Origin: an uncultured delta proteobacterium
GTDB lineage: Bacteria; Desulfobacterota; Desulfobaccia; Desulfobaccales; 0-14-0-80-60-11
Length of the DNA: 64,000 nt
Direction: 5' to 3'
Assembly: GCA_963701845.1 (NCBI GenBank)
Contig: CAVPBF010000006.1
Location: forward strand, 477,084 to 541,083
Shown here: piece after piece, positions 1-64,000 of the stretch
Layout: every line of letters begins with the position of its first letter
How positions within the stretch are numbered: position 1 is the first letter of the stretch
Position numbers and translations under genes: made by a program
The notes under the pieces: generated by a model
Databases searched by the model: none
What the model was told of the DNA's origin: nothing
What the model saw: only the letters and a program-made list of their open reading frames with translations

Positions 1-129
1 CAGGACCAGCAGCAAAGCGCCGCCGCCGATCAGGGCCAGGCGCCGCTGCTGGGGATTCAGCCGCTCAAACTGCCGGCTCGAATCACTTAAAATCTGCTTT
101 AATCTTAAAATGTTCTTGTTTGGTGGCAT
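1..129 (-). CDS. GspM/PilO-like type II secretion protein, N-terminal part only (runs off window start)
   Basis: ATG at 127-129 overlaps the gspL 3' end. Translation MPPNKNILRLKQILSDSSRQFERLNPQQRRLALIGGGALLLVL ends in a hydrophobic anchor. Position directly after gspL. Confidence 0.35.
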   Translation of the reverse strand, partial: MPPNKNILRLKQILSDSSRQFERLNPQQRRLALIGGGALLLVL

Positions 130-1498
130 CGGTCACTATAGGTGAAGCGAATTCGGTATTGGTCAACCAGCCGGATTTCTCCAACCGGGGGATTAAATCG
201 GAAGCCGATTTGGATATCCCACTGATATCCAGGCTCTGCCTGCTGAGGCGCAGATTGAAAAGCCAGGTGTTGTCGGGGATTAGCTCGGTCAGGTCTTTCA
301 GAACCCTGAGCTTATCGGGAGTGCTGCCCATCTTGCGGAAGTTTTCCATCTGCTTGGCCAGGGTCCGGCTCTCCTCCAACTGGCGCTCGACGCCCCGCGC
401 CTCAGGCTCCAACTTGGCCAGTTGGCTGTTCATCTGATAGAGCACCACGCGTTCGTGGATAAAGCCGCTACCGGCCCAGAGGCAGCAAAGGCCCAGAAAG
501 ACCAGGAGCATCAGGGTATTGAAGTTAAAGCGGCCCAGGTGCACCATGGCCCGCTCCGAGACCGGCAGCAGGTTGCCCAGCAGGGAGACCTTGCCCAGGC
601 TCCTCAGGGCGGCCCCCACTGCGGCCAGGGCCCCTTCCTGCTCCGTTTCCGGCGGCAGGTTTTGGATTGCCAAGTGGCTGGGGTAGACCAGATTCAGGTT
701 TTGGGACTCGCTCAAGGCGGTGGCCTGGAACCCCGAACCGCTCTGTCCATACAGGCAAATGGCCTTAAACTGGTGTCCCGCGGCCCTGAGGCGCTCGATT
801 TCGCCACCCAGAAGCCGGTTGAGATCGGCTCCGGGGGAGGTGCGCCCCTGGCGGAAGGCCCGGATGGTCTGGCCCTGGATGTGGGCCAACTCGAAGGCCC
901 CCGACTCCAGGTGCAGCAGCAACCAGGAAGGCGGCAGTTTGGCGGCCAATTGGGAGAAGGCGGTGGCCACCGCGGCGGGACCCAACTCCACGGCCATGGG
1001 CCGCAATCCGGCCTGGGACAGGAGGTTGAGGCTGCCGTCCACCGCTTCCCGGGGCAGGGCCATCAACATAATGTGGATCTCGGTATCCGTCTCTCCCAGG
1101 ATTTGATAATCGTAATAGAGGCGCTCGGCCGGCAGAGGCAGAAACCGGTCCAGTTCGTAGGTCACCACCTGGGGCAGGTTCTCGGCCGCGGCCCGAGGCA
1201 GGGCCGCCGGACGCAGGAAACCCAGGTCCCGGCTCACCGCCAGGCTTACCGGGCAACCTTCCAGCCCCCATTGGACCACAGCATCCTTGAGCCGCGTCGC
1301 CAGGGCCTCGGCTTCGCCCTGCCGCTCCAGCCGCAGGATATGCTGCACCTGGAAGCCTTTGAGGCCCTTTTCCACCTGGGCCAGGGTCAGGGCGGACTCA
1401 TCCAGATAAACCCCCAGGCCCTCGGCGCCGGTCAGAACGGCGGAGGAGAAACTCTGCCACAGGTCGCTAAAGTTGAAGCTCAATTTCATAACTTCCAT
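83..1498 (-). CDS. gspL: type II secretion assembly protein GspL-like (PilM/PilN-like fusion)
   Basis: 471 aa ORF between gspK and the gspM-like gene. Cytoplasmic actin-like N-part, one TM segment (LMLLVFLGLCCLWAGSGF), then a PilN-like C-part. Confidence 0.6.
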   Translation of the reverse strand: MEVMKLSFNFSDLWQSFSSAVLTGAEGLGVYLDESALTLAQVEKGLKGFQVQHILRLERQGEAEALATRLKDAVVQWGLEGCPVSLAVSRDLGFLRPAALPRAAAENLPQVVTYELDRFLPLPAERLYYDYQILGETDTEIHIMLMALPREAVDGSLNLLSQAGLRPMAVELGPAAVATAFSQLAAKLPPSWLLLHLESGAFELAHIQGQTIRAFRQGRTSPGADLNRLLGGEIERLRAAGHQFKAICLYGQSGSGFQATALSESQNLNLVYPSHLAIQNLPPETEQEGALAAVGAALRSLGKVSLLGNLLPVSERAMVHLGRFNFNTLMLLVFLGLCCLWAGSGFIHERVVLYQMNSQLAKLEPEARGVERQLEESRTLAKQMENFRKMGSTPDKLRVLKDLTELIPDNTWLFNLRLSRQSLDISGISKSASDLIPRLEKSGWLTNTEFASPIVTDATKQEHFKIKADFK

Positions 1499-1515
1499 CC
1501 ACCCGGAATCCGGCC

Positions 1516-2508
1516 TTATCCGGGGAAATCATCCACCCAAGAGAGGATTTGCCAGGCACTTTGCAAAGACGAGTCTATCCGCACTATGGCCTTGACGGTT
1601 TGCCTCCCGCCCTTCTTATTTACCATACCCGTTGACTTAATTGTAAAAAAAGGTGATGTCGCAAAGGTCACCGGCTGGAACTGGCCCGGCTGAGCGGCCA
1701 CACCCAATGGCGCGATATCCTGGAAATTGCGAAAGAGCTGGTGCCGTCTGGTCATGATGATGTTCTGGGCCACCTCCGGGGGAAACCCCCTGGTCAATAA
1801 GACTGCCATAGGTGCGGTGTTGATATTGACTCCCTGGCCGACACCCTGGACGGTCAGCCACTCGCTGAGGCGGGGCAGTATGGAGCTGTTCTCGAAGCCT
1901 CGCACCCAGCCCAGCTCTTCCACCGCTTCCAGGGGCCCGTTCCGGGCCACGTAAGGTGGGTCCAAACCCAGGTAATAACTGCTCTTGGCTCCGTAGGGGC
2001 GGGGTTGATCCCCGTCGCTGCGCCAGTCCAGGATGGAGTCCACCATGGTGCGAACTTTCTCCGGGGGAAACTCCAAGGCCGTGAAGAGGCCGGTCAGATT
2101 TTCTTCGCTGGCCTGGTTGATATTGAGCTTGCCGCCCTCATCTTCCACCCGCACCTGCACCGTGCCCCCGGGCATTTGGATCAGGTGAGACTCCTGGCTC
2201 CCCCGCCAGGCGGCCGCCAGGTTGGCCGCGGCCTCCGCGGAACCGCTCGAGGTGGTCAGGCTGGACTCCAGGATTTTGGCCTCCAAGAGTTTGCCCATGG
2301 CGTAATAGACTCCGCCCTCCGCCAGGCGACGGCACTGGCTGGCTTCCCGGAAGTTGGCGGCGAGCAGCAGCTCAGTGCGCCATTCCTGGGCCCAGCTCAA
2401 CACCATGACACTAATGAGGGTCAGGATCATGAGCACCAGCAGCAGCACCACGCCCTGCTCATCCCGGGGGCCGCGCCGGCTCCTATTTGATCTTAAATTC
2501 CGCCACAT
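1516..2508 (-). CDS. gspK: type II secretion minor pseudopilin GspK
   Basis: 330 aa with N-terminal hydrophobic segment GVVLLLVLMILTLISVMVL. GspK-like body (NINTAP motif, helix-hairpin-helix-like region). Sits after gspJ. Confidence 0.7.
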   Translation of the reverse strand: MWRNLRSNRSRRGPRDEQGVVLLLVLMILTLISVMVLSWAQEWRTELLLAANFREASQCRRLAEGGVYYAMGKLLEAKILESSLTTSSGSAEAAANLAAAWRGSQESHLIQMPGGTVQVRVEDEGGKLNINQASEENLTGLFTALEFPPEKVRTMVDSILDWRSDGDQPRPYGAKSSYYLGLDPPYVARNGPLEAVEELGWVRGFENSSILPRLSEWLTVQGVGQGVNINTAPMAVLLTRGFPPEVAQNIIMTRRHQLFRNFQDIAPLGVAAQPGQFQPVTFATSPFFTIKSTGMVNKKGGRQTVKAIVRIDSSLQSAWQILSWVDDFPG

Positions 2509-3082
2509 GAATGGGGATTTCCACTTCGAGGGGCGGCTGGCCGTTCAGGGTCAGGGAGACCTTGACCCAAGCCGGCAAGGCACCGACCTTTTTGCCGTCC
2601 CAGGTTTCGTATTCATCATTGCCAGTTCCGTAGGTAAAGTGCAGATCGGTCACATCTCTCAGGATGATCTGGCGGATCTCAACTCCCTCGGGGTCCCGGT
2701 ACCAGTTGACGTTTTTGGTCTGTTCCACCGCCAGGACGCCGTGGTGGGCCTCATCCTCCCCCAGGAGCAGCCGCCAATGGTAAACGCCCCCCAGATTGTG
2801 GGCCTCCAGGGGCACCAGGGTGAAAAACCGCATCTGGCGGCGCTCGCCGATAAAATAGACCGGGTTGCCCAAAGTCCCCAGAACCGCGGAGGTCAGGGAG
2901 CGCTCCAGGATGGCCACGCCCACCCGCTGTTCCTGCAGCCGCTCCGCCGCCACCCGGCCCCGGCCCAACGCCTTCAGGCTCAGGTTAAGGGAGCCGTAGG
3001 CCACCAGGGAGAGGAGGCTGGTCAGGGCCAGGGCGATCATCAGCTCCAGCAAAGTGAAACCGGTTTGTCCGTGGGAACTCAT
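2483..3082 (-). CDS. gspJ: type II secretion minor pseudopilin GspJ
   Basis: Prepilin-type N-terminus MSSHGQTGFTLLELMIALAL. Start chosen at the internal ATG (3080-3082), which forms an ATGA overlap with the gspI stop. Confidence 0.6.
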   Translation of the reverse strand: MSSHGQTGFTLLELMIALALTSLLSLVAYGSLNLSLKALGRGRVAAERLQEQRVGVAILERSLTSAVLGTLGNPVYFIGERRQMRFFTLVPLEAHNLGGVYHWRLLLGEDEAHHGVLAVEQTKNVNWYRDPEGVEIRQIILRDVTDLHFTYGTGNDEYETWDGKKVGALPAWVKVSLTLNGQPPLEVEIPIHVAEFKIK

Positions 3083-3522
3083 CACTTGCTCTGCCGGGAG
3101 GCGGCGCGGATAGTTTCCAGGGACACGGACGGGGTCCGGCGCCGCTCCTTCCAGGATACCGTCACCTGGATCAGGGAGCACCTGACCAGGCTATTGGGCG
3201 CGGCCACTTCGTATTGGGGGGTGACCTTCACCTGGTAGCTGTAAGCCCCGTCCTGACCCGAGTATTGTCTGGCGGACAGGTCCATGGCGTTGCAGCCATC
3301 TTGCAGCACCCTATTCGCCGTCTGCAGGGCTCGGGCGTGTCCCAGGGCGGTCTCCTGAGCCATCATGGCGCCGCTGAGTACATGGAGAAGCACCACCAGC
3401 ACCAGCCCCATGATGGCGGTGGCTACCATCACCTCCAGAAGGGTGAATCCCTGACAATTGGCCTCCCGCCGCGGGGGCGCAGAAGCATCCCCCTTTTTAA
3501 AAAGGCGGTTGGGGGGATGCAT
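3082..3522 (-). CDS. gspI: type II secretion minor pseudopilin GspI
   Basis: Prepilin motif QGFTLLEVMVATAIMGLV. Start uncertain: the ORF extends to 3612 through a REP-like GGF-encoding hairpin. Confidence 0.55.
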   Translation of the reverse strand: MHPPNRLFKKGDASAPPRREANCQGFTLLEVMVATAIMGLVLVVLLHVLSGAMMAQETALGHARALQTANRVLQDGCNAMDLSARQYSGQDGAYSYQVKVTPQYEVAAPNSLVRCSLIQVTVSWKERRRTPSVSLETIRAASRQSK

Positions 3523-3630
3523 AAATAAGCCTTTCAGAATCCCCACAAATCCCCCTTTAGACCAGGGGGACTTTAAAAATCTCTCAAAAAACCGCGGTGG
3601 AATAGTTGTCATGCCATTGCACCAAACAGG

Positions 3631-4143
3631 CTAAGCCTGTCCCTCTGCGATCTTGAGGGTAACCTTGCCGGTAATGATTTCCACCTCCAGGTTATAGACG
3701 CGGCCGGTGGGGTCGGTCATCGTCAGCTTGCCGCCGCTGGAGGTGCCGTCGGGGTAGAAGGCAATATACCCCTGGCGCCGGTCCGTTCCCTTCCAGACCA
3801 GGCGGACATCCCCCAGGCGCATCCCGGCCAGGACCCCCTGGCGGTTAGAGCCCTCCAGCCAGTAGCGCCCGTTTCCCTTATCCAGGAAGACCCGCACCCG
3901 CTGATGGTTGGTGGCCGCCTGGCTGCGGGCCAGCCTCAAGACCGTGGTAAATTGACGTAAGTTGCTTCGGTCCTGCTCTTTTTTGACGGCGCGTAGCAGG
4001 CCAGGCAGCACCAGGCCCAGGAGCAGGGCCAGGAGGGCCATGACCACCACCAACTCCAGGAGGGTGAAGCCGCCTTCCCCCCAGGGAACGGTCTTTCCGA
4101 CCCGGGTGGGAGCGAGACGATGCCTGAACAAATGCGAATTCAT
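3631..4143 (-). CDS. gspH: type II secretion minor pseudopilin GspH
   Basis: Prepilin motif GGFTLLELVVVMALLALL. Start set at MNSHLF (4141-4143) to avoid a 92 nt overlap with gspG. Confidence 0.55.
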   Translation of the reverse strand: MNSHLFRHRLAPTRVGKTVPWGEGGFTLLELVVVMALLALLLGLVLPGLLRAVKKEQDRSNLRQFTTVLRLARSQAATNHQRVRVFLDKGNGRYWLEGSNRQGVLAGMRLGDVRLVWKGTDRRQGYIAFYPDGTSSGGKLTMTDPTGRVYNLEVEIITGKVTLKIAEGQA

Positions 4144-4165
4144 CCTTGCTTCACAGAGGTCCTGA

Positions 4166-4594
4166 TTACTCGGTTTGCCAGTTGGTGATGGCGATGTTGT
4201 CGCCTTCTCCGCCGAGTTGACCGGTGGCCCCGAAGGAGAACAGGTCATAGGGCCCATGTTCGCCAGGGCACTTATAGACGTACTCCCGGCCCCAGGGGTC
4301 CTTGGGCGCCGGCTTGTCCAGGTAAGGCCCGCTCCAGGACGACAGGCTCTCGGGCTTAGAGTACAGGACCTTGAGCCCCTCTTCGTCCGTGGGATAGCGA
4401 CCCACGTCCAGGTGGAACAGGTCCAGGGCCGTGGCCAGCATCTGGATCTGGGTCTGGGCCGTCTTGACCTTGGCCTTGGCCACCCGCCCCATGAGGCGGG
4501 GAGCCACCAACATAGCCAGCAGGCCCAGGATGAACAGGACGACCATCAATTCGATAAGGGTGAAACCTGCCTGTCGCGGCGATTTATCTTTCAA
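4166..4594 (-). CDS. gspG: type II secretion major pseudopilin GspG
   Basis: 142 aa. N-terminus GFTLIELMVVLFILGLLA followed by the conserved GspG core (QIQMLATALDLFHLDVGRYPT, DPWGREYVY). Confidence 0.9.
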   Translation of the reverse strand: MKDKSPRQAGFTLIELMVVLFILGLLAMLVAPRLMGRVAKAKVKTAQTQIQMLATALDLFHLDVGRYPTDEEGLKVLYSKPESLSSWSGPYLDKPAPKDPWGREYVYKCPGEHGPYDLFSFGATGQLGGEGDNIAITNWQTE

Positions 4595-4643
4595 AGCTGC
4601 TGCACCTCCTAGAAAACCGTTTCCCGTTACGCGCTAGCCCTGA

Positions 4644-5858
4644 TCAAAATTGAATCTCATAGAGGTTCAGGATGGGCAGCATCAAGGAGACAATGAAAAA
4701 GGCCACCAATACCGCGGTGCCCAGGATTAACACCGGCTCCAGCAGGGCCATCAGCCGCTGCACCGCGGTCCGGGCGTCGTTTTCCAGGGATAGGGCCGCG
4801 GACAGCAGCATGTCTGCCAGATTGCCGGTCTCTTCGCCGATGGCGACCATTTGCAGGAACAACTCCGGGAACATTCCCACTTTTTTCAATAAGACCGAAA
4901 GCTGCTGCCCTTTTTCCACGTTGGCCAGCACCCCGGAAAGAGAACGGGCCATAAAGCGATTGGCCACGGAATTGATCACCACCTTGAGGGAGGTGACCAT
5001 AGGGACCCCATTGTTGAGCAGGGTGCCCAAGGTTTTGGCGAAAAAGGCGGCGGCTACCCGCCGGCTCAAATCTCCTACGAAGGGCGCGGTCATTTTGAAG
5101 CGGTCCAGGGCCATCTGGCCCTGGGGGCTCCGGGCCAGGCGCGAGACGATCATGACCGCCAGGGCCGTCAGCAGCCCCGCCGCCCACCAGTAGGAACGGA
5201 AGGCGTGGCTCAGGGCCAGCAAGAATTGGGTGCTCCAATAGAGGTTCGGCCCCATTTGCTTGAAAAAATCCTCGAAGCTCGGCACCACGAAAAGGAGCAT
5301 GAGGGTGAGAAGGAGGCAAGCCACTACCACCAGGATGACGGGATAGATCAAGGCCGAGATGAGATAACTGCGAAAATCGCTCACCGTCTTGAGATAATCC
5401 CCCAGCCGCTCCAGGGCATCGTCCAGGAAGCCGCCGGTTTCACCGGCCGCGACCAGGCTGACGTAGAGCGACGAGAAGACCCGGTGCCGAGCCAGGGAGT
5501 CGGACAAGGATTTGCCCCCTTGCAGGTCCCGGTGCACCTGGGCCAGGATCTCCTTCATGGAGGACCGGCTGGTCACTTCCTGGAGGGCCAGCAGGCTGCG
5601 ATCGAGGGGGAGCCCCGCCTTCAGGAGGGCTCCCAGTTCCTGGGTAAAGTGCACCACTTCCTTGAGAGGCACCCGGGGGCCGCGGCTGCGCCCCAGGCCG
5701 CCTTTCCGGCCCGCGGTCTCTTCTTTACGGCTGATGCGCAGGGGGATAAGGCCGCCTTGTTGGAGGTGCTGCACCACCAGGCGTTCCTCCCGGGCCTCCA
5801 GGGTGCCGGTGACCACGTTGCCGCCCGGGTCACTAGCCCGGTAATGATAAAGGGGCAT
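4644..5858 (-). CDS. gspF: type II secretion inner-membrane platform protein GspF
   Basis: 404 aa with two GspF/PilC repeats and three TM segments. Typical C-terminus LMLPILNLYEIQF. Confidence 0.9.
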   Translation of the reverse strand: MPLYHYRASDPGGNVVTGTLEAREERLVVQHLQQGGLIPLRISRKEETAGRKGGLGRSRGPRVPLKEVVHFTQELGALLKAGLPLDRSLLALQEVTSRSSMKEILAQVHRDLQGGKSLSDSLARHRVFSSLYVSLVAAGETGGFLDDALERLGDYLKTVSDFRSYLISALIYPVILVVVACLLLTLMLLFVVPSFEDFFKQMGPNLYWSTQFLLALSHAFRSYWWAAGLLTALAVMIVSRLARSPQGQMALDRFKMTAPFVGDLSRRVAAAFFAKTLGTLLNNGVPMVTSLKVVINSVANRFMARSLSGVLANVEKGQQLSVLLKKVGMFPELFLQMVAIGEETGNLADMLLSAALSLENDARTAVQRLMALLEPVLILGTAVLVAFFIVSLMLPILNLYEIQF

Positions 5859-6005
5859 ATCTTTAAATACCGTTTTCGGTTTTCAGTTTTCGGTTAAAAA
5901 AAATATGAAATGCCATTAAGTTACACCTTAAGCTGATTGCCTTTCAGAGAGAACCAGGATAACGGCGGCCACGGGCCGCCCTATGAAACTGACCACTGAC
6001 AATTT

Positions 6006-7530
6006 TCATTCCTGGGTCACCCGGAGGACTTCCTGCGTGGTGGTGAGGCCCTGGGCCACCTTGACCCAGCCGTTCTCCGCCATGGTCTGCATCCCTTGAG
6101 ACATGGCGGCTTGGCGGATGGACGCCGCCTCTGCCCTATTCAAGATCAATTGGCGAATGGTCTTGTCCACCAACAAAAGTTCGTAGATGCCGGTGCGGCC
6201 CTGGTAGCCGGTATGAGCGCAGGCGGGGCAGCCCTGGCCCACGAACAATTGGACCGGTTCCTGGGTCGGCAGGCCGTTCGGCGCATTTTTAGCCAATTCC
6301 AGCTTGGCTGCTTCCGGCGGCAAGGGCACGCGGCATTCAGGGCAAATGACGCGCACCAGCCGCTGAGCCAGGATGCCGATAATCGCTGAAGCCAGCAGAA
6401 AGTCCTCAACGCCCATCTCTAACAGACGGGAGATGGCTCCGGCCGCGTCGTTGGTGTGCAGGGTGCTGAAGACCAGGTGGCCGGTGAGGGCGGCGTGCAC
6501 CGCAATTTCGGCGGTTTCCCGGTCCCGGATCTCGCCCACCAGCACCACGTCCGGGTCCTGGCGGACGATATGGCGCAGGGCCCGGGCAAAGGTAAGGCCG
6601 ATACCGGCCTTCACCTGCATCTGGGTGACCCCGGCCAGGCGGTACTCCACCGGGTCCTCGATGGTGATGATCTTCTTGTCCGGCGAATTGATGATTTCCA
6701 GGGCGCCATACAAGGTAGTGGTCTTGCCGCTGCCGGTGGGCCCGGTGACCAGAAGCATGCCGTAGGGCTTGTGAATCAGCCCGTCGAACTGTTTCAGTTC
6801 CCGGGCTGGGAAACCCAGGCGATTCAGGTCCAGAATAACCTTTTCCCGATCCAGGATACGGATAACCATGCTCTCCCCCAACAAGCGTGGGAAGGGTGGA
6901 GACCCGGAAATCGATATCGTGGCCCTGGACCTTGAGGCGGAAGCGGCCGTCCTGGGGCAGCCGCCGTTCGGCGATGTCCAGACGGGACATGATTTTCAGG
7001 CGAGAGAGGACCGCAGCCTGCAGCCCTTTGGGGGGTGATTCGGCCTCGTAGAGGAGGCCGTCTTTGCGGTAGCGTACCCGGAAGGAGTCTTCGTAGGGCT
7101 CCAGGTGGATGTCACTGGCCCCCATCTGAATAGCCCGGAGCACCAGGAGATTGACTAACTGGATGATGGGCGCCTCCCGGGCCATATCCCGGAGATGGCC
7201 GATTTCGGAGGTCTCCTCCGAGGCCAGGTCCATGTCCTCCGGCTCCAGGTCGCCCACCAGCCGGGACATGGCGCTCCCCGGCCGGTAAACCGTATCGATG
7301 TATTCCAGGATTTCTTCTTCGGCGGCGGGTACGGCTGCTACCTTGGCGCCCAAGGCCACCTCCAGGGCTTGAAAGGCGTCCTGATCATCGGGGTCGGCCA
7401 TGGCCGTAACGACCTGCCCGTCTTCCCGTTTCAGGGGCAGACAGCGGTTTTCCTTTAAGAAGCGGATAGAGAGGCCCTCGAAGGGTTCGATGGGTCCCCA
7501 ATCCTTCAGACTGGCAGGATGAATATCCAT
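6006..7530 (-). pseudogene. gspE: type II secretion ATPase GspE, reading frame broken once
   Basis: N-part ORF 6406-7530 and C-part ORF 6006-6884 (Walker A GPTGSGKTT) join at RVSTLPTL / GESMVIRILD. Removing one G from the G5 run (C5 at 6875-6879 on the plus strand) restores a single frame. Confidence 0.9.
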
Positions 7531-7579
7531 AAGTCATGATCCTTTGGGTCCGGTCGCCGGCTGCGTTTTACCGGGAAAA

Positions 7580-7969
7580 TCATTCCCGCTGCCCCGGTGC
7601 GCCGTGAGCGGGAGGGACGGCGGGGGCCGGTTGAGCCTCCCCGCCGCTCCCCGGAGCCGGCGGCGGGGCTTCGTGGCCAGATATTTCCGGGGGCTCCGTC
7701 GGAGGCGGCATTAACTTCGGCGGAGGGACCGGTCCTCGGGGCGTGGCTGGTGGAACTATCTGGGGGGGCGGCGTCCCTATTGGGGCTGGCGCCTGGACCC
7801 CGCCGGGCTTGCCGGGCTCTGCCGGCGCTTCATTGGAGATATGCAGGGTCCCCTCTTGGTCGGTGAAGCGCGCGACCTTGGCGCTTATCCCGGGTGGGCT
7901 CCAAAGGAAAACCACAATGAGAGTGAAGACTGGAATCCATCTCATGTCAACCGGTGCTCCCTGCTGCAT
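7580..7969 (-). CDS. secreted proline-rich protein, DUF4124-like N-terminal motif
   Basis: Signal-like MRWIPVFTLIVVFLWSPPGISA, then ARFTDQEGTLHISN, then a Pro-rich tail. Family assignment is from memory of the motif only. Confidence 0.4.
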   Translation of the reverse strand: MQQGAPVDMRWIPVFTLIVVFLWSPPGISAKVARFTDQEGTLHISNEAPAEPGKPGGVQAPAPIGTPPPQIVPPATPRGPVPPPKLMPPPTEPPEISGHEAPPPAPGSGGEAQPAPAVPPAHGAPGQRE

Positions 7970-8136
7970 CGTTTCCCTGGCCTGGGGCCATTTTTGTTCA
8001 ACAGTTTTAATAATTAATTTTAATTATAGATAATCCAAAAGGCAAGGAAAGGAGTGCGGCCCAATCCTCAGGTAATTTATACGCTATTAAGTATAGCAAT
8101 GAAAGGGGGAAGGTAGGTTCTGGGGGACGCCGCCGC

Positions 8137-8174
8137 AGGAGGAAGGAAACTGCTGACCCTCCCTCCTGATTTTT
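8137..8174 (+). terminator. hairpin plus T-run, terminator-like on the plus strand
   Basis: AGGAGGAAGG (8137-8146) pairs with CCTCCCTCCT (8058... read as 8158-8167) in 9 of 10 positions, followed by GATTTTT. No annotated plus-strand gene lies upstream. Confidence 0.3.
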
Positions 8175-8184
8175 CAGGGCAGTT

Positions 8185-9336
8185 TTAGGAGAGAATTTCC
8201 CTCAGGGTGGCGATTACCCGGTCCTGGTCCTCCTCGGTCAGCTCAGGGTAGAGGGGCAGGATGATGCTGCGGTCCTGCAAGAGTTCGCTCACCGGCAGGG
8301 GGTGCCGCCGGGGCAGGTCGCGGTAAGCCGGCTCCCGGTGGGCGCACATCACCCCTCGCCGGGTATGGATGGACCGGGCCAGCAGGGCCTGTATCAGTTC
8401 CACCTGGGACAGGCGGGAGTCGCCGGTTAGAATGATCCAGAAGGATTGCCAGTTGCTGCGGGCGAAGTCCGGCTCCCGGGGCAGGATCAGTCGGGGGTGG
8501 CCGGACAAGCCCTCCCGGTAGCGGGCCACCAGGCGCCGACGGTCCGCCACCAGGCCGGGAAGGCGCTTGAGTTGCTCCCGGCCCACGGCCCCCTGGATGT
8601 CGCTGAGGCGGTAATTGTAGCCCACTTCCAGGTACTGCTCGAACCTCACCTTGGCGGCGCCATGGCGTTCGGCGGTGGACAGGGACATGGCGTGAGTACG
8701 GAGCCGGGCCAGACGGGCCATGACCTCAGGATCGCTCCCCGTGACCATGCCGCCGTCGCCGGTGGTGAGGACCTTGCGGGGATGAAAAGAAAAGGTGGCG
8801 AGCCAGCCCCGGGGCCGGCCGATGGGTTCCCAGAGGCCCTGGTCCAGGCTGATTTCCGAACCGATGGCGCAAGCCGCGTCTTCCACCACGGGCAGATGCT
8901 GTTGGTCAGCCAGGGCCAGAATCCGCCCCAAATCGCAGGGCATCCCCAACTGGTGCACCGCAAGGATGGCCCGAGTGCGAGGGGTGACGGCGGCTTCGAG
9001 TAGGTCCGGATTGAGGTTGCCCGTTTCCAGCTCCACGTCCACGAAGACCGGGGTAGCGCCTACGTAGCGTACGGCGTTGGCCGTGGCGATGAAGGAGGAG
9101 CTGACGGTGATGACTTCGTCGCCAGGCTGCAGGTCCAGGGCCAGCAAGGCCAGGTGCAGAGCGGCGGTGCCGCTGGAGCAGGCCACCGCCAGCGGCGCTC
9201 CCACCAGGGCGGCAAATTCCTTTTCAAAGGCCTCCACCTCCGGCCCCTGGACCACCCAACCGGAGAGGATGGCCCGCCGGGCCGCGGCGGCCTCCTCCTC
9301 CCCCAGGGTCGGCCGGGCTACGGGGATTGGCTGCAT
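8185..9336 (-). CDS. DegT/DnrJ/EryC1/StrS family PLP-dependent sugar aminotransferase
   Basis: 383 aa with family-typical segments (SGWVVQGPEVEAFEKEFA, SFHPRKVLTTGDGGMV). Confidence 0.85.
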   Translation of the reverse strand: MQPIPVARPTLGEEEAAAARRAILSGWVVQGPEVEAFEKEFAALVGAPLAVACSSGTAALHLALLALDLQPGDEVITVSSSFIATANAVRYVGATPVFVDVELETGNLNPDLLEAAVTPRTRAILAVHQLGMPCDLGRILALADQQHLPVVEDAACAIGSEISLDQGLWEPIGRPRGWLATFSFHPRKVLTTGDGGMVTGSDPEVMARLARLRTHAMSLSTAERHGAAKVRFEQYLEVGYNYRLSDIQGAVGREQLKRLPGLVADRRRLVARYREGLSGHPRLILPREPDFARSNWQSFWIILTGDSRLSQVELIQALLARSIHTRRGVMCAHREPAYRDLPRRHPLPVSELLQDRSIILPLYPELTEEDQDRVIATLREILS

Positions 9337-9410
9337 GAATAATCTCCTTGCTTAATTATCGGGGAGGGGACCAGGGGCGGATGGCCCCGGCCCTCCCCTC
9401 ATAAAGGCCT

Positions 9411-10388
9411 TCACTTTTCTGCCGCCAGATCCCAGGCGAGGCGGGCGGCGCCCAGGAGGCCGGCGTCGTCGCCCAGTTTAGCCGGGGAGACGCTCACGGC
9501 TTCCGGCGGGAATAGGGTGAGCCGGTGGTGCAGTTCCTCGTGCAGGGCTGGTTCGAAAACCTCCCAAGCCCCGGCGAAACGGCCGCCGATGATCACCCGG
9601 GAGAGGCCCAAGAGGTGGACCACCGTGGCGATGGCCAGCCCGAGGCTGCGACCCACCCGGTCGAAGGCCCGCCGGGCCAGGGGATCGCGGTTGAGGGCGG
9701 CCGCCACCAGGGCTTCCCCCCGGATGGCGTCCGGATCGGTGGCATACAGGTCCTGGAGCCAGGAGGGGGCTCCTTGGGCCAATTGCTCCTTGACCCAGTC
9801 CACGGTCCAGGGGGCCGAAGCCAGGGTCTCCAGGCAGCCCCGGTTGCCGCAGTGGCACTTCCGGCCATCCGGCTCCACGGTAATATGGCCGATCTCACCG
9901 GTGGTGCCCTGGGTGCCCTGCCAGAGGCGGCCGTTCAAGATGAGGCCGCCGCCCACCCCGGTTCCCAGGGTAATGCCCAGCAGGTTCTGGTGCCCGGCGC
10001 CGGCCCCCAGCCAATGCTCACCCAGGGCAAACAGGTTGGCGTCGTTTTCCAGGAACACCGGCCAGGGAAGCTTAGGCTGCAGATATTCCACCAGGGGGCA
10101 GTCGTTCAGGGCGGGAATGTTGGGGGAAAAGGCCACCCGGCCTGCCTGGGAGAGAATCCGGCCGGGGATGCCGAAGCCCACGGCTTTGATTTCGACGTGG
10201 CGGGAGCGGGCGTCGTCGCCGATAACCCCCAAGTCCTTGGCCAGGGTGGAAACTATGGCATTCTGATGGGGCATGGTGGCGGTGGCCCGTTCCCAGCGGG
10301 CCAGGATCTCTCCGCCGGGGGAGACCAGGGCCAGGCGGACGTTGGTACCGCCCAAATCAATGCCCACAACCGCCGCATCTTTTGCCAT
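9411..10388 (-). CDS. ROK family sugar kinase (glucokinase-like)
   Basis: MAKDAAVVGIDLGGTNVR N-terminus and ROK Cys motif HITVEPDGRKCHCGNRGCLE. ATGA overlap with the tsaC stop at 10388. Confidence 0.8.
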   Translation of the reverse strand: MAKDAAVVGIDLGGTNVRLALVSPGGEILARWERATATMPHQNAIVSTLAKDLGVIGDDARSRHVEIKAVGFGIPGRILSQAGRVAFSPNIPALNDCPLVEYLQPKLPWPVFLENDANLFALGEHWLGAGAGHQNLLGITLGTGVGGGLILNGRLWQGTQGTTGEIGHITVEPDGRKCHCGNRGCLETLASAPWTVDWVKEQLAQGAPSWLQDLYATDPDAIRGEALVAAALNRDPLARRAFDRVGRSLGLAIATVVHLLGLSRVIIGGRFAGAWEVFEPALHEELHHRLTLFPPEAVSVSPAKLGDDAGLLGAARLAWDLAAEK

Positions 10389-11029
10389 CAGGGCCTCATC
10401 TCCGGAAAAAGTTCCTGGATAGCCGAGGTTGCTAGAGCCCCGGCCCGCACCAGGCGAGGGGGACTCACGGTGACATCCACGATGGTGGAGGGCAGGCCGC
10501 CGGGGCAAGGGCCCGCGTCCAGGATCAGATCCACCTCATTGCCCAATTCCCGGGCCACCGCCGCGGCCGTCGCCAGCGGCTCCCGCCCGGAACGATTGGC
10601 GCTGGTGCCGGTCAAGGGCAACCCCAGGGCCGCCAGCAAGCGGCAGACCGGGCCCTGGCGGGGCTGGCGAAGCCCGACGGTGCCGGTGCCGCCGGTGAGT
10701 AAAGGCGGCAAATCCAATCTGGCCGGCAAAATCAGGGTTAAGGGACCGGGCCAAAAGGCCGCCATCAGCGGTAAGGCCGCGGCCGGCACCTCCCGAATCA
10801 CCTGGAAAAGCATCTCCGGGCCGGCGATGAGCACCAGGACCGGCTTGGCCGCCGGCCGCGCCTTCAAGGCGAAAAGCCGGGCCAGGGAGGCCGGGTCAAA
10901 GGGATTGACCGCCAGGGCGTAAAAGGTCTCGGTGGGCAGCGCCAGAACGCCCCCGGACCGGAGGACCTTCCGGGCCTCGGCGAAGAAAGCTTCGGCCTGG
11001 TCCTCCTGCCAAACCCAGATGCGCGCCAT
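10388..11029 (-). CDS. tsaC: L-threonylcarbamoyladenylate synthase (YrdC/TsaC family)
   Basis: 213 aa with LALPTETFYALAVNPFD, KPVLVLIA and TSANRSG motifs typical of the YrdC/Sua5 domain. Confidence 0.8.
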   Translation of the reverse strand: MARIWVWQEDQAEAFFAEARKVLRSGGVLALPTETFYALAVNPFDPASLARLFALKARPAAKPVLVLIAGPEMLFQVIREVPAAALPLMAAFWPGPLTLILPARLDLPPLLTGGTGTVGLRQPRQGPVCRLLAALGLPLTGTSANRSGREPLATAAAVARELGNEVDLILDAGPCPGGLPSTIVDVTVSPPRLVRAGALATSAIQELFPEMRP

Positions 11030-11177
11030 GCCTCATAATAACTACCGTGGTCCCGTCTGGCAAGGGATTAGCGGATAGCTGTCGGCCTGCCGCGGTCGGC
11101 AAAAGAAATTCAGCCTCCTGCAGAAATAAGATGATCATGGAGCGCCGCCGAGGACGGCGGTTTCCCATTTGACCTGT

Positions 11178-11651
11178 CTACTTTCTCACCTTCCCAGTCA
11201 GGTGATCAAGATCTATTCTAATGACCAGGGTCTTATCCAGGGATTCAGCCGCTTTAACCTTGCCCTTTTCGATGTGGGCCCGGTCGGTATAATACTTTTC
11301 CACCAGGGCGATCAGCGCGGCCAATTTTTCCCGGTCATCCTGGACCTCGACCGCCTGCCCGAAGGCCATGGCGCTCCGGTATTGCATGCTGTATTTATGG
11401 GGCAGGGGCTCGGCCTCGAGGACCACACAGAAGCTCACCTGATTATTCCGACGCAACAGGGTTAACTTCTTGCCTTCCGGGGCGCAATGCAGATAAAGCT
11501 TTTTATCCTGATAAACATAACTAAACGGCACGCCATAAGCATAATCGTCGGGGGCGTTGATGGCCAGGACGCCGTACAGTCCCTGGACCAGGATGGCCTC
11601 GGCTTCGGCACGACTCACCTGCCGCTGGTGCAATCTCATTTCCTGGAACAC
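11178..11651 (-). CDS. pyridoxamine 5'-phosphate oxidase-like FMN-binding protein (NimA-like)
   Basis: 157 aa with a split-barrel-family pattern (GVLAINAPDDYAYGVPFSYVY, LYLHCAPEGKK). Confidence 0.65.
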   Translation of the reverse strand: MFQEMRLHQRQVSRAEAEAILVQGLYGVLAINAPDDYAYGVPFSYVYQDKKLYLHCAPEGKKLTLLRRNNQVSFCVVLEAEPLPHKYSMQYRSAMAFGQAVEVQDDREKLAALIALVEKYYTDRAHIEKGKVKAAESLDKTLVIRIDLDHLTGKVRK

Positions 11652-11652
11652 T

Positions 11653-12408
11653 TTATTTTTCCTTTCCTTGTATCAGCCTTTGCCGGCGCACCTCGAACAG
11701 GGCCACCGCGCCGGCGGTGGCGGCGTTGAGCGAGCCGATCTCCGGGGCGGCCTGGGGGATGGCCAGGACCAGGTCGCATTGGCTTCGCACCCGGAGGCGC
11801 AGGCCCTTCTCTTCGCCGCCGATGACCAGAACCAAAGGCCCGGTGAGGTCGGCCCGGTAGAGGCTTTGTGGGGCGCCGGCGTCGGTCCCGATGACGAACA
11901 GGCCGGCCTCCTTGAGTTGCATCAGGCACTGCGCCAGGTTGGTGACCCGATAAACCGGCAGGTATTCCAGGGCCCCGGCCGCGGCCTTGGCCACCGCCGG
12001 GGTGACGCCCGCGGCCCGGTCCTTGGGGATGATGACCCCGTGGGCCCCGGCGCTCAGGGCGCTGCGGCAGAGGTTGCCCAGGTTCATGGGGTCGGTGAGG
12101 CTGTCGGCGGCCACCAGGAGGGCGGGCTCCGTCAGCTCCGGCAGGCGGTCCAGCAGATCCGACTCGGAGCGGTAGACATAGGCGCCGCGCCGGGCCATGA
12201 CCCCCTGGTGGTGCGGGGTGCCGCAGAGGCGGTCCAGGGCGGCCCGCTCCTGGACCCGGAAGCGCACCTTGGCGGCCCGGGCCAGGCGCCGCACCTCATC
12301 GAGCCAGGGGCCTCCGATCCCCTGGGCCACGATGACCTCTTCCAGGGGGCTCTCCTGCTGGCGCAGGGCAGCTAAAACGGGATGGCGGCCGTAGATGATG
12401 TCGGTCAT
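11653..12408 (-). CDS. rlmB: 23S rRNA (guanosine-2'-O)-methyltransferase, SpoU/TrmH family (RlmB-like)
   Basis: 251 aa with an N-terminal substrate-binding domain (IYGRHPVLAAL) and SpoU motifs (LVLVIGGEEKGL, IPQAAPEIGSLNAATA). Confidence 0.8.
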   Translation of the reverse strand: MTDIIYGRHPVLAALRQQESPLEEVIVAQGIGGPWLDEVRRLARAAKVRFRVQERAALDRLCGTPHHQGVMARRGAYVYRSESDLLDRLPELTEPALLVAADSLTDPMNLGNLCRSALSAGAHGVIIPKDRAAGVTPAVAKAAAGALEYLPVYRVTNLAQCLMQLKEAGLFVIGTDAGAPQSLYRADLTGPLVLVIGGEEKGLRLRVRSQCDLVLAIPQAAPEIGSLNAATAGAVALFEVRRQRLIQGKEK

Positions 12409-12802
12409 ATTCGGTAATTTATGCTCTAAAAATGCCCTGCAAAGAAGGTCTTTTTGCGATTAATGGTTAATTAAACCCGTTTAAGTTGATAAACCTGGGA
12501 CAGTTGGCCACACCGGGTGTTCCCCACCCAATTGAATTTTGCGGTAATTGTGCCGCTTTGGTGCCGCTTGAAGCCGGAGGCGGATGACCAGCAAGCCCCT
12601 TTAATTCCAGGAAAATCCAGCTTAGAGCCACAGCCGTTGCGGAACAAAGCCAACCCTGACGCTGGTTTAAGAATAATCGCACACAACTGTTCCACATTAT
12701 CCTTTAGTCACATAAACAAGGAGAAAATTCCAGAAAAGAAAAGATAATTGGCTGCTTTTCTATTCCGAAAAGCTCGATCTCACGCAAAGAAGCAATACGC
12801 CA

Positions 12803-13160
12803 AGCAAGACCACACCAAGGTCAGGTGCGCAGTGCGCACCCTACGTGGCTGTCCTGGACAGGCGAGGGCGCCTGTCCTACATTTTGTCTGCTCTGAAGTA
12901 TCCTTCGCAGGGAGCGTCTTTTGCATTAAAAATGGTGCGTGGAAAGCACCCTGCATAAAGCTTGTTCCAAGGTTCCGCTTGGGGGCGCAAATTTAAGCTA
13001 AGTTCCTGCTTCCCAAGTCCAAAGCAGGAGCTTTGGATAAAGGGACGTTCCCAAGCTGGAGCTTGGGAACGAGAGGAAAAAGCAAGCCCGCACCAAGGTC
13101 AGGTGCGCAGTGCGCACCCTACATGGCTACATGGCGGGCGAGACGCCCGCCCCACCAAGG
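12803..13160. repeat. cluster of GC-rich palindromic REP-like elements with a duplicated ~50 nt unit
   Basis: The unit AGCAAGnCCnCACCAAGGTCAGGTGCGCAGTGCGCACCCTACnTGGCT occurs at 12803-12850 and 13082-13128. Each copy is followed by a GGnnnGGCGAGnCGCCnnnCC hairpin (12856-12877, 13133-13151). A further hairpin GTTCCCAAGCTGGAGCTTGGGAAC lies at 13047-13070. Confidence 0.8.
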
Positions 13161-13274
13161 CTATTTTCCCTTTTCGCTTTTACCTTTTTCCCCTCTTCCC
13201 GCCGCTCCCTGCAGCTATTACTTTTATCCAACAAAGGGTATAATCGAATCTCGGATTTATCAAGCTAAACACTC

Positions 13275-14159
13275 ATGGATGCGGAACTCAACCAATTTTA
13301 TCAGCATCTGACCGTGGAACGGGGGCTGGCGGCGCTGACCGTGGCCGCCTATGCGAGTGATCTCCAGGATTTCTGGCAATTTGCCGAGGAACGGGAGCTG
13401 TCCGCCTGGACTGCGGTGTCCCTGAATGATCTGCAAGACTACCTGGCCAACCTGGAAGGGCGGGGCCTGTCGGCCCGCAGCCGGGCCCGGAAGCTCTCGG
13501 CCCTGCGCCAGTTTTTCCGGTTCCTGCAGCGGGAGGAGAAGCTGAAGGCCAATCCCGTGGAACTCTTGGACTCCCCCCGTTTGCCCCGGCGGTTGCCCAA
13601 GGTGTTGGGGGAGGATGAGGTGGCGGCTTTGTTGAATGGGCCGGACCCCGGCACCCCTCTGGGGCAGCGGGACGCGGCCCTGCTGGAGCTGCTTTATGCC
13701 ACCGGGCTCCGGGTCTCGGAGTTGGTGGGTCTGACCCTGAAGCAACTGGACTTGCGGCGAGGGGTGGTGCGGCCCCTGGGCAAAGGCTCCAAGGAGCGGG
13801 TGGTGCCCATGGTGGCGCAGGCTACGGCGAAGATCGAGCTGTTCCTGGCCCAGGGCCGGGTTCAGCTCCTCAAGGGCCGCCAGAGTCCCTATCTCTTCGT
13901 CAATGTCCGGGGCGGGAAGCTGAGCCGCCAGGGTTTTTGGAAGATCTTGAAGCACTATGCCCTGAAACAGGGAATTGGGAGCCTGAGCCCGCATACTTTG
14001 CGCCACTCCATGGCCACCCATCTGCTCTCCCGGGGGGCCAACCTGCGGGTGATCCAACTGCTGCTGGGCCATGCCGACCTGGCCACCACCCAGATCTACA
14101 CCCATCTGGACGCGGCGCGCTTGAAAAAGGCGCACGAGAAGGCCCATCCGCGCTCATGA
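13275..14159 (+). CDS. xerD: tyrosine recombinase XerD
   Basis: 294 aa. SAM-like N-domain (LTVERGLAALTVAAYASDL) and catalytic C-domain with LRHSMATHLL and LLGHADLATTQIYTHL. Confidence 0.85.
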   Translation: MDAELNQFYQHLTVERGLAALTVAAYASDLQDFWQFAEERELSAWTAVSLNDLQDYLANLEGRGLSARSRARKLSALRQFFRFLQREEKLKANPVELLDSPRLPRRLPKVLGEDEVAALLNGPDPGTPLGQRDAALLELLYATGLRVSELVGLTLKQLDLRRGVVRPLGKGSKERVVPMVAQATAKIELFLAQGRVQLLKGRQSPYLFVNVRGGKLSRQGFWKILKHYALKQGIGSLSPHTLRHSMATHLLSRGANLRVIQLLLGHADLATTQIYTHLDAARLKKAHEKAHPRS

Positions 14160-14185
14160 AACGTAAGATTGATTGCTAAGGAATT

Positions 14186-14235
14186 GGTGGGCAGTGCCCA
14201 CCCTACAATAACGGCACAGGCGAGACGCCTGTGCC
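14186..14235. repeat. REP-like hairpin pair downstream of xerD
   Basis: GGTGGGCAGTGCCCACCCTAC (14186-14206) and GGCACAGGCGAGACGCCTGTGCC (14213-14235). Both belong to the same two hairpin families seen at 12.8, 13.1, 38.3, 48.6 and 55.3 kb. Confidence 0.8.
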
Positions 14236-14432
14236 ACCAAAGCCAAGATTGGTTACCCAATTATTTATATTTTTAAAACGCACATAGTTATTTCTAAAGA
14301 TATAAAGGCACTTAACTTAATTGGAGCGGAAAAAGATTCCTTCCCCCTCACCCTACCCTCTCCCCCATTTTTTGGGAGAGAGGGGATAGAAATAAACCCT
14401 CTGGATGATAAATTGGGCCAGGAAAATAGTTA

Positions 14433-17114
14433 ATGGACCAGCGCAATCCCAATCACCGCCAGAATAATCATAACGAGCCGCCCGCCTCGCCCCGCACCCT
14501 GGAGGTGATCACCACCCACCTGAACGCCGACTTCGACGCCATGGCCTCCATGGTGGCGGCCAAGAAGCTCTATCCGAGGCGCCTCCTGGTCTTTCCGGGC
14601 TCCCAGGAGCGCAACCTGCGGGATTTTTTCATCCGCTCCAGTTTTTATTTCCTGGATTTTGCCCGGAGCCGCAACGTGCCGCCGGAGGAGATCAAGCGCC
14701 TCATCCTGGTGGACACCCGCCAGTCCTCCCGCATCGGCAAATTCGCCGAGGCGGCCGCTGTCCGGCGAAGTGGAAATCCACGTCTACGACCACCACCCGA
14801 TCCCGCCGAAGACGTCCACGGCAGCCTGGAAGTGGTGGAGATGCGGGCTCCACCACCGCCATCCTGACCCGGCATAATCCAGGAGCGGGGCCTCGCCCTG
14901 GCGCCCCAGGAGGCCACCATCATGGCCCTGGGGATTTCGAGGATACCGGCTCTTTCACCTTCGCCTCCACCACGCCCCAGGATTTCGAGGCCGCCGCCTT
15001 TCTGCTGAGCCAGGGGGCCGACCTCAACGTGGTCTCCGAGATCATCACCCGGGAACTCACCGCCGAGCAGGTGGCCCTGCTCGAACGACCTGCTGGAGCA
15101 CTCCACCAGCTTTCACGTGAGCGGCATCGAGGTGGTCCTGGCCCGCACCACAGCCCCGGAGTATGTGCCGGATTTTGCCGTGGTGGCCCATAAGCTCATG
15201 GACATGGAGAACATCCAGGTGCTCTTTGCCCTGGCCCAGATGGAGGACCGGGTCTTCGTGGTGGGCCGCAGCCGGCTGCCGGAGGTGGACGTGGCCGAGA
15301 TTCTGGCCGAACTGGGCGGCGGCGGCCACAGCTACGCCGCCTCCGCCGCCATCAAGGACCAGCCCCTGGCCCAGGTGGAGGAAAAGCTGCGCCAGATTCT
15401 GCAAGACCGGGTCCATCCCGGGCGCCGGGCCCGGGAGATCATGTCCTTCCCGGTGAAATCGGTGACCGCCGGAGGTCACCCTGGAGCGAGGCGGAACTGA
15501 TCCTTAACCGGTACAGCATCAACGCCCTGCCGGTGGTGGCCGACGGCCAGCTCCTGGGGGTGATCACCCGGCAGATGGTGGAAAAGGGAATTTTCCACGG
15601 CCTGAAGAGTCATCCGGTGAAGGACTATATGACCACCGAGGTGGCCACCGTGGACCCGGAGGCCCCGCTGCCGGAGATCCGGGACCGGCTGGTGGTCAAC
15701 AAGCAGCGCATCCTGCCGGTGGTGGAAGAACGGCAAGGTCATCGGCATCATCAGCCGCACCGACCTCCTGCACCTGCTCATCGCCGAGCGACGACGAGGC
15801 CCAGTGGTCCCAGCCCGTGCGCACCAAGAACATCGACTCCCTGATGCGGGAGCGGCTGCCCAAGGACATCCTGGAAATCCTCAAACAGGTGGGGCGGTGG
15901 CCGCGGAGCTGAAGTTCCAGGCCTACGTGGTGGGCGGCTTTGTCCGGGACCTGCTGCTCAGCCATGAGAACCTGGACATCGACATCGTCATCGAAGGGGA
16001 CGCCATCGTGTTCGCCCGGAAGTTTGCCGCCCGCTACGGGGCCCGGTCCCGGGAGTTCCAGAAATTCAAGACCGCGGTGATCATTTTCCCGGACGGCTTC
16101 AAGATCGACGTGGCCACGGCCCGCACCGAGTATTACGAGGCCCCGGGGGCCCTGCCCATCGTGGAATACAGCTCCATCAAGATGGACCTCTACCGCCGGG
16201 ATTTCTACCATCAACACCCTGGCGCTGAAGCTCAATCCCGGGGAGTTCGGCATCCTGCTGGACTTCTTCGGGGCCCAGCGGGACCTGAAGGAAGGGCGCA
16301 TCAGCCTGCTCCACAACCTGAGCTTCGTGGAGGACCCCACCCGGGTCTTCCGGGCCATCCGCTTCGAGCAGCGTTTCAAGTTCCGGATCAGCAAACTCAC
16401 CGCCAACCTCATCAATAACGCGGTCAAGCAACAACTTCTTCGACCGGCTCTCCGGGGCCCGGCTGTTCCAGGAACTCAAACTGATCCTGCAGGAGGAGAA
16501 CCCCATCCCCGCCATCGCCCGCCTGGCGGAGCTGGACCTCCTGAAGGCCGTCCATCCCCGGCTGGCCTATCGACGAGGGCGCCCGCCGCCATGCTGGAAC
16601 GGGTCCAGGCGGTGCTCTCCTGGTACGACCTGCTGTTACCTGGAAGATCACTACCAGCGCTGGTTGGTCTATTTTCTGGGGTTGGTGGAACCGTTCAGTT
16701 CCGGGGAACTGGCGGAGATGCTGCGGGGTTTCAATGTGTCGCCGAAACTGGCCGGGGCCCTGGTCAAGGGCAAAGAGGCGGCGGACCAGGCCCTCCTCAG
16801 CCTCTTCCGCCTGGGGGAGCCCAACCGCAGCCAGATTTACCATCTGCTGGCGCCGCTGGAGACGGAATACCTGCTATACATGATGGCCAAATCCCGCCAG
16901 GAGGCTTCCCGGCGGTTCATCTCCCTCTTTTTCACCCACCTCAAGAAGCTCAAGCCGGAACTCACGGGGGCGGGACCTGGTGGCCCTGGGTTACCAGCCC
17001 GGGCCGCTGATCAAAGAGATGCTGGAGCGGCTGCTGGAGGCGCGGATCAACGAGAAGGTCAAGAGCCGGAAGGAAGAAAAGGACTTCATCCGGCGCGCCT
17101 TCGGCCCGCCTTGA
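14433..17114 (+). pseudogene. DHH/DHHA1-CBS-poly(A) polymerase/tRNA nucleotidyltransferase family protein, frame broken about a dozen times
   Basis: Recognisable peptide runs are spread over all three plus frames: LEVITTHLNADFDAMASM, EVEIHVYDHHP, GGGGHSYAASA, CBS pair, YVVGGFVRDLLL, RRDF-TINTLA, SFVEDPTRVFRAIRFEQRF. The last frame ends at the TGA at 17112-17114. Confidence 0.8.
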
Positions 17115-17230
17115 TGGGCGCTTCAGGTTACCTGGGCTTCAGGGCGAAGGCGCCGGCGGCCTCGACGACCTGGACCGGCCCTTGGTTGGCCACCTGGACC
17201 ATATGGTCGGCCCCAAGGTTAAACGGCCGG

Positions 17231-20173
17231 TCAGGCGGACCGGAGAAACTCTTTGGCCAGGCGCTCCCAGCCTAATTCGGGGTACTGACCGTAGACGTCG
17301 TCGATGATCACCCCGCCGGACTGGAGAGTGGCGCCCACCGAGGGTTCCAGCATTCCTAGGAGCCTGAGGGACTCCTCTTCGATCCAGGCGGCGTTGCCCT
17401 CGCCAAAGGTCAGCTTTTCCAGGTCCGGCTTCAGGTTGGTGGCGGCCACGACCAGCAGCCAGCCCTCACCGTAAGGGTCGTCATGGGCCAGTTCAGGTCT
17501 CGCCAGGACCTGGGGATTCACCGCTTCGACGACACCGTCCAGAGGCGCCAGGACCGCGGCCGTTCCTCCCTGGCGACCCAGCGCCAGCGCCGCCTTATCA
17601 CGGCGAATTTCCTCCCCGATCACCGGCAGCCGAATTTCATCGCCGGGCCCCAGGACCTTCTGGGAAAAGTCATCCAGACCCAGGCGCACCCTGCCGCCAT
17701 GCTCCAGAGCCACCCAGGTATGACCCCGGTGGAGGTAACGGGAAGTCGGGACCTGCAGGCCGAAGACTTCCTCAAGTCGCTCGACCAGCTTGGCTAAATT
17801 GACGGCACACCCATGGTAGGCCGGCATCCCGGCGATGGGGTCCAGAGGCGAATTGACGAGGCGGTTAACCACGTCCTCCAGGAAGTGCCGCGGCAGGAAA
17901 GCCGCGCCCGGCCTGACCCGAGCGCTCATCCGGGCGGTGGCCGTGATGGCGCCCTGGCGGCTGCTAAACCTGATTGGTTCTCCCGACTGAATCCCCAGAT
18001 CCCGGGCATCCAGGGAATTGATTTCGATGCAGACCTCGCGGTCTTCCCGGGGGAGGGCGGAGTAACGCGGCATCCCGGCGCCGGTGAGATGCGGGGTGAA
18101 GCTGCTTCCGGTCGTCAGCCAGAAAGGATAGGCGGCGTCCGTTGCCGCGCTCTTTTGGCTGAGGTTGGCCAGCAACTGGTCCACCGCGTTGATCAAATCC
18201 CGGGGGGCGTTGGCGGCCAGGGAATGAAATAACAACCGGCCGGGATCGATGCCGGCCTCAGCCAGAAGCGTCTGCACCTGCTCCACCCCCCATTCGGCAA
18301 ACCGGTTGCCATGGGAAGATTGGCAATTTTCCCGGGGGCAGGAAAGGACCATCACGCCGTCGGCGCCCGCGGTGAAGGCCTGCAGCAAATAATCGGGGTC
18401 AACCTTGCCGGCACAGGGCACCTTGATGGGAGTGAAGCCCAAGGGCAGAGAGGCCTGATTCTGCTTCACCGCGGTTTGATAGGCTTCCCAGGCAGAGTTG
18501 CGGCACATGAAGGCCACGATGCGGGGGCTCAAGAGGGGGTCGAGGGTCGCCAATTGAGCCGCAAGCTGTTCGTCGGTGAAATTCCGGACCTGGATGGCGT
18601 CATTGGGGCACTGGCTGGCGCAAATGCCGCAGCCCTGGCAGGCCAGCTCATTGATAATGGCCCGATTGTCCCAAGTTATGGCGCCGTGAGGGCAGAGCCG
18701 GTAGCAGGTCAGGCAGAGGACGCAGCGGCCGCGGTCCACCGCGGCCCACCCCTGGGGAGCGACCGCCTCGCCCCGGCCCAGGAGGGTTTGAATCTCATTA
18801 ACCGCGGCGCTGACATCGGTGTTGGTCTCTTCCAGGTCCAGGATCCCCCGGCCCGGTCCGATGACATAAATGCCCCGGCGGGGGGTGGCCACCGGGGTGT
18901 GGTGCACGTTGCCGGACTGGAGAAAGCCCCCGGAGCCTAAGGGGAGGCGGAGCCGTTCGGCCAGCCCGGCGTTTGCCGCGGCGGCCTGGTAGGATTCATC
19001 GCAAGCCACCAGGTCAACCGCCAGACCCAGGTCCTCGCGGATCGTCGGCTCAAAGAAGCCAACCACCAGCCCCTCGTCCAGCACGCTGACGGCAGGAGAC
19101 TCGCTCAGCTTGATGAGCAGCATCCCGGCTTCCTGGTTGGCTCGCAGGGCCCGCGCCAGGCCCGGGCCCGCCAGCTTGGTGTTACCCACCAACAGGTAAA
19201 CCCGGCTGCCGGCCGCCAGCAGGCGGGAGGCCGCCTTGAGGGCTCGACCCAGGGCCAGGGGATGGCTCTCCCCCGCCAGGCCCACCAGGAGCGCGGCAGT
19301 TTCCGGGATTGGCGCTTCGGAGCCGCGGCTCAACCGCGCTTCCAGCCGGGTCTGGGAGACCACCCCCGGATGATCGGGGACGCGATAGCGGTGGGGGGCA
19401 GCTTCCATTAGCTGCAACTCGGGGGCCAGCACCAGCGCGCCAACCTGCTCGGTCACGCGGCCGTGCGGGGTATCCAGCCGCAGGGTAAAATTGCCGGTAA
19501 CGCCGCCTAGATCAACGATTTGGGCGGCACAAATCGTCTTGATAAGAGAGTGTTCCCGGGCCTGCCGGACCAGCCGGGCCATGGACTCAGAATCAGCCGC
19601 ACCTTCAGCATCCTCCAAGGCGAGGGGAGTGAGTCCCGGGTTGGGGCCGGCCAGAATAACCGGGTAGCCCAGCTGGGCCAATTCCCAGGCGGCTTGCAGA
19701 CCGGCGGCGGAATCACCCCAGACCAGGACCTGACGGGAAACGGGGATAGATTGAGGGACCTGGGGCCGGGCCCGGCTGACTTGCGAGGCCGCCAGGCGCA
19801 CCATTTCCAGAGCTTTGGCGGTCCGGGAGCCCGGGTCCGGGTGGCCCAGGGCCGCGGTCAGGTCCACGTGCATGAGGCATTCCGGGTTCAGCCCCAACTC
19901 GCCCGTTAACAGGCGGGCCACGCCGGCCCCGCGGTGCTCCGGGTCTTGGGCCGCGAGGACCACGGGATTTAGCTCCCGGTCCTGGCTCAGGAAGCGGCGC
20001 ACCAGCTCCTCTTGCTCGACGGTCGGCAGGGCCGGATCTACCGGCAACACCCGGCAGTTCGGCAAGTTCGCCACTGCCTGGGAAAAGTCTTGGGGATCGA
20101 GGCCGGCGCTAACCAGCTCCGGGCCATGCAGCACCAGGACATTCACCGGTTTCAACGCCTCGGAGAGATTCAT
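17231..20173 (-). CDS. multidomain redox fusion: degenerate HdrA-like module, 2x[4Fe-4S] ferredoxin, MvhD, FwdD-like molybdopterin-dinucleotide-binding barrel, GcvH-like domain
   Basis: Start set at MNLSEAL (ATGA overlap with the upstream stop at 20170). Ferredoxin CVLCLTCYRLCP/CQGCGICASQCP (about 18584-18736). MvhD RIVAFMCRNSAW...ADGVMVLSCPRENCQ (about 18164-18532). Molydop-binding-like EVCIEINSLDARDLGIQSGEPIRF (about 17789-18136). GcvH-like LHRGHTWVALE...DDPYGEGW (17234-17776). Confidence 0.75.
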   Translation of the reverse strand: MNLSEALKPVNVLVLHGPELVSAGLDPQDFSQAVANLPNCRVLPVDPALPTVEQEELVRRFLSQDRELNPVVLAAQDPEHRGAGVARLLTGELGLNPECLMHVDLTAALGHPDPGSRTAKALEMVRLAASQVSRARPQVPQSIPVSRQVLVWGDSAAGLQAAWELAQLGYPVILAGPNPGLTPLALEDAEGAADSESMARLVRQAREHSLIKTICAAQIVDLGGVTGNFTLRLDTPHGRVTEQVGALVLAPELQLMEAAPHRYRVPDHPGVVSQTRLEARLSRGSEAPIPETAALLVGLAGESHPLALGRALKAASRLLAAGSRVYLLVGNTKLAGPGLARALRANQEAGMLLIKLSESPAVSVLDEGLVVGFFEPTIREDLGLAVDLVACDESYQAAAANAGLAERLRLPLGSGGFLQSGNVHHTPVATPRRGIYVIGPGRGILDLEETNTDVSAAVNEIQTLLGRGEAVAPQGWAAVDRGRCVLCLTCYRLCPHGAITWDNRAIINELACQGCGICASQCPNDAIQVRNFTDEQLAAQLATLDPLLSPRIVAFMCRNSAWEAYQTAVKQNQASLPLGFTPIKVPCAGKVDPDYLLQAFTAGADGVMVLSCPRENCQSSHGNRFAEWGVEQVQTLLAEAGIDPGRLLFHSLAANAPRDLINAVDQLLANLSQKSAATDAAYPFWLTTGSSFTPHLTGAGMPRYSALPREDREVCIEINSLDARDLGIQSGEPIRFSSRQGAITATARMSARVRPGAAFLPRHFLEDVVNRLVNSPLDPIAGMPAYHGCAVNLAKLVERLEEVFGLQVPTSRYLHRGHTWVALEHGGRVRLGLDDFSQKVLGPGDEIRLPVIGEEIRRDKAALALGRQGGTAAVLAPLDGVVEAVNPQVLARPELAHDDPYGEGWLLVVAATNLKPDLEKLTFGEGNAAWIEEESLRLLGMLEPSVGATLQSGGVIIDDVYGQYPELGWERLAKEFLRSA

Positions 20174-21405
20174 GTCCTTGCCTCCAGATATTGGCGCACC
20201 TGGCGGACCGACTGGGTCGCCTGGGCGATGCATTCCAAAATGCTTTGAGGGCCGGTCGCGGTGCCGGCCAGGAAAACGCCCGGGGCTTCGCCGTTGCCTC
20301 CCTGCAAAAAGCCATCCGGCGTCAGTGACAGGTGCAGCATTGCCGCCAGCCTGGCATTGTCCGGCCCAGGGGCGATGCCCACCGCCAGGACCAGGAGATC
20401 GACCACCCGGGACAGGGCTTTGCCGCTGGCCTCGTCCAAAAAACGCAGCTTTAGACTCCCGTCCCCCGTGGCGTCCAGGTTGCCGGGGAGGGCCCGGATC
20501 AACTCCACTTCCCGCCGGGCGTCGGCCGCGAAATTCTGGGGATCAGGGCCAACATTCTGCAAATCCATGTAAAAAGTGGTCACCTGGCACTCCGGCCAAC
20601 GATGCCGGATCAGCCGGGCCAGGCGCAAGCCATAGGCGCAGCAGACCCGGGAGCAATACTGGTGCTCCTGGTCCCGGCTGCCCACGCACTGGATGAAGGC
20701 CAGACGCCGGACCGGCCGGCCGTCGCCAGGCCGGACCAGAGGCCCACCCTGCCGCATCATCTCCTCCAATTCCGAGCCGGTGATGACCTGGGGTGAACGG
20801 CTGTGAGCATAGACCGCCCGGGGAGCAGCCTGGGCAGGTTGATAACCGGTGGCCAGGATGAGGCTCGGGGTCGAAAGGGCCGCCACGGTCCCGGGCCGGG
20901 CCAGGTCGATGGCCCGGGTGGGGCAGAGGTCCTGGCAGCGGCGGCAGGAACCATCCTGAAAATAGAGGCAGGCGGCCGGATTCACGGCAAAGCGAGGATG
21001 ATTCTCAGCTGAGGGCGCGCTCAATATGCCCCCCTGGGCAGGACATTCGTCCAGGCAGAGACCGCAATTTATGCAGCTTTGGGGGTCGATGACCTGGGGT
21101 TGCGACTTCAAAGTCAGGTGCAGTAGACCATGGTCAGACCGGGTTTCCACCAGCTCCGTGTGCGCATACAGGGAGATCTCCGGTGCGGCAAGCAGGTCCC
21201 GCAAACCCTGTTCAACCCGGCAGGCCCCACATTTCTGGCAGACATCGGTGGCCTTGCAGCCGAAGCTGGCGGCCCGCCCGCCGAAAAAGGGGCTCTTCTC
21301 CACCAGGGCCACCGGGAGTCCCGCCCGGCTTAACTCCAAGGCCGCGGTAATCCCGGCGATGCCGCCACCCAGAACTACCACCGGATTAGTTTCAGCGTTT
21401 CTCAT
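20170..21405 (-). CDS. short HdrA/QmoA-like FAD-dependent oxidoreductase with inserted ferredoxin domain
   Basis: 411 aa with VVVLGGGIAGITAALEL dinucleotide fold, CINCGLCLDECP and CRRCQDLCP clusters, and the HdrA-type [20 protein letters not shown] motif. Confidence 0.75.
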   Translation of the reverse strand: MRNAETNPVVVLGGGIAGITAALELSRAGLPVALVEKSPFFGGRAASFGCKATDVCQKCGACRVEQGLRDLLAAPEISLYAHTELVETRSDHGLLHLTLKSQPQVIDPQSCINCGLCLDECPAQGGILSAPSAENHPRFAVNPAACLYFQDGSCRRCQDLCPTRAIDLARPGTVAALSTPSLILATGYQPAQAAPRAVYAHSRSPQVITGSELEEMMRQGGPLVRPGDGRPVRRLAFIQCVGSRDQEHQYCSRVCCAYGLRLARLIRHRWPECQVTTFYMDLQNVGPDPQNFAADARREVELIRALPGNLDATGDGSLKLRFLDEASGKALSRVVDLLVLAVGIAPGPDNARLAAMLHLSLTPDGFLQGGNGEAPGVFLAGTATGPQSILECIAQATQSVRQVRQYLEART

Positions 21406-21423
21406 GGGAGTTTCCTATTATTT

Positions 21424-22317
21424 TCAGGCACCCGCCGTCTCCAGAACCAGGGCCATCAAGTCGCCCCGGCCCCGGGCCTTCACGTAGACGCCGTCCGCGA
21501 GTTTTTCCTCTCTGATCTTTTTGAGCAGGCGGCCGGCCAGAGTCGCGCCCTTCCTTAAAATTTCTTCCTGATCATCTGCAGCCAGTTCTTTGACCACCTG
21601 GTCCGGCAGGGAATATACCTTCCGGTGTTCACCCCGGGCCGCCTGGTCCACTTCCGCGGCCTTAGGCACCTTGAGGCAGGCCAGCAGCTTCACCGTCTGC
21701 GGCTCCAGTGATTGCCGGAATTGACGGAGCTTCTCCAGGTCGAAAACAGGCGCGGTGATAAAAAATTCGGCTCCTGCCTCCAGCTTTTTCCTAACCTTAA
21801 GTTGCTGGGGACCCACCGGGTCGGCCTCAGGGATGAGGACCGCCCCCAGGCAGAAGTTGGGGTGGCCCTGCAGGGGAAGACCGGTGCTATCGTGACCTGC
21901 CATCATTCCCCGGGCAATTTGCAGCAGCTGCACCGAATCGGCGTCATAGACCGGCTTGGCGTCAGGATGATCGCCCAGGCTGACGAAATCGCCGCTCAAC
22001 GCCAAGATATTCTCCAGACCCAGGGCTCCGGCGCCCAGCAAATCGCTCTCCAAGGCCAGGCGGTTACGATCCCGGCAGGTCATGAGAAGCAAAGGTTCGC
22101 CCCCAGCTTCTTTGACCAGCCTGGCCGCGGCCAGGGCCGAGAGTTTCATCTTGGCATGCTCGTTGTCCGGAATCCCGAAGGCAGTCACCTTGCCATTGAG
22201 CGCTTTCAGCGGAGCCAGCATCCCCTCCAGATCGATCCCCTTGGGAGGTTTAATTTCCATCAGGATGGGGAACCGGCCGCCTTCCAAAGCTTCCCTGAGC
22301 TTACTCATGGACCCCAT
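21424..22317 (-). CDS. metF: methylenetetrahydrofolate reductase MetF (acetogen/Hdr-associated type)
   Basis: 297 aa MTHFR fold signatures (FPILMEIKPPKG, LLLMTCRDRNR, ENILALSGD). Directly follows metV. Confidence 0.85.
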   Translation of the reverse strand: MGSMSKLREALEGGRFPILMEIKPPKGIDLEGMLAPLKALNGKVTAFGIPDNEHAKMKLSALAAARLVKEAGGEPLLLMTCRDRNRLALESDLLGAGALGLENILALSGDFVSLGDHPDAKPVYDADSVQLLQIARGMMAGHDSTGLPLQGHPNFCLGAVLIPEADPVGPQQLKVRKKLEAGAEFFITAPVFDLEKLRQFRQSLEPQTVKLLACLKVPKAAEVDQAARGEHRKVYSLPDQVVKELAADDQEEILRKGATLAGRLLKKIREEKLADGVYVKARGRGDLMALVLETAGA

Positions 22318-22981
22318 ATCTCCTCTTATAACCCGGATGGATCACCGTCCCGGGGGTAGTGCCCGCGGCGTGAGGATGGAGCGGCAAGATCGGCTCGATC
22401 TGCCCCAGCCGTCCTGCCTGGGCCAACTTTTCATAAATCTCGCACCAGGCGCAGGCCCGGTCCGGATTGACCTCGCACTTCCCCTGGATGTTGCCGCCGC
22501 AAGGACCGTTGAGCAGCCCCTTGGGACACATGGTTTTCGGGCAAATCCCCCCGGTCACTCCCAGGTAACATTGGTGGCAGGCCCGGCAGCGCTCAGTGTA
22601 ATAGCCCGCGGCCTCGTTGACTCCGATGAAGGTGGTGTTGAGGGCCGGGAAGACCGGTTTCATCTGGGGCAGCGCGGCCAGAAACTGCACCCCGGCGCCG
22701 CAAGCCGTTGAGATAACCGCGTCATAATCAGCCGCGGCGTCGCCCAAGGGCCGGATAAATTCCAGGTCGCACTGGCGCTCCACCGTGATTTCCCCGATCT
22801 TCGGGTGCTTGCCAACTTGTCCCAGGGCCAGCTTCAGTTGCGAGGCCAGCAGGCCCACCTCTTTTTCGCCGCCCGCCAGGCACACCGCCACACAGGTGCC
22901 GCACCCGGCAATGAGGATCTTGTCAAAGGGGGCTACCGCCGCCTTGATTTCCGCAAAAGGTTTCCGCTCCGCGATAATCAT
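22301..22981 (-). CDS. metV: MetV, Cys-rich small subunit of methylenetetrahydrofolate reductase
   Basis: 226 aa with ILIAGCGTCVAVC and the C-terminal Cys cluster CRACHQCYLGVTGGICPKTMCPKGLLNGPCGG typical of the MTHFR C-terminal/MetV domain. ATGA overlap with mvhD. Confidence 0.8.
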   Translation of the reverse strand: MIIAERKPFAEIKAAVAPFDKILIAGCGTCVAVCLAGGEKEVGLLASQLKLALGQVGKHPKIGEITVERQCDLEFIRPLGDAAADYDAVISTACGAGVQFLAALPQMKPVFPALNTTFIGVNEAAGYYTERCRACHQCYLGVTGGICPKTMCPKGLLNGPCGGNIQGKCEVNPDRACAWCEIYEKLAQAGRLGQIEPILPLHPHAAGTTPGTVIHPGYKRRYGVHE

Positions 22982-23439
22982 CCTTGCACCGCCAGTTCTA
23001 GTTCTTCCGGGACCACCGCCCCTGGTTCCCGTATCGACACCAGGGGACTAGGGCCCAGAGCTTTAACTCTGTCAGTCATCTCTTTCACTGCGGCCACCCA
23101 TTTGGGGGCGTCCGAGGCGGCCACCTCATACATGACCAGGCGCTCCGCCCCCAGGCCGCACTCTTCCAGCAGATGCTGGGCGTATTCCACCCGTTCCCGG
23201 GCTCGGAGATTTCCCTCCAGGAAATGGCAACTCCCGGCCTCGCAGCCACTCACCATGATGCCATCGGCCCCGGCCTCAAAGCCCTTCAGGATGTGGATGA
23301 TGTCGATCCGGCCGGTGCACAGGTACTTGACGATGCGCACGTTGGCCGGGTACTGCATCCGGGCCGACCCCGCCATATCCGCGGCCGTGTAGGTGCAGTA
23401 GGTGCAAATCAAGGCCAGTATTTTGGGAGTAAATTCCAT
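22978..23439 (-). CDS. mvhD: MvhD-like [2Fe-2S] protein, Cys form
   Basis: ILALICTYCTYTAADMAGSARMQYPANVRIVKYLCTGRID...ADGIMVSGCEAGSCHF matches the MvhD/FlpD signature. Cys occupies the position that is TGA in the paralog at 38370-38900. Confidence 0.85.
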   Translation of the reverse strand: MEFTPKILALICTYCTYTAADMAGSARMQYPANVRIVKYLCTGRIDIIHILKGFEAGADGIMVSGCEAGSCHFLEGNLRARERVEYAQHLLEECGLGAERLVMYEVAASDAPKWVAAVKEMTDRVKALGPSPLVSIREPGAVVPEELELAVQG

Positions 23440-23448
23440 TTGTTATCC

Positions 23449-26400
23449 TCAACTCCTTGCGCCTAAGTCGACCGCGGGCCAGGGCAGCCCGATGGCCTCA
23501 ATTTTGGCAATGAATTGCTCGTCCAGGTTGTGCTTCACTGCAATGGCCTTCCGGGGGCAGGCGCTGGCGCAGTTGCCGCAGCCCTGGCAGGAGGCGGCGT
23601 CGATGACTACCACTCCTTCGCTTTCATCCATCCTGGGAACCCCGTAGGGGCAGGTGCGCACACAGGTGAGACAGGCGGCGCACTTGAGGGGGTCCACCTG
23701 GGCCACCGCTCCGGCCACGTACATCTCCTCCTGGGACAGAACCCCCAGGGCCCGGGCCGCGGCGCCCTGGGCCTGGGCGAGGCTTTCGTCCAGGAACTTG
23801 GGACCGTGGGCCAAGCCGCACAGGAAGATGCCGCTGGAGGCGAAGTCCAGGGGCCGCAGTTTCAGGTGGGCCTCCATGAAGAAGCCGTCGGCATCGAAAG
23901 GCAGCTTGAATACTTGGGCGATTTGCTGACTCACCGGATGAGGCCGGATGGCCGCGGACAGGACCAGGTAATCGGCCGGAAGGGCCAGGGTTGCCTGCAA
24001 CGACTGGTCGAAGACCGAGACCGTGAGGCCCTGGGCCGTCGCGGCCACTTCGGGTTGGCGGTCAGGCTCAAAGCGCACAAACTGCACCCCCAGGTCCCGG
24101 GCCTGCTTGTAGTAAATCTCCTTCAGGCCATAGGTGCGGATGTCCCGATAGAGGATGAAGACCTGGGCGTCCGGATTGAGCTCTTTGAGGGTAATGGCGT
24201 TTTTGACGGCCTCGCCGCAGCAGGTGCGGCTGCAATACTGGTGCTCCGGTGAACGTGAGCCGACGCATTGGATCATCACTACCCTGGGTGCGGTGTTTAC
24301 AACCTCCGGAGTGTCCGCCAGCAGGTTCTCCAATTCCATTTGAGTCAAGACTCGGGAATCCTGACCATAGAGGTATTCCGCCGGTTTATACTCCTCGCCC
24401 CCGGTGGCGACCACCACCGCGCCGTATTCCACTTCCCGGCGGCCGTCCGCCGATTCCACCGTACTCCGGAATTTGCCGATATGGCCGGAGACGTCCAGGA
24501 CCCGGGTGTTGGGCCACCAATCGATACGGGGATGGTTTTCCACCCGGCGCACCAGCTCCTGGAGATACGGCTGAATTGCATGGCCTTCCAGGGTGCGGCG
24601 CATTTCCCGGGCCAGGCTGCCGCCCAGCCGGTCCTGGGCTTCCGTCAGGTAGACCTGGTAGCCGCCGTCGGCAATGGTCAGGGCGGCCGTCAGGCCGGCC
24701 AGACCGCCCCCCACCACCAGCGCCTTCTGGGTTACCGGGAAGAGCAGGTCGCCCAAAGGCTCGAGGATGGCGGCCCGGGCTACCGACATGCGCACCAGTT
24801 CCCTGGCCTTCTCGGTGGCCAGTTCCGGGGTCCCCTGATGGACCCAGGAGTCCTGGTCCCGGATGTTGGCCATCTCAAACAGGTACTTGTTCAAGCCCGC
24901 CTTGCGCAGATTCTCCTGGAACAGGGGTTCATGGGTCCGGGGGCTACAGGAGGCCACCACGATCCGGTTCAGGTTTTCGGTTTCGATTACCCGGCGCATG
25001 TTGTCCAGAGAATCCGTGGCGCAGGTGAAGGTATAGTGATCGGTGTACACCACGCCAGGGAGCGTGCGGGCGTAATCGGCCACCGCCGCCACGTCCACCA
25101 CCCCGGCGATGTTGATGCCGCAGTGGCAGACAAAGACGCCGATCCGGGGCGCCGCCCCGCTGGTCTCCTTTTCCGGGGGGTAGGCTTCCTTGGTGAGCAG
25201 GGTGCCCCGGGCCTCGGCGAGCAGGGAGGCCGCCGCTCCGGCCGCGCCGGAGGCCTGGGTCACGGTCTCGGGGATATCTTTGGGAGACTGGAAGACGCCG
25301 CAGGTGAAGATCCCTTCCCGGGAAGTGGACACCATCTCCAGCGGCGGGCTCACGGCAAACCCCCAGCGATCCGTGGCGATATCGCAGTTGGCCGCCAGTT
25401 CCCGGGCAGCCGGATGGGGGTTCAGGCCCACCGACAGCACCACCAGGTCAAAGATTTCGGTTTGCAGCTGGCCGGACTCGTCGACGTAATTGAGCTCCAG
25501 ATTATGGCTGCTGGGGTCTTGGGCCACCCGGGAGATCATCGCCCGGATATAGCGCACCCCGTGGTCGGTCTTCGCCCGCTCGTAGTACCGGTCAAAGCCC
25601 TTTCCCTGGGCGCGGAAATCGATGAAAAAGATGGTGGGCTCAATATTATGGTCGTGCTCCCGGGCGATGATGGCCTGCTTGGTGGCGTACATGCAGCAGA
25701 CGTAGGAACAATATTCCCGGCCGCAGGAAGCGTCCCGGGAGCCCACGCACTGGATCCAGGCCACTTTCCGGGGCGGGGCGCCGTCGCTGGGGCGTTGAAC
25801 GTGCCCGCCGTACGGACCGGTAGCCGACAGCACTCGCTCGAACTGTAACGACGTCACGACATTGGGATAGCGGCCGAACCCGTATTCGGGCTTCTGGCCG
25901 GCGTCGAAAGGCCGGAAGCCCGGCGCCAGAATCATGGCCCCCACTTCAATTTGCCGGGTATGGGGCTGCTCCTGATGGTTAATGGCGCCGGCTTGGCAGG
26001 CTGACACACACTGCATGCATTCGGAACACCCGCCGCAATTGAGGCAGCGCGCCGCTTCGGCTAGGGCCTCCTGCCTCGGTAAAGCCCTGGTTGATTTCCT
26101 GAAAGCCCTTGACCCACTCGGCCGGCGGCAACTCCGGCATCACGGCCCGCGGCTTTTTGATGGCGTCGGCCGGCAGCGGAGTCCAATTGCCCTCTGCCTG
26201 GGGAATGGGGCGCAGGGGCAGTTCGCGCCCAGCTTTGAGGTCCTGGCCCTGGAGATAGCGGTCGATGGAGAGGGCGGCTTCCCGGCCCGCGGCCACCGCG
26301 GCGATGGCGATGTAAGGACCGGAGACCACGTCGCCCCCGGCAAAGACGCCCTCCCGGCTGGTGGCCAGGGTGTCCGGATCCGCCTCGATCAGGCCGCGGG

Positions 26401-27928
26401 GAGTGAGTTTGATGCCATCCGCGTCAGTGATGAATTTGAGGTTGGTCCGCTGGCCGATGGCCAGGATGACGATATCGGTGCTCCGAGTAGTGGTTTGATC
26501 TTCCAGATAGGTGGGAGCGAAGCGCCCTTGCGCATCAAAGACCCGTTCCACGGCCCTGAGTTCGAGGCCGCTGACCTTGCCCTCCCGAGCCAGGATCTGC
26601 TTGACGCCCCACCGGTGGCTGATCTCGATGCCTTCCTGCTCGGCCTCCGCCACTTCCCAGGAGGAAGCCGGCATCTCTTCCCGGGTTTCGAGCGAGATCA
26701 AGGTGACCTCGCCCCCCTGGCGCCGGGCCGTGCGGGCCACGTCCATGGCCACGTTGCCGCCGCCGACGACCGTCACTTTTTGGCCCTGGAAATCGAACTT
26801 TTGACCCGAGGCCGAGTCTTTGAGATATTCGACGCCCCAGAGGACTCCCTGGGCGTCCGCGCCGGGCACCGGCAGGCGGATGGAGTCTTGCGCCCCGACG
26901 CCCAGGAAGACCGCCCGGAAGCCTGCGGTGGTGAGCAGATCGTTGATGGTGCGGCCGGGGCCGCCGATGGGGGAGTTATAGTTGATCTGCACCCCCAGGC
27001 GCTGGATGTAGTCCACTTCCCGTTGCAGGACATCCTTGGGCAGGCGGTATTCCGGAATGCCGTAGCGCAGCCAGCCGCCGGCCGCCGCGGCGGCCTCGAA
27101 GATCACCGCCTGATAGCCTTGGAGGGCGAGATGATAGGCGCAACTTAAACCGGACGGCCCGGACCCGATAATGGCCACGGCCTCGGAGCGCTCAGGCACC
27201 TCGGGCACCGGCAGCGTCTGCCAGTCCACCGCATCGGCCACAAAGCGCTTCAGGCTGCAGATGGCCACGGGTTCGTCCACTTCCTGGCGCCGGCAGTCCG
27301 TCTCGCAGGGATGGGGGCAGATGCGGCCGATGGTGCCGGGGAGCGGCAGCCGGTCCAGGATGAGGGACAGGGCCTCGGGAAATTTCCCGGCCTTGATGAG
27401 CTGCACATAGCCCTGCACGCTCAAATTCGCCGGACAGCCACGCACACAGGGCCCCCGATCCAGTTTCTTGATGGCAAAGGTGGCCGGGATCGCCTGGGGG
27501 AAGTGCCGGTAGGCGGCATGGCGCACGCCCAGGCCTGCATCGAAAGACGAAGGCAGTTCCACCGGGCAGGCCTCGGCGCAGGCCCCGCAGGCGTTGCACT
27601 TGGCCCGGTCGATGTAACGGGGCTCCCGGCGGAGGGTGACGGTGAAACGGCCCGCCTCGCCTGCCACCGCGGCCACCTCGGACTGGGTGATGATCTCGAT
27701 GTCCGGGTGCCGGGCCACCTCGATGAGCTTGGGGGAGATCAAGCAGGTGGAGCAATCGTTGGTGGGGAAGGTCTTGTCCAACTGGGCCATGACCCCGCCG
27801 ATGGAGATGTCTTTCTCCACCAGATAGACCTTGAAACCCGCATTCGCCGCGTCCAGGGCGGCCTGCATGCCGGCGATGCCGCCCCCCACCACGGAAATGG
27901 CGCCGATTTTGGTGTGGTCAGTGGGCAT
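23449..27928 (-). pseudogene. hdrA: giant HdrA-GltD/NfnB-like-HdrA fusion (HdrL-like), Cys form, one frameshift as sequenced
   Basis: ORFs 25979-28138 and 23449-26016 are collinear with the intact paralog at 42146-46609. Start [22 protein letters not shown] at 27928 (TAATG junction with hdrB). Motif TNDCSTCLISPKL. The junction reads FTEA / EALAEAARCLNCGGCSEC, and deleting one G of GCAGGAGG (about 26070) restores the frame. The first ORF ends in TAA, so this is not a Sec codon. Confidence 0.85.
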
Positions 27929-28782
27929 TACAGCAATCCTTTTTCCTGCAGTAACGGCCGGGGGTCCACCAAATGGCGGGCGAGCCAGCCCTCTGCCTCC
28001 GGGTGCCCCAGGGCCAAGCCGATCAGCTCGGTAAAATAGAACACCGGCAGATAATAATTTTTGCCCAACTTCTTGGAGATACGCGCCTGGGATAGATCGA
28101 GGTTGGCCTGGCACATCTGGCAGGCGACCACGAAACACTCCGCCCCGGCTGCCAGGGCCCGGTCATAGAGACGGCCTACCAGCGTCTCGATGATATCCGG
28201 CCGGGACATAGACAAACCGGCACCGCAGCAGTCGGTCTTGTAGGACCAGTCGAGGGGCTCGGCCTGCAGGATCTGAAGCAAGCGCTCCAAATCTTTGGGG
28301 TTTTCCCAATCCGCTTTATCCGTGATCGCCGGCGGCCGGGAGGCCAGGCAGCCGTAATAACCCACGGCTTTCAGGCCGGTCAGGGGCCGTACCAGCTTCC
28401 GGCCCAGGCTGGACAGAAATGACTCCTGGGTCAGAAAGTCCAGCAGGTCCCAGATCTTGATGTTTCCCAGGGTCTCTTCCCGGCCCTGCTGCGCCTTTTC
28501 GGCGGCCTTGAGCCGGTTGAAGCACAGGGCGCACGGCACCACTACGTCCCGCCCTTGCTCTCGGGCCAGGGCCAGATTGCGGGCCGGAAGCTCGAGAGAG
28601 AGCTGATGATTGAGGCTGTGCGCGGCACTGGCGCCGCAGCAGTTCCAATCTTCCAGTTCCGCCAACTCCAGACCCAGCAAGGGAGTGACGGCGGCGATGG
28701 AAGCGGCGTAATCCGCCGCGGTGCCTTCCAGGGAACAGCCCGGATAATAGGATACTTTCATGAGTTTACTTAAGCCCCGCAC
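27928..28782 (-). CDS. hdrB: heterodisulfide reductase subunit B-like (two CCG domains)
   Basis: KVSYYPGCSLEGTA, NCCGASAAH, GYYGCLASRPP and TDCCGAG are CCG-domain signatures. The start may instead be the internal MKVSYY at 28761. Confidence 0.85.
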   Translation of the reverse strand: MRGLSKLMKVSYYPGCSLEGTAADYAASIAAVTPLLGLELAELEDWNCCGASAAHSLNHQLSLELPARNLALAREQGRDVVVPCALCFNRLKAAEKAQQGREETLGNIKIWDLLDFLTQESFLSSLGRKLVRPLTGLKAVGYYGCLASRPPAITDKADWENPKDLERLLQILQAEPLDWSYKTDCCGAGLSMSRPDIIETLVGRLYDRALAAGAECFVVACQMCQANLDLSQARISKKLGKNYYLPVFYFTELIGLALGHPEAEGWLARHLVDPRPLLQEKGLL

Positions 28783-29383
28783 GGTGAAAAATAGCTTTGA
28801 TCTCCCCCCGCCCTTTGAGGGCGGGCGGGCCGACCGGACGCAGACGGCCGCGTCTGAACAGGGCCCAGCCGAGCTTAGAATTTTCCCAGAGTTCCTTGAT
28901 TTGCGGCCGGCGCCAGAGTTTAAACAGGGTAAAGCGTCGCATCAACGCCACTTCAGACAAGCGCCCCCCGGCCCGGCGCAGGCTTTCCAGGAAGAAGCGA
29001 TGGAAGGCTGCGACCTCCGGCTGGGAGATGGCCTTCCCCTGCCGGATCGCCTCCTCCTTGAGCCAGTCCATGACCCCGGCGATGTCGATGCCATTGGGGC
29101 AGCGAGTGCTGCAGGTGACGCAGGCGGCGCAGACCCAGATGGTCCGGCAATTCAGGAGCGTTTCGGTCTGCCCCAGGAGGGCCAGCCGGATGACCCGGTC
29201 CGGGAGCAAATCCATGGCAAAGGTCAGGGGACAGCCGGCGGAACACTTTTTACATTGAAAACAGGAGGACACCGGCAGGGCGGCTTCCTTGGCCAGGCGC
29301 TCCGGTAAGGAAAACGAAGGAAGCACCGGTTGATTTAGGTTGATTTCCATTAAGATCGGCTCCTGTTGTTGAGAGATCTCCAT
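28766..29383 (-). CDS. hdrC: heterodisulfide reductase subunit C-like (2x[4Fe-4S])
   Basis: CFQCKKCSAGCP and CAACVTCSTRCP motifs with an HdrC-like helical body. The start is probably the second ATG (29350), which follows AGGAG. Confidence 0.8.
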   Translation of the reverse strand: MEISQQQEPILMEINLNQPVLPSFSLPERLAKEAALPVSSCFQCKKCSAGCPLTFAMDLLPDRVIRLALLGQTETLLNCRTIWVCAACVTCSTRCPNGIDIAGVMDWLKEEAIRQGKAISQPEVAAFHRFFLESLRRAGGRLSEVALMRRFTLFKLWRRPQIKELWENSKLGWALFRRGRLRPVGPPALKGRGEIKAIFHRAGLK

Positions 29384-29463
29384 CTATTGCCTGCTATTCC
29401 CGTCAGGGCTTAATCCCGGTGCCTTTACTGAGAGATACTCATTTCTGCTTGGAATGGAATTAA

Positions 29464-29478
29464 GCAAGGCATATGCCA
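29464..29478 (-). promoter_or_regulatory. sigma54 (-24/-12) promoter for the hdrC-led operon
   Basis: The minus strand reads TGGCATATGCCTTGC (TGGCAT-N5-TTGC), one mismatch to TGGCAC-N5-TTGC, about 100 nt upstream of hdrC. Confidence 0.6.
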
Positions 29479-29556
29479 AGTCCCACGTATTACCCCTAAG
29501 TGGTTATTTTTACAAACATATGGTCATTAATGCCCTAAAGCTCAGACTCTCTCAGT

Positions 29557-29573
29557 TGTCGGATAATCCCACA
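29557..29573. promoter_or_regulatory. candidate enhancer (UAS) dyad, site 1
   Basis: TGTCGGATAATCCCACA (TGT-N11-ACA around a GGATAATCC core), about 80 nt upstream of the minus-strand sigma54 promoter. Confidence 0.5.
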
Positions 29574-29622
29574 AAAACTGGGCAGAACCATTTAACTGAC
29601 TGATATTAAAACTTTTTTAAGT

Positions 29623-29639
29623 TGACGGATAATCAGACA
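29623..29639. promoter_or_regulatory. candidate enhancer (UAS) dyad, site 2
   Basis: TGACGGATAATCAGACA, flanked by TT..AA like site 1. Confidence 0.45.
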
Positions 29640-29827
29640 ATTCAACATAATACTATACCCCCGTCAGGTATATTGGTACTTTTAAATTAATTTTAAATAC
29701 TTATCTGAATTATTCAGGGCCAGACTGTCAAAAGGCCTTACCCTCAGGCCATCTCCGATCGTAGGAATATGCGACATATTAGTATTCTTAATAATTTCAA
29801 TATGATATCCAACTAATCAGCAATGTC

Positions 29828-29844
29828 TGTGGATTTATCCGACA
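29828..29844. promoter_or_regulatory. candidate enhancer (UAS) dyad, site 3
   Basis: TGTGGATTTATCCGACA, whose reverse complement is TGTCGGATAAATCCACA. About 90 nt upstream of the plus-strand sigma54 promoter. Confidence 0.5.
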
Positions 29845-29934
29845 AGCTGCCGAGGGCAGCAATATTAGTGCCGATCCTGATTTAATATAAAAATTAATAT
29901 AAAATTCCAGTGGTTACATTGCATGGCCAGTGAT

Positions 29935-29949
29935 TGGCACATTCATTGC
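29935..29949 (+). promoter_or_regulatory. sigma54 (-24/-12) promoter for the GcvH-like gene pair
   Basis: TGGCACATTCATTGC is an exact TGGCAC-N5-TTGC. AAGGAGGGG RBS at 29971-29979 and ATG at 29987. Confidence 0.7.
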
Positions 29950-29986
29950 TTTCTTTTAGGTCAAACCTCAAAGGAGGGGCGAGCTG

Positions 29987-30622
29987 ATGAACAACTTTAC
30001 GAAAATTACCAAAATGGTTGAGGTCTTCGGTTTTCAAGTCCCCGCCGACACTTATTATTTACACCGGGGCCATGCCTGGGCCAGGCTGGAAAGCGAGGAT
30101 CAGGTGCGGGTGGGCCTGGACGACTTTTCCCAAAAAATTCTGGGTCCGGCGGACGGGATCAAGTTACCCGAAGTCGGCAAGGTCTATTACCAGGATCACC
30201 TCTGCCTGGCCCTGATGAGGCAGGGGCGGAAGGCCTCCTTTGAGGCGCCCGTGGATGGCGCCATCGAGGCCGTCAACCCGAAAGTGCGCGATAACCCCAG
30301 CCTGGTTCACGACGACCCTTATGGGGAAGGCTGGATCTGTTTAATGAAACCGGTCAATCTCCAGCGCAATCTGGAACACCTGTCCTCCGGCGCAGCCAAT
30401 GTCGCCTATATCGATGCAGAGTCCCACCGGTTGATGCATCTCATGGACACCCGGGTCGGTTTCACCCTGCCGGACGGCGGCGCCATCGTCGATGACGTTT
30501 ACGGCCATTTTCAGGAGTTAGGCTGGCGGCCCCTGGTGCAGGAATTTTTCCTGCAAAACCTGACCAAAAAGGGTTTCCTGCCGGTGGCGAAATGGCAGAA
30601 GTCTAAGACAGCCGTGAGATAA
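29987..30622 (+). CDS. GcvH-like protein (subtype 2) with a conserved C-terminal extension; lipoyl-Lys position is Gly
   Basis: [28 protein letters not shown]-22 aa-APVDG and DDPYGEGW align without gaps to the E. coli GcvH core, with RQGRKA replacing ESVKAA. The extension reads AYIDAESHRLMHLM...[18 protein letters not shown]. Confidence 0.75.
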   Translation: MNNFTKITKMVEVFGFQVPADTYYLHRGHAWARLESEDQVRVGLDDFSQKILGPADGIKLPEVGKVYYQDHLCLALMRQGRKASFEAPVDGAIEAVNPKVRDNPSLVHDDPYGEGWICLMKPVNLQRNLEHLSSGAANVAYIDAESHRLMHLMDTRVGFTLPDGGAIVDDVYGHFQELGWRPLVQEFFLQNLTKKGFLPVAKWQKSKTAVR

Positions 30623-30693
30623 GCGGACCGGGGGGTGATCTCCCGGAGCCCTGTCTTGCGGTGGCAGAGCGTTAACCTAAGGGGTATGATTCA

Positions 30694-31572
30694 ATGGAAA
30701 AACCAGGTATCGAGGAGAAAAAGCCCTGCATCTGGATGGAAGCCGGGGTGATCGATTTCAAGATTTGCAATCATGATTTCGATTGTCTATCTTGCGATTT
30801 CGACCGGGTCATGAGTGAAACCGCGGCCCAGCATCCGGCCAGCCGCCCAGGCGGTGGACCGGTAGACCAGCCGGCTGCTCTGCCCCCCTGGGAGGGGAAA
30901 ATGCGGCAACGCTTCGAGGGGCAGCAGCAGTGCCGACTCATGCAGACCCGGCATTGCCACGAGTGTTCCTTCGATGAACTCCTGGAGGATCAATTTGAAT
31001 TCTTTCTGGCCCCGGAAAGACCCAGGGTGCAGGAGGTTTTCGGCATTGCGGTGCCGACCTCCAACTTTCTGCATCGGGGCCATACCTGGGTGGCCCTGGA
31101 GAACGCCGGCCGGGTCCGCATCGGCCTGGACGACTTTGCCGTGAAGGTCCTGGGGCCGCCGGATAAAATCAGCCTGCCTGACGTCGGGAAGGAGATTCAC
31201 TCCGATGAGGTGGCTCTGGTTCTATCCCGCCGCGGGAAAAAGGCCGCGGTCCTGGCGCCCCTCAACGGCGTCATCGAGGCAGTGAATCCCCAGATCCGGC
31301 AAAAGCCCGGTTTGACTCATGATGACCCCTACGGCGAAGGCTGGCTGTTCGTCGTCACCCCCAGCAATCTCAAAGCGGACCTGGAAAAAATGCTGTTTGG
31401 CCAGTGCAATGTCGCCTGGATCGACCACGAATCCCACCGACTGCTGGGCATGCTGGAAGCCGCCGCGGGCGTGACGCTGCCTTCCGGGGGAGTGATCATC
31501 GATGACGTCTTCGGCGCCTATCCGCAACTGGGCTGGAAGCGCCTGGTGCAGGAGTTTCTCCATAGCGCCTGA
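30694..31572 (+). CDS. Cys-rich N-terminal domain fused to a GcvH-like domain (subtype 1)
   Basis: N-part CIWMEAGVIDFKICNHDFDCLSC and CRLMQTRHCHEC. C-part LHRGHTWVALE...DDPYGEGW...GGVIIDDVFGAYPQLGW. It ends in EFLHSA, like the fusion protein at 17231 (EFLRSA). Confidence 0.75.
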   Translation: MEKPGIEEKKPCIWMEAGVIDFKICNHDFDCLSCDFDRVMSETAAQHPASRPGGGPVDQPAALPPWEGKMRQRFEGQQQCRLMQTRHCHECSFDELLEDQFEFFLAPERPRVQEVFGIAVPTSNFLHRGHTWVALENAGRVRIGLDDFAVKVLGPPDKISLPDVGKEIHSDEVALVLSRRGKKAAVLAPLNGVIEAVNPQIRQKPGLTHDDPYGEGWLFVVTPSNLKADLEKMLFGQCNVAWIDHESHRLLGMLEAAAGVTLPSGGVIIDDVFGAYPQLGWKRLVQEFLHSA

Positions 31573-31710
31573 TCTGAAGGTCTCTTGACTAATCGACGGG
31601 AAGGGCCCGGCCTCAGGCACCGAATGCCAGGTGCGGCTGGCGGCGCCTCGAAAAGCTGGGGGCATCTCAGGGGCGCGCCGAGCCCCGGCCGGGGCCGCGA
31701 AATTTCCTGC

Positions 31711-33057
31711 TTAATGGGTGAGTCCGTATTTCTTGATTTTCTCGTAGAGCGTGGAACGGTTGATGCGCAGAACCCGGGCGACGTTGGAGAGGTTGCCGCC
31801 TTTGGTGGCCAGGAGCTGGGCGATATGTTGGCGCTCCAGTTCCTCCAGGGATAACTCTCCGAATTCCAGCGCCTCATTGGTCGCCCCAAAGGGCAGGTCG
31901 CTGCATTTGATCTGCCGGCCTTTCCCCACGACGACCGCCCGTTCTATGGCGTTTTCCAGCTCCCGGACGTTTCCCGGCCAGGAATACCGCTGCATCGCTT
32001 CCATGGCCTTCGGATGGATGGAGTCGATCTTCTTTTTGGTCTCGGTGGCGTAGCGTCGCATGAAATGTTGTGCCAGCAAGGGAATATCTTCCAGCCGCTC
32101 CCGCAAGGGCGGCACCTGGAGATGAATGACGTTCAGGCGATAGAACAGATCCTGTCGAAAGGTTTTGCGCCGAATGGCTTCCTGGAGGTCTTGGTTAGTG
32201 GCGGCGATGACCCGAAAATCGCTGCGTAACTGGACAGTTCCCCCCACCCGGGTGAATTCCCGGGTCTCCAGGACCCGGAGCAGGTCGATCTGCATCTTCA
32301 TGGAGATGTCGCCCACCTCATCCAGGAAGAGAGTCCCGGCGTGCGCCATTTCCAGGCGACCTTTCTTGGTATATTTGGCGTCGGTGAAGGCGCCTTTTTC
32401 GTGTCCAAAGAGCTCGCTTTCCAGGAGCTGTTCCGTAAAGGCCCCACAGTTGATGGCAATGAAGGGGGCATAACACCGGGGACTCTGCGCATGGATGGCC
32501 CGGGCCACCAGTTCTTTGCCGGTACCGGTTTCCCCGGTGATCAAGATAGTGGCATCGCTCTGCGCCACATCGACAATGGTTTCGAACAGCTGCACCATAA
32601 CCGGTGACTGGCCCACCAGGTTTTCAAAGCGGGTGATAGTCGCCAGCCGCTCTTTTAAAACCAGATTCTCCATCGCCAGGTTTTGCATCTGGACCAGTTT
32701 TTCAACGGTAAAACTGAGTTCCTCCAATTCGAAGGGCTTGAGCAAATAGTCATAAGCGCCCAGCTTAATAGCTTCCACGGCGTCATGGATATCGCCGTGC
32801 GCCGTCATCATGAGGACGTTGGTCTCGATCTCGCTTTCCTTGAGTTTCTTAAGCAGGGTCAGGCCGTCCATCTCCGGCATTTTGACGTCGATGAGCAGGA
32901 TATCATAGCGATTTTCCCGGATCTTGGCCAATGCCGCGACCCCGTCTTCGGCGGTTTCCACCTCGTAGCCGCCCCTTTTCAGCCAGGCGCTCAGAGATTC
33001 GCGGATGCTCAGTTCGTCATCCACCACCAGGATGCTGATCTTGTTATGGGGCGACAC
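31711..33057 (-). CDS. sigma54-dependent response regulator (NtrC family): REC, AAA+, Fis-type HTH
   Basis: GTG start at 33057 after GGGAGAAGAAA. ILVVDDELSIRE receiver domain. GETGTGKELVARAIH Walker A. GAFTDA replaces the canonical GAFTGA. C-terminal HTH NVARVLRINRSTLYEKIKKYGL. Confidence 0.85.
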   Translation of the reverse strand: MSPHNKISILVVDDELSIRESLSAWLKRGGYEVETAEDGVAALAKIRENRYDILLIDVKMPEMDGLTLLKKLKESEIETNVLMMTAHGDIHDAVEAIKLGAYDYLLKPFELEELSFTVEKLVQMQNLAMENLVLKERLATITRFENLVGQSPVMVQLFETIVDVAQSDATILITGETGTGKELVARAIHAQSPRCYAPFIAINCGAFTEQLLESELFGHEKGAFTDAKYTKKGRLEMAHAGTLFLDEVGDISMKMQIDLLRVLETREFTRVGGTVQLRSDFRVIAATNQDLQEAIRRKTFRQDLFYRLNVIHLQVPPLRERLEDIPLLAQHFMRRYATETKKKIDSIHPKAMEAMQRYSWPGNVRELENAIERAVVVGKGRQIKCSDLPFGATNEALEFGELSLEELERQHIAQLLATKGGNLSNVARVLRINRSTLYEKIKKYGLTH

Positions 33058-35317
33058 TTTCTTCTCCCGGTTTAAAGGCGGGCAGACGGACTGTAAAGGA
33101 GGTCCCGTGCCCCACGACACTGTCCACTTTGATGGAGCCCTTGTGGTCCCGGACAATACCATAAACCACGGAGAGCCCCAAGCCTGCACCGGAGCAAGTC
33201 TTTTTCGTGGTAAAGAAGGGTTCGAAGATCTGGGAAAGATTTTCCTTAGGAATACCTTTCCCGGTGTCGGAGACCTTCACCACCACTTGATGGCGTCGGG
33301 AATTCTTCGTCTCCAGGGTGAGAGCGCCCCCCTGCGGCATAGCGTCCTGGGCGTTTAGGAAGAGATTCAAAAAGGTCTGTTTCATCTGTCCCTTATCCGC
33401 CAAGACCGGGAGCAGGTCCGGAGCCAGTTGGCGGTTCACGGTGATGCCTTGCAGCCGCATTTGGTACCCGGTAAGAGACAAGGTCTCCTCTACTACCGCG
33501 TTGAGGTCCACCGGTTCGAAATCCGGGCTGGTCTTACGGGAAAAAGCCAGAAGGTTGGCAACCGTTCGGCTGACCCGGGAGGTCTCACTATGGATCATCG
33601 TGAGATAACGGCGGATATTAGCCAAATCCTCCTCGCCCGGGGCCCCCTCCTTCAGCATGCTTTCCATCAATCTGACGAAGTTGAGTATACCGGTCAGCGG
33701 GTTATTGATTTCATGCACCACGCTGGCGGACAGCTTCCCCAAAGAGGCCATCTTGTCGTCATGGAGCAGCCGCGTGCGGGAGTTGATCTCCTGGGTGATA
33801 TCCCGGGACAGATCAACAACTTGATGAATCCGTCCTGCTTCATCATACAGCGGGTGACAGACCACGTGATAATAACGCTCGCGGCCTTCCCGGTCGAAGT
33901 GCACATGCGTGGCTGAGGCTGCCTTGCCCGTAGCCACCGCCTCTTTTAAAGGACAGGGATGATCAGGAGTGGTGCATGGTTCCTGCAAGTGGTGCGACAC
34001 CTCATAACAGTGTCTGCCCACCACTTCCTGCCATTTTAGACCCACCATCTTCAGCAAGGCCCGGTTGACTTCGATAATTTTATAGTCCAGGTCGATCACC
34101 ATCATGTGATCCTCAATGCCGTTGACAATGGTCTCAAGAAAGTCCTTCCCCTTTTTTGCCCTTTCCTCGGAACTTTTCAGCGCCTCTTCCAACTGCATGC
34201 GGGGGCTGATATCTTTGATAACCTCGATAACTCTTTTTTTGGTACCTTCCGGCGGGCACAGGGGCGACATGGTAATTTCATCATACCGGATGGTGCCGTC
34301 GGGATTGGGGAAGCCTTGCAAACCCTGGACGGTCTCACATTTTTCTAAAACGGTCGGCAAGGGACAGGGCAGGCCTTTCCGGTCGCAGGGCTCATCAAAC
34401 TGATGAAACACTTCATAACAAGGTTTGCCGATGACCTCATCCGCCTGTTTGTGGAAGCGGTTCAGAAAAGGAAGATTGGCCTCTTCCACCAGATAATTGG
34501 GTTTCAGTACCAGCACCGGATCCGGAAGGTGGTCGAAAATTCCCTGAAAGCGGTTGCGTTGGCCGGCCAACCTGATTTCACTCTCTACCTTGCTGCGCAG
34601 CCGGTCTTCCTCCCGGTGCAATAAATCCCAGAAGAGACGCGCCTTGATGTGGTCGATGATCTGAGTGTGCGGGCCCTTCCGCTGGATGATTTTATCCCGC
34701 ACCTCCGGGTCCCCGGTGAGTTCCAGGATAAGATCCGGATTCGACTCCCGGATGGGAGCTAAATCGGTAAAGGTCGGTATACCCAATTCTTTGGCCAGAA
34801 TGACACCCTGGGCCTGGGGGTTGGGATCGGCCACCCAGATGATTTCGATTCTCCGCCGGTAACGCGGTTCTCCGGAAATAAGTTTGAGAACCTCGTGACC
34901 GCCTTTACCTCCCCCCACGATGCCGATTCTCAACGGGGTAGCTTCTTGAACAGAGCTAAGATCCATGGAGATGAGGTCCCAGAAGTCCTCCCAGGAAAGG
35001 GGACGATCGACATTGAGGACCATCAATCTCGCGGGGCGCTGTTCGTCTAATTGTTTAGAGACTTCCGGGTGGCCGGTGGCGTTGACGATGATGTCTAATT
35101 CGGGGAGTTGGAATAAGTCAGTGAAATCGATGGTGACAAAAAGGTTATGCCGGTAAGCATAGACGATGCCGCGAGCATACGGGTTCAGATCCGCTACTCC
35201 CACGACGCGCAAGGGCTGGTCATCCCGGCGGAGAGGCACCAGGGCCTCCAGGATGGCCATACCTTGACGGCCCGCACCCACCAGGGCCAGATTATAGAAC
35301 GGCTTGCCGGGACTCAT
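33044..35317 (-). CDS. cytoplasmic sensor histidine kinase: two Rossmann-like GxGxxG modules, two Cys/His-rich PAS domains, HisKA, HATPase
   Basis: LALVGAGRQGMAIL and IGIVGGGKGGHEVL. PAS segments with CYEVFHQFDEPCDRKGLPCPL and CYEVSHHLQEPCTTPDHPCPL. H-box SVVHEINNPL. ATPase motifs DTGKGI and GAGLGL. No TM segment seen. Confidence 0.8.
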   Translation of the reverse strand: MSPGKPFYNLALVGAGRQGMAILEALVPLRRDDQPLRVVGVADLNPYARGIVYAYRHNLFVTIDFTDLFQLPELDIIVNATGHPEVSKQLDEQRPARLMVLNVDRPLSWEDFWDLISMDLSSVQEATPLRIGIVGGGKGGHEVLKLISGEPRYRRRIEIIWVADPNPQAQGVILAKELGIPTFTDLAPIRESNPDLILELTGDPEVRDKIIQRKGPHTQIIDHIKARLFWDLLHREEDRLRSKVESEIRLAGQRNRFQGIFDHLPDPVLVLKPNYLVEEANLPFLNRFHKQADEVIGKPCYEVFHQFDEPCDRKGLPCPLPTVLEKCETVQGLQGFPNPDGTIRYDEITMSPLCPPEGTKKRVIEVIKDISPRMQLEEALKSSEERAKKGKDFLETIVNGIEDHMMVIDLDYKIIEVNRALLKMVGLKWQEVVGRHCYEVSHHLQEPCTTPDHPCPLKEAVATGKAASATHVHFDREGRERYYHVVCHPLYDEAGRIHQVVDLSRDITQEINSRTRLLHDDKMASLGKLSASVVHEINNPLTGILNFVRLMESMLKEGAPGEEDLANIRRYLTMIHSETSRVSRTVANLLAFSRKTSPDFEPVDLNAVVEETLSLTGYQMRLQGITVNRQLAPDLLPVLADKGQMKQTFLNLFLNAQDAMPQGGALTLETKNSRRHQVVVKVSDTGKGIPKENLSQIFEPFFTTKKTCSGAGLGLSVVYGIVRDHKGSIKVDSVVGHGTSFTVRLPAFKPGEESVAP

Positions 35318-35401
35318 GATGAACTTGATGGCCGGATTTCCTGCCAGGCGCCTCCAATTTCAACCGGTTTCTTTACATAATAGCATGGACGCCGGAAGTT
35401 T

Positions 35402-37444
35402 TCATCCTTCCACCAATTTCTCCACTCGAGCCTTGCCGACCTTGAACTCCGGAATCTTGGCCAGGGGGTCCACGGCTGCGGAGTTAGTCAGCACATTCGG
35501 GGGATTCTCGCCGAAATGGATGGGGAGAAAGAGGTTGCCAGGCAGTACTGACTGAGTGATTTTGGCCGGGGCCTCAATGCGGCCCCGCAAGGAGGAAATC
35601 ACCAGGATCTCGCCATTTTTTACTGCCAGCCGGCCGGCGTCTTCCGGGTTGATTTCCACGTAGCCGGTGGGCTGCTCCCGGTCCAGGGCCGGTGACACCC
35701 GGGTCATGGTGCCGGTGTGGTAATGGGCGAACATCCTGCCGGTGGTCAAGAAATAGGGGTATTCGGCGTCCGGCATCTCCGCCGGGTCCTGGTACTGGAC
35801 CGCATGCAGCTTGCCTAAGCCCCGGGTAAATCTGTCTCGGTGCAAAAATTTCGTGCCTGGATGGTCGGCGGTGGGGCAGGGCCATTGCAACCCGTCGATC
35901 CCCAACCGGGCATAAGTCATGCCAGCATAACTGGGCGTCAAGGCTGCCATCTCCCGGAAGATCTCCTCCGGGCCGGCGTAGGACATGGGATAGCCCATGG
36001 CGGTGGCCAGCCGGCAAATGATCTCCCAATCGGGCAGGCTGTGGCCCACCGGCTCGACGGCCTTATTGAGACGCAGGCAGCGCCGTTCGGTGTTGGTGAA
36101 GGTGCCGTCTTTCTCCGCCGAGGCCGCCGCGGCCAGGACCACATCGGCCCCTTGGGCCGTTTCCGACAGGAACAGGTCCTGGACGATCAAGAGATCGAGC
36201 TTTTTCATGGCATGGCGAAGGTGATTCATGTCGGGATCACTCAATTTCGGATTTTCGCCCACCACATAGAGGGCCTTGAGTTGGCCCGCGTCAATGGCCT
36301 TCACCATATCCGGGATGGTCAGCCCGGGTTTGTCGGGCAGCGGCCGGCCCCAGGCCTGGGAAAATTTGGCGTTGAGGTCGGGATTGGCCACCGGCTGATA
36401 GCCGGAAAAGACGTTGGGCAGTCCGCCCATATCACAGGCGCCCTGGACGTTGTTCTGACCGCGCAGGGGGTTGACCCCGGCGCTGGCGATGCCCACGTTG
36501 CCGGTGAGCATGGCCAGGTTGCAGACCGCCTTGACGTTGTCCACCCCCGTGGTGTGCTGAGTGATGCCCATGGCATACAACAGCGCGGCCGGCCGGTGCG
36601 TGGCGTACAGCTCGCTCATCTTTTCCAGGTCCCGGGGGTTGACGCCGGTGATCTGCTGAACCCGCTCCGGCGTATAAGCCGCCAGGGATTCCCGCAGCTC
36701 CTCGAACCCTTCGGTGCGGCCAGCGATATAGTCCTTCGCCTCCCAGCCGTTGGTTAGAATCAGGTGCATCATGCCGTTGAGCAGGGCCACGTCGCTGCCC
36801 AGCCTCTGGTTGACGGCCACGTCGGCAAAGAGGCCCAACTGAATCCGGCGGGGATCGGCCACGACCAATTTGGCCCCTCTTTCTTTGGCGCGCAAAATCC
36901 GCCGGGCGATGAGGGGATGGCAAGCCGAGGTATTGGAACCGATGATGAAGATGCAGCCGGCCTCTTCGATCTCGGCGATGGAGTTGGTCATGGCCCCACT
37001 CCCAAAGGCGGCGGTAAGACCTACCACCGTCGAGGAGTGTCAGAGACGGGCGCAGTGGTCGACATTGTTGGTGCCGACCACGGCGCGGGCGAATTTTTGC
37101 AGGAGATAATTTTCTTCATTGGTCACCTTGGCCGAAGCCAGCACCCCGACGCTGTCCGGGCCGTGCTTGGCGATCACGGCCTTGAGCTTTTCGGCGGTAA
37201 ACTTGAAGGTCCGCTCCCAGGTGACCTGGTGGAGGCGGCCGCTGATCCTCAAGCGGGGCGACTGCAGGCGCATGCCGCTGTTGACGTACTCATGCAGGTT
37301 CCAACCCTTGATACACAATTTTCCCTGATTCACGGGGTGGGTCTTGAGAGGCAGGGTGCCCAGGAGCCGGCCGTCCAGCACCTTGAAGAGCACCCCACAG
37401 CCCGTGCCGCAATAAGAACATACCGATGGAACAAGTTTATACAT
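35402..37444 (-). CDS. fdhA: formate dehydrogenase catalytic subunit, selenocysteine-containing, cytoplasmic
   Basis: ORFs 37040-37444 and 35402-37027 are in one frame, joined by the TGA at 37040-37042 in the context NNVDHCARL-U-HSSTVVGL. N-terminal CSYCGTGCG cluster, no Tat signal. SECIS-like hairpin directly downstream. Confidence 0.9.
36997..37039 (-). promoter_or_regulatory. bacterial SECIS element of fdhA
   Basis: The mRNA reads CACUCC UCGA CGGUGGUA GGUCU UACCGCCG CCUUUG GGAGUG. It forms an 8 bp upper stem with a GGUC-containing apical loop, like the E. coli fdhF SECIS, plus a 6 bp lower stem. Confidence 0.7.
37040..37042 (-). other. in-frame TGA read as selenocysteine (FdhA)
   Basis: CARL-TGA-HSS is the conserved active-site Sec/Cys position of formate dehydrogenases. 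Confidence 0.85.
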
Positions 37445-37471
37445 GACTTCTCTCCAGGCTGCGACGCCCCA

Positions 37472-38290
37472 TCAGACCGCTTCCCGATGGGCTTCGGCGG
37501 GCGCGGGAGCACTCTCGCCCAGCAGGCTGAAGGGCGGTTGCTCCCGGCTGAGGCCGGTTTCGTAACCAAACAGGTCTTGGACGATTTCGTTGCTCTTGCG
37601 GTACAACAGCCGCAAGGGGATGTCCACCGGACAGGCATCTTCGCACAAGCCGCAGTCAATGCAGCGGCCCGCCATATGCACGGCCCGGATGAGATGGAAC
37701 AATGGCACCTCCGGCGGCACCCCGCCGGTTTCCACCAGATCCCCGTGTTCCAGGGAGCATTCCTTGCAGAAGCACACCGGACAGATGTCCCGGCAGCCAT
37801 AACATTTCAGGCATTTTTGGAATTCATACATCCACTTATCAAACCGCGTCCCTTCCGCAAATTCTTCCAAGCGGGCTACTGACATATTGTTGTCGATCCC
37901 CAGCTCCAGCTTCACTTTCCCATAGGTCCGGGGCGCAAGAGTGGAGCAATCCGCGTGTTTCTTGAGCGGCGAAGGACAGCAATTGACCCCCAGGACCTCG
38001 ATCTGGCCGGGAGTGATTTGTTGATGCACCGCCAGGACATTCAGGGCCCGTTGGTTGCAGTCGCGGCCCAAAATGCCGAGTTTGAGGCCCGGCTGCTCCG
38101 CCAGGATCTCGACTGCCAGCTTTTCCAGGGGATAGCGGGCCTCACTGACCATTAACTCAGCCAATTCTCCGAGGTTGTCGCGATCAAAGGCGTACGGCAA
38201 GGGATGCCCCTCAACCAGTTTATAGCCCAGGAAGAGGTCTACCTTGCCGGTATCCAGCCACTGGCGCACCGTTTCTGTTATATCAGCCAT
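37472..38290 (-). CDS. 4Fe-4S dicluster electron-transfer protein (AsrA/sulfhydrogenase-beta-like), putative FDH partner
   Basis: 272 aa with CLKCYGCRDICPVCFCKEC and CIDCGLCEDACP motifs. Located between mvhD(Sec) and fdhA. Confidence 0.5.
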   Translation of the reverse strand: MADITETVRQWLDTGKVDLFLGYKLVEGHPLPYAFDRDNLGELAELMVSEARYPLEKLAVEILAEQPGLKLGILGRDCNQRALNVLAVHQQITPGQIEVLGVNCCPSPLKKHADCSTLAPRTYGKVKLELGIDNNMSVARLEEFAEGTRFDKWMYEFQKCLKCYGCRDICPVCFCKECSLEHGDLVETGGVPPEVPLFHLIRAVHMAGRCIDCGLCEDACPVDIPLRLLYRKSNEIVQDLFGYETGLSREQPPFSLLGESAPAPAEAHREAV

Positions 38291-38308
38291 ATCAGTTATC
38301 CCATGCAG

Positions 38309-38373
38309 GGTGCGCGCCGCGCACCATTTTCAATCTTTGATTTGAACAAGTTGGTGCGCAGTGCGCACCCTAC
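38309..38373. repeat. two REP-like palindromes inside the operon
   Basis: GGTGCGCGCCGCGCACC (38309-38325) and GGTGCGCAGTGCGCACCCTAC (38353-38373). The second overlaps the mvhD stop codon at 38370-38372. Confidence 0.8.
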
Positions 38374-38900
38374 ATCTGCCCGGCAGGCCGGCCGCAGCCA
38401 CAGCCGCCTCCCTGCCCGGCCAGGGGCGGCGGGGCTAAATCCAGGCTCTCCAAAGGCCGCTCATAGTTCCGGGCCAGGGGGTTGGGCCCCAGGTCCCGAA
38501 TCTGTTGGGTGAATTCAGTCACCACCTGGACAAACTTGTTGGCTTCGGCGGAGGAAATCCATTCCAGGCGTAATCTGCCCCCCAGGCCGACAAAGGGCAA
38601 TAATTCCTGCAAGAAGGACATCCGCTTTTTAGTCATGTGATTACCGTACAGGTAATGGCAGTCTCCCAGGTGTCAGCCGGCCACCAGGATACCGTCGGCC
38701 CCGCTCTGCAAGGCCCTCAGGATGTGATGCGGCGAGACCGTGGCGGAGCACATGACCCGGAGCAGCCGGATATTGGCCGGATACTGCAGGCGGCTGACCC
38801 CGGCCAGATCGGCGGCCCCGTAAGCGCACCAGTTGCAGACGAAGGCCAGCAGTCTGGGCTCAAAAGTTTCCACGTCCATGGCTTCTCCTTGGCGAGTCAT
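38370..38900 (-). CDS. mvhD: MvhD-like protein, selenocysteine form (VhuD-like)
   Basis: ORFs 38673-38900 and 38370-38636 share one frame: ...ADGILVAG-U(TGA 38673-38675)-HLGDCHYLYGNH.... The Cys paralog has SGCEAGSCHF at this position. Confidence 0.8.
38673..38675 (-). other. in-frame TGA read as selenocysteine (MvhD)
   Basis: Aligns with the Cys of the GC-x-G-x-CH motif in the paralog at 22978-23439. Hairpin AUUACC-UGUAC-GGUAAU lies 16 nt downstream (38640-38656). Confidence 0.7.
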
Positions 38901-41900
38901 TAGCGCGCTAAAGCAGTCTTGATCTGGGCATACATTTGCCGGTTATTGAACCCCATCAGCATGGGCGCTTCGCACGGACAGGCGGCGGCGCAGGCCCCGC
39001 AACCCTTGCAGAGGGCCTCATTAACCAGGGCTATCCCCCGCGCTGCATCAAACCTGATGGCCTGATAAGGGCAGACATTGACGCAGATCTGGCAACCGCA
39101 GCAAAGCTCCGAGGCGATGCGCGAGACCAGGCCGCTCACCTTGATGCTGCCCCGGGCCAGGACGGTGGCGGCCCGGGCCGCGGCGGCCTGCGCCTGGGCG
39201 ATGCTCTCTTCCAGCGGTTTCGGATAATGGGCCATGCCGCAGAGAAAGATGCCGTCGTTGGCAAAATCCACCGGCCGCAGCTTCTGATGGGCCTCGAGGA
39301 ACCAGCCGTCGCCATCCAGCGGCACCCGGAACATCTGCGCCAGCTGATGATCCCGGTGGGATTCGATGGCGGCTGCCAGGCAGAGGAGGTCCAGGTCCAT
39401 CTCCACCGGGCGACCCAGGATAGGATCGACAAAACTCAGGGTGAGACGTCCATCGCCACCAGTCACCACGGGTTTGTCCTGCCGGGAATAGCGGGCGAAC
39501 AGCACCCCTTCATTCCGGGCGGCGGCGTAGAGGTCTTCCCGGGGGCCATAGGTGCGCAGATCCCGGTAGAGGACGATGACGTTGGCCTCCGGGCGGCGAC
39601 GCTTCAACACCAGGGCCGCTTGCACCGAGTGGGTGCAGCAGACCTTGGAGCAATAATGATGAGTTTCGTCTCGAGAGCCGACGCATTGAATAAAGGCAAT
39701 ATTTTCAACCTTTTCCAGGCGCTGGTCCCGGCGGCGCAACAGTTCGTCCAACTCGAGCTGGGTCACCACCGCCGGGTGTTCACCGTAGAGATATTCTTGC
39801 GGCTGATATTCCTTGGCGCCGGTGGCCAGAACGGCGACGCCGTGCTCGATGAGTCGGGACGAGCCAGAGGTTCGCACCTTGGTTTGAAAATTACCGATAA
39901 AGCCCTGCACTTCGGCGATGGAGGTATTGAGATGCACCGACACCTTCGGCTCAGTTTCGACTTCTTGCGTCAACTTCTCGAGGAAGCTGCCGACATCCTC
40001 TCCCTTATAGGTATGGAGGAGCCGCCTGGCGGCGCCGCCGAGCCCAGCGCTCCGCTCCACCAAATCCACCGGATAGCCTTGCCGAGCCAGATTCAGGGCG
40101 GCGGTCATCCCGGCCACACCCCCGCCCACCACCAGGGCGGTGGGGGTCACCGGCAATTCCTCCTCGTCGAGCGGGGCCAGGAGGGCGCTTTTGGCCACCG
40201 CCATCCGCACCAGGTCCTTGGCCTTCTCCGTGGCCACCTCCGGCTCCCGGGCATGGACCCAGGAGTCCTGATTACGGATGTTGGCCATCTCGAACAGATA
40301 CTTGTTTAGACTGGCGTTAATCAGGGTTTCCTGAAACAGCGGCTCGTGGGTGCGGGGTGAACAGGCGGCCACCACTACCCGGTTCAGTCCCTGCTCGGCG
40401 ATGATTTCGCTCATCCGGTCCTGGGTGTCCTGGGAGCAGGTATAGAGGTTCTCTTCCACATGGACCACGTGGGGAAGGGTGCGGGCATACTCCGCCACTT
40501 CCGGGACCTTGATGACCCCGCCGATATTGATGCCGCAATTGCAGACGAAGACGCCGATACGCGGCGGCTCCTGAGCTACGCGGCGCTCCGGCGGATAGGT
40601 CTTGGCCTGCACCAGGGTAAAACGCTGGTCACTCAGTTCACTGGCCACGGCCCCGGCCGCGGCCGAAGCCTCCATGACCGAATAGGGGATGTCTTTGGGG
40701 CCGGCCAGGGCGCCGCACACGTAAATGCCGGGCTTTGAGGTAGCCACCGGGGCAAAGGAGGTGGCGTCGACGAAGCCGTGCCGATCCACCTCCACACCCA
40801 ACTTTTCAGCCAGGGCCCGGAAATCTTTGGGCGCCTCCAGGCCGATGGACAGGACCACCAGGTCGTAGGGTTCCTGCTGCATGACGCCGCTTTCGTCCAC
40901 GTAGGCGATCTGGACCTGTTTGGTTTCCGGGTCCGGAGGCAAAAGGGAATGCACCCGGGAGCGCACAAAGCGCACCCCTTCGTGTTTCGCCTTCTCGTAA
41001 TAGCGCTCGAAATCCTTGCCGTAGGTGCGCATGTCCATGAAGAAGATGGTGGTTTCCAGATCATCCCCGGCATGCTCCTTGGCGATGATCGCCTGTTTGA
41101 GGGCATACATGCAGCAGACGCCGGAGCAATAGGAATGCGTACCGGGCTTGGTGTCCCGGGAGCCGACGCACTGCAGCCAGGCAACCCGTTGAGGCGAGGC
41201 CTGGTCCGCCGGCCGCACCAGGTGGCCGCCGAAGGGCCCGGAGGCGCTCAGGATGCGTTCAAATTCCAGGCTGGTGACTACCGCGGGGTGCTTGCCATAG
41301 CCAAACCCACCCAGGATTTTCGGGTCGAAAGGCTGGAAACCGGCCGCCAGGACCACCGCGCCCACCTGTTTCGTCAGGATTTTCTCAGAGTCGGCCAGGT
41401 TAATGGCGCCGCTGGGGCAATGCTTTTCGCAGGCCTTGCAGGTGCCCTTCTTGAAATAGATGCAATTATCTTGATCGATGGCGTACTTCAGGGGCACGGT
41501 CTGGCTGTACTTGAGATAAATCGCCTTGCGCTTGGCCAGACCCACATTGTATTCATCGGTCACCTTCTTGGGGCATTTCTGGGCGCAGATCCCGCAGCCG
41601 ATGCACTTGGACATATCCACATAGCGGGGCTTTTGCTTGAGGATGGCCGTAAAATTGCCGGCCTCGCCGGAAAGACTTTCCAACTCGGTAAGCGTCAATA
41701 GTTCGATGTTTAAGTGCCGACCGCACTCAACCAATTTGGGCGAGATGATTCACATGGCGCAGTCATTGGTGGGGAAGGTCTTGTCCAACTGCGCCATGCT
41801 GCCGCCGATGCCGGCACTTTTTTCCACCAGATAAACGTAGAAGCCGGAATCGGCCAAATCCAGCGCCGCCTGCATCCCGGCAATACCGCCGCCGACCACC

Positions 41901-41944
41901 AACACCGCACCCAATTTCTGTCCCGGGAAAAGGGCTTCACTCAT
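38900..41944 (-). CDS. hdrA: double-module HdrA (QmoA-like FAD module plus full-length HdrA), selenocysteine-containing
   Basis: ATG at 41944 after [20 protein letters not shown](TGA 41750-41752)[12 protein letters not shown]. The downstream ORF 38900-41734 is in the same frame. HdrA signatures [24 protein letters not shown] and [20 protein letters not shown], plus C-terminal ferredoxin motifs. Confidence 0.85.
41750..41752 (-). other. in-frame TGA read as selenocysteine (HdrA)
   Basis: Occupies the second Cys position of TNDC-x-x-C (TNDCSTC in the Cys paralog at 23449-27928). Confidence 0.75.
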
Positions 41945-42145
41945 GGAACCTTCCTCCAATCGGTCTCTCCAGCAATCCCCAGGCCAGATCTACAAAATCA
42001 GCTCCCTGGCGGCTTAGGGGAACAGGGAAAATGTCCCAACCCAGCAATATCCGGGATGGGCATCAGGCGTTCTCTGCTGTCGCCATGCTTAATTATAAAA
42101 TAAGTTTCGAAATATCGCAACTAATTCAGGGGCTCGCCTGCCCGT

Positions 42146-45100
42146 CTAAAGCAAGCCCAAGGCGGCTTCGACCTGGGCCCCGATCTGCGGCAGAGAATAG
42201 CCGGCGACCTGGATCCCCTGTTTCGGACAGGTGGCCATGCAGGAGCCGCAACCCTTGCAGAGGGTTTCACTAATTTCCACCGTTTTTTTGACCTGGCCCT
42301 GTTTCATGTATTCCAGCAGGGTGATGGCCTGGAAGGGACAGCCATCCACACAAAAGGCGCAACCATCGCAATTTTCATCCATGGGGGTGGCGATGTTGGC
42401 GCCCAGTTCCAGATAATCTTTGGATAAGATGGTAGCAGCACGGGCCGCGGCAGCCAGTCCCAACCTGACCGAATCTTCCAGCGGCTTGGGGTTGTGGCAG
42501 AGGCCGGCCAGGAAGATACCCTCGGTGGCGCAGTCCACCGGCCGGATCTTGGCGTGGGCCTCGCTGAAGAAGCCTTCCTCGTTCAAGGCCACTTTGTACA
42601 TTTCAGCCAGCTGGCTATTATCCCGGGGTACGATGGCGCTGGCCAGGGTCAAAAGATCCACGGTCAACTCCACCGGCCGTTGCAGGATGTGATCCTGTAC
42701 CCGGATGCGGATTCTGCCGTCGGCCTCCTCCACCTGGGGCAGGTCATCCAGTTGGTAGCGGATGAAGATCACCCCTTTCTGGAGCGCCTGGTGATAAAGA
42801 AACTCGCGTTCGCCATAGGTCCGCATATCCCGGTAAAGAATATAGACCTCCATATCGGGATTGATCTCTTTGAACTTGAGGGCGTTGTCCACGGAACTGG
42901 TGCAGCAGACCCGACTGCAGTAAGGCCGCTCCGGAATCCGGGAGCCGACGCATTGAATGAAGGCCGCAGCCTGGGCCTTCCTGATGCGGCGGCTATTGGT
43001 AGCGATCTCCCGGTCCATATCCAGGGAGAGAAAAACGTTGGGGTTTTGCCGGTACAGGTATTGCCCGTCGGGGCGGTAGGGTTCGGCGCCGGTGGCCAGC
43101 ACCACCACGCCGTGGCGGATGAGGGCGCCGTTGCTCAGGCGGGAAGTGAAGTTGCCGACGGCGCCGCCGGCCTCGCTGACGGTGGACTCGAAGTGCACAT
43201 GGATCCGGTCGTGTTCCTGGACTCGATCGATGAGTTCATCCAGATGGGGTTTAACCTGCTCGCCCCGCCAGGTGGTGTGCAGCTTGAGGGCATGGCCGCC
43301 CAGGCGGTCGGTGCTTTCCGCCAATTCCACCCGATAGCCCTGATCCGCCAGGGCCAGGGCCGTGGTGATGCCGGAGACGCCGCCCCCCACCACCAGGGCC
43401 TGGTGATTGACCCCCACCGAGAGATATTCCAGAGGCTGGATCAACCGGGCCTTGGCCACCGCCATGTTCACCAGGTCCATGCATTTTTGGGTAGCCGCCT
43501 CCCGCTGGCCCTGGTGCACCCAGGTGCACTGATTGCGGATATTGGCCATTTCAAAGAGATACTTATTCAAGCCGGCGTTGCGGAGCATGTCTTGGAAGAT
43601 GGGCTGATGGGTGGTAGGACTGCAGGCCGCCACCACCACGCGATTAAGGTTATGCTCCCGGATCATTTGGATCATGAGGTTTTGGGCGTCTTCCGAACAG
43701 GTAAAGAGATTTTCCTGAACGTAGGCGACCTCGGGGATGTCCCGGGCATAGGCCGCCACCGCCGGCACATCGGCAATCCCGCCGATATTGATGCCGCAAT
43801 TGCAGATGAAAACGCCGATCCGGGGCGTCTCTGCGGTCACGTCCCGCTCGGGAGGGTAGACGGTCTGTTTCAGCAGGCTGCCCCGGGCCGGAGCCAGTTG
43901 CCGGGTGGCCGCAGCCGCGGCGGCGCTGCCTTCCCGCACCGATTGGGGGATATCCTTGGGACCGGTAAAGACGCCGCAGGCATAGATGCCGGGCCGGGAA
44001 GTGGCCACGGGGTCGAAGCAGCTGTGCTCCGCAAAATTGAAGCGGCTCAGCTGCACCCCCAGGGTTTCGGCCAACTCCCGGGTCGCCGGAGGAATCACCA
44101 TGCCGGTGGCCAGCACCACCAGGTCGAAGGTTTCAGCGGTGCGCTCCCCCGCCTCGGTGACATAGGCAATCCGCAGGTCCCCGCTGTCCCCCAGGGCTTC
44201 CACGCCCTGAATCCGGGAACGGATCAGGCGCGTGCCCTGGCTCTTGGCCCGCTGGAAATATTTCTCAAAGTCCTTGCGGGGCGTCCGCATGTCCATATAA
44301 AAGATCGTCATGTCCAACTGCGGGCCGACGTGTTCCCGGGCGATGAGGGTCTGCTTGAGGGAGGTCATGCAGCAGACCGACGAGCAGTACGCCTGGGAGC
44401 CTTCCCGGTCGCTGCGCGACCCCACGCACAAAATCCAGGCGATCTTTTGGGGCTCCCGGTTGTCAGACCGCCTCCGGACATGGCCCTGAAACGGCCCGCC
44501 GGGGCTCAAGAAGCGTTCGAATTCCAGGGTGGTGACCACATTGGGGTGGACGCCGTAAAGATAGTTGAGACCCCGGGGATCGAAGGGCTGAAAACCGGTG
44601 GCCAGGATGACGGAGCCGACCTCCAACTGCGTGGTTTCCGGGATCTGGCGGTGGTTCAAGGCGCCGGGCAGGCAGGCCCGCACGCACTCCCAACATTCGG
44701 AGCAGACCCCGCAATTGAGGCAGCGGCCGGCCTCGGCCTGGGCCGCTTCCGGCGTCAATCCCAGGCAGATCTCCTGGAAGCCCTGCACCCACTCCTCCAG
44801 AGGGATGGAAGGCATAGAGGCTCGGGTTTGTTTGGGCTGGTCTTTGGGGATCGGCTGCCATTTCCCACCCGCCGGCAGCCTCAGCGGGAACTGCCGTCCG
44901 TCTTTTAAGTCCTGACCGCGCAGGTAACGGTCAATGGAGATGGCCGCCTCCCGGCCGCCGGCGATGGCGGCGATGGCGATATAAGGGCCGGTAACGACGT
45001 CACCGCCGGCGAACACCCCTTTGCGGGTGGTGGCCAGGGTGTCGGGATCGGCTTTGATCAGGCCCCGGGGGGTCAGCTCAATGCCGTCGGATACGGTGAG

Positions 45101-46609
45101 AAAGCGCAGGTTGGAACTCCGCTGGCCGATGGACATGATGACGATATCGGCGTCCAGGGTTTCCAGCTGGTCTTCAAAATACTTGGGGGCGAAGCGTCCT
45201 TGCTCGTCAAAGATCTGATCCACCTTCTTCAGCCAGACGCCCTTCACCTGGCCGCCGTTGGGGAGAATCTGCTTGATGCCCCAGCGGTAGCGGATTTCGA
45301 TGCCTTCCTTGACAGTCTCTTCCAGTTCCCAGGGAGAGGCCGGCATCTCGTCGGGGCCTTCCAGGCAGACAATGGTCACCTGGGTGGCGCCTTTCCTGAG
45401 GGCGATGCGGGCCGCGTCGATGCCGACGTTACCGCCGCCGACCACCACCACCTTTTTCCCGGCGGTGGGGGCGATACCCGTGGCGGCTACTTCCTTGAGA
45501 TAGTCCGCCGCCCAGACCACCCCCTCGGTCTCGATGCCGGGCACCCGGATATGAACGGATTCCTGACAGCCGACGCTAATGAAGACCGCGGGATAGCCGT
45601 CCCGGACGATGAGGTCGCCGACGCTGCGGTCCGGGGTGATGGGCGAATTGCAGCGAATATCCACTCCCAGCCGCCGGATGTAGTCGATTTCCCGCTGCAG
45701 GACGGCCCGGGGCAACCGGTATTCCGGCACCCCGTAGCGCAGCCAGCCGCCGGGCTCGGCCGCGGCCTCGAGGATCACCGGCCGGTAGCCCATCAGGGCC
45801 AGGTGATAGGCGCAACTGAGGCCGCCCGGCCCGGAACCGATGATAGCCACCTCTTCATCCCGCTTGTCGATCTCCGGGACCGGCAGGGTATCCCAATCCA
45901 CCTGGTCGGCCACGAAACGCTTTAAGGCGCAGATCGACAGCGGTTCGTCCAGGTCCTGCCTCCGGCAGTTGACTTCGCAGGGGTGGGGGCAGATGCGCCC
46001 CAGGGTGCCGGGCAGGGGTAGTCTTTCCATGATGAGGCTGAGGGCTTCCTGAAATTTGCCCGCCTTGATCAACTGGATATAACCCTGGGCATTGACGTTG
46101 GCCGGGCAGGCGCGGATGCAGGGAGCCCGGTCGTATTTCTTGATGGCAAAGGTGGCGGGAATGGCCTGGGGATAGGCGCGGTAAATGGCCTTGCAATCGT
46201 CGAGCCCCAGATTGAAGACGTCCGGGGTGCTCACCGGACAGGCCCGGGCGCAGTCGCCGCAGCCGGTGCACTTGGAGGCGTCGACGTAGCGCGGCTCCTT
46301 TTTCAGGGTAACGGTAAACTTACCTTCCTCGCCGGAAACCTCCTGGAGTTCGGTGAGGGTGTGCAGCTCGATGTTGGTGTGCCGGCCGACCTCGACCAGC
46401 TTGGGCGAGATAATTCACATGGCGCAGTCGTTGGTGGGAAAGGTCTTGTCGATCTGCGCCATGGTGCCGCCGATGCTGGGACCTTTTTCCACCAGGTGGA
46501 CATAAAACCCTGAATTGGCAGCATCCAGCGCAGCTTGCATGCCGGCGATGCCACCGCCGACCACCATGACTGAACCACGTTTCTCCTCAAGGGGTTGGAC
46601 CGGCAACAT
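42146..46609 (-). CDS. hdrA: giant HdrA-GltD/NfnB-like-HdrA fusion (HdrL-like), selenocysteine-containing
   Basis: ATG at 46609 after [17 protein letters not shown](TGA 46415-46417)[12 protein letters not shown]. In frame with ORF 42146-46234. Central GltD-like part ([37 protein letters not shown]), then a complete HdrA module. Confidence 0.85.
46415..46417 (-). other. in-frame TGA read as selenocysteine (HdrL)
   Basis: Same TNDCAM-U-IISPKL context as at 41750-41752. Confidence 0.75.
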
Positions 46610-46689
46610 ACAATTCTCCTCTTCTGAACTCAGGTTACCGAGGCCCATGGCCCCGGGCCAGGCGGTTAGCTCCCAACATGCTGAATCCC

Positions 46690-47592
46690 CTAACTCTGTG
46701 CGGCAGTAAACGGCAGCAGACAGGAACGGACAAACCTGAGCTGTTTTTGGGTGAGATCCCCGATGTGCTCATTCAACCACGGCAAATCGCCCGAAAGGAT
46801 GGCGGTTACGGCCTCGGGGGACAGCTTATAGGCGTCCAGGGCCTCGGTCTGCATCTCGACCAAGGTCCGCCGAAACTCCTGATCTTCGGAGGTGCGATTC
46901 AGCACCCGAAAGACTTCCCGCTTCAACGCTTCATGATCCACCCCCGAGCTTTCCCGGGGCTCCACAGCTGAGGCTGTCGCGCCCTTTCTCCGCCAGGTTC
47001 TGGTCAAGATGGGTAGGAAAAAATCCTGGACCAGGGGTCGCCAGCCCAAATCCGGATAATGGCCGTAGACATCGTCGACGATGGCGCCGCCGTCCGGCAG
47101 GGTAACACCGATGGCGGTGTCCATGAGACTCAGCAACCGGTGGGACTCTTGATCGATCCAGGCGGCACTGGCCTCTCCGGATAACAAGTTGGCCAGATTG
47201 CGCTCGAGATTGGCCGGGTTAACCAAAAACAGCCAGCCCTCGCCGTAAGGATCTTCGTGGATCAGGCCGGGCTTTTGGCATACCTTGGGGTTGACTACCT
47301 CAATAGTGCCATCAACCGGCGCCAGGAACGGAGCCTTGTGTCCCTGCCTGATCTGGGCCATGAAGATGTGGTCCTGAAAATAAGTCTTGCCGACGTCAGG
47401 TAACTTGAGGCCGTCCGCCGGCCCCAGGATCTTCTGAGAGAAGTCATCCAACCCCACCCGGACCCGGCCGCCGCTTTCCGGCACTGCCCAGGCGTGGCCC
47501 CGATGCAAATAATAGATACTGGTAGGCACTTGGAAGCCGAAGACCTCCGTCATTTGAGGGCGTTCCACCGGATCGATATTTTTATTAGACAT
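46690..47592 (-). CDS. GcvH-like protein (subtype 2) with an extra C-terminal helical domain
   Basis: Start at MSNKNID (47592) after AAGGAGAG. The upstream ATG at 47643 would lie at the predicted transcription start. [62 protein letters not shown]. The roughly 90 aa tail contains [17 protein letters not shown]. Confidence 0.75.
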
Positions 47593-47654
47593 TATCGGTC
47601 TCTCCTTTTGTGGTTGTTGCCAGGGTTTGGGGGCAAGAGTCAACTTCTAACGAA

Positions 47655-47669
47655 GCAAAGGATGTGCCA
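47655..47669 (-). promoter_or_regulatory. sigma54 (-24/-12) promoter for the gcvH-like/hdrL/hdrA/mvhD/fdhA/kinase/regulator operon
   Basis: The minus strand reads TGGCACATCCTTTGC, an exact TGGCAC-N5-TTGC. Confidence 0.7.
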
Positions 47670-47749
47670 GCCTGGATATATTGACATATATAGCTGATAA
47701 TTCTGCATATAACCTCCAACAGGCAGAGAATACCTCCCTTAAGGTCTCA

Positions 47750-47766
47750 TGTCTGATAATCCAACA
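47750..47766. promoter_or_regulatory. candidate enhancer (UAS) dyad, site 4
   Basis: TGTCTGATAATCCAACA, the same TGT-N11-ACA motif as at 29.5-29.8 kb. About 80 nt upstream of the -24 element. Confidence 0.5.
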
Positions 47767-47816
47767 ATTAAGATCCTTTAGCTGTTAACTTATGAATAAT
47801 TATATGAATTTCATCT

Positions 47817-47833
47817 GTTGGAAATTACAACGG
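47817..47833. promoter_or_regulatory. weaker candidate enhancer dyad, site 5
   Basis: TGTTGGAAATTACAACG resembles the reverse complement of site 4 (TGTTGGATTATCAGACA). Confidence 0.3.
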
Positions 47834-47997
47834 TGGGCTAGAATTGGCTGATCTGCAGGATAGGTCTTTCAGGAGAGGCTGCCGGGATGAGTCCGATCCG
47901 AACCCGGGGCGGTCGAGAACCGGCCCCGGCGCCTGGAGCTGGCCGCCGCAACTGCTGCATATCCCATTCTAAAAACTAAAAACTCAAAACTCAAACC

Positions 47998-48025
47998 TTG
48001 ACATCGGCCCCGGCGTCCATATTTT
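47998..48025 (+). promoter_or_regulatory. possible sigma70 promoter of the usp gene
   Basis: TTGACA (47998-48003), 16 nt spacer, TATTTT (48020-48025). Preceded by four A-tract heptamers at 47969-47996. Confidence 0.35.
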
Positions 48026-48087
48026 TAAAGATGGTGTCACGTCTTGAAGCTCACGTGAATACAGGAATATTTGATAGGAGGTTTTCC

Positions 48088-48549
48088 ATGGAAGTGCACA
48101 CCATCCTCTGGCCCACCGATCTTTCCAAAAATTCGATCAAGGCCGCCAAGCACGTGGAATCGCTGGCGGACAAGTATCAGGCCAAAGTCGTCCTGCTCTA
48201 CGTCGGGGTGGATCTGATGACTCATTTCGGGGCCTATAGTTACCCCAGCCCGGAGCACGTCAAGCATTTCCAGGACTGGGAATTGCAGCACGCCAAGAAA
48301 CAATTAGAGCTGGTCTGTGAAAAGGAGTTGAAGGCCTGCCCCAAGATCGAGATGCGCCTGGTGCAGGGCGACCCAGCGGCCGAGATCCTCAAGTCCGTCA
48401 AAGAGGAGAAGGCCGACATGGTGGTGCTCACCAGCCACGGTCGCGGCCATGACGAGTTGGATCAGAAGAGCGCCGACTTCGGCAGCGTCGCCAAGAAGGT
48501 CATGGCCAACTCACCGGTGCCGGTGCACCTGGTGAATCCGTGGCAGTAG
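48088..48549 (+). CDS. universal stress protein (UspA family)
   Basis: ATG after AGGAGG. ILWPTDLSKNS, VVLLYV, ADMVVLTSHGRG and the C-terminal GSVAKKVMANSPVPVHLV are Usp signatures. Confidence 0.8.
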   Translation: MEVHTILWPTDLSKNSIKAAKHVESLADKYQAKVVLLYVGVDLMTHFGAYSYPSPEHVKHFQDWELQHAKKQLELVCEKELKACPKIEMRLVQGDPAAEILKSVKEEKADMVVLTSHGRGHDELDQKSADFGSVAKKVMANSPVPVHLVNPWQ

Positions 48550-48551
48550 GA

Positions 48552-48676
48552 GCGAATCTGGTATTCGCCCCAATTCCCGGGCGAACACAAGGTTCGCCCC
48601 TACCCTGGTGATCACGGCTGAAAGTCGGGCCGGTGCCGCTTATAGCAGGCCGAAGGCACAGGCGAGACGCCTGTGC
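48552..48676. repeat. three REP-like hairpins
   Basis: GCGAATCTGGTATTCGC (48552-48568), GGGCGAACACAAGGTTCGCCC (48579-48599) and GGCACAGGCGAGACGCCTGTGC (48655-48676, same family as 14213-14235). Confidence 0.75.
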
Positions 48677-48687
48677 TACCAAAGAAA

Positions 48688-48725
48688 TAAAAACGCCGCC
48701 CTGAAGCCAGGCCGGCGTTTTTTTG
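48688..48725. terminator. bidirectional Rho-independent terminator between usp and the ferredoxin gene
   Basis: AATAAAAA-CGCCGCC-CTGAAGCCAG-GCCGGCG-TTTTTTTG: a GC stem flanked by an A-run and a T-run. Confidence 0.65.
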
Positions 48726-48755
48726 CTATTCACAGGCCGGAGGCCTGTGCCACTG

Positions 48756-48944
48756 CTAAATTTCGGTGACAGTAATTGCCGAAGACGGGCAGACCTCGAC
48801 GCAGCTCTCGCAACCCAGGCATTCTTCTTCATTCACCGGGACCGCTTTGCCTTCCTTCATCTCGAACACGCCCACGGGGCAAACATTGACGCACTCTTCG
48901 TCGCCAGTGCACTTGTCGGTATCGACTTCCACCTGCCAGGCCAT
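48756..48944 (-). CDS. 2x[4Fe-4S] ferredoxin
   Basis: 62 aa with CTGDEECVNVCP and CLGCESCVEVCP. Confidence 0.85.
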   Translation of the reverse strand: MAWQVEVDTDKCTGDEECVNVCPVGVFEMKEGKAVPVNEEECLGCESCVEVCPSSAITVTEI

Positions 48945-49035
48945 TGAACTTACCTCCCTTTAGGATAGTCTATAAACGTCGATCCGAAGGCGACGTTTTA
49001 GGCTCTGCTGAGGCCGCAGCCCCGATTAACCGCCT

Positions 49036-50195
49036 TTAAGCCCTGACTTCTTCCTTGACGGAAATCGCCACCTTATAGAGGACGGTCAGGATAAAGAAGC
49101 CCAGGGCCCAGATACCCAGGGTGATGATAGCCTCCGGGACCGTAGGCCAGTACTCCCTCACCTGCTCCAGTGGGTTGGGCACAAAGCCGCCGGTCATCAG
49201 ACCCAGGCCCTTGTCGATGTAAGTGGTGATGATGATCAGGCCGCAGACCCAGGCCAGGGTGTTTTCGTTTTTGCGGATCTTCGGGTTAACCATGAGCAAC
49301 CCCGCCACGGTCATGCCGACGATGGCGAACCACATGAGGGGCACCAGCCGATCCTTGCCCTCCAGGCCGAAGAAGAGGTATTTGAAGTGCAGCATATGGT
49401 CCGGGATCTGGCTGTAGAACACCGTGAAGACTTCGCAGAAGAAGAGGAAGACGTTGATCAGAATAGCGTAGGTGACGATCTTGGCCAGGCTCTGGATCTG
49501 TTCCTTGCCCGGGTCGAATTTGCTGATCTTGCGGACCAGCAGGCACAGGAGAATGAGCAGGGCCGGCCCGGCGCAAAGGCCGAAGCGAGGAAGCGGGGAG
49601 CCATGACCGCGGTGAGCCAGTAGCCCCGGCCGGGGAGACCGGCGTACAGGAAGGCCGTCACCGTGTGAATGCTGACGGCCCAGGGGATGGAGACATAGGA
49701 CAGCGTCTTCACCCAATGGGGCGGCGGCACGTCATGGCGCTCGCTCTCCAGCACGTTCCAGCCGATCAGGATGTTCAGGAGCAGATAGCCGTTCAGGACG
49801 ATCATGTCCCAGAACAGGATGGAGTGGGGGGTGGGGTACTTGATGACGTTGAGCGCCCGGTCGGGACGGCCCATGTCCACCACGATGAACAGCAGGCACA
49901 TGGTCACCGCGGCCACCGCCAGGAATTCTCCCAGGATGGTGACCCGGCCGAAGGCTTTATAATTGTGCAGGTAGTAAGGCAAAACTACCATCACGGCCGA
50001 GGCCGCCACGCCGACCAGGTAGGTAAATTGGGCGATATAAAAGCCCCAGGAGACGTCCCGGCCCAGGCCGGTGATGCACCAAGCCGTTCATGAATTGCCG
50101 CGGAATAGAAGGCGGCGCCTATGAGCACCAGGGCGCCGCAGCGCCGCCAGCAATCCATAGTATCTTTTGGTTCCGGTAAAGGCATTTTCGAGCAT
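49036..50195 (-). pseudogene. dsrP: DsrP (NrfD-family membrane subunit), several frameshifts as sequenced
   Basis: MLENAFTGTKRYYGLLAAL (ATG at 50195), then [16 protein letters not shown], then [22 protein letters not shown]...[12 protein letters not shown], then [11 protein letters not shown]... to the stop at 49036. These pieces lie in different frames (ORFs 49991-50185, 49458-50009, 49036-49716). Confidence 0.8.
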
Positions 50196-50202
50196 GGCTA
50201 CC

Positions 50203-51022
50203 TCACACGATATAGTAGACTTGAGGGTTGGTGCCGAGGAATGGTTTACGCCGGATGGTGAAATTCTCCCGCAGCAGCTCCCGCACCTTGGACTTTTCGT
50301 CGTTCAGGTCGCCGAAGATCAGGGCGCCCTTGGACGCCACCACGCAGGCGGGCATCAGGCCCTGGGCCAGCCGCTCGGCGCAGAAGGTGCACTTTCTCCA
50401 CCACGCCCGATTTCCCGGGTGGGATAGTCGGGGAAGCTCTTCCTTGATATAAGGCCGGGGGTCCCGCCAGTTGAAGCTCCGGGCCCCGAAGGGGCAGCCC
50501 GCCATGCAGAAGCGGCAGCCGATGCAGCGGTGCATGTCCATCATGACGATGCCGTCATCCCGGCGGAAGGTGGCCTTGGTGGGGCAGACCCGGACGCAGG
50601 GCGGATTGTCGCAGTGGTTGCAGAGCAGCAGGAACTGCATGTGCTCCACCTGCTCATCCATGTGCGGCATGTTCGTCGCCGGGGAAGGCATTGTGATAAT
50701 GGTCGGTCCAGATCCACTTGATCTCCCAGCGTGACCCGGTCCTCGCGGAGATCTTCAGCTTGGGATCGATGGGATGCTTGAAATCGGGGACGTTATGGAC
50801 CTGATGGCAGGCGGCAATGCACTTCTTGGCGGTCGGCTCGTCGAGCTTGCGCATATCGATCACCATGGACCAGCGCTGGGCGTTCAGGGCCTGCGGCTCG
50901 GCCCCCATGGCGGCCTCGACCTGCCCCGGCCGGAGCAATTCAAAGGCGGATTTGCCTCCAAGCCCCAAGAACGTGGAGAGCCCGGCTAGTTTGATAAAAT
51001 CTCTTCTATCGATACCCATCAC
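50203..51022 (-). pseudogene. dsrO: DsrO (Tat-exported FeS subunit), at least one frameshift
   Basis: Tat signal MGIDRRDFIKLAGL (ORF 50654-51022). Ferredoxin body CNHCDNPPCVRVCP, CIGCRFCMAGCP and CTFCAERL in ORF 50203-50691. Confidence 0.8.
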
Positions 51023-51532
51023 TTAGCCTCCGCCTTTGCCACCTTCTGCTGCTTATCCAGATGGCAACCAAAGCAGTTCGGCGTCACTGCAGCGTAATTG
51101 TGGCACTGATCGCAAAATTTATCCTTGTTGGAGTGGCAATCCAGGCAGGTCTTGGAAAGGCTGGCCAGGTACTTCTTGCCCTCGGGATTGACGAACATCC
51201 GGGCGTCCACCGGACCACCGCCGATGCCCTTGCTGCGAACGACGTTTTCCCGCCAGTCGACCAGCATCTGCATGTGGTTGGCCCGCATGTAGTCCGTGGG
51301 CATGACGCACTTGCGGTCCTTGGCCGCCAGCTTCTGGATGGCCGGCGTATCCAGCTTCGGGTCGGGCGCCGCCACGGTCTTCCCCAGGTTGGGCAGGACA
51401 GCGGAGAAGTGGTCAGACCGAAGAAGATCAACCAGCCCCAAGGCGATATATTTGAAGTCATATAACTTCTTGGGAACTTCCGGCTTCGGGGCAAAATTGC
51501 CCGAATTCGTTTTTGATATTTTTATCTTCCAT
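51019..51532 (-). pseudogene. dsrJ: DsrJ triheme cytochrome c, frameshifts in the N-terminal part
   Basis: Heme motifs CLDCH, CDQCH and CFGCH. ATG at 51532 gives MEDKNIKNEFGQF, then the frame changes at a T4 run (A4 at 51493-51496 on the plus strand) to APKPEVPKKLYDFKYIALGLV. Confidence 0.75.
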
Positions 51533-51534
51533 GG

Positions 51535-53180
51535 CTATTCCGCTTCCTCCCCTTCCTCAGACTCCCCGAAGCCCACCAGGTCACGGTCCCGGAGGTCGGT
51601 GGTGCGCTCCAACTCGTCAGGGAAGACCAGGGCGTTGCCCACCAGTTCGGTGATGCCGGTGACCTCCATACCCGGAACCCAGTAATCCATCAGGGTGGGC
51701 AGGGTGGCCCGGTCCAGGGCGCAGATGCAGCCGAGGTGGTTCACCCCGTATTTTTCGGCCACGTACTTCACGGCGTTGGCCCGGGCGAAGCCGCCTTGCA
51801 TCCGGATTTCCATGTTCTCGTTGGCGTTGATGCCGCTGGAACTGCCGCAGCAGAAGGCCTTCTCCCGGATGGTGTTGGGGGGCATCTCGACGAAGTGACC
51901 TTCCGGCATGACATTGTTGATGATGTAGCGGGGCTCCTCGAAGATGCCCATGCCCCGGGCGGGGTTGCAGGAGTCGTGGAAGGTCAGCTTGATGTGGGCG
52001 TTGCGCTGGGGGTCCAGCTTCAGCTTATTGTTCTGGATCAGGTCGGCGGTGAATTCGGAGATGTGCACCATCTTGTGGACCGCGGCGTTCTCGAACACCG
52101 TGCCGGTGATGGGGGATTTCGGCTGCTCCAGGAAGTCCACCGGACCCCACCAGGTGGGCATGTACTGGTTGCATACCCGCCACATGTGGCCGCACTCGCC
52201 GCCCAGGATCCACTTCACCCCCAGGCGCTTGGCTTCGTGGTAGATCTTGGCGTTGAGGCGCTTGCCCATCTCGTGGGAGACGAACCAGCCGAAGTTGCCG
52301 CCCTCGGCGGCATAGGTGCTCAGCGTGTAGTCCAGGCCGATATGCTCGAACAGCAGCATGTAGCCCATCATGGTGAAGGTGCCGGGGTCGGCGAAGTAGT
52401 CGCCGGAGGGCATGACGAAGAGGACCTCGGCGCCCTTGCGGTTAATGGAGGGCATGGTGTTGATGCCGGTGATGCGCTCGTTTTCCTCGGCCAGGAAGTC
52501 CACCATGTCCTTGAAGGCCTGGGGCGTGGCGCCGATGTGGCTGCCCTTGTCGTAGCACTGGGCCACCGAGGCCATGGCCCAGTCGATGTTCACGCCCACT
52601 GAGGACAACAACTCCCGGCCCAGGAGGGTCATCTCCGCCATGTCGATGCCGTAGGGGCAGAACAGCGAGCAGCGCCGGCAGATGGTGCACTGATGGAGGT
52701 AGAAGAACCACTCCTTGAGGACGTCCTCGGTCAGGTCCCGGGCCCCGGCGATCTCGCCCAGGAATTTGCCGATGGGCTTGAAGTAGCGCTTGTAGACCGA
52801 CCGCAGGAGCTCCGCCCGCAAGACCGGCATGTTTTTGGGGTCGCCGGTGCCCAGGAAGAAATGGCACTTGTCGGCGCAGGCCCCGCAGCGCACGCAGATA
52901 TCGAAAAAGACCTTCAGGGACCGGAAGCGGTTCAAGCCGGTCTTCCATGCCCTGGAGGATGATTTCCTTCCAATCCTTGGGCAGCTTCCAATCCTCGTCG
53001 ACCACATCGACAGGCCCGCGGGTAAGGGATAGTTGAGCCATCTCCATCCACTTGGGTTGGGCGGCGTTGACAATAGGTGCCCGGCCGGAAGTCCGGCTTG
53101 ACGTCCATCCAGCCTTTCGCCGGCGGCTGGTAGCTTAACCCTCGGTAAATCTGTGGTGTCGGACCCTTAGCCTTAGCCAT
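51535..53180 (-). pseudogene. dsrK: DsrK (HdrD-like catalytic subunit), two N-terminal frameshifts
   Basis: MAKAKGPTPQIYRGLSYQPPAKGWMD (ATG at 53180), DEDWKLPKDWKEIILQGMEDRL (second frame), then FFDICVRCGACADKCHFF, CTICRRCSLFCP and CCG-type FHDSCNPARG, FCCGSS in ORF 51535-53073. Confidence 0.85.
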
Positions 53181-54232
53181 TACTACTCCACTTAGGCTCC
53201 ATGGAATTTCCACCGGGATCCCGGCTTCGATCATGGCTTCCCTGAAACTTATCTTCGTATTCGTCATAGTGATGGAACTTGACAGGATAGTTCCAGGGGT
53301 TGACGTGCAGGACCCAGCGGTTATTGCTGGCCATGTTCCGGGAGGGGCTCAGGAAGACCCCCGGCGCATGCATCAGCTTGCTGAAGGGGAAGTAGGCGAA
53401 GAGCACGCTCACCAGGAAAAGATGGACGAAGAAGATGGGGCCGATGCCCGCCGGCACCTTGGGATGCAAGGCCACCAGGCCCATGACCAGCTCTTTCACC
53501 GCCACGACGTCCATCTTGTAAACGTAGCGCATGAAGATCCCGGTAAGTGGCGATGGCCAGGATCAACAACAGGGGGAAATAATCCGCCGCCAGGGAGATG
53601 TAACGCAGCTGGGGTTGGTGATCCGCCGGGCCAGCAGGTAGGTCACGGCCACTACCAGCACCACGCCGCTCAGATAGACGACGGGGATGAAGAACTGCAT
53701 GAAGCCGTCCACATTGTCGATGCAGGTGGAGGAAGCCGGGCACCGGCTCGGTGAAGAAGCGCAGGTGCCTGAGCAGGACAACCAGGAAGGCGTAATGAAA
53801 GGCGATGGCCCCTAGCCAGAGCCACTTGTAGGACCAGTGGATCAGCCGGGCGCCTTCGGGGTTATCCGGGTCTTTGCGCAGTTCGGTGCGCAGGTTACGG
53901 AAGAGGCTCCGGAAGGCGAAGACTTCCAGGGCCATGCGGCCCACGAGGTCTTTAAAGGTCGCCGGGTTGTCGAATCGGGTTCCCAGGTCCCTTTCGATCC
54001 AGGGGAGGGTCCGGCCCTGGGCGCCGGTGGTGGGAATCCGGAAGGGTACGGGAGAGCGGGCCCAGGTGATGAGGCGATAAATAAAGCCTTCCACAAAAAG
54101 GAGAATGGCCAGATAGGGCACCACCACCCCGAAGATAATCTGCAAGTTTCCCCGGGCTCCGATGTAGGCCACCAGGACGAGCCCAAGCACTGCGAACAGG
54201 GCCACAGAGAAATGACGCTTAAAAAAATCCAT
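53173..54232 (-). pseudogene. dsrM: DsrM (NarI-like dihaem membrane subunit), multiple frameshifts
   Basis: The N-part MDFFKRHFSVALFAVLG...WLWLGAIAFHYAFLVVLLRHLRFFTEPVPGF is intact. The continuation IDNVDGFMQFFIPVVYLSGVVLVVAVTYLLARRI and MRYVYKMDVVAVKELV...FPFSKLMHAPGVFLSPSRN lies in other frames. Confidence 0.8.
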
Positions 54233-54270
54233 ATACTGTCACCTCGTTTCCGTTGGTCTGCCGATACCGA

Positions 54271-54780
54271 TTAAAAGCTGTTGACATCCATCCCTTTACT
54301 GCGCAAAAAGCCGCTGACGCGCTTCCTTACTTCGGTCACCCGAATCTCGTAGAGCTTCTCCCGCCGCTCTGTATAGACATCAAAGCCCAACAGGGCCATC
54401 CCGTCGATGCGGGATTCCACTTCCCGGAGCTCTGGGGAGAATTGGCCGTCCTTCAACTCCTGGGCCAGTTCCTCGCGGATGACGTTCTTCAGCAAAAAGA
54501 TGAAGGCCAAGGCCTGGGAGGGAGTAAAATTTTGGAGGGCCCGGACACGAATCACTTCGTCCAGGGCGGCGAGAATTTGCTCCCGGTCAAGCTCCTGAAC
54601 GAGCGTTTCCAGAATACCCGCCAGTCCCTGGGAGAGCTGGTGGCCCATCGGATTGTCGAAACGGTTCTTTTCTTTCTTTAAAAAGATAGCAGTTTCAGGA
54701 GGATAGCTTTCAAAGAGGCGCTGCCGCCAGCGCTCCGTCAGGCTGGTTTTTCTTTCCGCCAAGAGACTTAGCAGTTTCAT
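54271..54780 (-). CDS. RsbRD N-terminal domain protein, a commonly observed dsrM-upstream gene
   Basis: 169 aa helical protein. The family call rests on my memory of this domain preceding dsrMKJOP in sulfate reducers, so it needs an HMM check. Confidence 0.45.
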   Translation of the reverse strand: MKLLSLLAERKTSLTERWRQRLFESYPPETAIFLKKEKNRFDNPMGHQLSQGLAGILETLVQELDREQILAALDEVIRVRALQNFTPSQALAFIFLLKNVIREELAQELKDGQFSPELREVESRIDGMALLGFDVYTERREKLYEIRVTEVRKRVSGFLRSKGMDVNSF

Positions 54781-54959
54781 AGTTATCCTTTTTAGCTTGG
54801 GAGAATGTTAAAACATTCACAAATTTGGTGTCAAGGAAAAAATGCGGAAACCTTCGAGCCCTGGCCCGATTCCCGTTGAGGTGGCCGGAGGCATCAGTCG
54901 GCGCGGTTCGGGGGAGGGCGACGATCTAAATATCTGGCGCCGGACCAGGGCGGTTCAGG

Positions 54960-55202
54960 TCAGGAGTCTCGATCCGCCGGCGGCTCCCCGGCGTCCGGTG
55001 GCGGGGCCGCTTCCCGGGCGCTCCCGTGGCCGGGGCGACGGTCGCGGAAAACCAGGTAATCGAGGAGGTACACATTGACCAGGAGCACGGCCGTCAGGCT
55101 CAGCAGGTAAGTCCGGCTGTTCAGGTCGGCGGCCAGCACCACCAGCTTGGCGGCCACAAAGCAGATGAACAGCCGGAGGAAAAAGGCAAACACGCCATTC
55201 AT
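54960..55202 (-). CDS. small hydrophobic protein, hypothetical
   Basis: 80 aa with two predicted TM helices (FAFFLRLFICFVAAKLVVLAA, LLSLTAVLLVNVYLLDYLVF). No family recognised. Confidence 0.3.
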   Translation of the reverse strand: MNGVFAFFLRLFICFVAAKLVVLAADLNSRTYLLSLTAVLLVNVYLLDYLVFRDRRPGHGSAREAAPPPDAGEPPADRDS

Positions 55203-55331
55203 AGCGAGATTCTATCCAATTGGCCCAAGGATGGCAAGGGTCGCCCGATCCCCAGGCATCTCCGGCGCCTGGATGGTTGACAGCCCCGGGCCCCTTCAGA
55301 TATCTTTACTATTTTAAGGCTCTTAGGCGCG

Positions 55332-55388
55332 GCGGTGGGGCGGGTCTCCTGGCCCGCAATGTTTGGTGGCGCAGGCGTCTCGCCTGCG
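55332..55388. repeat. REP-like hairpins in inverted orientation
   Basis: The reverse complement of 55362-55388 is CGCAGGCGAGACGCCTGCGCCACCAAA, the same family as 14213-14242 and 48655-48683. Confidence 0.7.
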
Positions 55389-55464
55389 TGGTGTGGAGCC
55401 GGAGTCCTCGCCGGCTCAAGTACCGCCGAGGGCGGCGGTGCTACCTGTCTTTCTCGGGAGCGAC

Positions 55465-56340
55465 GTGGGCAACCTCCAGGACTTGATCCAATTCATCTTT
55501 GCCGGCCTGACCGGCGGGGCGATCTATGCCCTGGTGGCCCTGGGCTTCGGGGTGGTCCACAACACCATGGGCATCGTCAACTTCACCCAGGTGGACTTTG
55601 TCTCCCTGGGCGGCATGGTGCTTTACAGCGCCCTGTTCGCCGCCGGGCTGCCTATGCCAGCAGCCCTGGCCGCGGCCATTCTCGGGGTGACCCTGGCGGC
55701 CATTGCGGTGGAGGAACTGGGGGTGCGGCCCTCCCGTTCCCAGAGCCATTTGGTGCTGATCTTTCTCACCATCGGCCTCTCTATCATCCTCCGGGGGCTC
55801 ATGAAGCTCGTCTGGGGCAAAAACCGCCTGGCCGTGCCCTCCCTTTCCGGGGATAATCCCTTACACCTGCTGGGCGCCGCCATCCTGCCCCAGACCCTGT
55901 GGATCCTGGGCCTCACCGCCCTGGCCATCGTCCTGCTGATGCTCTTCTTCCGCCGGACCAACCTGGGTCTGGCCATGCGGGCGGTGGCGACCAACGAGGC
56001 CGCGGCGGCGGTGGTGGGCCTCAGGGTCTGGCGGGTCAAGGCCGCCAGCTTCGCCCTGGCCGGGGCCCTGGGGGGCCTGGCCGGCTGTCTGGTGACCCCC
56101 ATTACCACCCTGTCTTACGACGTGGGGGTGCTCCTGGGCCTCAAGGGCTTCGCCGCCGCCATCCTGGGTGGCTTCGGCTCCTTCCCCGGAGCCATCCTGG
56201 GCGGCCTCATCCTGGGCCTGCTGGAAAGCCTGGGCGCCGCTTATATCAGCAGCGCCTACAAGGACGTCATCGCCTTCGTGGTCCTGCTTTTGGTGCTGTT
56301 CATCCGGCCCCGGGGGTTATTAGGCGGAGAAAGAACCTAG
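55465..56340 (+). CDS. livH: branched-chain amino acid ABC transporter permease (LivH family)
   Basis: GTG start. LIQFIFAGLTGGAIYALVALGFGVVHNTMGIVNFTQ and the C-terminal LLLVLFIRPRGLLG are LivH-typical. Confidence 0.8.
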   Translation: MGNLQDLIQFIFAGLTGGAIYALVALGFGVVHNTMGIVNFTQVDFVSLGGMVLYSALFAAGLPMPAALAAAILGVTLAAIAVEELGVRPSRSQSHLVLIFLTIGLSIILRGLMKLVWGKNRLAVPSLSGDNPLHLLGAAILPQTLWILGLTALAIVLLMLFFRRTNLGLAMRAVATNEAAAAVVGLRVWRVKAASFALAGALGGLAGCLVTPITTLSYDVGVLLGLKGFAAAILGGFGSFPGAILGGLILGLLESLGAAYISSAYKDVIAFVVLLLVLFIRPRGLLGGERT

Positions 56341-56453
56341 GGCACAGCTGGTTGGGCCCGACGCAGGGTGCGTTCCATGCAGCATTTAAACGATAGCCTA
56401 GGCGTCCCGCCGGTGTGGCGCCGGCTCGGGTCGGTAAAAAAAGGGCAAGTTCC

Positions 56454-56798
56454 ATGTCCGACACCATCAGGTTCGTCGTCCTCATACTCATGTTCACTTT
56501 TTTGGCTGGCTTTTATATTGTCCCCACCCGCGCCATGCCCGATAATGCCATTATCTTCCTGGATGATCAGAACCGGACGTATTTCTCCCCGAGCTGCGCC
56601 GATCCGGAGCAGAAGAAACTGCGCCCGGCTACGGCCGCCGAGGCGCACCGGTTAAAATATGCGCCGGATAAAGCTTGCCAGCAGAAAACCGGCTTCAGCC
56701 AGGACAGCCGTTCCTTGAGCGGAAAACTGATGGAGCGCCTGGGCATGCTGCCGCCCTTGCCCAGCCGCTGGAACCCCGACGGCACCTGGAATTGGTAG
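56454..56798 (+). CDS. membrane-anchored hypothetical protein
   Basis: MSDTIRFVVLILMFTFLAGFYIV anchor followed by a soluble part with two Cys. No family recognised. Confidence 0.35.
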   Translation: MSDTIRFVVLILMFTFLAGFYIVPTRAMPDNAIIFLDDQNRTYFSPSCADPEQKKLRPATAAEAHRLKYAPDKACQQKTGFSQDSRSLSGKLMERLGMLPPLPSRWNPDGTWNW

Positions 56799-56803
56799 GC
56801 GAC

Positions 56804-57283
56804 ATGGCCAAAAAAAGCGCCGGCCTCTTGATGTACCGGTGGCGGGACGGAGTCCCGGAGGTTTTCCTGGCGCATCCCGGCGGGCCGTTTTGGGCCAAAA
56901 AGGACGAAGGCGCCTGGACCATTCCCAAGGGGGAGTATGGACCGGACGAAACCCCAATGGAAGCGGCCCGGCGCGAGTTCGGCGAGGAGACGGCCTGTCC
57001 GTCCGCGGGGGACCTGATTCCGCTGACGCCCCTTAAGCAGCCCAGCGGCAAGGTCATCGCGGCGTGGGCCTTTGAGGGGGACTGCGACGCCGGGGCCAGC
57101 CGGAGCAATACCTTCTCCCTGGAATGGCCTCCCGGCTCCGGCCGGCAGCTGGAGTTTCCGGAAGTCGACCGGGCGGGTTGGTTCACCCTGGACGAAGCCA
57201 AAGCCAGAATCATCCCGGGGCAGGCGGGCTTTTTGGAGGAATTGGAACAAATTTTGGCACAAAGGAACAATAAGCAAGATTAA
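56804..57283 (+). CDS. NUDIX hydrolase
   Basis: NUDIX box GEYGPDETPMEAARREFGEETA. Confidence 0.75.
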   Translation: MAKKSAGLLMYRWRDGVPEVFLAHPGGPFWAKKDEGAWTIPKGEYGPDETPMEAARREFGEETACPSAGDLIPLTPLKQPSGKVIAAWAFEGDCDAGASRSNTFSLEWPPGSGRQLEFPEVDRAGWFTLDEAKARIIPGQAGFLEELEQILAQRNNKQD

Positions 57284-57286
57284 GCT

Positions 57287-59125
57287 ATGACTAAAGAAAT
57301 CACACGCATCCTCATGGGCAACGAGGCCATCGGCCGGGGGCTGGTGGAGGCCGGGGTCAGTCTGGCCGCGTCCTATCCCGGCACCCCGGCCTCGGAAATC
57401 CTTCAGGCAGTAGTGGTTCATGCCAAGGAGACCTGCGCCGCGCTCCATGCCGAGTGGTCGGTGAACGAAAAGGTGGCCTACGAGACCGCCCTGGCCAACA
57501 GTTACACCGGCCGCAGGTCTGCGGTAGCCATGAAGCAGGTGGGGCTGAATGTCGCCTCGGACCCCTTCATGCGTTCCGCCTATCTGGGGGTCAAGGGCGG
57601 CCTCATCGTCATCGCGGCCGACGACCCCGGGCCGCACTCCTCTCAGACCGAGCAGGACTCCCGCTTCTTTGCCATGTTCGCCAAGCTGCCGGTCCTGGAC
57701 CCGGCCAGCCCCCGGGAGGCCAAAGAAATGGTGCGCACCGCCCTGGAACTCTCGGAGCAGTATGAACTGCCGGTGATGCTGCGGCCCACCACCCGGGTCT
57801 GCCACGCCCGGCAGAATATTTTGTTAGAGCCTTTCCAGCCTTTAGATAGGCCAGCCTTTTTCGAGAAAAACGCCCGGCGCTGGTGCGCCACCCCCCAATT
57901 CCTGCGGGAGCTGCACCGGGAACTCAACGCCAAGCTCGACCGCATCGCCGCCGATGCTAGATTTTTATCCGGCGCTCACGCCGGGCGACGGCTCCCATCC
58001 CGGGACCTGTATCATCGCCTCGGGGGTGGCCTTCGCCCACACCTGGGACCTGTTAGACGACCTGGGCCTGCTGGGCCAAGTCGATTTCTACCAGGTGACC
58101 ATGCCCTATCCCCTCAACCGCGATTTCGTCAGAGAGGTCAACCGCGTCTATCATCAGGTCCTGGTCATCGAAGAGACCTATCCGGTCATCGAGCTGCAAC
58201 TGGCCAACGGCCGGGTCCAGGGCCGGCGCTCCCGGATGGTGCCCAATGTAGGGGAGCTGACCCCGGACGTCCTCCGCCCTATACTGGAGAAATTTCTCGA
58301 TCTGCCGGCTCAGGCTGTAGCCGCCGGCCCCCAGGGGGAGGCCACCCGTCCCACCCTGTGCGCCGGCTGCGCCCACCGCGCCGCGTTTTACGCCATTCGG
58401 GAGACCTTCCCGGCAGGGATCTTTCCCGGCGACATCGGCTGCTACACCCTGGGCATGAACCTGGGGGCGGTGGACACCTGCCACTGTATGGGCGCCGGGC
58501 TTAAGCCAGGCCGCGGGCTTTTACCACGCCTTTGCCGCCGTCGGGAGAACCGGTCCCCACCATCGTGGCCACCATCGGCGACTCCACCTTTTTCCACGCC
58601 GGGATCCCGGCCCTGATCAACGCGGTGTTTCATGGGGCCCGCATCATTCTGGTCATTTTGGACAACTCCACCACCGCCATGACCGGGCACCAGCCCACGC
58701 CCCAGGTGGGGTTGACCGCCAGCGGCGCCCCGGGCCAGGCGGTCTCTATCCCTGAACTGGTGCGGGCCTGCGGGGTCGGCTTCCTGAAGGAGTGCGATCC
58801 TTACGAGGTCCTGGAGTTCATGCAGGTATTGCAGGAGGCCGACGGCTATTGCCGCGGCGAGGCGGGCGGCCCGGCGGTGGTCATCGCCAAACATGCCTGC
58901 CTGCTGGACCGGGAGGCCCGCAAGTCCCAGGCGGTCTATGAGATGTGCGTCACCGACTGCGTCGGCTGCCATCATTGCCTGGAAAATTTCGAATGCCCGG
59001 CCCTTACCCTGGATGAGGCGACCGACCAGGTGAGCATCGACGGGGTGCGCTGCGTCGGCTGCGGCGTCTGCGTCCACGTCTGCCCGGCCGGGGCCATTGA
59101 GGCGAGATTAAAGAGTGAACCTTGA
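57287..59125 (+). pseudogene. iorA: indolepyruvate:ferredoxin oxidoreductase alpha subunit, two frameshifts
   Basis: Three collinear ORFs: 57287-58504 (MGNEAIGRGLVEAGV...), 57954-58616 (CAGCAHRAAFYAI, GDIGCYTLG) and 58532-59125 (IGDSTFFHAGIPALINAV, CVGCHHCLENFECP, CVGCGVCVHVCP). Confidence 0.85.
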
Positions 59126-59180
59126 GGGAGGGAGCCAGGGGCCGAGGGGCCCCTGCCCTCCCCTCAATGAAGGAGCTACC

Positions 59181-59690
59181 TTGAAGCAGCAGATCATTGT
59201 CAGCGGCCTGGGGGGGCAGGGGGCCCTCACCGTAACCCGCTTATTAGCCGAAGCCGCCGCGGCCCTGGGTCTGGAGGTGATTACCTCCGAAACTCACGGC
59301 ATGGCCCAGCGGGGCGGCACGGTCATCTCCATGGTCAAGGTGGGGCCCTTTCGGGGTCCCTTGATCCCGGCCGGGGCTGCGGACGTGGGGCTCTTCCTGG
59401 CGGAGGCAAACCTGGGGGTGCACCGGGGCTTTCTGGCGCCCGAGGCCCAGGTTTTTGTCAATTCCGCCACTCCCGGCGATTACTTCCGGGTGGAGGCCCG
59501 CAAGCTGGCGGCAGAGATGGGCGTACCGGTGGCCGCCAACCTTATTCTGCTGGGCTTCGCCGCGGCCAAAGGCGGGCTCTTCTGCGGGGTAGAACTCCTG
59601 GAGCAGGTCATCATGGATAAGATTCCCCCCCGCTTCCGGGAGGCCAACCTCCAGGCCCTCCGCCGCGGCGCGGCTGCGGCAGCAGAATAA
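59181..59690 (+). CDS. iorB: indolepyruvate:ferredoxin oxidoreductase beta subunit
   Basis: TTG start after AAGGAG. QIIVSGLGGQGALTVTRLLA...ETHGMAQRGG is IorB/pyruvate-ferredoxin oxidoreductase gamma-like. Confidence 0.75.
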   Translation: MKQQIIVSGLGGQGALTVTRLLAEAAAALGLEVITSETHGMAQRGGTVISMVKVGPFRGPLIPAGAADVGLFLAEANLGVHRGFLAPEAQVFVNSATPGDYFRVEARKLAAEMGVPVAANLILLGFAAAKGGLFCGVELLEQVIMDKIPPRFREANLQALRRGAAAAAE

Positions 59691-59726
59691 GCAAAAATTT
59701 CACCGCAGAGGCACAGAAAAACCCGG

Positions 59727-60728
59727 ATGAAATCCCGCCGCAAAACCAGGGCCTACATCCTCCGCCACCACACCGGGCTGACGGTCTGCGGCCTCTCGGC
59801 CGTCTTGCTGGTCACGCCCCTGGTGCTCAACAACCCTTATAGCCTGGGGATTCTCAACCTCATCGGCGTCTACGTCATCGCCGTCCTGGGGCTCAACCTC
59901 TTTATCGGCTACGCCGGCCAGATTTCTTTGGGGCACGCCGCCTTCTTCGGCTTGGGGGCTTACGGCTCCGCCATCCTCACCACCACTTATAATCTCCCGC
60001 CCTGGCCCGCCATGCTGCTCACGGCCGCGGCTCTAGCGGTGGTGGCGCTGATCATCGGGGTTCCCACCCTGCGGCTCACCGGCCACTACCTGGCCATGGC
60101 CACCCTGGGCTTCAATTACGTGGTCCACAGCCTCTTTGTGCAGTGGGACGCGGTCACCGGCGGCCCCAGCGGCCTCTCCGGGATCCCTCCCCTCTCCCTC
60201 TTCGGCCTGGCCTTCGACAATGACGTCAAGTTCCATTATCTGGTCTGGACCTTTGCCCTGGTGGCCCTGACCCTTTGCCTCAACCTGGTGCGCAGCGGCG
60301 TGGGCCGCGGCCTGGCGGCCCTGGCCCAGGACGAAGTGGCCGCCTCGGCCCTGGGAGTGGACGTCAGCCGGGCCAAGGTGGGGGTCTTCGTGCTCTCGGC
60401 GGTCTTCGCCTCGGTGGCCGGCAGCCTTTACGCCCACTATTTCGGCTATGTCAACCCGGACGGCTTCAGCATCTTCAAGTCCCTGGACCTGGTCATCATG
60501 GTGGTCGTAGGCGGCCTGGGCTCTATCTGGGGCACCCTCTTCGGCGTGGCCTTCATCACGATGCTCCCCCACCTGGTGGATTGGTTCGAGACCTACTCTG
60601 ATATTATCCACGGGACCATCCTGGTGCTGATCCTGCTGTTTCTGCCCCAGGGCCTGGTCACCGGACTGCTGGATTATGCCAGGCTCCGCCTGGCCCGGCG
60701 GCGGTTAGCGGCCGCGACTGATAAATAG
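59727..60728 (+). CDS. livM: branched-chain amino acid ABC transporter permease (LivM family)
   Basis: 333 aa polytopic protein. GYAGQISLGHAAFFGLGAYG is the LivM signature. Confidence 0.8.
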   Translation: MKSRRKTRAYILRHHTGLTVCGLSAVLLVTPLVLNNPYSLGILNLIGVYVIAVLGLNLFIGYAGQISLGHAAFFGLGAYGSAILTTTYNLPPWPAMLLTAAALAVVALIIGVPTLRLTGHYLAMATLGFNYVVHSLFVQWDAVTGGPSGLSGIPPLSLFGLAFDNDVKFHYLVWTFALVALTLCLNLVRSGVGRGLAALAQDEVAASALGVDVSRAKVGVFVLSAVFASVAGSLYAHYFGYVNPDGFSIFKSLDLVIMVVVGGLGSIWGTLFGVAFITMLPHLVDWFETYSDIIHGTILVLILLFLPQGLVTGLLDYARLRLARRRLAAATDK

Positions 60729-60848
60729 ATGATGTATAAAAAGATGAACCACCGGGACCCCAAGAGCACCAGGAAAGATAATTGCGCCCCAAGGGCACAA
60801 TTACTTTGCCCCGATCTTTGGTGTTCCTGGCTTGCCGGTTAACTAATT

Positions 60849-61622
60849 ATGGACCCGCTTCTGCAAATCACCCGCCTCAGCAAGCATTTCGGGGGTCTGC
60901 CAGCCCTCTCGGAGGTGAGCTTCCGGGTCGCGCCGGGCCAGGTCACGGCCCTGATCGGTCCGAACGGCGCCGGCAAGACCACCCTGATCAACTGCCTCAC
61001 CGGGGTTATCCGGCCCGATGGCGGTGAGATTTTCTTTGACGGCGTCAATATCGCCGGCCGGCCGGCTCACCATATCGCCCGTCTGGGGGTTACCCGCACC
61101 TTCCAGAACCTGCGCCTCTTTCCCCGCCTCTCGGTTCTGGACAACGTCCTCTGCGGCCTGACCACCCTGGCCGGCGACTCCCTGTGGCAGGCCTTGCTGC
61201 GCCTTCCCGGTTTGCGCCACCGGGAGCGCCGCCTCAGGCTCACCGCCCTGGAGGCCCTGGATACCTTCGGCCTGGCCGACCAGGCGGGGCTGCCGGCGGC
61301 GATCCTGCCTTACGGCGACAAGAAGCGCCTGGAGCTGGCCCGGGCCTTCGCCTCCCAGCCGCGGCTCACCCTGTTGGATGAGCCGGTGGCCGGCCTCAAC
61401 CCCGAAGAGACCGCCCAGATTGCCGGTCTCATCCGCCAGATGCGCCTGTCCGGCAAGACCATGGTCCTGGTGGAGCACGACATGGAACTGGTGATGGGGG
61501 TCTCGGACCACGTGGTGGTCCTGGACGGCGGCAACCGCATCGCCTCGGGGAGCCCCGCGGCAGTCCGCACCAACCCCCTGGTGCTGGAGGCCTATCTGGG
61601 CCGGCTGAGCGCCACCGCTTAA
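60849..61622 (+). CDS. livG: branched-chain amino acid ABC transporter ATP-binding protein (LivG family)
   Basis: Walker A GPNGAGKTT, signature YGDKKRLELARA, Walker B LTLLDEP. Confidence 0.85.
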   Translation: MDPLLQITRLSKHFGGLPALSEVSFRVAPGQVTALIGPNGAGKTTLINCLTGVIRPDGGEIFFDGVNIAGRPAHHIARLGVTRTFQNLRLFPRLSVLDNVLCGLTTLAGDSLWQALLRLPGLRHRERRLRLTALEALDTFGLADQAGLPAAILPYGDKKRLELARAFASQPRLTLLDEPVAGLNPEETAQIAGLIRQMRLSGKTMVLVEHDMELVMGVSDHVVVLDGGNRIASGSPAAVRTNPLVLEAYLGRLSATA

Positions 61623-61642
61623 GCCTGAGACAGGATAGTCCT

Positions 61643-61675
61643 GAAAAAACGACAGGGCGCACCAGGTGCGCCCTG
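61643..61675 (-). terminator. Rho-independent terminator of the 61713-62180 gene
   Basis: The minus strand reads CAGGGCGCAC-CTG-GTGCGCCCTG followed by TCGTTTTTTCAGG. Confidence 0.6.
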
Positions 61676-61712
61676 AAAAAAAGACAGCTCAAATCCGCCT
61701 TGGAGAAGGGCG

Positions 61713-62180
61713 TTATTTCATGGAGATCGTCAGCCCGTCGCTCCCCAGGCTCAGTTGCACCCCGGTCTGCTCCGAAACCAGATTGATGACCACGCCCTTG
61801 TCATTGCGCATTAACAGGCCGGCCTTGCCTTTTATCACCGCGGCGCCGGCCGTAGCCGTCACATAGGTTCCCGCCAGGTCGGTGGGGCCAGTCAAATTGT
61901 AAACGTCTCCTTTGGCATTGAGCGTCGCGACGCCCACCGCGGCCACATTCAGGCCCTGGATCTTGAATGAGTAGGTTTTCCCTTTGAACTTCAGGTTGCC
62001 TCCACCCCAGGTCCAACCGACCCCGGCCGCCACCTGGGTGGCATTGATGGTTACCTCGCCGACGGGGTAAGGTTCCTGGGGTTGGGCCGCCACCATGACC
62101 ACGCTGAACATCAGGACTGCCGCCACGGCCAAGCTCATCAAAATCATTTTTTTGCGCATCCGCTGTGTCCTCTCTCTCAA
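61713..62180 (-). CDS. small secreted Gly/Val-rich protein, paralog 1
   Basis: Signal peptide MILMSLAVAAVLMFSVVMVAAQP. Core AAGVGWTWGGGNLKFKGKTYSFKIQGLNVAAVG...VYNL...DLAGTY is shared with the next gene. Confidence 0.5.
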   Translation of the reverse strand: MRERTQRMRKKMILMSLAVAAVLMFSVVMVAAQPQEPYPVGEVTINATQVAAGVGWTWGGGNLKFKGKTYSFKIQGLNVAAVGVATLNAKGDVYNLTGPTDLAGTYVTATAGAAVIKGKAGLLMRNDKGVVINLVSEQTGVQLSLGSDGLTISMK

Positions 62181-62246
62181 AGTGGGTAATCATTTTTGGG
62201 GGAAATAAGACCTCAGGACCTGAGGTTAAGTGCTCAAGGCTTTCAC

Positions 62247-62687
62247 CTACCTCATCTCAATGTTGAACCCCTGGGGCCCAATGGTCAGCTGGAGGCCCTG
62301 TTGGACGGTGTAGAGCTGGATGATGACCCCCTTCTGGTTCTGCATGCTGACGCCGCCCACCCCGCCGGCCACGGCGATACCAGCCCCCACCGCGGCATAA
62401 TTACCGCCCAGATCGGAGGCCCGGTATAGGTTGTAGACGTTGCCCACGGCGCTGATGGTGGAGATCCCCACGTCACCCACAGTGAGCCCCGTCAGGTCGA
62501 AGCGGTAGGTCCCCCCCTGGTACCTCAACACCCCGCTGCCCCAACTGGTCCCAATCCCGGCGGCGACACTGGTCAAATCAATGGACACCGTGCCCGAAAA
62601 GGTCCCCGGCTGGGTCTGCCCCGGAGCCGCGAACACCAGAAGCATCATAACCATTGCCAGACTCAAGAGAATTCGGTTGGTGTGCAT
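62247..62687 (-). CDS. small secreted Gly/Val-rich protein, paralog 2
   Basis: ATG at 62687 after GGAGAAAGGA. Signal MHTNRILLSLAMVMMLLVFAAPG. Core AAGIGTSWGSGVLRYQGGTYRFDLTGLTVGDVG...VYNL...DLGGNY. Confidence 0.5.
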   Translation of the reverse strand: MHTNRILLSLAMVMMLLVFAAPGQTQPGTFSGTVSIDLTSVAAGIGTSWGSGVLRYQGGTYRFDLTGLTVGDVGISTISAVGNVYNLYRASDLGGNYAAVGAGIAVAGGVGGVSMQNQKGVIIQLYTVQQGLQLTIGPQGFNIEMR

Positions 62688-62873
62688 TTTTCCGTCCTTT
62701 CTCCTGTTTGGATGATTAATTCCTGGCTCAAACCTCAAAAATAAGACCCTTAAGCAAATTGTCAAGCCATTCCCAGGCTCAGCCAGGCTGGTTGGGACCT
62801 TCCGGGTCCGGCTGGACACGGTCCCTCTCGATGGTTAAGATGATGACCAGGCCTGCACGGGTGAGGCGGCAAG

Positions 62874-63632
62874 ATGAAAATGTTTTTTCTGATCTTTTGC
62901 ACCATTCTGGCCATTAGTCTGCTCTTCACTGGCCTGCTCTATTTCCTGCGGCGCCGCTTCGTGGCCGCCGGCCTGGCCATCGAGCACCTGCACCCCTCGG
63001 TCTTCTCGTTTTTCTCCACCATCTACGCCTTTTTCCTGGGCTTCGCCATCGTCACCCTCTGGTCCGCCTTCCTCACCGCCCAGGCCAATGTCAGCCGGGA
63101 GGCCGACACTCTCCAGATGGCCTACCGCCTCTCCAAGACCCTGACCAAGTCCGAGGACTTTCGCCGGAATCTGTCCTACTACGTCCAGAGTGTGGTGGAT
63201 GATGAATGGCCCGCCATGGCGGCGACCGACGCCATGAGCGAGCAGACCGAGAAATTCCTGGAAAAATTGTGGGATAGCTTTATCCTGCTCAAACCCGCGG
63301 ATAAAAACGACAATGACCTCTACCTGGAAGTCGGCAACCGCTTGAGTACCGCAACCCAGCAGAGGCTTTCACGGGCTCTCCTCACCCGGGGCAACCTCTA
63401 CCCTCCCGTCTGGGTGATCATCATCTTCGGTTTCTTTACCCTGCTCTATGGCCTTTATTACAACCACCTGCAACAGAATCCGGTGCGCCTCTGCTTCGAT
63501 TTCATGGTGATCTTCGTGGTCCTCTGCTGCATTTACTTCATTTACGACATCGATACCCCCTTTTCGGGTTACGTGGCGGTCACTGCCGACGCCTTCAAAT
63601 TAGTCCACGCCAGAATGCTGGCTTTACGGTAA
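62874..63632 (+). CDS. membrane protein, possibly DUF4239 family
   Basis: 252 aa with two N-terminal and two C-terminal TM helices around a soluble helical core. The family name is from memory and unverified. Confidence 0.4.
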   Translation: MKMFFLIFCTILAISLLFTGLLYFLRRRFVAAGLAIEHLHPSVFSFFSTIYAFFLGFAIVTLWSAFLTAQANVSREADTLQMAYRLSKTLTKSEDFRRNLSYYVQSVVDDEWPAMAATDAMSEQTEKFLEKLWDSFILLKPADKNDNDLYLEVGNRLSTATQQRLSRALLTRGNLYPPVWVIIIFGFFTLLYGLYYNHLQQNPVRLCFDFMVIFVVLCCIYFIYDIDTPFSGYVAVTADAFKLVHARMLALR

Positions 63633-63783
63633 CTGAGCCATGAAGAACAAGCTGCGTTTCTATCCGGGACGCTCCGGGAGATGGCCGGCGCGCTCGCCCA
63701 GCCGGGGCGCCCAGGCTCCCAAGGCGCTCGTCAGACTAAAAACTTGCAACCCGAAGCTTGAAATCCCTTAAGTTGTAAACAAA

Positions 63784-64000
63784 ATGACCGATGACCTACA
63801 GGTGGGGACTAGAATTTACCGCCCGTTCCACCTCCAGGCGTTGGCGACGGGCTCGTCATTAATCATGGACACCCCGTCCAGACAATATTTCGACGACGAC
63901 GGCACCACCATGGTCCGGGCCAAACCGGCTGCCGCCCCGCTTTCGGGGTGGCAGGTAGTCTCCTGGGAAGAGACCGGCGGTCGGGTCTGCATCTGTGATG
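63784..64000 (+). CDS. hypothetical protein, N-terminal fragment (open to window end)
   Basis: ATG at 63784. The frame stays open for 72 codons (MTDDLQVGTRIYRPFHLQALATG...). No family recognised. Confidence 0.25.
   Translation, partial: MTDDLQVGTRIYRPFHLQALATGSSLIMDTPSRQYFDDDGTTMVRAKPAAAPLSGWQVVSWEETGGRVCICD

Follow-up and report, generated by a model that had tools for sequence, protein, structure and literature searches.

Moorella thermoacetica reportedly contains an HdrCBA-MvhD-MetVF methylene-THF reductase complex (Mock et al. 2014). LbpA lipoate-binding proteins belong to the sulfur-oxidising sHdr system (Cao et al. 2018, PMC6067878), and Desulfobacterium autotrophicum HRM2 carries hdrL/hdrA-mvhD-fdhB-fdhA loci with selenocysteine (PMC2702500). 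The enzymes of the two redox operons described here are of kinds already known from D. autotrophicum and Moorella. Their host is a Desulfobacca-type sulfate reducer, represented by the 64-kb stretch of DNA that was analysed (the window), and appears to place three bifurcating-enzyme operons under a common sigma-54 design. We consider it somewhat probable that the locus is a two-component sigma-54 regulon, which co-expresses lipoate-free GcvH-like accessory proteins with bifurcating Hdr modules.

The sequence TGGCAY-N5-TTGCT occurs three times in the window, against 0.06 occurrences expected, and this count was reached in 0 of 100 shuffles. As an earlier note on this DNA had claimed, each transcription unit begins behind such an element; there is exactly one per unit, 37-80 nt ahead of the first gene. 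P1 (TGGCATATGCCTTGCT, 29463..29478, minus strand), P2 (TGGCACATTCATTGCT, 29935..29950, plus strand) and P3 (TGGCACATCCTTTGCT, 47654..47669, minus strand) are exact pattern matches, predicted to drive unit 1 (17231-29383, minus strand), unit 2 (29987-31572, plus strand) and unit 3 (31711-47592 as first delimited, minus strand); they end 80, 37 and 62 nt upstream of the start codons at 29383, 29987 and 47592, respectively. A counterpart of P1 is present upstream of hdrC in the related locus L003, the P2 16-mer is kept identical or nearly so in L002, L003, L007 and L017, and P3 is conserved in L009, L011 and L035.

Upstream of each promoter, we identified two copies of a 19-bp dyad with consensus sequence TTGTTGGATAATCCAACAA, centred at about -90 and -155 as counted from the T of TGGCA. 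Based on a weight matrix, only six sites in the entire window score 11 bits or more, two at each promoter. At P1, the dyads are centred at -87 (TTGTCGGATAATCCCACAA, 29556..29574, 22.7 bits) and -153 (TTGACGGATAATCAGACAA, 29622..29640, 14.7 bits); at P2, the proximal dyad is centred at -99 (CTGTGGATTTATCCGACAA, 29827..29845, 19.7 bits) and the distal one at -167 (TCGTAGGAATATGCGACAT, 29759..29777, 17.4 bits); at P3, the proximal and distal dyads are centred at -89 (47749..47767, 21.0 bits) and -155 (47815..47833, 20.0 bits). Sites of the form TCGTAGGAATTT(A/C)C..ACAA, orthologous to the P2 distal dyad, were found in L002, L003, L007, L008 and L017. The claim of a shared dyad some 80-160 nt ahead of each promoter is thus borne out by six strong, paired and phylogenetically conserved sites. 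The literal 14-mer first proposed is weakly enriched, with 8 matches at up to three mismatches against 3.7 expected; therefore, the significance of the dyad rests on its position, pairing and cross-genome conservation.

Refinement of the weight matrix used the same regions that it later scored, which is circular; a matrix built from the six sites of the window alone served as a control that lessens this circularity without removing it. With the window-seed matrix, a site of at least 10 bits was found upstream of 94% of 33 other promoters, compared with 2.4% of control windows. The window and related loci together span 1.27 Mb and contain 54 exact sigma-54 sites, 35 of them ahead of a GcvH-like gene. 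The related loci contain 81 dyads of at least 16 bits. For 50 of these, an exact sigma-54 site follows within 260 nt downstream; nearly all of the remaining 31 directly precede a GcvH-like gene with a promoter that falls outside the strict pattern. Dozens of related loci have the promoter-dyad design ahead of their GcvH-like genes, and the same design is found in the cultured Desulfobacca acetoxidans DSM 11109 and with homologs of only 36% identity.

Pfam analysis confirmed the Hdr/MvhD/MetFV/Fdh gene content, i.e., HdrC, HdrB, HdrL/HdrA, MvhD, MetV, MetF and FdhA, as well as the PAS histidine kinase and the NtrC-type activator. Unit 1, all on the minus strand, encodes an HdrC-like protein with two 4Fe-4S clusters (28766..29383), an HdrB-like protein with CCG domains (27928..28782), the Cys form of HdrL, i.e., HdrA fused to an NfnB/GltD-like module (23449..27931; Pfam), whose reading frame is broken near 26060-26075, MvhD (22978..23439; FlpD, 156 bits), MetV (22301..22981; DUF5981, the methylene-THF reductase C-terminal domain) and MetF (21424..22317; MTHFR). 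These genes are followed by a short QmoA-like, HdrA-like flavoprotein of 411 aa (20170..21405; Pfam and NCBIfam) and by a fusion with a QmoB-like core (17231..20173; Pfam) that joins HdrA-like, ferredoxin, MvhD, molybdopterin-dinucleotide-binding barrel and GcvH-like domains. Homologs of this fusion occur in forms of about 676, 790 and 975 aa, and Foldseek matched it to HdrA chains with an E-value of 1e-29. AlphaFold positions the GcvH-like domain of the 980-aa fusion with low confidence, behind a low-confidence linker of about 45 residues, and a docking surface is unreadable in this model.

In unit 3, also on the minus strand, a GcvH-like gene is followed by genes for selenocysteine forms of HdrL (42146..46609, TGA at 46415-46417), HdrA (38900..41944, TGA at 41750-41752) and MvhD (38370..38879, TGA at 38673-38675), an Fe-S protein in the FdhB position (37472..38290), which has Fer4 matches only and conserved synteny with fdhA, and a cytoplasmic selenocysteine FdhA (35402..37444). 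The in-frame TGA of the latter (37040-37042; HCARL-U-HSS) has a hairpin directly 3′, and the protein lacks a twin-arginine leader.

Four GCV_H domains were identified in the window using Pfam, at least one in each unit, in agreement with the earlier note, and all four have the H-protein fold with confidence. Unit 2 consists of two GcvH-like genes (plus strand), the first encoding a 211-aa protein with the H-protein fold and a C-terminal extension (29987..30622; GCV_H, 73 bits), which scores under the NCBIfam gcvH cut-off and for which 680 homologs were found, and the second a 292-aa protein with a Cys-rich N-terminus (30694..31572). The third copy is the 300-aa protein at the start of unit 3 (46690..47592, minus strand), which carries an extra tail of about 107 aa, and the fourth is the domain fused in unit 1. 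AlphaFold modelled residues 110-292 of the 292-aa protein with pLDDT >90, and solved H-proteins superimpose on it with a TM-score of about 0.9 and an rmsd of 1.2-1.6 Å. The extension of about 60 aa is kept across at least 150 clusters at 50% identity. The Cys modules (C-x12-C-x5-C-x2-C) are invariant, number one to three per protein and match no known family; in the 292-aa protein C12, C25, C31 and C34 are invariant, while the second module is shortened to three Cys. These modules are absent from the 211-aa and 300-aa proteins as well as from the fused domain. In the alignment, the lipoyl lysine is replaced by Gly in 4/4 window copies, and among 373 domains of the family this position holds Gly in 244 and the canonical Lys in 11. 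The description of these proteins as lysine-less is accordingly right for the canonical position but too broad for its surroundings, since 3/4 window copies have a Lys one or two residues past it.

The genes at the distal end of unit 3 as first delimited encode a cytoplasmic histidine kinase (33044..35317, minus strand) with a Rossmann-like N-terminus, two Cys-containing PAS domains, HisKA, HATPase and no membrane segments, and an NtrC-type sigma-54 activator (31711..33057, minus strand) with a receiver domain, AAA+ (GAFTDA) and a Fis-type HTH. Of 45 large loci, 32 have a kinase ortholog linked to GcvH-like genes, and 31 have an activator ortholog of at least 60% identity next to such genes. 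Conserved synteny makes this adjacent pair the obvious candidate regulator, as had been suggested; its assignment to the end of unit 3 is less secure, given a sigma-70-like site in the 84-nt gap ahead of the kinase gene. A Peptidase_M54 gene often comes next after the pair. The activator HTH sequence and the dyad are both kept within Desulfobaccales and both different in Desulfobacterales. Judging from the sequence, this activator may bind the dyad; of this genome, the analysis covered the 64-kb window, and further activators may be encoded elsewhere.

The earlier note had regarded the GcvH-like proteins as constant companions of Hdr/Mvh/MetFV/Fdh modules, which went too far. Across genomes, such genes occur within 10 kb in 31 of the 45 large GcvH-like loci; the steadiest neighbour is the kinase-activator pair (35/45). 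In many cases the GcvH-like gene pair is isolated and Hdr genes are absent from the surrounding 10 kb (e.g., in D. acetoxidans, L016, L023 and L037), and L081, from another lineage, has an hdrCB-hdrL-mvhD-metVF-qmoAB-like cluster without any GcvH-like domain or dyad; thus, the GcvH-like protein is not an obligatory Hdr subunit. Nevertheless, a GcvH-Hdr link has support from domain fusions, which recur with the HdrA C-terminus (P0160, P0164 and P0531) and with HdrA-like/MvhD proteins.

Overall, the three promoters, dyads, gene content and GcvH-like domains were confirmed as observations, and the interpretation first given to them is partly supported. In our model, which is inferred as regards the signal, the activator-dyad binding and what the GcvH-like proteins do biochemically, the PAS kinase probably senses a redox or metabolite signal, as its Rossmann-like and Cys-containing PAS domains and cytoplasmic location suggest, and would phosphorylate the activator. 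Activator dimers would then bind the two TGT-N11-ACA dyads, about 66 bp apart near -90/-155 of the three promoters, oligomerise and open the promoters using ATP. The predicted targets are hdrCB-hdrL-mvhD-metVF with the QmoA-like and QmoB-like genes, a putative methylene-THF reductase/Hdr complex of the Wood-Ljungdahl pathway; the GcvH-like gene pair; and the GcvH-like gene followed by the Sec-containing hdrL-hdrA-mvhD-fdhBA. The GcvH-like proteins keep the H-protein fold, and lipoate attachment at their canonical site is impossible. Presumably produced solely while the regulon is on, they would most likely serve flavin-based bifurcating complexes of the HdrA/MvhD type as accessory or docking subunits free of lipoate, or as binders of small ligands. 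Without the lipoyl lysine, their role is probably one not yet described.

The constancy of the kinase-activator pair, which extends to distant lineages, would also fit GcvH-like proteins that act in the signalling circuit as co-sensors or feedback modulators, with the Hdr/Fdh/MetFV operons as additional targets. Many stand-alone two-gene operons still have the sigma-54 promoter and dyads, and the four invariant Cys of the N-terminal modules could report redox state. We think this rather unlikely: the covalent fusions argue for a physical tie to redox enzymes, no fusion to kinase or activator domains was found among the 150 best representatives, and multiple paralogs per genome, some without Cys modules, would be unusual for a dedicated signalling partner. 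It is more doubtful still that the Cys-rich members are redox substrates, their CxxC-containing modules being cycled by HdrBC as DsrC is by DsrK and the H-protein fold being only a handle. In favour of this reading, the modules are invariant and match no known family, and bacterial HdrBC has no known physiological partner in MetFV-Hdr complexes; against it, half of the paralogs lack the modules, one module of the window copy is truncated, 4-Cys modules more often bind Zn or Fe-S, and HdrB/C genes occur in only 10/45 large loci.

Equally improbable, in our judgement, is that the proteins remain cofactor carriers, with a dedicated ligase attaching lipoate or another acyl group to the Lys at +1/+2 to give an LbpA-like dithiol/disulfide substrate for HdrBC. 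Lipoyl domains are no longer lipoylated when their target Lys is moved by a single position, which counts against the offset Lys. A hairpin Lys is present in 250 of 373 family domains besides the three window copies, and unit 1 encodes an HdrB CCG protein; however, the offset Lys lacks conservation (its place is also taken by R, N, H or T, and the fused window copy reads GGT), many distant members lack any hairpin Lys, and the window ORFs examined and the annotated neighbourhoods yielded neither a lipoate ligase gene nor one for radical-SAM maturation. GcvH-like proteins essential to Hdr-like complexes provide a precedent (PMC6067878), but LbpA has the canonical Lys and two signature Cys in 95/95 sequences, and the present family has neither. 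Lipoate-free accessory proteins of the bifurcating complexes remain our preferred reading.

No description of the GcvH-like family or of its sigma-54 wiring was found in the literature searched, in line with the view that the combination maps to no described system. Unit 1 has the same core order as the Moorella complex (hdrC, hdrB, hdrA-type, mvhD, metV, metF); it differs in having HdrL, in which an NfnB-like NAD(P)H module is joined to HdrA, in place of HdrA alone, and in adding a QmoA-like and a QmoB-like gene, the latter in Desulfobaccales with the molybdopterin-binding barrel and GcvH-like domain. To our knowledge, sigma-54 control of the Moorella complex is undescribed. GcvH-L is lipoylated and ADP-ribosylated and, as far as we know, has neither a C-terminal extension nor an Hdr or sigma-54 context. 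Its structure (PDB 5a35) matched the GcvH-like protein with an E-value of 4e-6, and this product of the SirTM/macrodomain operon of Streptococcus and Staphylococcus is likewise an H-protein paralog that has diverged and has its role elsewhere than in glycine cleavage (PMC4518038).

LbpA shares with the proteins described here the GcvH fold and a genetic tie to heterodisulfide-reductase-like complexes, outside glycine cleavage (PMC6067878). In contrast to LbpA, which is accompanied by dedicated lipoate ligase and radical-SAM genes, they have Gly for the lipoyl lysine and add the C-terminal extension and optional 4-Cys N-terminal modules, and their partners are the HdrA/HdrL/MvhD bifurcating modules of a sulfate reducer under sigma-54 promoters. 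Unit 3 resembles the HRM2 loci in its tandem hdrL/hdrA, mvhD, fdhB-like and cytoplasmic fdhA genes; in both, HdrA, HdrL, MvhD and FdhA contain Sec, and paralogs with Cys are encoded elsewhere (PMC2702500), whereas a GcvH-like gene and sigma-54 control each have 0 occurrences in that report. The regulatory layout is of the NtrC/NifA type, with a -24/-12 promoter, paired dyads about 80-170 bp upstream and a receiver/AAA+/Fis-type HTH activator beside its targets. The NifA site is TGT-N10-ACA, of which the TGT...ACA half-sites are reminiscent, although the spacing here is N11 and the consensus is another. Neither Hdr nor GcvH is mentioned in the D. vulgaris regulome paper (PMC4641369), and compared with the Desulfovibrio vulgaris sigma-54 regulons (PMC4641369; OrpR, PMC8359166), the target set of GcvH-like and Hdr/Fdh/MetFV genes is new.

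In the 64-kb window, the sequence TGGCAY-N5-TTGCT occurs exactly three times, compared with 0.06 sites expected from shuffled sequences. These matches, which we predict to be sigma-54 promoters, are located at 29463-29478 (minus strand), 29935-29950 (plus strand) and 47654-47669 (minus strand), each leading its own string of genes, whose first start codon lies 37-80 nt further downstream; the -24 GG and the -12 GC, at fixed spacing (TGGCAC-N5-TTGCW), are present in all three. An earlier note, made without database searches, had placed unit 1 (17231-29383, minus), unit 2 (29987-31572, plus) and unit 3 (31711-47592, minus) each behind a TGGCA-type sigma-54 element, a claim borne out by this count and by the conservation of the sites across related loci of other genomes. 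Units 1 and 2 are divergently transcribed and share a common 603-bp intergenic region that contains four copies of a dyad, the candidate activator site. The rpoN gene is absent from the 64-kb window.

The same note had proposed the dyad as a shared enhancer motif. Its literal 14-mer, allowing up to three mismatches, was only weakly enriched (8 matches versus 3.7 expected), and the exact pattern TGTNG-N7-CNACA was too strict as a definition (2 matches versus 0.6 expected); therefore, we built a weight matrix for a 19-bp palindrome with consensus sequence TTGTTGGATAATCCAACAA, that is, TGT-N11-ACA. With this matrix, the dyad is recovered as a paired and conserved element: the whole window has six sites of at least 11 bits, all of them confined to the three regulatory regions, where every promoter has two. 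Measured from the T of TGGCA, the dyad centres are at -87/-153, -99/-167 and -89/-155; these paired locations, approximately -90 and -155, are conserved across loci and fall within the ~80-200 bp expected for the upstream sites of a sigma-54 promoter. An IHF-like sequence, WATCARNNNNTTR, has its single window match at 29593-29605, between the two unit 1 dyads. We do not claim it as an IHF site, since it was present in 5 of 35 related promoter regions versus 8% of AT-matched controls, with no significant enrichment.

When a matrix derived from the six window dyads alone was applied to the other loci with a cut-off of at least 10 bits, it detected a site upstream of 94% of the other promoters versus 2.4% of control windows, and a second site at 73% versus 0.6%; the spacing of ~66 bp between paired dyads was also conserved across loci. 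The related loci contain 81 dyads of at least 16 bits, of which 50 have an exact sigma-54 site no more than 260 nt downstream, and nearly all of the other 31 directly precede a GcvH-like gene whose promoter fails the strict sigma-54 pattern. In the Desulfobacca acetoxidans locus (L080), dyads are located at 9495 and 9561, with TGGCATATTCTTTGCT at 9671. Considering the 1.27 Mb formed by the window and the related loci, 35 of the 54 exact sigma-54 sites have a GcvH-like gene no more than 700 nt downstream, and the remaining sites mostly precede amtB/glnB genes. The amtB/glnB-type promoters, found for example at 1450 and 3366 of locus L029 with equivalents in L031, L032, L034, L042 and L047, are those of the classical nitrogen regulon; they lack the dyad and provide an internal contrast. 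In two genomes, a gene for a QmoB-like/GcvH-like fusion has its own sigma-54 promoter (7425 in L066, 7521 in L067), and dyad-like sequences lie within the metF-qmoA-like cluster; no internal site of this kind is present in the window.

The activator encoded at 31711-33057 (minus strand) has the domain composition of the NtrC type, i.e., Response_reg, Sigma54_activat (235 bits), AAA_lid_14 and HTH_8, and scores below the equivalog cut-offs for AtoC, NtrC and ZraR. Its translation has GAFTDA at the position of the GAFTGA loop and GETGTGKE as Walker A. The HTH segment is near-invariant in Desulfobaccales and divergent in Desulfobacterales, where the dyad changes too; this co-divergence is consistent with the predicted binding of the activator to the dyad, short of proof. 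The kinase (33044-35317, minus strand) has no membrane segments, and its N-terminal Rossmann-like stretches (weak GFO_IDH_MocA and NAD_binding_3 matches) and two PAS domains, both containing a C-x13-C-x6-CP motif, suggest that it senses a nucleotide, redox state or a metal. As the earlier note stated, unit 3 ends with the kinase and the activator, which may or may not be co-transcribed with it: the order fdhA-kinase-activator is kept in many genomes, but a sigma-70-like promoter with an extended -10 (ATGAAA-17-TATTAT) is located at 35377-35405 (minus strand), within the 84 nt that separate fdhA from the kinase gene. Given this site, the two-component genes may own a constitutive promoter. In most related loci, including that of D. 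acetoxidans, an archaemetzincin-like Peptidase_M54 gene directly follows the activator gene (5282-5920 in L014, 10643-11278 in L031, 3360-3950 in L072, 12074-12550 in L078 and 10839-11477 in L080). This gene is absent from the window, where the activator and the neighbouring GcvH-like gene are separated by 138 nt (31573-31710).

Pfam and NCBIfam searches agreed with every gene assignment made in the sequence-only reading. Unit 1 consists of tightly packed genes, overlapping or abutting on the minus strand, in the order hdrC, hdrB, hdrL, mvhD, metV, metF, a gene for a 411-aa HdrA-like (QmoA-like) protein and a gene for a 980-aa fusion; the product of hdrL is an HdrA fused to an NfnB/GltD-like NAD(P)H module. 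With hdrC, hdrB, an hdrA-type gene, mvhD, metV and metF adjacent on one strand, an order also found in L060-L068 and L081, unit 1 is, as judged by gene order, a methylene-THF reductase cluster of the HdrABC-MvhD-MetFV type. The hdrL gene (23449-27931, minus strand) has a frame break at 26060-26075, with EINQGFTEAGGPSRSG in one frame and its continuation ALPRQEALAEAARCLNCGGCSEC in another, which is either a one-base assembly indel or a real pseudogene; similarly fragmented matches occur in several related long-read MAG loci. At 16327-17275 (plus strand), a pair of overlapping ORFs, neither matched by Pfam, looks from the translation like pieces of one frame-split nucleotidyltransferase-type gene, possibly another assembly indel.

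The 980-aa fusion matches full-length HdrA chains by fold over its first ~670 residues (E 1e-29), after which Pfam identifies MvhD, a molybdopterin-dinucleotide-binding barrel and a GcvH-like domain. Its homologs come in three lengths: ~676 aa, with only the HdrA-like, ferredoxin and MvhD parts (some named QmoB in JGI); ~790 aa, with the barrel added; and ~975 aa, with both the barrel and the GcvH-like domain. In L081, from a Thermodesulfobacteriota MAG, the hdrCB-hdrL-mvhD-metVF-qmoA-like-qmoB-like cluster has neither a GcvH-like domain nor dyads; therefore, the domain is a lineage-specific addition to a pre-existing MetFV-Hdr cluster.

Unit 2 contains two GcvH-like genes, and unit 3 contains, in order, a GcvH-like gene, hdrL, hdrA, mvhD, an Fe-S gene at the fdhB position, fdhA, the PAS histidine kinase gene and the NtrC-type activator gene. 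Four of the unit 3 genes, all on the minus strand, have an in-frame TGA codon: HdrL at 46415-46417, HdrA at 41750-41752, MvhD at 38673-38675 and FdhA at 37040-37042. The codons are at Cys positions of the unit 1 paralog or of the family, as in NDCAM-U-IISPKL versus NDCSTCLISPKL and VAG-U-HLGDCHY versus VSGCEAGSCHF, the FdhA context being HCARL-U-HSS, and the reading frame continues after them; therefore, we predict that these four proteins are selenoproteins. A strong SECIS-like hairpin (-26 kcal/mol, z -2.4) lies 3′ of the FdhA TGA, and an Rfam search of the whole window at gathering thresholds returned neither a riboswitch nor a catalogued SECIS. A twin-arginine leader is absent from FdhA. 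Since the unit 3 TGAs fall at unit 1 Cys positions, one regulon appears to drive both a selenocysteine set (unit 3) and a cysteine set (unit 1). The 95-aa 'orf95' (46303-46590, minus strand) was discarded as a gene, being a wrong-frame ORF over the N-terminus of Sec-HdrL, whose true start is near 46609; its tblastn matches reflect DNA conservation alone. Downstream of a Usp gene, at 50203-54232 (minus strand), genes for a Fer4_11 protein, a 512-aa Fer4_8/Fer4_17 protein and a 303-aa protein without a match form a set of Fe-S and probable membrane proteins that may be another redox complex.

Each unit carries at least one GcvH-like domain, as had been proposed: one in the unit 1 fusion, two in unit 2 (211 and 292 aa) and one in unit 3 (300 aa), all four above the Pfam GCV_H gathering score. 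The four copies reach 55-71 bits against the 116-bit cut-off of the gcvH equivalog TIGR00527, and no GcvT or GcvP genes were seen in the window ORFs examined or the annotated neighbourhoods. The weak scores for NF045810 (GcvH_rel_desulf) and TIGR03077 (not_gcvH), 23-38 bits where the cut-offs are 144-150, place the proteins in neither of those families. In the 292-aa protein, residues 110-292 are modelled by AlphaFold with pLDDT >90, and the model superimposes on the H-proteins 3a8j, 1onl and 3klr in Foldseek with TM-scores of ~0.9 and rmsd of 1.2-1.6 Å; thus, model, Foldseek and Pfam agree on the barrel-sandwich hybrid fold. The loss of the lipoyl lysine, also claimed in the earlier note, is confirmed: each of the four window copies has Gly where this residue would align, at the tip of the hairpin (E-S-V-K-A), the fused copy reading GGT there, and across 373 family domains the position is Gly in 244 and Lys in 11. 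The family has a conserved, mostly helical C-terminal extension of ~60 residues (W..E..RL......G.....GG.......G..P...W..L...F) covered by no Pfam model and no solved structure; sequence and fold searches of the PDB matched only canonical H-proteins, none with this extension. The unit 3 protein has an extra C-terminal tail of ~107 aa (46690-47013, minus strand), conserved in its orthologs in L004, L009, L011 and others, whose sole match is sub-threshold (PF14407, Frankia_peptide, E 0.006). For this tail, the extension and the Cys-rich module present in many members, Pfam searches with E values as high as 10 suggested no credible family. In the 292-aa copy, the second Cys module (30694-31032, plus strand) is shortened to three Cys (CRLMQTRHCHEC) relative to the C-x12-C-x5-C-x2-C of its homologs. 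An exhaustive profile search at E <=1e-30 yielded 124 clusters at 50% identity, and the best 150 representatives were mostly matched through the C-terminal extension. The family is represented in Desulfobaccales, Desulfacinum, Desulfosoma, Desulfobacterales and some Myxococcota MAGs, and almost every member is annotated as 'glycine cleavage system protein H'; some contain membrane segments or are joined to the HdrA C-terminus.

Window proteins were mapped onto 75 loci from species-representative genomes, and neighbourhoods were counted in the 45 loci that span 15 kb or more. In the core that recurs, a sigma-54 promoter precedes between one and four GcvH-like genes, which are oriented convergently or divergently to an operon for the kinase and activator, often adjoined by the Peptidase_M54 gene; this core is also found in D. 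acetoxidans DSM 11109 (CP002629, near 1.145 Mb) and with homologs of only 36% identity. Taken as a whole, the regulatory part is likely a two-component sigma-54 regulon. The cytoplasmic kinase would probably sense redox state or a nucleotide, because of its Rossmann-like segments and the C-x13-C-x6-C motifs of its PAS domains; the activator would then bind the paired dyads and open the three sigma-54 promoters, co-inducing the Cys-type MetFV-Hdr cluster, the Sec-type Fdh-Hdr cluster and the four GcvH-like domains.

The role of the GcvH-like proteins is more tentative. The best-supported possibility, to which we give somewhat less than even weight, is that they serve HdrA/MvhD-type complexes as a lipoate-free subunit with an accessory or docking role. 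HdrA/HdrL, MvhD, FdhA or MetF genes are present in 31 of the 45 loci, GcvH-like domains are independently fused to the C-terminal ferredoxin domain of HdrA in the homologs P0160, P0164 and P0531, and P0147 joins a Lys-less GcvH repeat to a FAD-oxidase/CCG protein; such fusions and neighbourhood frequency speak for a tie, physical or functional, between the family and HdrA-type modules. Nevertheless, stand-alone GcvH-like operons exist, so the tie is not obligatory, and the constant Hdr companionship proposed in the earlier note holds in part, since the proteins follow the regulator more faithfully: an NtrC-type activator adjoins GcvH-like genes in 35 of the 45 loci (an ortholog of at least 60% identity in 31), and the PAS kinase is present in 32. 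A signalling partner of the two-component system is accordingly a rival role, set against the same HdrA fusions. Another rival is a still-acylated carrier like LbpA, the lipoate-binding protein of sulfur oxidisers; a basic residue one or two positions past the canonical lipoyl site is common, though not conserved, and no member of the BPL_LplA_LipB family was found among the annotated loci. The proteins could also be a redox substrate of HdrBC acting through Cys modules, of which many members have one to three at the N-terminus (C-x12-C-x5-C-x2-C) with invariant Cys. The AlphaFold model of the 980-aa fusion (pTM 0.54; pLDDT 35-70 in the GcvH-like part) does not place the GcvH-like domain or reveal its docking, and so favours none of these roles.

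A broader reading, which we consider unlikely in its entirety, joins both parts: the GcvH-like proteins would be the missing physiological partner of bacterial HdrA/HdrL-MvhD(-HdrBC) electron-bifurcating complexes, deployed by a redox-sensing sigma-54 system conserved across Thermodesulfobacteriota. The Lys-less proteins, some with CxxC-containing four-Cys modules, would then be a lipoate-independent counterpart of the LbpA-sHdr partnership, a carrier, gate or docking adaptor coupling the MetFV and Fdh modules to their acceptor.

In acetate-oxidising and autotrophic sulfate reducers, which use Hdr/MvhD-based flavin bifurcation, the Wood-Ljungdahl pathway operates near the thermodynamic limit. 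Current questions on the bacterial MetFV-Hdr and Fdh-Hdr complexes concern their full subunit set, second electron acceptor and regulation. To these questions, and to specialists in anaerobic energy metabolism in general, our analysis contributes a conserved dedicated regulator with a readable, predicted operator and a conserved putative accessory family mis-annotated as 'glycine cleavage system protein H', in a module that is carried by the cultured D. acetoxidans DSM 11109 and can be tested directly in that strain. If the GcvH-like proteins are real complex partners, they would represent a second case in which Hdr chemistry employs the H-protein fold, this time independently of lipoate; at minimum, several hundred database entries are due for re-annotation.

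Regarding known systems, the unit 1 enzymes match the HdrCBA-MvhD-MetVF cluster of Moorella. The hdrL/hdrA-mvhD-fdhBA part of unit 3 is, as in Desulfobacterium autotrophicum (PMC2702500), a selenoprotein locus. The promoter and enhancer layout is standard for NtrC/NifA-style control, whereas the dyad consensus, its N11 spacing and the target set are absent from the Desulfovibrio sigma-54 regulome paper. In the literature searched, outside which most subscription journals lie, we found no description of the GcvH-like family or of sigma-54 control of Hdr modules, in line with the earlier note, which knew of no counterpart. The nearest precedent is LbpA, likewise a GcvH-fold protein serving an Hdr-like complex (sHdr); all 95 LbpA proteins keep the strict lipoyl lysine and two signature Cys, conserved near the N- and C-termini, and have dedicated ligases (PMC6067878). 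In contrast, the GcvH-like core domain has no conserved Lys or Cys, and in the annotated loci its genes do not cluster with shdr, lplA or radical-SAM maturation genes, their neighbours being HdrA/HdrL/MvhD/Fdh/MetFV genes or the two-component system. Overall, the sequence evidence points to a mis-annotated, H-protein-derived family embedded in a regulatory circuit of ordinary type, with known enzyme modules under its control.

Follow-up and report, generated by a model that had tools for sequence, protein, structure and literature searches.

A 980-aa protein encoded at the end of an hdr-metVF operon is, by its recurrence across related genomes, a genuine, conserved single polypeptide of Desulfobaccales bacteria. 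It combines an HdrA-like half, a ferredoxin domain, an MvhD domain, a bisPGD-type barrel and an H-protein-like domain that lacks the lipoyl lysine (GcvHL). We hold with middling confidence that it serves as an electron-wire or scaffold subunit with a tethered, non-catalytic adaptor. Among "type IV" methylene-tetrahydrofolate reductase operons (MetFV-HdrABC-MvhD), the one here would be a Desulfobaccales version, and the protein its terminal subunit. Table 1 lists the relevant features of the 64-kb stretch of DNA that was analysed (the window).

Table 1. Features of the 980-aa protein (residue numbers are those of this protein), its operon and the free GcvHL genes in the window.
Feature	Coordinates	Strand	Remarks
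980-aa ORF	17231-20173	minus	stop codon 17231-17233; last gene of the hdr-metVF operon
HdrA N-terminal-domain homologue, residues 1-145	19739-20173	minus	without HdrA's cysteines; aligned to 5odc_A residues 17-133
Thioredoxin-reductase-like HdrA domain, residues 146-470	18764-19738	minus	without FAD-binding determinants or inserted ferredoxin domain
Dinucleotide-motif variant VLVWGDSAAGL, residues 149-159	19697-19729	minus	fixed across the family
C-terminal ferredoxin domain of HdrA, 2x[4Fe-4S], residues 477-528	18590-18745	minus	Pfam Fer4 x2
MvhD/FlpD domain, putative [2Fe-2S], residues 552-671	18161-18520	minus	Pfam FlpD
Orphan Molydop_binding barrel, FdhA/NasC type, residues 684-790	17804-18124	minus	Pfam
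H-protein-like domain (GcvHL) without lipoyl lysine, residues 813-925	17399-17737	minus	Pfam GCV_H
Family-specific helical C-terminal tail, residues 926-980 (~55 aa)	17234-17398	minus	W..E..RL...G....GG...DD.YG..P.LGW..L..EFL
411-aa HdrA core flavoprotein	20170-21405	minus	intact GGGIAG, inserted ferredoxin, CSRVCC
metF	21424-22317	minus	Pfam MTHFR
metV	22301-22981	minus	Pfam DUF5981
mvhD	22978-23439	minus	operon member
855-aa HdrA	23449-26016	minus	operon member
719-aa HdrA-fragment + GltD/NfnB-like protein	25979-28138	minus	start uncertain
hdrB	27928-28782	minus	operon member
hdrC	28766-29383	minus	operon member
Exact sigma-54 promoter TGGCACATTCATTGCT	29935-29950	plus	37 nt 5' of first free GcvHL gene
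Free GcvHL+tail gene, 211 aa	29987-30622	plus	first of pair
Free GcvHL+tail gene, 292 aa	30694-31572	plus	second of pair; Cys-rich N-terminus
Sigma-54-dependent response regulator	31711-33189	minus	convergent with GcvHL pair
PAS histidine kinase	33044-35317	minus	convergent with GcvHL pair
Third free GcvHL+tail gene, 317-aa ORF	46690-47669	minus	true start probably internal
Exact sigma-54 promoter of third free GcvHL gene	47654-47669	minus	

The ORF reported in the preliminary description is real, and its strand, which had not been stated, is minus. The frame is open without interruption from 17231 to 20233. A start at 20173 (MNLSEALK...) yields 980 aa, overlaps the stop codon of the upstream gene (ATGA) and agrees with the N-termini of all homologues. 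Translation of the same interval on the plus strand meets stops throughout. We found the same end-to-end layout in 31 non-identical clusters of 962-980 aa (at least 31 clusters in all, at 53-82% identity) from NCBI, JGI, ENA and Logan assemblies. This recurrence in four assembly sources, on contigs of up to 2.19 Mb, excludes an assembly fusion of separate genes. Because nothing hints at cleavage, the protein is a multidomain fusion and not a "polyprotein", as it had been called. The domain order given earlier was correct by Pfam, NCBIfam and PDB alignment. Fer4, FlpD/MvhD, Molydop_binding and GCV_H were each supported by profiles, and a Pfam search of the N-terminal half returned no match.

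Homology to solved HdrA structures bears out the proposed resemblance of that half to HdrA. Residues 21-233 align with residues 17-234 of 5odc_A (E 2e-9 for this stretch, 5e-11 for the whole protein), and residues 417-472 align with residues 517-572. In this alignment the HdrA cysteine sites MC, AACSP and HCSW are substituted in residues 1-145, GGGVAG has become WGDSAAG, the beta2 glutamate has become glycine, and GGRM and DCSIC are gone. The protein therefore lacks the FAD Rossmann motif GxGxxG with its acidic residue ending beta2, the N-domain cysteine ligands, DCSIC and the inserted ferredoxin domain of HdrA, and retains the C-terminal 2x[4Fe-4S] ferredoxin domain. Residues 146-470 are about 100 aa shorter than the equivalent HdrA region. 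No cysteine is invariant in residues 1-145 of the 31 long forms (Cys40 occurs in 27, cysteines in other columns in at most five) or in residues 146-470, where the best column, at residue 359, has cysteine in 21 long forms and not in the window's protein. The dinucleotide motif (VLVWGDSAAGLQAAWEL, residues 149-165, the counterpart of HdrA's GGGVAG) had been described as degraded. It is indeed altered, but 60 of the 66 family members displayed, which include long, middle and short forms, keep VLVWGDSxA[AG]L, and the other six carry single conservative substitutions. Such strict conservation indicates that WGDSxA[AG] is a fixed FAD-less variant and not a product of decay.

All twelve cysteines that are invariant among the long forms lie in the ferredoxin and MvhD domains. 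Eight of them (484, 487, 490, 494, 512, 515, 518 and 522), together with two Fer4 matches, support the earlier assignment of a 2x[4Fe-4S] ferredoxin. The other four (557, 587, 612 and 617) belong to the MvhD domain, which is complete, as had been claimed: FlpD matched at E 1.1e-27 (97 bits, cut-off 22.3), and MvhD chains in the PDB match the protein at E 3e-10 to 1e-8. The domain probably carries a [2Fe-2S] cluster. Residue 625 is phenylalanine in the window's protein and cysteine in 29 of 31 homologues, and we count this against our best explanation.

We compared the protein to known HdrA-like systems. QmoA is the HdrA-like flavoprotein partner of QmoB in the QmoABC complex of sulfate reducers, and QmoB binds FAD. 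The 980-aa protein resembles QmoB in that an HdrA-like N-terminal part precedes a 2x[4Fe-4S] ferredoxin, with an MvhD-like domain on the C-terminal side, and a gene for a QmoA-like, HdrA-like flavoprotein of ~410 aa lies just upstream. It differs in its WGDSxA[AG] motif, in the extra barrel, GcvH-like domain and tail, and in belonging to a metVF-hdrABC-mvhD operon without qmoABC/aprAB linkage. No qmoC, aprA or aprB was found in the window, and hdrC reached 51 bits on the qmoC model, whose cut-off is 300. The JGI pipeline labels three homologues QmoB (the short P0046 and P0072 and the long P0014). The best NCBIfam match was HdrA2, the type found in Methanosarcina and Archaeoglobus HdrA-MvhD fusions, at model positions 467-770; such fusions have been described previously (PMC2702500). 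The N-domain, C-terminal ferredoxin and MvhD domain are also homologous to solved HdrA chains of Mvh/Fdh-Hdr complexes (5ODC, 8RVU, 7BKB). However, scores of 217 (HdrA2), 119 and 118 bits fall far below the cut-offs of 1100 (HdrA2) and 1300-1400 (HdrA), and the flavin core is here on a separate polypeptide. We propose that residues 1-672 would be a QmoB-like, flavin-less HdrA paralogue that retains nothing but an electron wire, made up of the [2Fe-2S] cluster of MvhD and a pair of [4Fe-4S] clusters.

The genes are ordered hdrC-hdrB-hdrA/gltD-hdrA-mvhD-metV-metF-hdrA(core)-X, where X is the 980-aa protein. metF, metV, hdrA, hdrB, hdrC and mvhD are thus co-located as in the Moorella thermoacetica type of MetFV-HdrCBA-MvhD, the type IV methylene-tetrahydrofolate reductases, a family reported in Desulfobacca acetoxidans (PMC6085437). 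The Desulfobaccales operon differs in adding an HdrA-fragment/GltD-NfnB-like protein, which would be an NAD(P)H module, as well as an extra HdrA core and the 980-aa protein. The literature searched contained no biochemistry of this version. The full operon was present in 9 of 12 long-form loci examined, the remaining three being short contigs that hold its distal part. Several other loci have the same operon with a short form as the final gene, and Desulfobacterales-type MAGs contain a metV-(metF)-hdrA(core)-X unit too, with 35-39% identity.

The gene for the 411-aa HdrA core lies immediately 5' of the 980-aa homologue in 28/28 related loci examined. Its product covers NCBIfam HdrA2 positions 140-560 and matches HdrA residues 153-565 of PDB 8rvu_a at E 1.4e-55. 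It is the likely partner of the 980-aa protein, and the two most likely form a QmoA/QmoB-like pair. Together they would be an HdrA-type dimer that is asymmetric and has a single FAD; through it electrons would move between the flavin of the 411-aa protein and the rest of the complex. We infer this pairing; the proposed adaptor function, and which partner the adaptor docks on, are inferences too.

The barrel matched Pfam Molydop_binding (PF01568) over the whole model length at E 4.2e-21. As the preliminary description recognized, it resembles the C-terminal barrel of the window's own FdhA (43% identity over 122 residues, E 1e-23) and is free-standing. Neither a Molybdopterin (PF00384) nor an Fe4S4 domain is present, which sets the protein apart from Mo/W-bisPGD oxidoreductases (FdhA/NapA/NasC). 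The comparison to FwdD/FmdD is apt as an analogy of architecture, since both are bisPGD-type domain-IV barrels without a covalently attached molybdopterin catalytic domain, but fails by sequence. We rejected an FwdD/FmdD assignment on scores of 17.6 bits for the NCBIfam FwdD model (cut-off 175) and 60-67 bits for FdhA/NasC models; the barrel groups with those of FdhA/NasC. The operon holds no barrel-less, FwdB-like molybdopterin partner, and the sole molybdopterin protein of the window has its own barrel. The orphan barrel is the least conserved domain of the protein, with 44.5% mean pairwise identity and 7/112 columns invariant. Across the same genome pairs it is 33-50% identical, compared to 76-90% for the FdhA barrel. 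By these comparisons it is the fastest-evolving domain and under relaxed constraint, and distant members do not retain the pterin-contact motifs N.L and DP. It would be a copy from an FdhA-type formate dehydrogenase that, freed of the constraint of holding a pterin, probably acts as a spacer or docking platform.

The GcvH-like ending noted previously holds for the fold, but the domain is not an H protein. Pfam GCV_H matched at E 7.2e-16 (58.6 bits, cut-off 22.2). The AF2 model of the domain has pLDDT >90, and Foldseek superimposed it on the best-matching H proteins with TM 0.85-0.90 and rmsd 1.4-2.2 A. However, the position of the lipoyl lysine (ESVK hairpin) aligns to glycine, and the NCBIfam gcvH models gave 59.6 and 62.9 bits against cut-offs of 115.85 and 117, which led us to reject GcvHL as a true GcvH. 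In the hairpins of the 154 copies compared (123 free, 31 fused) and of the wider family, no lysine, cysteine or other nucleophile is conserved. A hairpin arginine, Arg867 in the 980-aa protein, is invariant in 153 of the 154. The domain is predicted to be unable to carry lipoate. LbpA proteins of sHdr systems carry lipoate on a lysine, and their clusters include genes for a dedicated lipoate ligase or lipoyl synthase. GcvHL shares with GcvH and with LbpA of sulfur-oxidising sHdr systems the H-protein fold and genetic linkage to Hdr-like genes. It differs from them in having no lipoyl or other conserved lysine, in its hairpin arginine and in its C-terminal tail, and the window yielded neither a lipoate ligase nor a lipoyl synthase gene. 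The conserved tail, missed by the preliminary description, is absent from E. coli GcvH, is modelled by AF2 as confident helices and accompanies the GcvHL family in several phyla. No cysteine is conserved in the barrel, GcvHL or tail of the long forms. The lack of conserved cysteines, lysines or cofactor ligands in these C-terminal domains suggests that the barrel and GcvHL act through protein-protein contact and not through redox or carrier chemistry.

The long forms fall in one clade in a tree of residues 1-672, which indicates that the C-terminal 300 residues were gained once. Sister lineages have 676-aa short forms without this module, and one sub-lineage has dropped the GcvHL part (790-aa forms). 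The existence of both implies that the module is not essential to the complex. The GcvHL+tail family is much broader: it spans several phyla, comprises at least 143 clusters when grouped at 50% identity, and joins a constant GcvHL+tail to a variable N-terminal part. Independent fusions link it to an HdrA-ferredoxin protein (P0391) and to P0270, a GlcD + HdrD-like protein that has two CCG domains; among the fusions is one of three GcvHL domains to a CCG-domain protein. The closest paralogue of the fused domain is the 292-aa free copy (66-68% identity, depending on the alignment). The third free gene of the window adjoins a second Fdh/HdrA/HdrL cluster (35402-46234), and in many loci free copies lie directly 3' of HdrB-like genes or divergent from hdrC. 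It had been argued from the fusion that the free paralogues dock onto the same Hdr machinery. Independent fusions and gene neighbourhoods make this plausible, but no Hdr-like gene lies near the free copy at two (L083, L084) of the four distant loci that we looked up. In our preferred reading, the fused domain would be one copy, on a permanent tether, of an accessory protein under sigma-54 control whose free paralogues the cell makes as well.

The genes around the free copies raise an alternative, in which GcvHL+tail is not a structural adaptor but a signalling protein of a histidine kinase/sigma-54 response regulator/M54 module. The fused and hdr-adjacent copies would then signal the state of the redox complex or control it, for example by partner switching with the kinase or by inducible inhibition or activation of the complex. 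The two exact sigma-54 promoter matches in the window both precede GcvHL genes (0.06 matches expected), as do 18/33 exact sites in related loci, where ~1.3 sites are expected in total. An orthologous sigma-54 response regulator lies within 2.5 kb of 27/42 evaluable GcvHL arrays in Desulfobaccales loci. A histidine kinase, a sigma-54 regulator and an M54 peptidase adjoin the free copy in all four distant genomes (Desulfobacca acetoxidans, L080; an unrelated MAG, L082; L083; and a Myxococcota MAG, L084). For such neighbours regulation is at least as good an explanation as docking, which also counts against our preferred reading, and the constant GcvHL+tail with its variable N-terminal part suits a signalling protein too. 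Yet the target of a regulator is not itself a regulator, and such promoters equally fit inducible accessory subunits. Pfam and NCBIfam models detected no DNA-binding, nucleotide-binding or phospho-acceptor motif in GcvHL, and the domain has been covalently joined to electron-transfer proteins three times independently, which points to a physical role on redox enzymes, in stoichiometric amounts. We therefore consider the signalling alternative unlikely, though it deserves serious attention. A broader proposal, which is speculative and which we doubt somewhat more, is that GcvHL+tail represents an undescribed, lysine-less class of H-protein-like proteins that plugs into flavin-based electron-bifurcating Hdr-type enzymes. 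These proteins would be switched on by a sigma-54 two-component system of their own, in many cases accompanied by an M54 peptidase, and would set the partner, direction or activity of the enzymes. The Desulfobaccales MetFV-Hdr supercomplex would have hard-wired one copy through the FdhA-derived barrel. If so, the fused GcvHL would mark the interface at which the "second" redox partner of type IV methylene-tetrahydrofolate reductases, or its regulator, engages.

We also weighed whether GcvHL could deliver a bound substrate, or a prosthetic group on a swinging arm, to the active site of HdrB/CCG, like LbpA or like GcvH with LpdA in acetogen Wood-Ljungdahl clusters, and so fill the place of the missing "second acceptor" in the MetFV-Hdr enzyme. 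GcvH has been considered as a redox partner for MetVF enzymes (PMC8760232), and the fold, the hdrB and hdrC genes of the operon, the HdrB-like genes next to free copies and the triple fusion to a CCG-domain protein all fit. This role is nevertheless improbable given the missing lipoyl lysine, the lack of a conserved nucleophile or cysteine to replace it, the sub-threshold gcvH scores and the missing lipoate-attachment genes. That the barrel and GcvHL are functionless or nearly functionless remnants of a gene fusion that happened by chance at the operon end seems very improbable. The rapid divergence of the barrel, the loss of its pterin-contact motifs in distant members, the short forms in the same operon context and the loss of GcvHL in one sub-lineage are what such a history would leave behind. 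GcvHL and the tail, however, have mean identities of 67% and 70%, with about one quarter of columns invariant, and are thus better conserved than the HdrA-like half of the same protein. The fusion has also stayed in frame throughout a clade whose members are now as little as 53% identical, and analogous fusions arose independently.

The gene for the 980-aa protein lies on the minus strand in a single open frame (17231..20233). Translation from 20173 gives 980 residues beginning with MNLSEALK; this start forms an ATGA overlap with the stop of the upstream gene and agrees with the N-termini of all homologues. Translating the plus strand of 17231-20173 gave stops throughout. We searched 5.8 billion proteins and found an identical protein on a 671-kb NCBI contig, together with 30 more clusters (962-980 aa, 53-82% identity) that come from four independent data sources and carry the same Pfam string. 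A scan restricted to a single genome of each species placed the gene in MAGs of Desulfobaccales, Desulfobaccia and Syntrophobacterales, where the contigs reach 2.19 Mb. The possibility raised in the preliminary description that the long frame is an assembly fusion of separate genes is ruled out by the presence of the same architecture in 31 independent clusters. The ferredoxin, MvhD, molybdopterin-binding barrel and GcvH-like domains proposed there were recovered with Pfam HMMs, and these calls are consistent with NCBIfam and PDB sequence searches. Twelve cysteines are invariant: eight in the 2x[4Fe-4S] domain and four in MvhD. Residue 625 is Phe in the window protein and a fifth MvhD Cys in 29 of the 31 long-form homologues.

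Features of the 980-aa protein, the window and one distant locus
Feature	Position	Strand	Remark
Fer4 x2	residues 477-528	-	Pfam
FlpD/MvhD	residues 552-671	-	Pfam, E 1.1e-27
Molydop_binding barrel	residues 684-790	-	Pfam, full model, E 4.2e-21
GCV_H	residues 813-925	-	Pfam, E 7.2e-16
Codon of residue 625	18299-18301	-	
Recombinase gene	13275-14159	+	
Two ORFs without Pfam match	15696-16843	-	
719-aa and 855-aa protein genes	23449-28138	-	
One-mismatch sigma-54 site	29463-29478	-	
Sigma-54 promoter	29935-29950	+	exact; 37 nt before first free GcvHL gene
First free GcvHL gene	29987-30622		
Second free GcvHL gene	30694-31572	+	292 aa
Sigma-54 response regulator and PAS histidine kinase	31711-35317	-	
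FdhA	35402-37444	-	TGA 37042-37040
MvhD-like ORF	38370-38879	-	TGA 38675-38673
Second redox island	38900-46234 and 46690-47643	-	
Third free GcvHL gene	46690-47643	-	
Sigma-54 promoter	47654-47669	-	exact; just before third free GcvHL gene
1391-aa fusion	L085, JBHIET010000106.1, 3234-7409		three GcvH-like, FAD_binding_4/FAD-oxidase_C, Fer4_8, two CCG

The N-terminal half of the protein had no match in Pfam. Residues 17-234 of the HdrA structure 5odc_A align with residues 21-233 of the query (whole-protein E 5e-11, stretch E 2e-9), and 5odc_A 517-572, the end of the flavin domain, aligns with 417-472. In the alignment to HdrA, GGGVAG is replaced by WGDSAAG and the Glu at the end of beta2 by Gly. 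Neither the pyrophosphate loop GGRM nor the cysteines of DCSIC are present, and other residues stand where the N-terminal domain of HdrA has its Cys. The region is ~100 residues shorter than its HdrA counterpart and contains no Cys that is invariant, consistent with the inserted ferredoxin domain having been lost. The dinucleotide motif had been described as degraded. It is indeed altered relative to HdrA, but of the 66 family members displayed (long, middle and short forms of 962-980, ~790 and ~676 aa), 60 have VLVWGDSxA[AG]L and the other six carry single conservative substitutions. Because the motif is kept across the family, the WGDS variant does not reflect random decay.

The gene directly upstream codes for a 411-aa protein that is a complete HdrA flavin core (8rvu_a residues 153-565, E 1.4e-55), with GGGIAG...VEK intact, the inserted ferredoxin and CSRVCC. 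In each of the 28 related loci examined, this gene stands ahead of the homologue of the 980-aa gene. Since a complete flavin core stands beside a flavin-less protein, the pair looks, from its sequence features, like QmoA/QmoB, with one flavoprotein and a flavin-less partner that carries ferredoxin and MvhD clusters. The JGI pipeline names three of the homologues 'QmoB'. However, we found no qmoC or aprAB in the window; the likeness is thus to a QmoA/QmoB-type pair and not to the Qmo complex itself.

The 980-aa gene is the last in an operon with the order hdrC, hdrB, a 719-aa HdrA fragment joined to a GltD/NfnB-like module, an 855-aa HdrA, mvhD, metV, metF, the 411-aa gene and the 980-aa gene. 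The full operon is present in 9 of the 12 long-form loci examined, and the remaining three are short contigs that hold the distal part only. Relatives of ~676 aa stop after MvhD and those of ~790 aa stop exactly after the barrel, both in the same operon place. When residues 1-672, which all forms share, were used for a neighbour-joining tree, the 790-aa forms nested inside a single clade of long forms, a topology that points to a single gain of the barrel and GcvH-like domain, with the last domain probably lost or split off once. A looser unit, metV-(metF)-411-like-X (X being the counterpart of the 980-aa protein), occurs in Desulfobacterales and Desulfohalobiaceae MAGs at 35-39% identity. No terminator or promoter was found downstream of the 980-aa ORF. 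The 719-aa protein joins HdrA residues ~142-302 to the NAD(P)H module, and the 855-aa protein begins with HdrA residues ~295-563 and then contains another, complete HdrA; taken together, the two proteins resemble an HdrA divided by a GltD insertion, in the manner of HdrL. With its listed GTG start the 719-aa ORF overlaps hdrB, and the true start probably lies further downstream. Downstream, 3 kb beyond the end of the operon, is a tyrosine recombinase gene of the phage-integrase family (XerC/D-like). The two ORFs that separate it from the 980-aa gene match nothing in Pfam and lack counterparts in related loci.

The barrel resembles the C-terminal barrel of the selenocysteine FdhA in the window, as first proposed (43% identity, E 1e-23), and its best NCBIfam models are NasC and Fdh-alpha (60-67 bits). 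The further comparison with FwdD did not hold: the FwdD model scored 17.6 bits against a cut-off of 175, and no barrel-less molybdopterin subunit is present. With NasC and Fdh-alpha as the best models, the likeness to FwdD is one of stand-alone-barrel architecture only. A homologue search with the barrel alone returned only four fragments, and its origin was placed by BLASTP, NCBIfam and PDB searches. Mean pairwise identity was 81% for the ferredoxin, 75% for MvhD, 70% for the tail, 67% for the GcvH-like domain and 44.5% for the barrel, the least conserved domain, in which 7 of 112 columns are invariant. For the same four genome pairs, the fused barrels are 33-50% identical and the catalytic FdhA barrels 76-90%. 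The window barrel retains the motifs found on either side of the pterin in genuine enzymes, but distant members do not, and AlphaFold2 modelled the barrel poorly (pLDDT 40-80). We infer that the domain derives from an FdhA barrel, binds no cofactor and acts as a spacer or docking surface.

AlphaFold2 models covered the C-terminal 306 residues of the 980-aa protein and one free paralogue. The GcvH-like ending was borne out by Pfam and by its fold (pLDDT >90; best Foldseek H-protein matches TM 0.85-0.90, rmsd 1.4-2.2 A), but it lacks the lipoyl lysine and scores at half the NCBIfam gcvH cut-offs. The ESVK lipoyl lysine aligns with a Gly of GRQGG, and no hairpin position has a Lys conserved across the 31 fused and 123 free copies; 153 of the 154 have an Arg two positions before the lipoyl-lysine site. 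The H-protein core is followed by a conserved tail of ~55 residues, predicted as confident helices and absent from E. coli GcvH. The defining features of GcvH and of LbpA are thus both lacking, and we refer to this lysine-less domain as GcvHL. A conserved metal site was also rejected: the wider family does not conserve the His residues that are invariant in Desulfobaccales. The three free paralogues in the window share the hairpin and tail and are 52-68% identical to the fused domain. The closest is the 292-aa paralogue, whose residues 1-100 contain seven conserved cysteines (C-x12-C-x5-C-x2-C ... C-x7-C-x2-C) and have no Pfam match. This extension, present on the last gene of each GcvH-like array and poorly modelled by AlphaFold2 (pLDDT 45-64), may bind Zn or an Fe-S cluster.

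Searching 1.84 billion representative proteins with a profile built from the four window copies retrieved 143 proteins at E up to 1e-30, nearly all via the tail and typically of 220-310 aa. The names that members bear indicate Anaerolineae, Myxococcota, Melioribacteraceae and Desulfobaccales, and none of these wider family members has a conserved hairpin lysine. Such genes are routinely mis-annotated as 'glycine cleavage system protein H', which matters because metabolic reconstructions count them toward glycine cleavage or the reductive glycine pathway. Two members are further fusions. P0391 (940 aa) is a bona fide HdrA with ferredoxin and GcvHL, and P0270 (1391 aa, Anaerolineae) combines three GcvHL domains with a GlcD-type flavoprotein and an HdrD-like Fe-S protein with two CCG domains. 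The latter is an independent joining of the GcvHL accessory module to an HdrD-like enzyme. Its gene comes after a PAS/GAF kinase and an OmpR-type regulator. The preliminary description argued from the 980-aa fusion that the free paralogues dock onto Hdr machinery; the two fusions support this Rosetta-stone argument, and docking itself is plausible.

The free GcvHL genes are linked to sigma-54. Only two exact matches to the consensus TGGCAC-N5-TTGCW occur in the window (0.06 expected), both TGGCAC-N5-TTGCT. The 79 related loci contain 33 exact sites (~1.3 expected), 18 of them within 400 nt upstream of GcvHL genes. Allowing one mismatch gave five matches in the window against 2.4 expected, which is not significant alone. 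One such site, ~80 nt upstream of hdrC and with similar sites in some but not all related loci, might drive the whole hdr-metVF operon, and we treat it as a lead only. GcvHL genes occur in tandem arrays of 2-4; of 42 arrays that could be evaluated, 27 have genes for a sigma-54-dependent response regulator and a PAS histidine kinase after them, as the window does. A kinase, a sigma-54 regulator and an M54 peptidase adjoin GcvHL in the cultured Desulfobacca acetoxidans (L080), at loci L082 and L083 and in a Myxococcota MAG (L084); two of four distant-genome loci looked up have no Hdr-like gene nearby. The module of GcvH-like genes, kinase and regulator in the window (29987-35317) recurs among loci L029-L079; the window has no Peptidase_M54 gene at this position. 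Because the promoters and the kinase and regulator neighbours recur, the GcvHL+tail genes appear to form the output of a two-component system dedicated to them, with the fused GcvHL as a permanently installed version.

The best-supported reading is that the 980-aa protein is an electron-wire or scaffold subunit with a tethered non-catalytic adaptor. Its partner would be the 411-aa flavoprotein, both being part of a complex of the MetFV-HdrABC-MvhD type with an additional NAD(P)H module, and the C-terminus of the 980-aa protein would hold the adaptor. We give lower weight to three other roles for the C-terminal module. A regulatory role is one. A carrier like LbpA would suit the H-protein fold, but GcvHL has no conserved nucleophile. 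A functionless remnant is another, and the conservation of the module speaks against it. MetFV-HdrABC-MvhD enzymes catalyse the methylene-/methyl-THF step in the Wood-Ljungdahl pathway, which is thermodynamically awkward, and their second electron partner is still being sought (PMC8760232, PMC6085437). In Desulfobaccales the operon has a richer subunit set, with an asymmetric, QmoA/QmoB-like pair of HdrA proteins and an H-protein-like module built in.

HdrA-MvhD fusions, HdrL (HdrA-GltD fusions), selenocysteine MvhD and MetFV-Hdr operons have been described (PMC2702500, PMC8760232, PMC6085437). In the open-access papers searched we found no description of the barrel and GcvH-like extension or the fixed WGDS variant, nor of a lysine-less GcvHL+tail family or its sigma-54 link. 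A lipoyl carrier, 'LarG', adjoins an Act complex in Pelobacter (PMC3543383) and resembles GcvHL in its gene neighbourhood. The novel element is the accessory module, not the Hdr core. The repeated Hdr-type fusions and the sigma-54 link provide testable entry points into the control and wiring of bifurcating complexes in anaerobes.

The window contains a second redox island, syntenic in many Desulfobaccales loci, with Sec-FdhA, a Fer4 protein, Sec-MvhD, a 944-aa polyferredoxin-HdrA, a 1362-aa GltD+HdrA protein (HdrL-type) and a GcvH-like gene. At other loci a paralogous cluster ends in an HdrB-like CCG gene, and a GcvH-like pair comes directly after. FdhA is listed as two ORFs split by an in-frame TGA in HCARL-U-HSSTV, where formate dehydrogenases usually have their selenocysteine. 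An unlisted MvhD-like ORF, situated between the genes for the Fer4 protein and the polyferredoxin-HdrA, has an in-frame TGA at a conserved-Cys position (GILVAG-U-HLGDCHY). This ORF probably codes for a selenocysteine MvhD, as reported for Desulfobacterium autotrophicum.

Follow-up and report, generated by a model that had tools for sequence, protein, structure and literature searches.

Paired-dyad sigma-54 enhancer-promoter modules predicted between divergent Hdr/MetF-type and GcvH-like operons of an uncultured Desulfobaccales bacterium

The window analysed here, a continuous stretch of 64 kb from an uncultured Desulfobaccales bacterium, contains an intergenic gap of about 600 bp (29384-29986) from which two transcription units diverge, one encoding Hdr- and MetF-type proteins and the other a pair of GcvH-like proteins. 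Genes for a response regulator and a histidine kinase (the RR-HK pair) and a further unit with a GcvH-like gene lie beyond that pair:

17231-29383, minus strand: P1 unit (inferred from Pfam matches and tight gene spacing), beginning with hdrC
29987-31572, plus strand: P2 unit, GcvH-like gene 1 (29987-30622) and GcvH-like gene 2 (30694-31572)
31714-33057, minus strand: candidate activator, a 448-aa NtrC-family response regulator with a REC domain, a sigma-54 AAA+ domain carrying a GAFTDA loop, and HTH_8
33044-35317, minus strand: partner histidine kinase with HisKA and HATPase_c domains
35402-47592, minus strand: predicted P3 unit, from GcvH-like gene 3 to FdhA

The P1 unit comprises hdrC, hdrB, two hdrA-like genes (719 and 855 aa), mvhD, metV, metF, another hdrA-like gene (20170-21405) and, at its end, a gene for a Fer4-MvhD-Mo-binding-GcvH fusion (17231-20233); no match to a promoter or terminator was found within 20100-21500. 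In the P3 unit, GcvH-like gene 3 is followed by an HdrL-type GltD/HdrA fusion (1362 aa), an HdrA-like protein (944 aa), MvhD (with an in-frame TGA), a Fer4 protein and FdhA (likewise with an in-frame TGA). All three units thus pair a GcvH-like module with HdrA, HdrCB, MvhD, MetVF or Fdh genes, and in the fusion protein MvhD, a molybdopterin-binding domain and a GcvH-like domain are joined in a single chain. The gap itself holds small ORFs of only 25-49 aa, which overlap the promoters or dyads described below and were judged spurious. No terminators were found in 29300-30050, and nothing was found among Rfam RNAs over 29200-30200 (E up to 1).

Two back-to-back matches to the sigma-54 -24/-12 element, P1 and P2, flank the gap, and a third, P3, which the sequence-only reading of this DNA had overlooked, precedes GcvH-like gene 3:

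29463-29479, minus strand: P1, sigma-54 -24/-12 element TTGGCATATGCCTTGCT, facing hdrC; core TGGCATATGCCTTGC at 29464-29478
29934-29950, plus strand: P2, sigma-54 -24/-12 element TTGGCACATTCATTGCT, facing GcvH-like gene 1; core TGGCACATTCATTGC at 29935-29949
47654-47670, minus strand: P3, sigma-54 -24/-12 element CTGGCACATCCTTTGCT, facing GcvH-like gene 3

Compared with TGGCAC-N5-TTGCW, in which GG and GC are 10 nt apart, P1 (GG at 29476-29477, GC at 29464-29465) agrees at 10 of 11 specified positions, and P2 and P3 agree at all 11. The pattern TGGCAY-N5-TTGCW has three matches in the 64 kb, against 0.14 expected and a count that none of 100 shuffles reached, and all three are intergenic and correctly oriented. 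Scoring with a sigma-54 weight matrix, which the sequence-only reading had proposed as a check, gives 32.2 for P2, 27.0 for P1 and 25.9 for P3, with 11.2 for the next-best match in the window; the 20 training sites all lie outside the window. A further sigma-54 candidate, CGGCAC..TTGC on the minus strand (29858-29874), was rejected, being outside the top 10 matrix matches and disrupted in locus L001. P1 is conserved in loci L012, L018, L024, L034 and L041, and P2 in 10 of the 11 loci anchored on GcvH-like gene 1. Transcription is predicted to start about 12 nt downstream of the GC, near 29452 from P1, near 29961 from P2 and near 47643 from P3, and the predicted 5' UTRs of about 70 nt (hdrC), 26 nt (GcvH-like gene 1) and 50 nt (GcvH-like gene 3) are of plausible length and run from the intergenic region toward the gene. 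The presence of sigma-54 itself is assumed, since rpoN is absent from the 64-kb window.

Upstream of each promoter lie two dyads with half-sites of the TGT/ACA type, one proximal and one distal:

29556-29574: S1, proximal dyad of P1, TTGTCGGATAATCCCACAA; centre 29565, 88 nt from the P1 GG; matrix score 25.0
29622-29640: S2, distal dyad of P1, TTGACGGATAATCAGACAA (TGA-N11-ACA); centre 29631, 154 nt from the P1 GG and 66 bp from S1; matrix score 15.1
29827-29845: S3, proximal dyad of P2, CTGTGGATTTATCCGACAA, inverted; centre 29836, 100 nt from the P2 GG; matrix score 21.6
29759-29777: S5, degenerate distal dyad of P2, TCGTAGGAATATGCGACAT (CGT-N11-ACA); centre 29768, 168 nt from the P2 GG and 68 bp from S3; matrix score 12.1
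47749-47767: S4, proximal dyad of P3, ATGTCTGATAATCCAACAA (plus-strand reading); centre 47758, 90 nt from the P3 GG; matrix score 18.9
47815-47833: S6, degenerate distal dyad of P3, CCGTTGTAATTTCCAACAG (minus-strand reading); centre 47824, 66 bp from S4; matrix score 13.5
29882-29904, plus strand: tandem duplication TTAATATAAAAA/TTAATATAAAA in the P2 spacer, missing from locus L001

Three TGT-N11-ACA dyads had been noticed in the gap before. All three are present, within ranges that had been drawn 1 nt too wide on each side, but S2 reads TGA-N11-ACA and a fourth, degenerate dyad, S5, had been missed. The promoter and dyad strings that had been quoted all occur in the window, and the enhancer-like distance of roughly 80-150 nt upstream of the -24 element proposed for the dyads agrees with the 88-168 nt measured. 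With up to 3 mismatches, the S1 19-mer has four sites in the window against 0.01 expected, and a dyad matrix trained on 32 sites, none of them from the window, scores the six sites at 12.1-25.0 and the next best at 4.1. The six dyads form three pairs with centres 66-68 bp apart, the proximal centres 88-100 nt and the distal ones 154-168 nt from the GG; inverted repeats of a bacterial enhancer, commonly two or more, are expected some 70-200 nt upstream of the -24 element. The distal sites S5 and S6 are degenerate, with CGT instead of TGT, and S5 is kept as a CGT-type site in L001, L004, L005 and L024. At P2 the proximal dyad lies 100 nt from the promoter instead of 88 nt because of the tandem duplication, which in addition produces a pair of A-tracts separated by 12 nt. 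No support was found for helical phasing between dyad and GG (Rayleigh test, P about 0.15-0.3), and the TGT-N10-ACA spacing of the NifA upstream activating sequence (UAS) was not found, every site having N11.

The gap had also been described as strikingly AT-rich, and indeed its GC content is 0.33-0.39 across 29500-29999, compared with 0.61 for the window; this central AT-richness is not conserved, the corresponding part being GC-rich in L024. The accompanying suggestion of DNA bending or IHF binding fared differently in the window and across loci. In the window, the strict IHF consensus WATCAANNNNTTR has no match, and a looser consensus has one match in the three dyad-to-promoter spacers, against 0.56 expected, which is a negative result. 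Comparison across loci lends the suggestion support and directs attention to the following elements:

29593-29605, minus strand: IHF-consensus-like TATCAGTCAGTTA, halfway between S1 and S2, fitting WATCARNNNNTTR at every position
29795-29807, plus strand: weak IHF-like TTTCAATATGATA, 2 mismatches, mid-way between S5 and S3
47687-47699, minus strand: IHF-like TATCAGCTATATA, 1 mismatch, between S4 and P3

The position and orientation of the element between S1 and S2 recur in orthologous modules, and although the inter-dyad elements of P2 and P3 in the window have 2 mismatches each, the L001 orthologue of the one between S5 and S3, AATCAGTATGATA, has 1. Across loci, the DNA between the dyads holds a perfect IHF-like match in 4 of 19 cases (0.21 expected) and a match with at most 1 mismatch in 11 of 19 (3.8 expected), figures whose significance the shuffles overstate, as the sequences are related. 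Most of these elements sit at a relative position of 0.45-0.48, and 18 of the 19 share one orientation. Bending of the DNA between the dyads, and between dyad and promoter, would probably aid assembly of the activator.

The combination of promoter and dyads is a recurrent feature of Desulfobaccales loci: the composite was found at 10 of 11 gcvH-anchored but only 8 of about 75 hdrC-anchored loci, the latter count weighing against the model, and amounts to 25 composites in 506 kb, compared with 0-3 in shuffles and 4 in a mirror control. Orthologous intergenic DNA is otherwise about 60% identical, and the invariant columns sit on the dyads and the -24/-12 elements. Of 21 promoters, 20 have both a proximal dyad (73-108 nt before the -24 element) and a distal one (141-173 nt). 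The entire divergent arrangement recurs in L024, its two modules about 500 bp of GC-rich DNA apart, while L001, L012 and L013 carry a single promoter with a single dyad pair at the same distances. Because L001 and L012 hold one module each, every promoter is considered to own a dyad pair, so that the four dyads of the gap are two pairs and no single shared cluster. Sequence features and neighbouring genes, together with the statistics and conservation of the features, were computed directly, and the pattern lies far above chance.

The candidate activator is encoded 1.7 kb from the promoter region and is the sole such protein in the 64-kb window. Beside REC, it matches Sigma54_activat (E = 5e-70) and HTH_8 (E = 8e-13), and its GAFTDA loop is kept in 119 of 120 homologues; this loop is among the variants that retain activator function (PMC4641369). 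The protein falls below the NCBIfam equivalog cut-offs of AtoC (499/714), NtrC (441/559), ZraR (434/760) and GlrR (367/763), and no named NtrC-family equivalog (AtoC, NtrC, ZraR, GlrR or NtrX) could be assigned; it also falls below the NifA cut-off and has no GAF domain. The kinase has no membrane segment, and carries N-terminal GxGxxG motifs and two Cys-rich PAS-type regions (CYEV-x-H-x5-PC-x6-C); its N-terminal 378 residues gave no significant homologue in the PDB. Judging from its conserved Cys-rich PAS regions and its nucleotide-binding-type motifs, the kinase may respond to a redox or cofactor signal inside the cell; this is the weakest step of the model set out below. In 9 of 11 genome loci the RR-HK pair shows synteny with gcvH genes, and the module is present in 8 of the 9 loci that hold both. 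An exception is L011, where regulator, kinase and gcvH genes are present and the 12.5 kb scanned contain no promoter or dyad match. Moreover, several hdrC loci carry the module and no regulator within 3 kb, which implies that the regulator would act there in trans, or that another protein binds. By its adjacency, the adjoining regulator is the probable cognate activator of the dyads.

Taken together, the AT-rich gap is very likely an ordinary sigma-54 "enhancer" switch for the divergent Hdr/MetF-type and GcvH-like operons. The earlier proposal of back-to-back sigma-54 promoters with sites for enhancer-binding proteins (EBPs) is supported, as every available computational test agrees with it. 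We propose, with a probability of roughly 0.8, that the 600-bp region consists of two independent enhancer-promoter modules placed back to back, that the module is present a third time at 47.65-47.83 kb, and that the adjoining RR-HK pair co-controls the three units. Each module would read, from upstream to downstream, distal dyad, about 47 bp with an IHF-consensus-like element, proximal dyad, a spacer of about 80-90 bp, and the -24/-12 element (TGGCA(C/T), then TTGC), the dyad centres being 66-68 bp apart. The cytoplasmic PAS histidine kinase would phosphorylate the NtrC-family response regulator, whose dimers might then dock via the Fis-type HTH on dyads of the type TTGTCGGAT-A-ATCCGACAA and form an AAA+ ring, probably assisted by dyad-dyad and dyad-promoter bending. 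The ring would touch the sigma-54 holoenzyme in the closed complex and use ATP to open the promoter. The presumed outcome is that hdrCBA-mvhD-metVF with the downstream genes, the GcvH-like pair, and the GcvH-like/HdrL/HdrA/MvhD/Fdh unit are switched on together. Transcription starts, the identity of the dyad-binding protein, bending and signal are all inferred from sequence here. Transcription from P3 may continue into the genes of the kinase and the regulator. Neither back-to-back promoter has the regulator genes immediately downstream of it, so positive autoregulation would need such read-through.

Other accounts of the same features have to be weighed. The least credible is that the pattern arose by chance in AT-rich intergenic DNA and carries no regulatory meaning: such DNA does raise the background of TGT/ACA and TTGC strings, and at a relaxed threshold (at least 9/11) sigma-54-like matches (154) are no more frequent than in shuffles (117-160), but the strict promoters (3 vs 0.14 expected) and the dyads (4 sites vs 0.01) are not, matrices built from other genomes single out just these sites, far ahead of the next best, and the dyad and promoter blocks are conserved while their flanks drift. 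Hardly more plausible is the idea that Rex or a similar redox repressor uses the dyads as operators to control sigma-70 promoters, with the sigma-54-like strings being incidental. Rex does bind a TTGT...ACAA palindrome and control energy-metabolism genes, and a 10/12 sigma-70-like match (TTGACG-18-CATAAT, 29622-29651) overlaps S2. This hexamer is not conserved, though, its L024 counterpart being ATGTTGGAAATTTCCACAA, and sigma-70-like matches in 29300-30050 are at background (3 vs 2.5 expected). None of the six dyads matches the 18-bp palindrome TTGTGAANNNNTTCACAA within 3 mismatches, their spacing is odd (N11) and not even, they stand clear of the -24 element, at 73-108 and 141-173 nt upstream, and orientation matters, composites being upstream-specific (25 vs 4 in the mirror control).

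It is also very improbable, if somewhat less so, that the four dyads of the gap form one bidirectional enhancer shared by both promoters. EBPs work at a distance and in either orientation, and S1 and S2 are just about 300-370 nt from P2, with S3 and S5 similarly far from P1. Against such sharing speak the single-promoter loci L001, L012 and L013, which keep one pair at the same distances, the separation of the L024 modules by about 500 bp of GC-rich DNA, and the fact that P3 has its own pair. The alternative that deserves most attention, unlikely as it is, accepts promoters and dyads as real and has them bound by another EBP from elsewhere in the genome, with the RR-HK pair controlling something else. 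Indeed, the regulator was assigned by adjacency alone, hdrC modules occur with no regulator within 3 kb, L011 has regulator and kinase but no module, and several unrelated EBPs share motifs of the TGT-N11-ACA type (PMC4641369). Conversely, in 8 of the 9 genome loci holding both, the gcvH genes syntenic with the pair carry the module, the response regulator is the sole EBP in the 64 kb, and co-localisation usually identifies the cognate EBP (PMC4641369). Our preferred reading stays with the neighbouring two-component regulator, which probably binds the paired palindromes in this Desulfobaccales bacterium.

The model offers a concrete, testable scheme for how uncultured Desulfobaccales turn on Hdr/MetF/Fdh electron-transfer modules, specifying promoters, six predicted binding sites, a candidate regulator and a candidate kinase. 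The predicted compact regulon ties GcvH-like proteins to Hdr-type complexes and provides a lead on the reaction partners of bacterial HdrCB and MetVF-Hdr; what serves the HdrCBA-MvhD-MetVF methylene-THF reductase as second electron acceptor or donor has been described as an open question (PMC8760232). One speculative and rather doubtful extension is that the atypical GcvH-like proteins serve bacterial Hdr-type complexes as dedicated redox partners, perhaps even as that second acceptor or donor, with the Cys-rich-PAS kinase adjusting the set to the redox state of the cytoplasm. Lipoylation of the GcvH-like proteins is uncertain, because their Lys aligns 1-2 residues off the canonical lipoyl-lysine, and co-regulation is no proof of a shared GcvH-like/Hdr reaction. 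A literature search for papers linking sigma-54 or a sigma-54 regulator to hdr, metF or GcvH-like genes found none.

The regulatory mechanism is textbook, and no new principle is added to it. In the classical NtrC (glnAp2) and NifA systems, a 17-bp dyad and a 16-bp UAS (TGT-N10-ACA), respectively, are bound, two sites 100-150 bp upstream nucleate the oligomer, and the sigma-54 closed complex is opened by an ATP-driven step; the present sites differ in their spacing (N11 vs N10) and in lying 66 bp apart, compared with about 32 bp at glnAp2, and the regulator is below both equivalog cut-offs. In E. coli ZraSR, an NtrC-family two-component regulator binds between the back-to-back sigma-54 promoters of zraP and zraSR, one unit encoding the regulator itself. 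The class of regulator and the promoter arrangement are shared with our locus, and the regulator's best PDB matches include the ZraR structure 1ojl; however, the regulator genes here lie directly behind neither back-to-back promoter, and an assignment as ZraR was rejected (434 bits vs the equivalog cut-off of 760). AtoSC is the best NCBIfam match for both proteins and resembles them in the domain architecture of the regulator and the C-terminal half of the kinase, but the scores are far below the cut-offs (regulator 499 vs 714, kinase 277 vs 646), the N-terminal 380 or so kinase residues have no counterpart, and the targets are unrelated.

A close architectural precedent is the orp1/orp2 locus of Desulfovibrio vulgaris Hildenborough with its activator OrpR (DVU2106) (PMC3897727, PMC8359166, PMC4641369). 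There, too, two divergent sigma-54 promoters share one intergenic region, with a palindromic EBP site upstream of each (at -88 and -131) and an activator encoded at the locus that carries the same GAFTDA variant (PMC4641369) and senses via a Cys-rich PAS domain, as is suggested for the kinase here. The orp locus also has IHF sites between site and promoter, to which IHF-like elements would correspond here. OrpR, however, is a one-component EBP with a PAS domain of its own, whereas a two-component response regulator is found here; orp has a single palindrome per promoter (GGGCGYRTTTTGCGCCC), against TGT-N11-ACA pairs here that are spaced about 66 bp and enclose an IHF-like element; and the targets here are Hdr, MetF, Fdh and GcvH-like genes. 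Known EBP motif groups include TGT/ACA half-sites with gaps of 9, 11 or 12 bp, and regulator and promoter are normally co-localised (PMC4641369). The Desulfovibrionales TGT-N11-ACA group (Kazakov et al. 2015, PMC4641369) has the same half-sites and spacing and was derived by the same logic of conserved sigma-54 promoter, co-localised EBP and palindrome, but belongs to another order and has other target genes, and none of the D. vulgaris regulons in that study mentions hdr, glycine cleavage or formate dehydrogenase. Since TGT-N11-ACA enhancer sites and regulator genes beside their promoters have both been reported from Desulfovibrio, with the orp locus as an architectural precedent, the predicted Desulfobaccales switch is best counted as another case of a documented type.

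The finding of a divergent σ54 control region at 29384-29986 is real, and the promoter/enhancer interpretation of the sequence-only reading is supported. All strings that it quoted were found in the sequence. The consensus TGGCAY-N5-TTGCW matches three times in 64 kb (0.14 expected; 0 of 100 shuffles reached three), and a third promoter, P3, which had been overlooked, surfaced together with dyad S4 both in this search and in a search for the S1 19-mer (four sites at ≤3 mismatches vs. 0.01 expected). Weight-matrix scoring, as had been proposed, with a σ54 matrix trained on 20 promoters, none of them from the window, gave 32.2 for P2, 27.0 for P1 and 25.9 for P3, the next best match scoring 11.2. 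A dyad matrix trained on 32 sites from other genomes placed six window sites at 12.1-25.0 (next best 4.1), and these form three pairs, one for each promoter:

29464-29478, minus strand: P1, predicted σ54 promoter TGGCATATGCCTTGC, facing hdrC (28766-29383)
29556-29574: S1, proximal dyad of P1, 88 nt from the -24 GG
29622-29640: S2, distal dyad of P1, 154 nt from the -24 GG; S1-S2 centers 66 bp apart
29759-29777: S5, distal dyad of P2, 168 nt from the -24 GG
29827-29845, inverted: S3, proximal dyad of P2, 100 nt from the -24 GG; S3-S5 centers 68 bp apart
29935-29949, plus strand: P2, predicted σ54 promoter TGGCACATTCATTGC, facing a GcvH-like gene (29987-30622)
47654-47669, minus strand: P3, predicted σ54 promoter in front of the third GcvH-like gene
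47749-47767: S4, proximal dyad of P3, 90 nt from the -24 GG
47815-47833: S6, distal dyad of P3, 156 nt from the -24 GG; S4-S6 centers 66 bp apart

The ideal dyad is a 19-bp palindrome, TTGTCGGAT-A-ATCCGACAA. The strings of the three TGT-N11-ACA dyads originally claimed (S1, S2, S3) are all present, but S2 reads TGA-N11-ACA; S5 and S6, which extend the set beyond S1-S4, are degenerate (CGT-N11-ACA). A 12-nt tandem duplication (29882-29904) that the closest relative, locus L001, lacks accounts for the longer dyad-to-P2 distance. Helical phasing of the dyad-to-promoter distance was tested and was not significant.

The window was assigned to Desulfobaccales, and the arrangement recurs elsewhere. 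In 506 kb of fetched DNA there are 25 composites of a σ54-like element with a dyad located 65-215 nt upstream, vs. 0-3 in shuffles and four in a mirror-image control. A -24/-12 element with upstream TGT-N11-ACA dyads precedes the GcvH-like gene in 10 of 11 GcvH-anchored genome loci, the module (promoter plus dyad pair) was found at 8 of ~75 usable hdrC-anchored metagenome loci, and the full divergent layout is reproduced in one comparison locus, L024. A full pair of dyads, proximal and distal, accompanies 20 of 21 promoters (with a slightly relaxed core), mostly at a spacing of 64-69 bp and three times at 75-79 bp, and alignments of P1-type and P2-type modules have invariant columns at both dyads and at -24/-12 against a mean identity of ~60%. 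L001, which adjoins a tRNA-Asn gene, and L012 hold a single module only, showing that each promoter owns its dyad pair. Four metagenome loci (L013, L019, L021, L023) have, immediately upstream of their hdrC module, a short stretch that resembles the receiver domain only (30-40% identity to regulator residues 1-120) and may represent a stand-alone CheY-like gene.

The candidate activator and its kinase are encoded together:

31714-33057: regulator, NtrC-family, 448 aa (REC, σ54 AAA+, HTH_8), directly downstream of and convergent with the P2 unit
33044-35317, minus strand: PAS histidine kinase, next after the regulator

That the dyads are instead bound by a different, distant enhancer binding protein (EBP) is improbable. 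The regulator is the sole σ54 activator within the window, regulator and kinase are syntenic with the GcvH-like gene in 9 of 11 GcvH-anchored loci, and regulator-promoter co-localization is a standard inference (Kazakov et al., PMC4641369). An unexplained exception to the association of module and regulator is L011 (CAWCOX010000009.1, 1-12467), which holds regulator, kinase and three GcvH-like genes, yet no σ54 or dyad match across 12.5 kb; as its gcvH genes follow HdrL-like and HdrB-like genes in a longer run of genes on one strand, the promoter may lie outside the fetched DNA. A NifA UAS was rejected because the spacing here is N11, and a Rex operator because no dyad matches TTGTGAANNNNTTCACAA even with 3 mismatches allowed. 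The best Rex-operator-like sequence of the window, ATGTTAAAACATTCACAA (54805-54822, plus strand, 2 mismatches), lies between an ORF for a 169-aa RsbRD_N-domain protein (54271-54780, minus) and a short plus-strand ORF starting at 54842. RNA families gave no match in the control region, and σ70 promoter matches are at background level. One σ70-like sequence (29622-29651, plus strand; TTGACG-18-CATAAT, 10/12) overlaps S2, and L024 does not keep its hexamer; this match may be due to chance or be a basal promoter open to occlusion by the regulator.

The AT-richness noted from the sequence holds (GC 0.33-0.39 over 29500-29999 vs. 0.61 window-wide); the AT-rich center is not conserved and is GC-rich in L024. 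An AT-only, also palindromic 11-nt tandem repeat in mid-region (TACTTTTAAAT/TAATTTTAAAT, 29677-29698) is likewise not kept in L024. The accompanying suggestion of bending or IHF binding failed in the window, where the strict IHF consensus has no match and the three dyad-to-promoter spacers hold one near-match vs. 0.56 expected, but gained ground across loci. Alignments revealed a conserved block between paired dyads, whose window copy is a perfect WATCARNNNNTTR match (29593-29605). Among 19 dyad pairs, four perfect IHF-like matches (0.21 expected) and 11 at ≤1 mismatch (3.8 expected) lie between the dyads, and 11 of 19 dyad-to-promoter spacers have one at ≤1 mismatch (2.9 expected), a significance that shuffles overstate because the compared loci are related. 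Between the dyads, the best match shares one orientation in 18 of 19 pairs and is mostly centered on relative position 0.45-0.48. Judged from these sequences, a bend between the two dyads of a pair is plausible, at about even odds.

A standard σ54 enhancer is the best-supported reading. The regulator would be phosphorylated by the kinase and its dimers would occupy the paired dyads, oligomerizing into an AAA+ ring that would remodel the closed σ54 holoenzyme complex at -24/-12. At the σ54 contact loop of the regulator, 119 of 120 homologues have GAFTDA, which is among the variants retaining activator function and is that of OrpR (PMC4641369). The regulator stays under every named NCBIfam equivalog cut-off (best AtoC, 499 bits vs. 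714), and the structures nearest to it are those of NtrC-family proteins. Membrane or hydrophobic segments are absent from the kinase. Its two CYEV-x-H-x5-PC-x6-C motifs recur in each of six orthologues and could be ligands of an Fe-S cluster or metal, and as Cys-rich PAS domains binding Fe-S clusters have precedents in OrpR and NreB, it is reasonable to guess at an intracellular redox signal as the input. Of its GxGxxG motifs, the one at residue 16 is kept in all six orthologues and the one at residue 137 is missing from two of them, and for the N-terminal domain (~380 residues) no solved homologue was found.

The predicted regulon comprises three units:

P1 unit, minus strand: hdrC, hdrB, two HdrA-like genes, mvhD, metV, metF
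20170-21405: HdrA-like ORF, starting 18 nt past metF
17231-20233, minus strand: fusion ORF, 1000 aa (Fer4, FlpD/MvhD, molybdopterin dinucleotide-binding, GcvH-like), ending the hdrC-metF string
P2 unit, plus strand: two GcvH-like genes
P3 unit, strand of the kinase and upstream of it: GcvH-like gene 3, HdrL-type fusion, HdrA-like, MvhD, ferredoxin-like, FdhA
29987-30622, 30694-31572 and 46690-47592: GcvH-like paralogues of 211, 292 and 300 aa

No promoter or terminator match separates metF from the HdrA-like and fusion ORFs; the N-terminal ~490 residues of the fusion have no Pfam match, and it carries the fourth GcvH-like module of the window. In the P3 unit, mechanical ORF calling halves fdhA and mvhD because of in-frame TGA codons (37040-37042 and 38673-38675, minus strand; contexts HCARL*HSS in fdhA and VAG*HLGDCHY in mvhD), by their context classic selenocysteine positions. 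The 85-nt gap between fdhA and the kinase gene contains no hairpin terminator; read-through from P3 into the kinase and regulator genes, and therefore positive autoregulation, would be possible. A type II secretion/type IV pilus-like cluster (83-7530, minus strand; PilN, T2SSK, N_methyl pseudopilin, GspH, T2SSF, T2SSE) is unrelated to the control region.

The content of the regulon is a more interesting lead than the switch. GcvH-like modules occur in all three units predicted to be co-regulated, one of them fused to MvhD, which bears on what serves the HdrCBA-MvhD-MetVF reductase as second redox partner, described as an open question in PMC8760232. All three paralogues fall under the NCBIfam GcvH cut-offs, and GcvH2 has a Cys-rich N-terminal extension. 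A role as redox partners stays speculative, because in alignments the conserved candidate lipoyl-lysine (RQGRKAS and similar) lies 1-2 residues after the canonical one of T. thermophilus and E. coli GcvH. In Desulfobacterium autotrophicum, HdrL/MvhD/Fdh clusters have been described in a paper that gives no regulation for them, and our literature search found no paper tying σ54 to these Hdr/MvhD/Fdh/GcvH-like genes. The control region itself belongs to a well-known kind of element: TGT/ACA half-sites 9, 11 or 12 bp apart are recurring EBP motif groups in Desulfovibrio (Kazakov et al., PMC4641369), and in the orp locus, divergent σ54 promoters are accompanied by IHF sites and by palindromes at -88 and -131.
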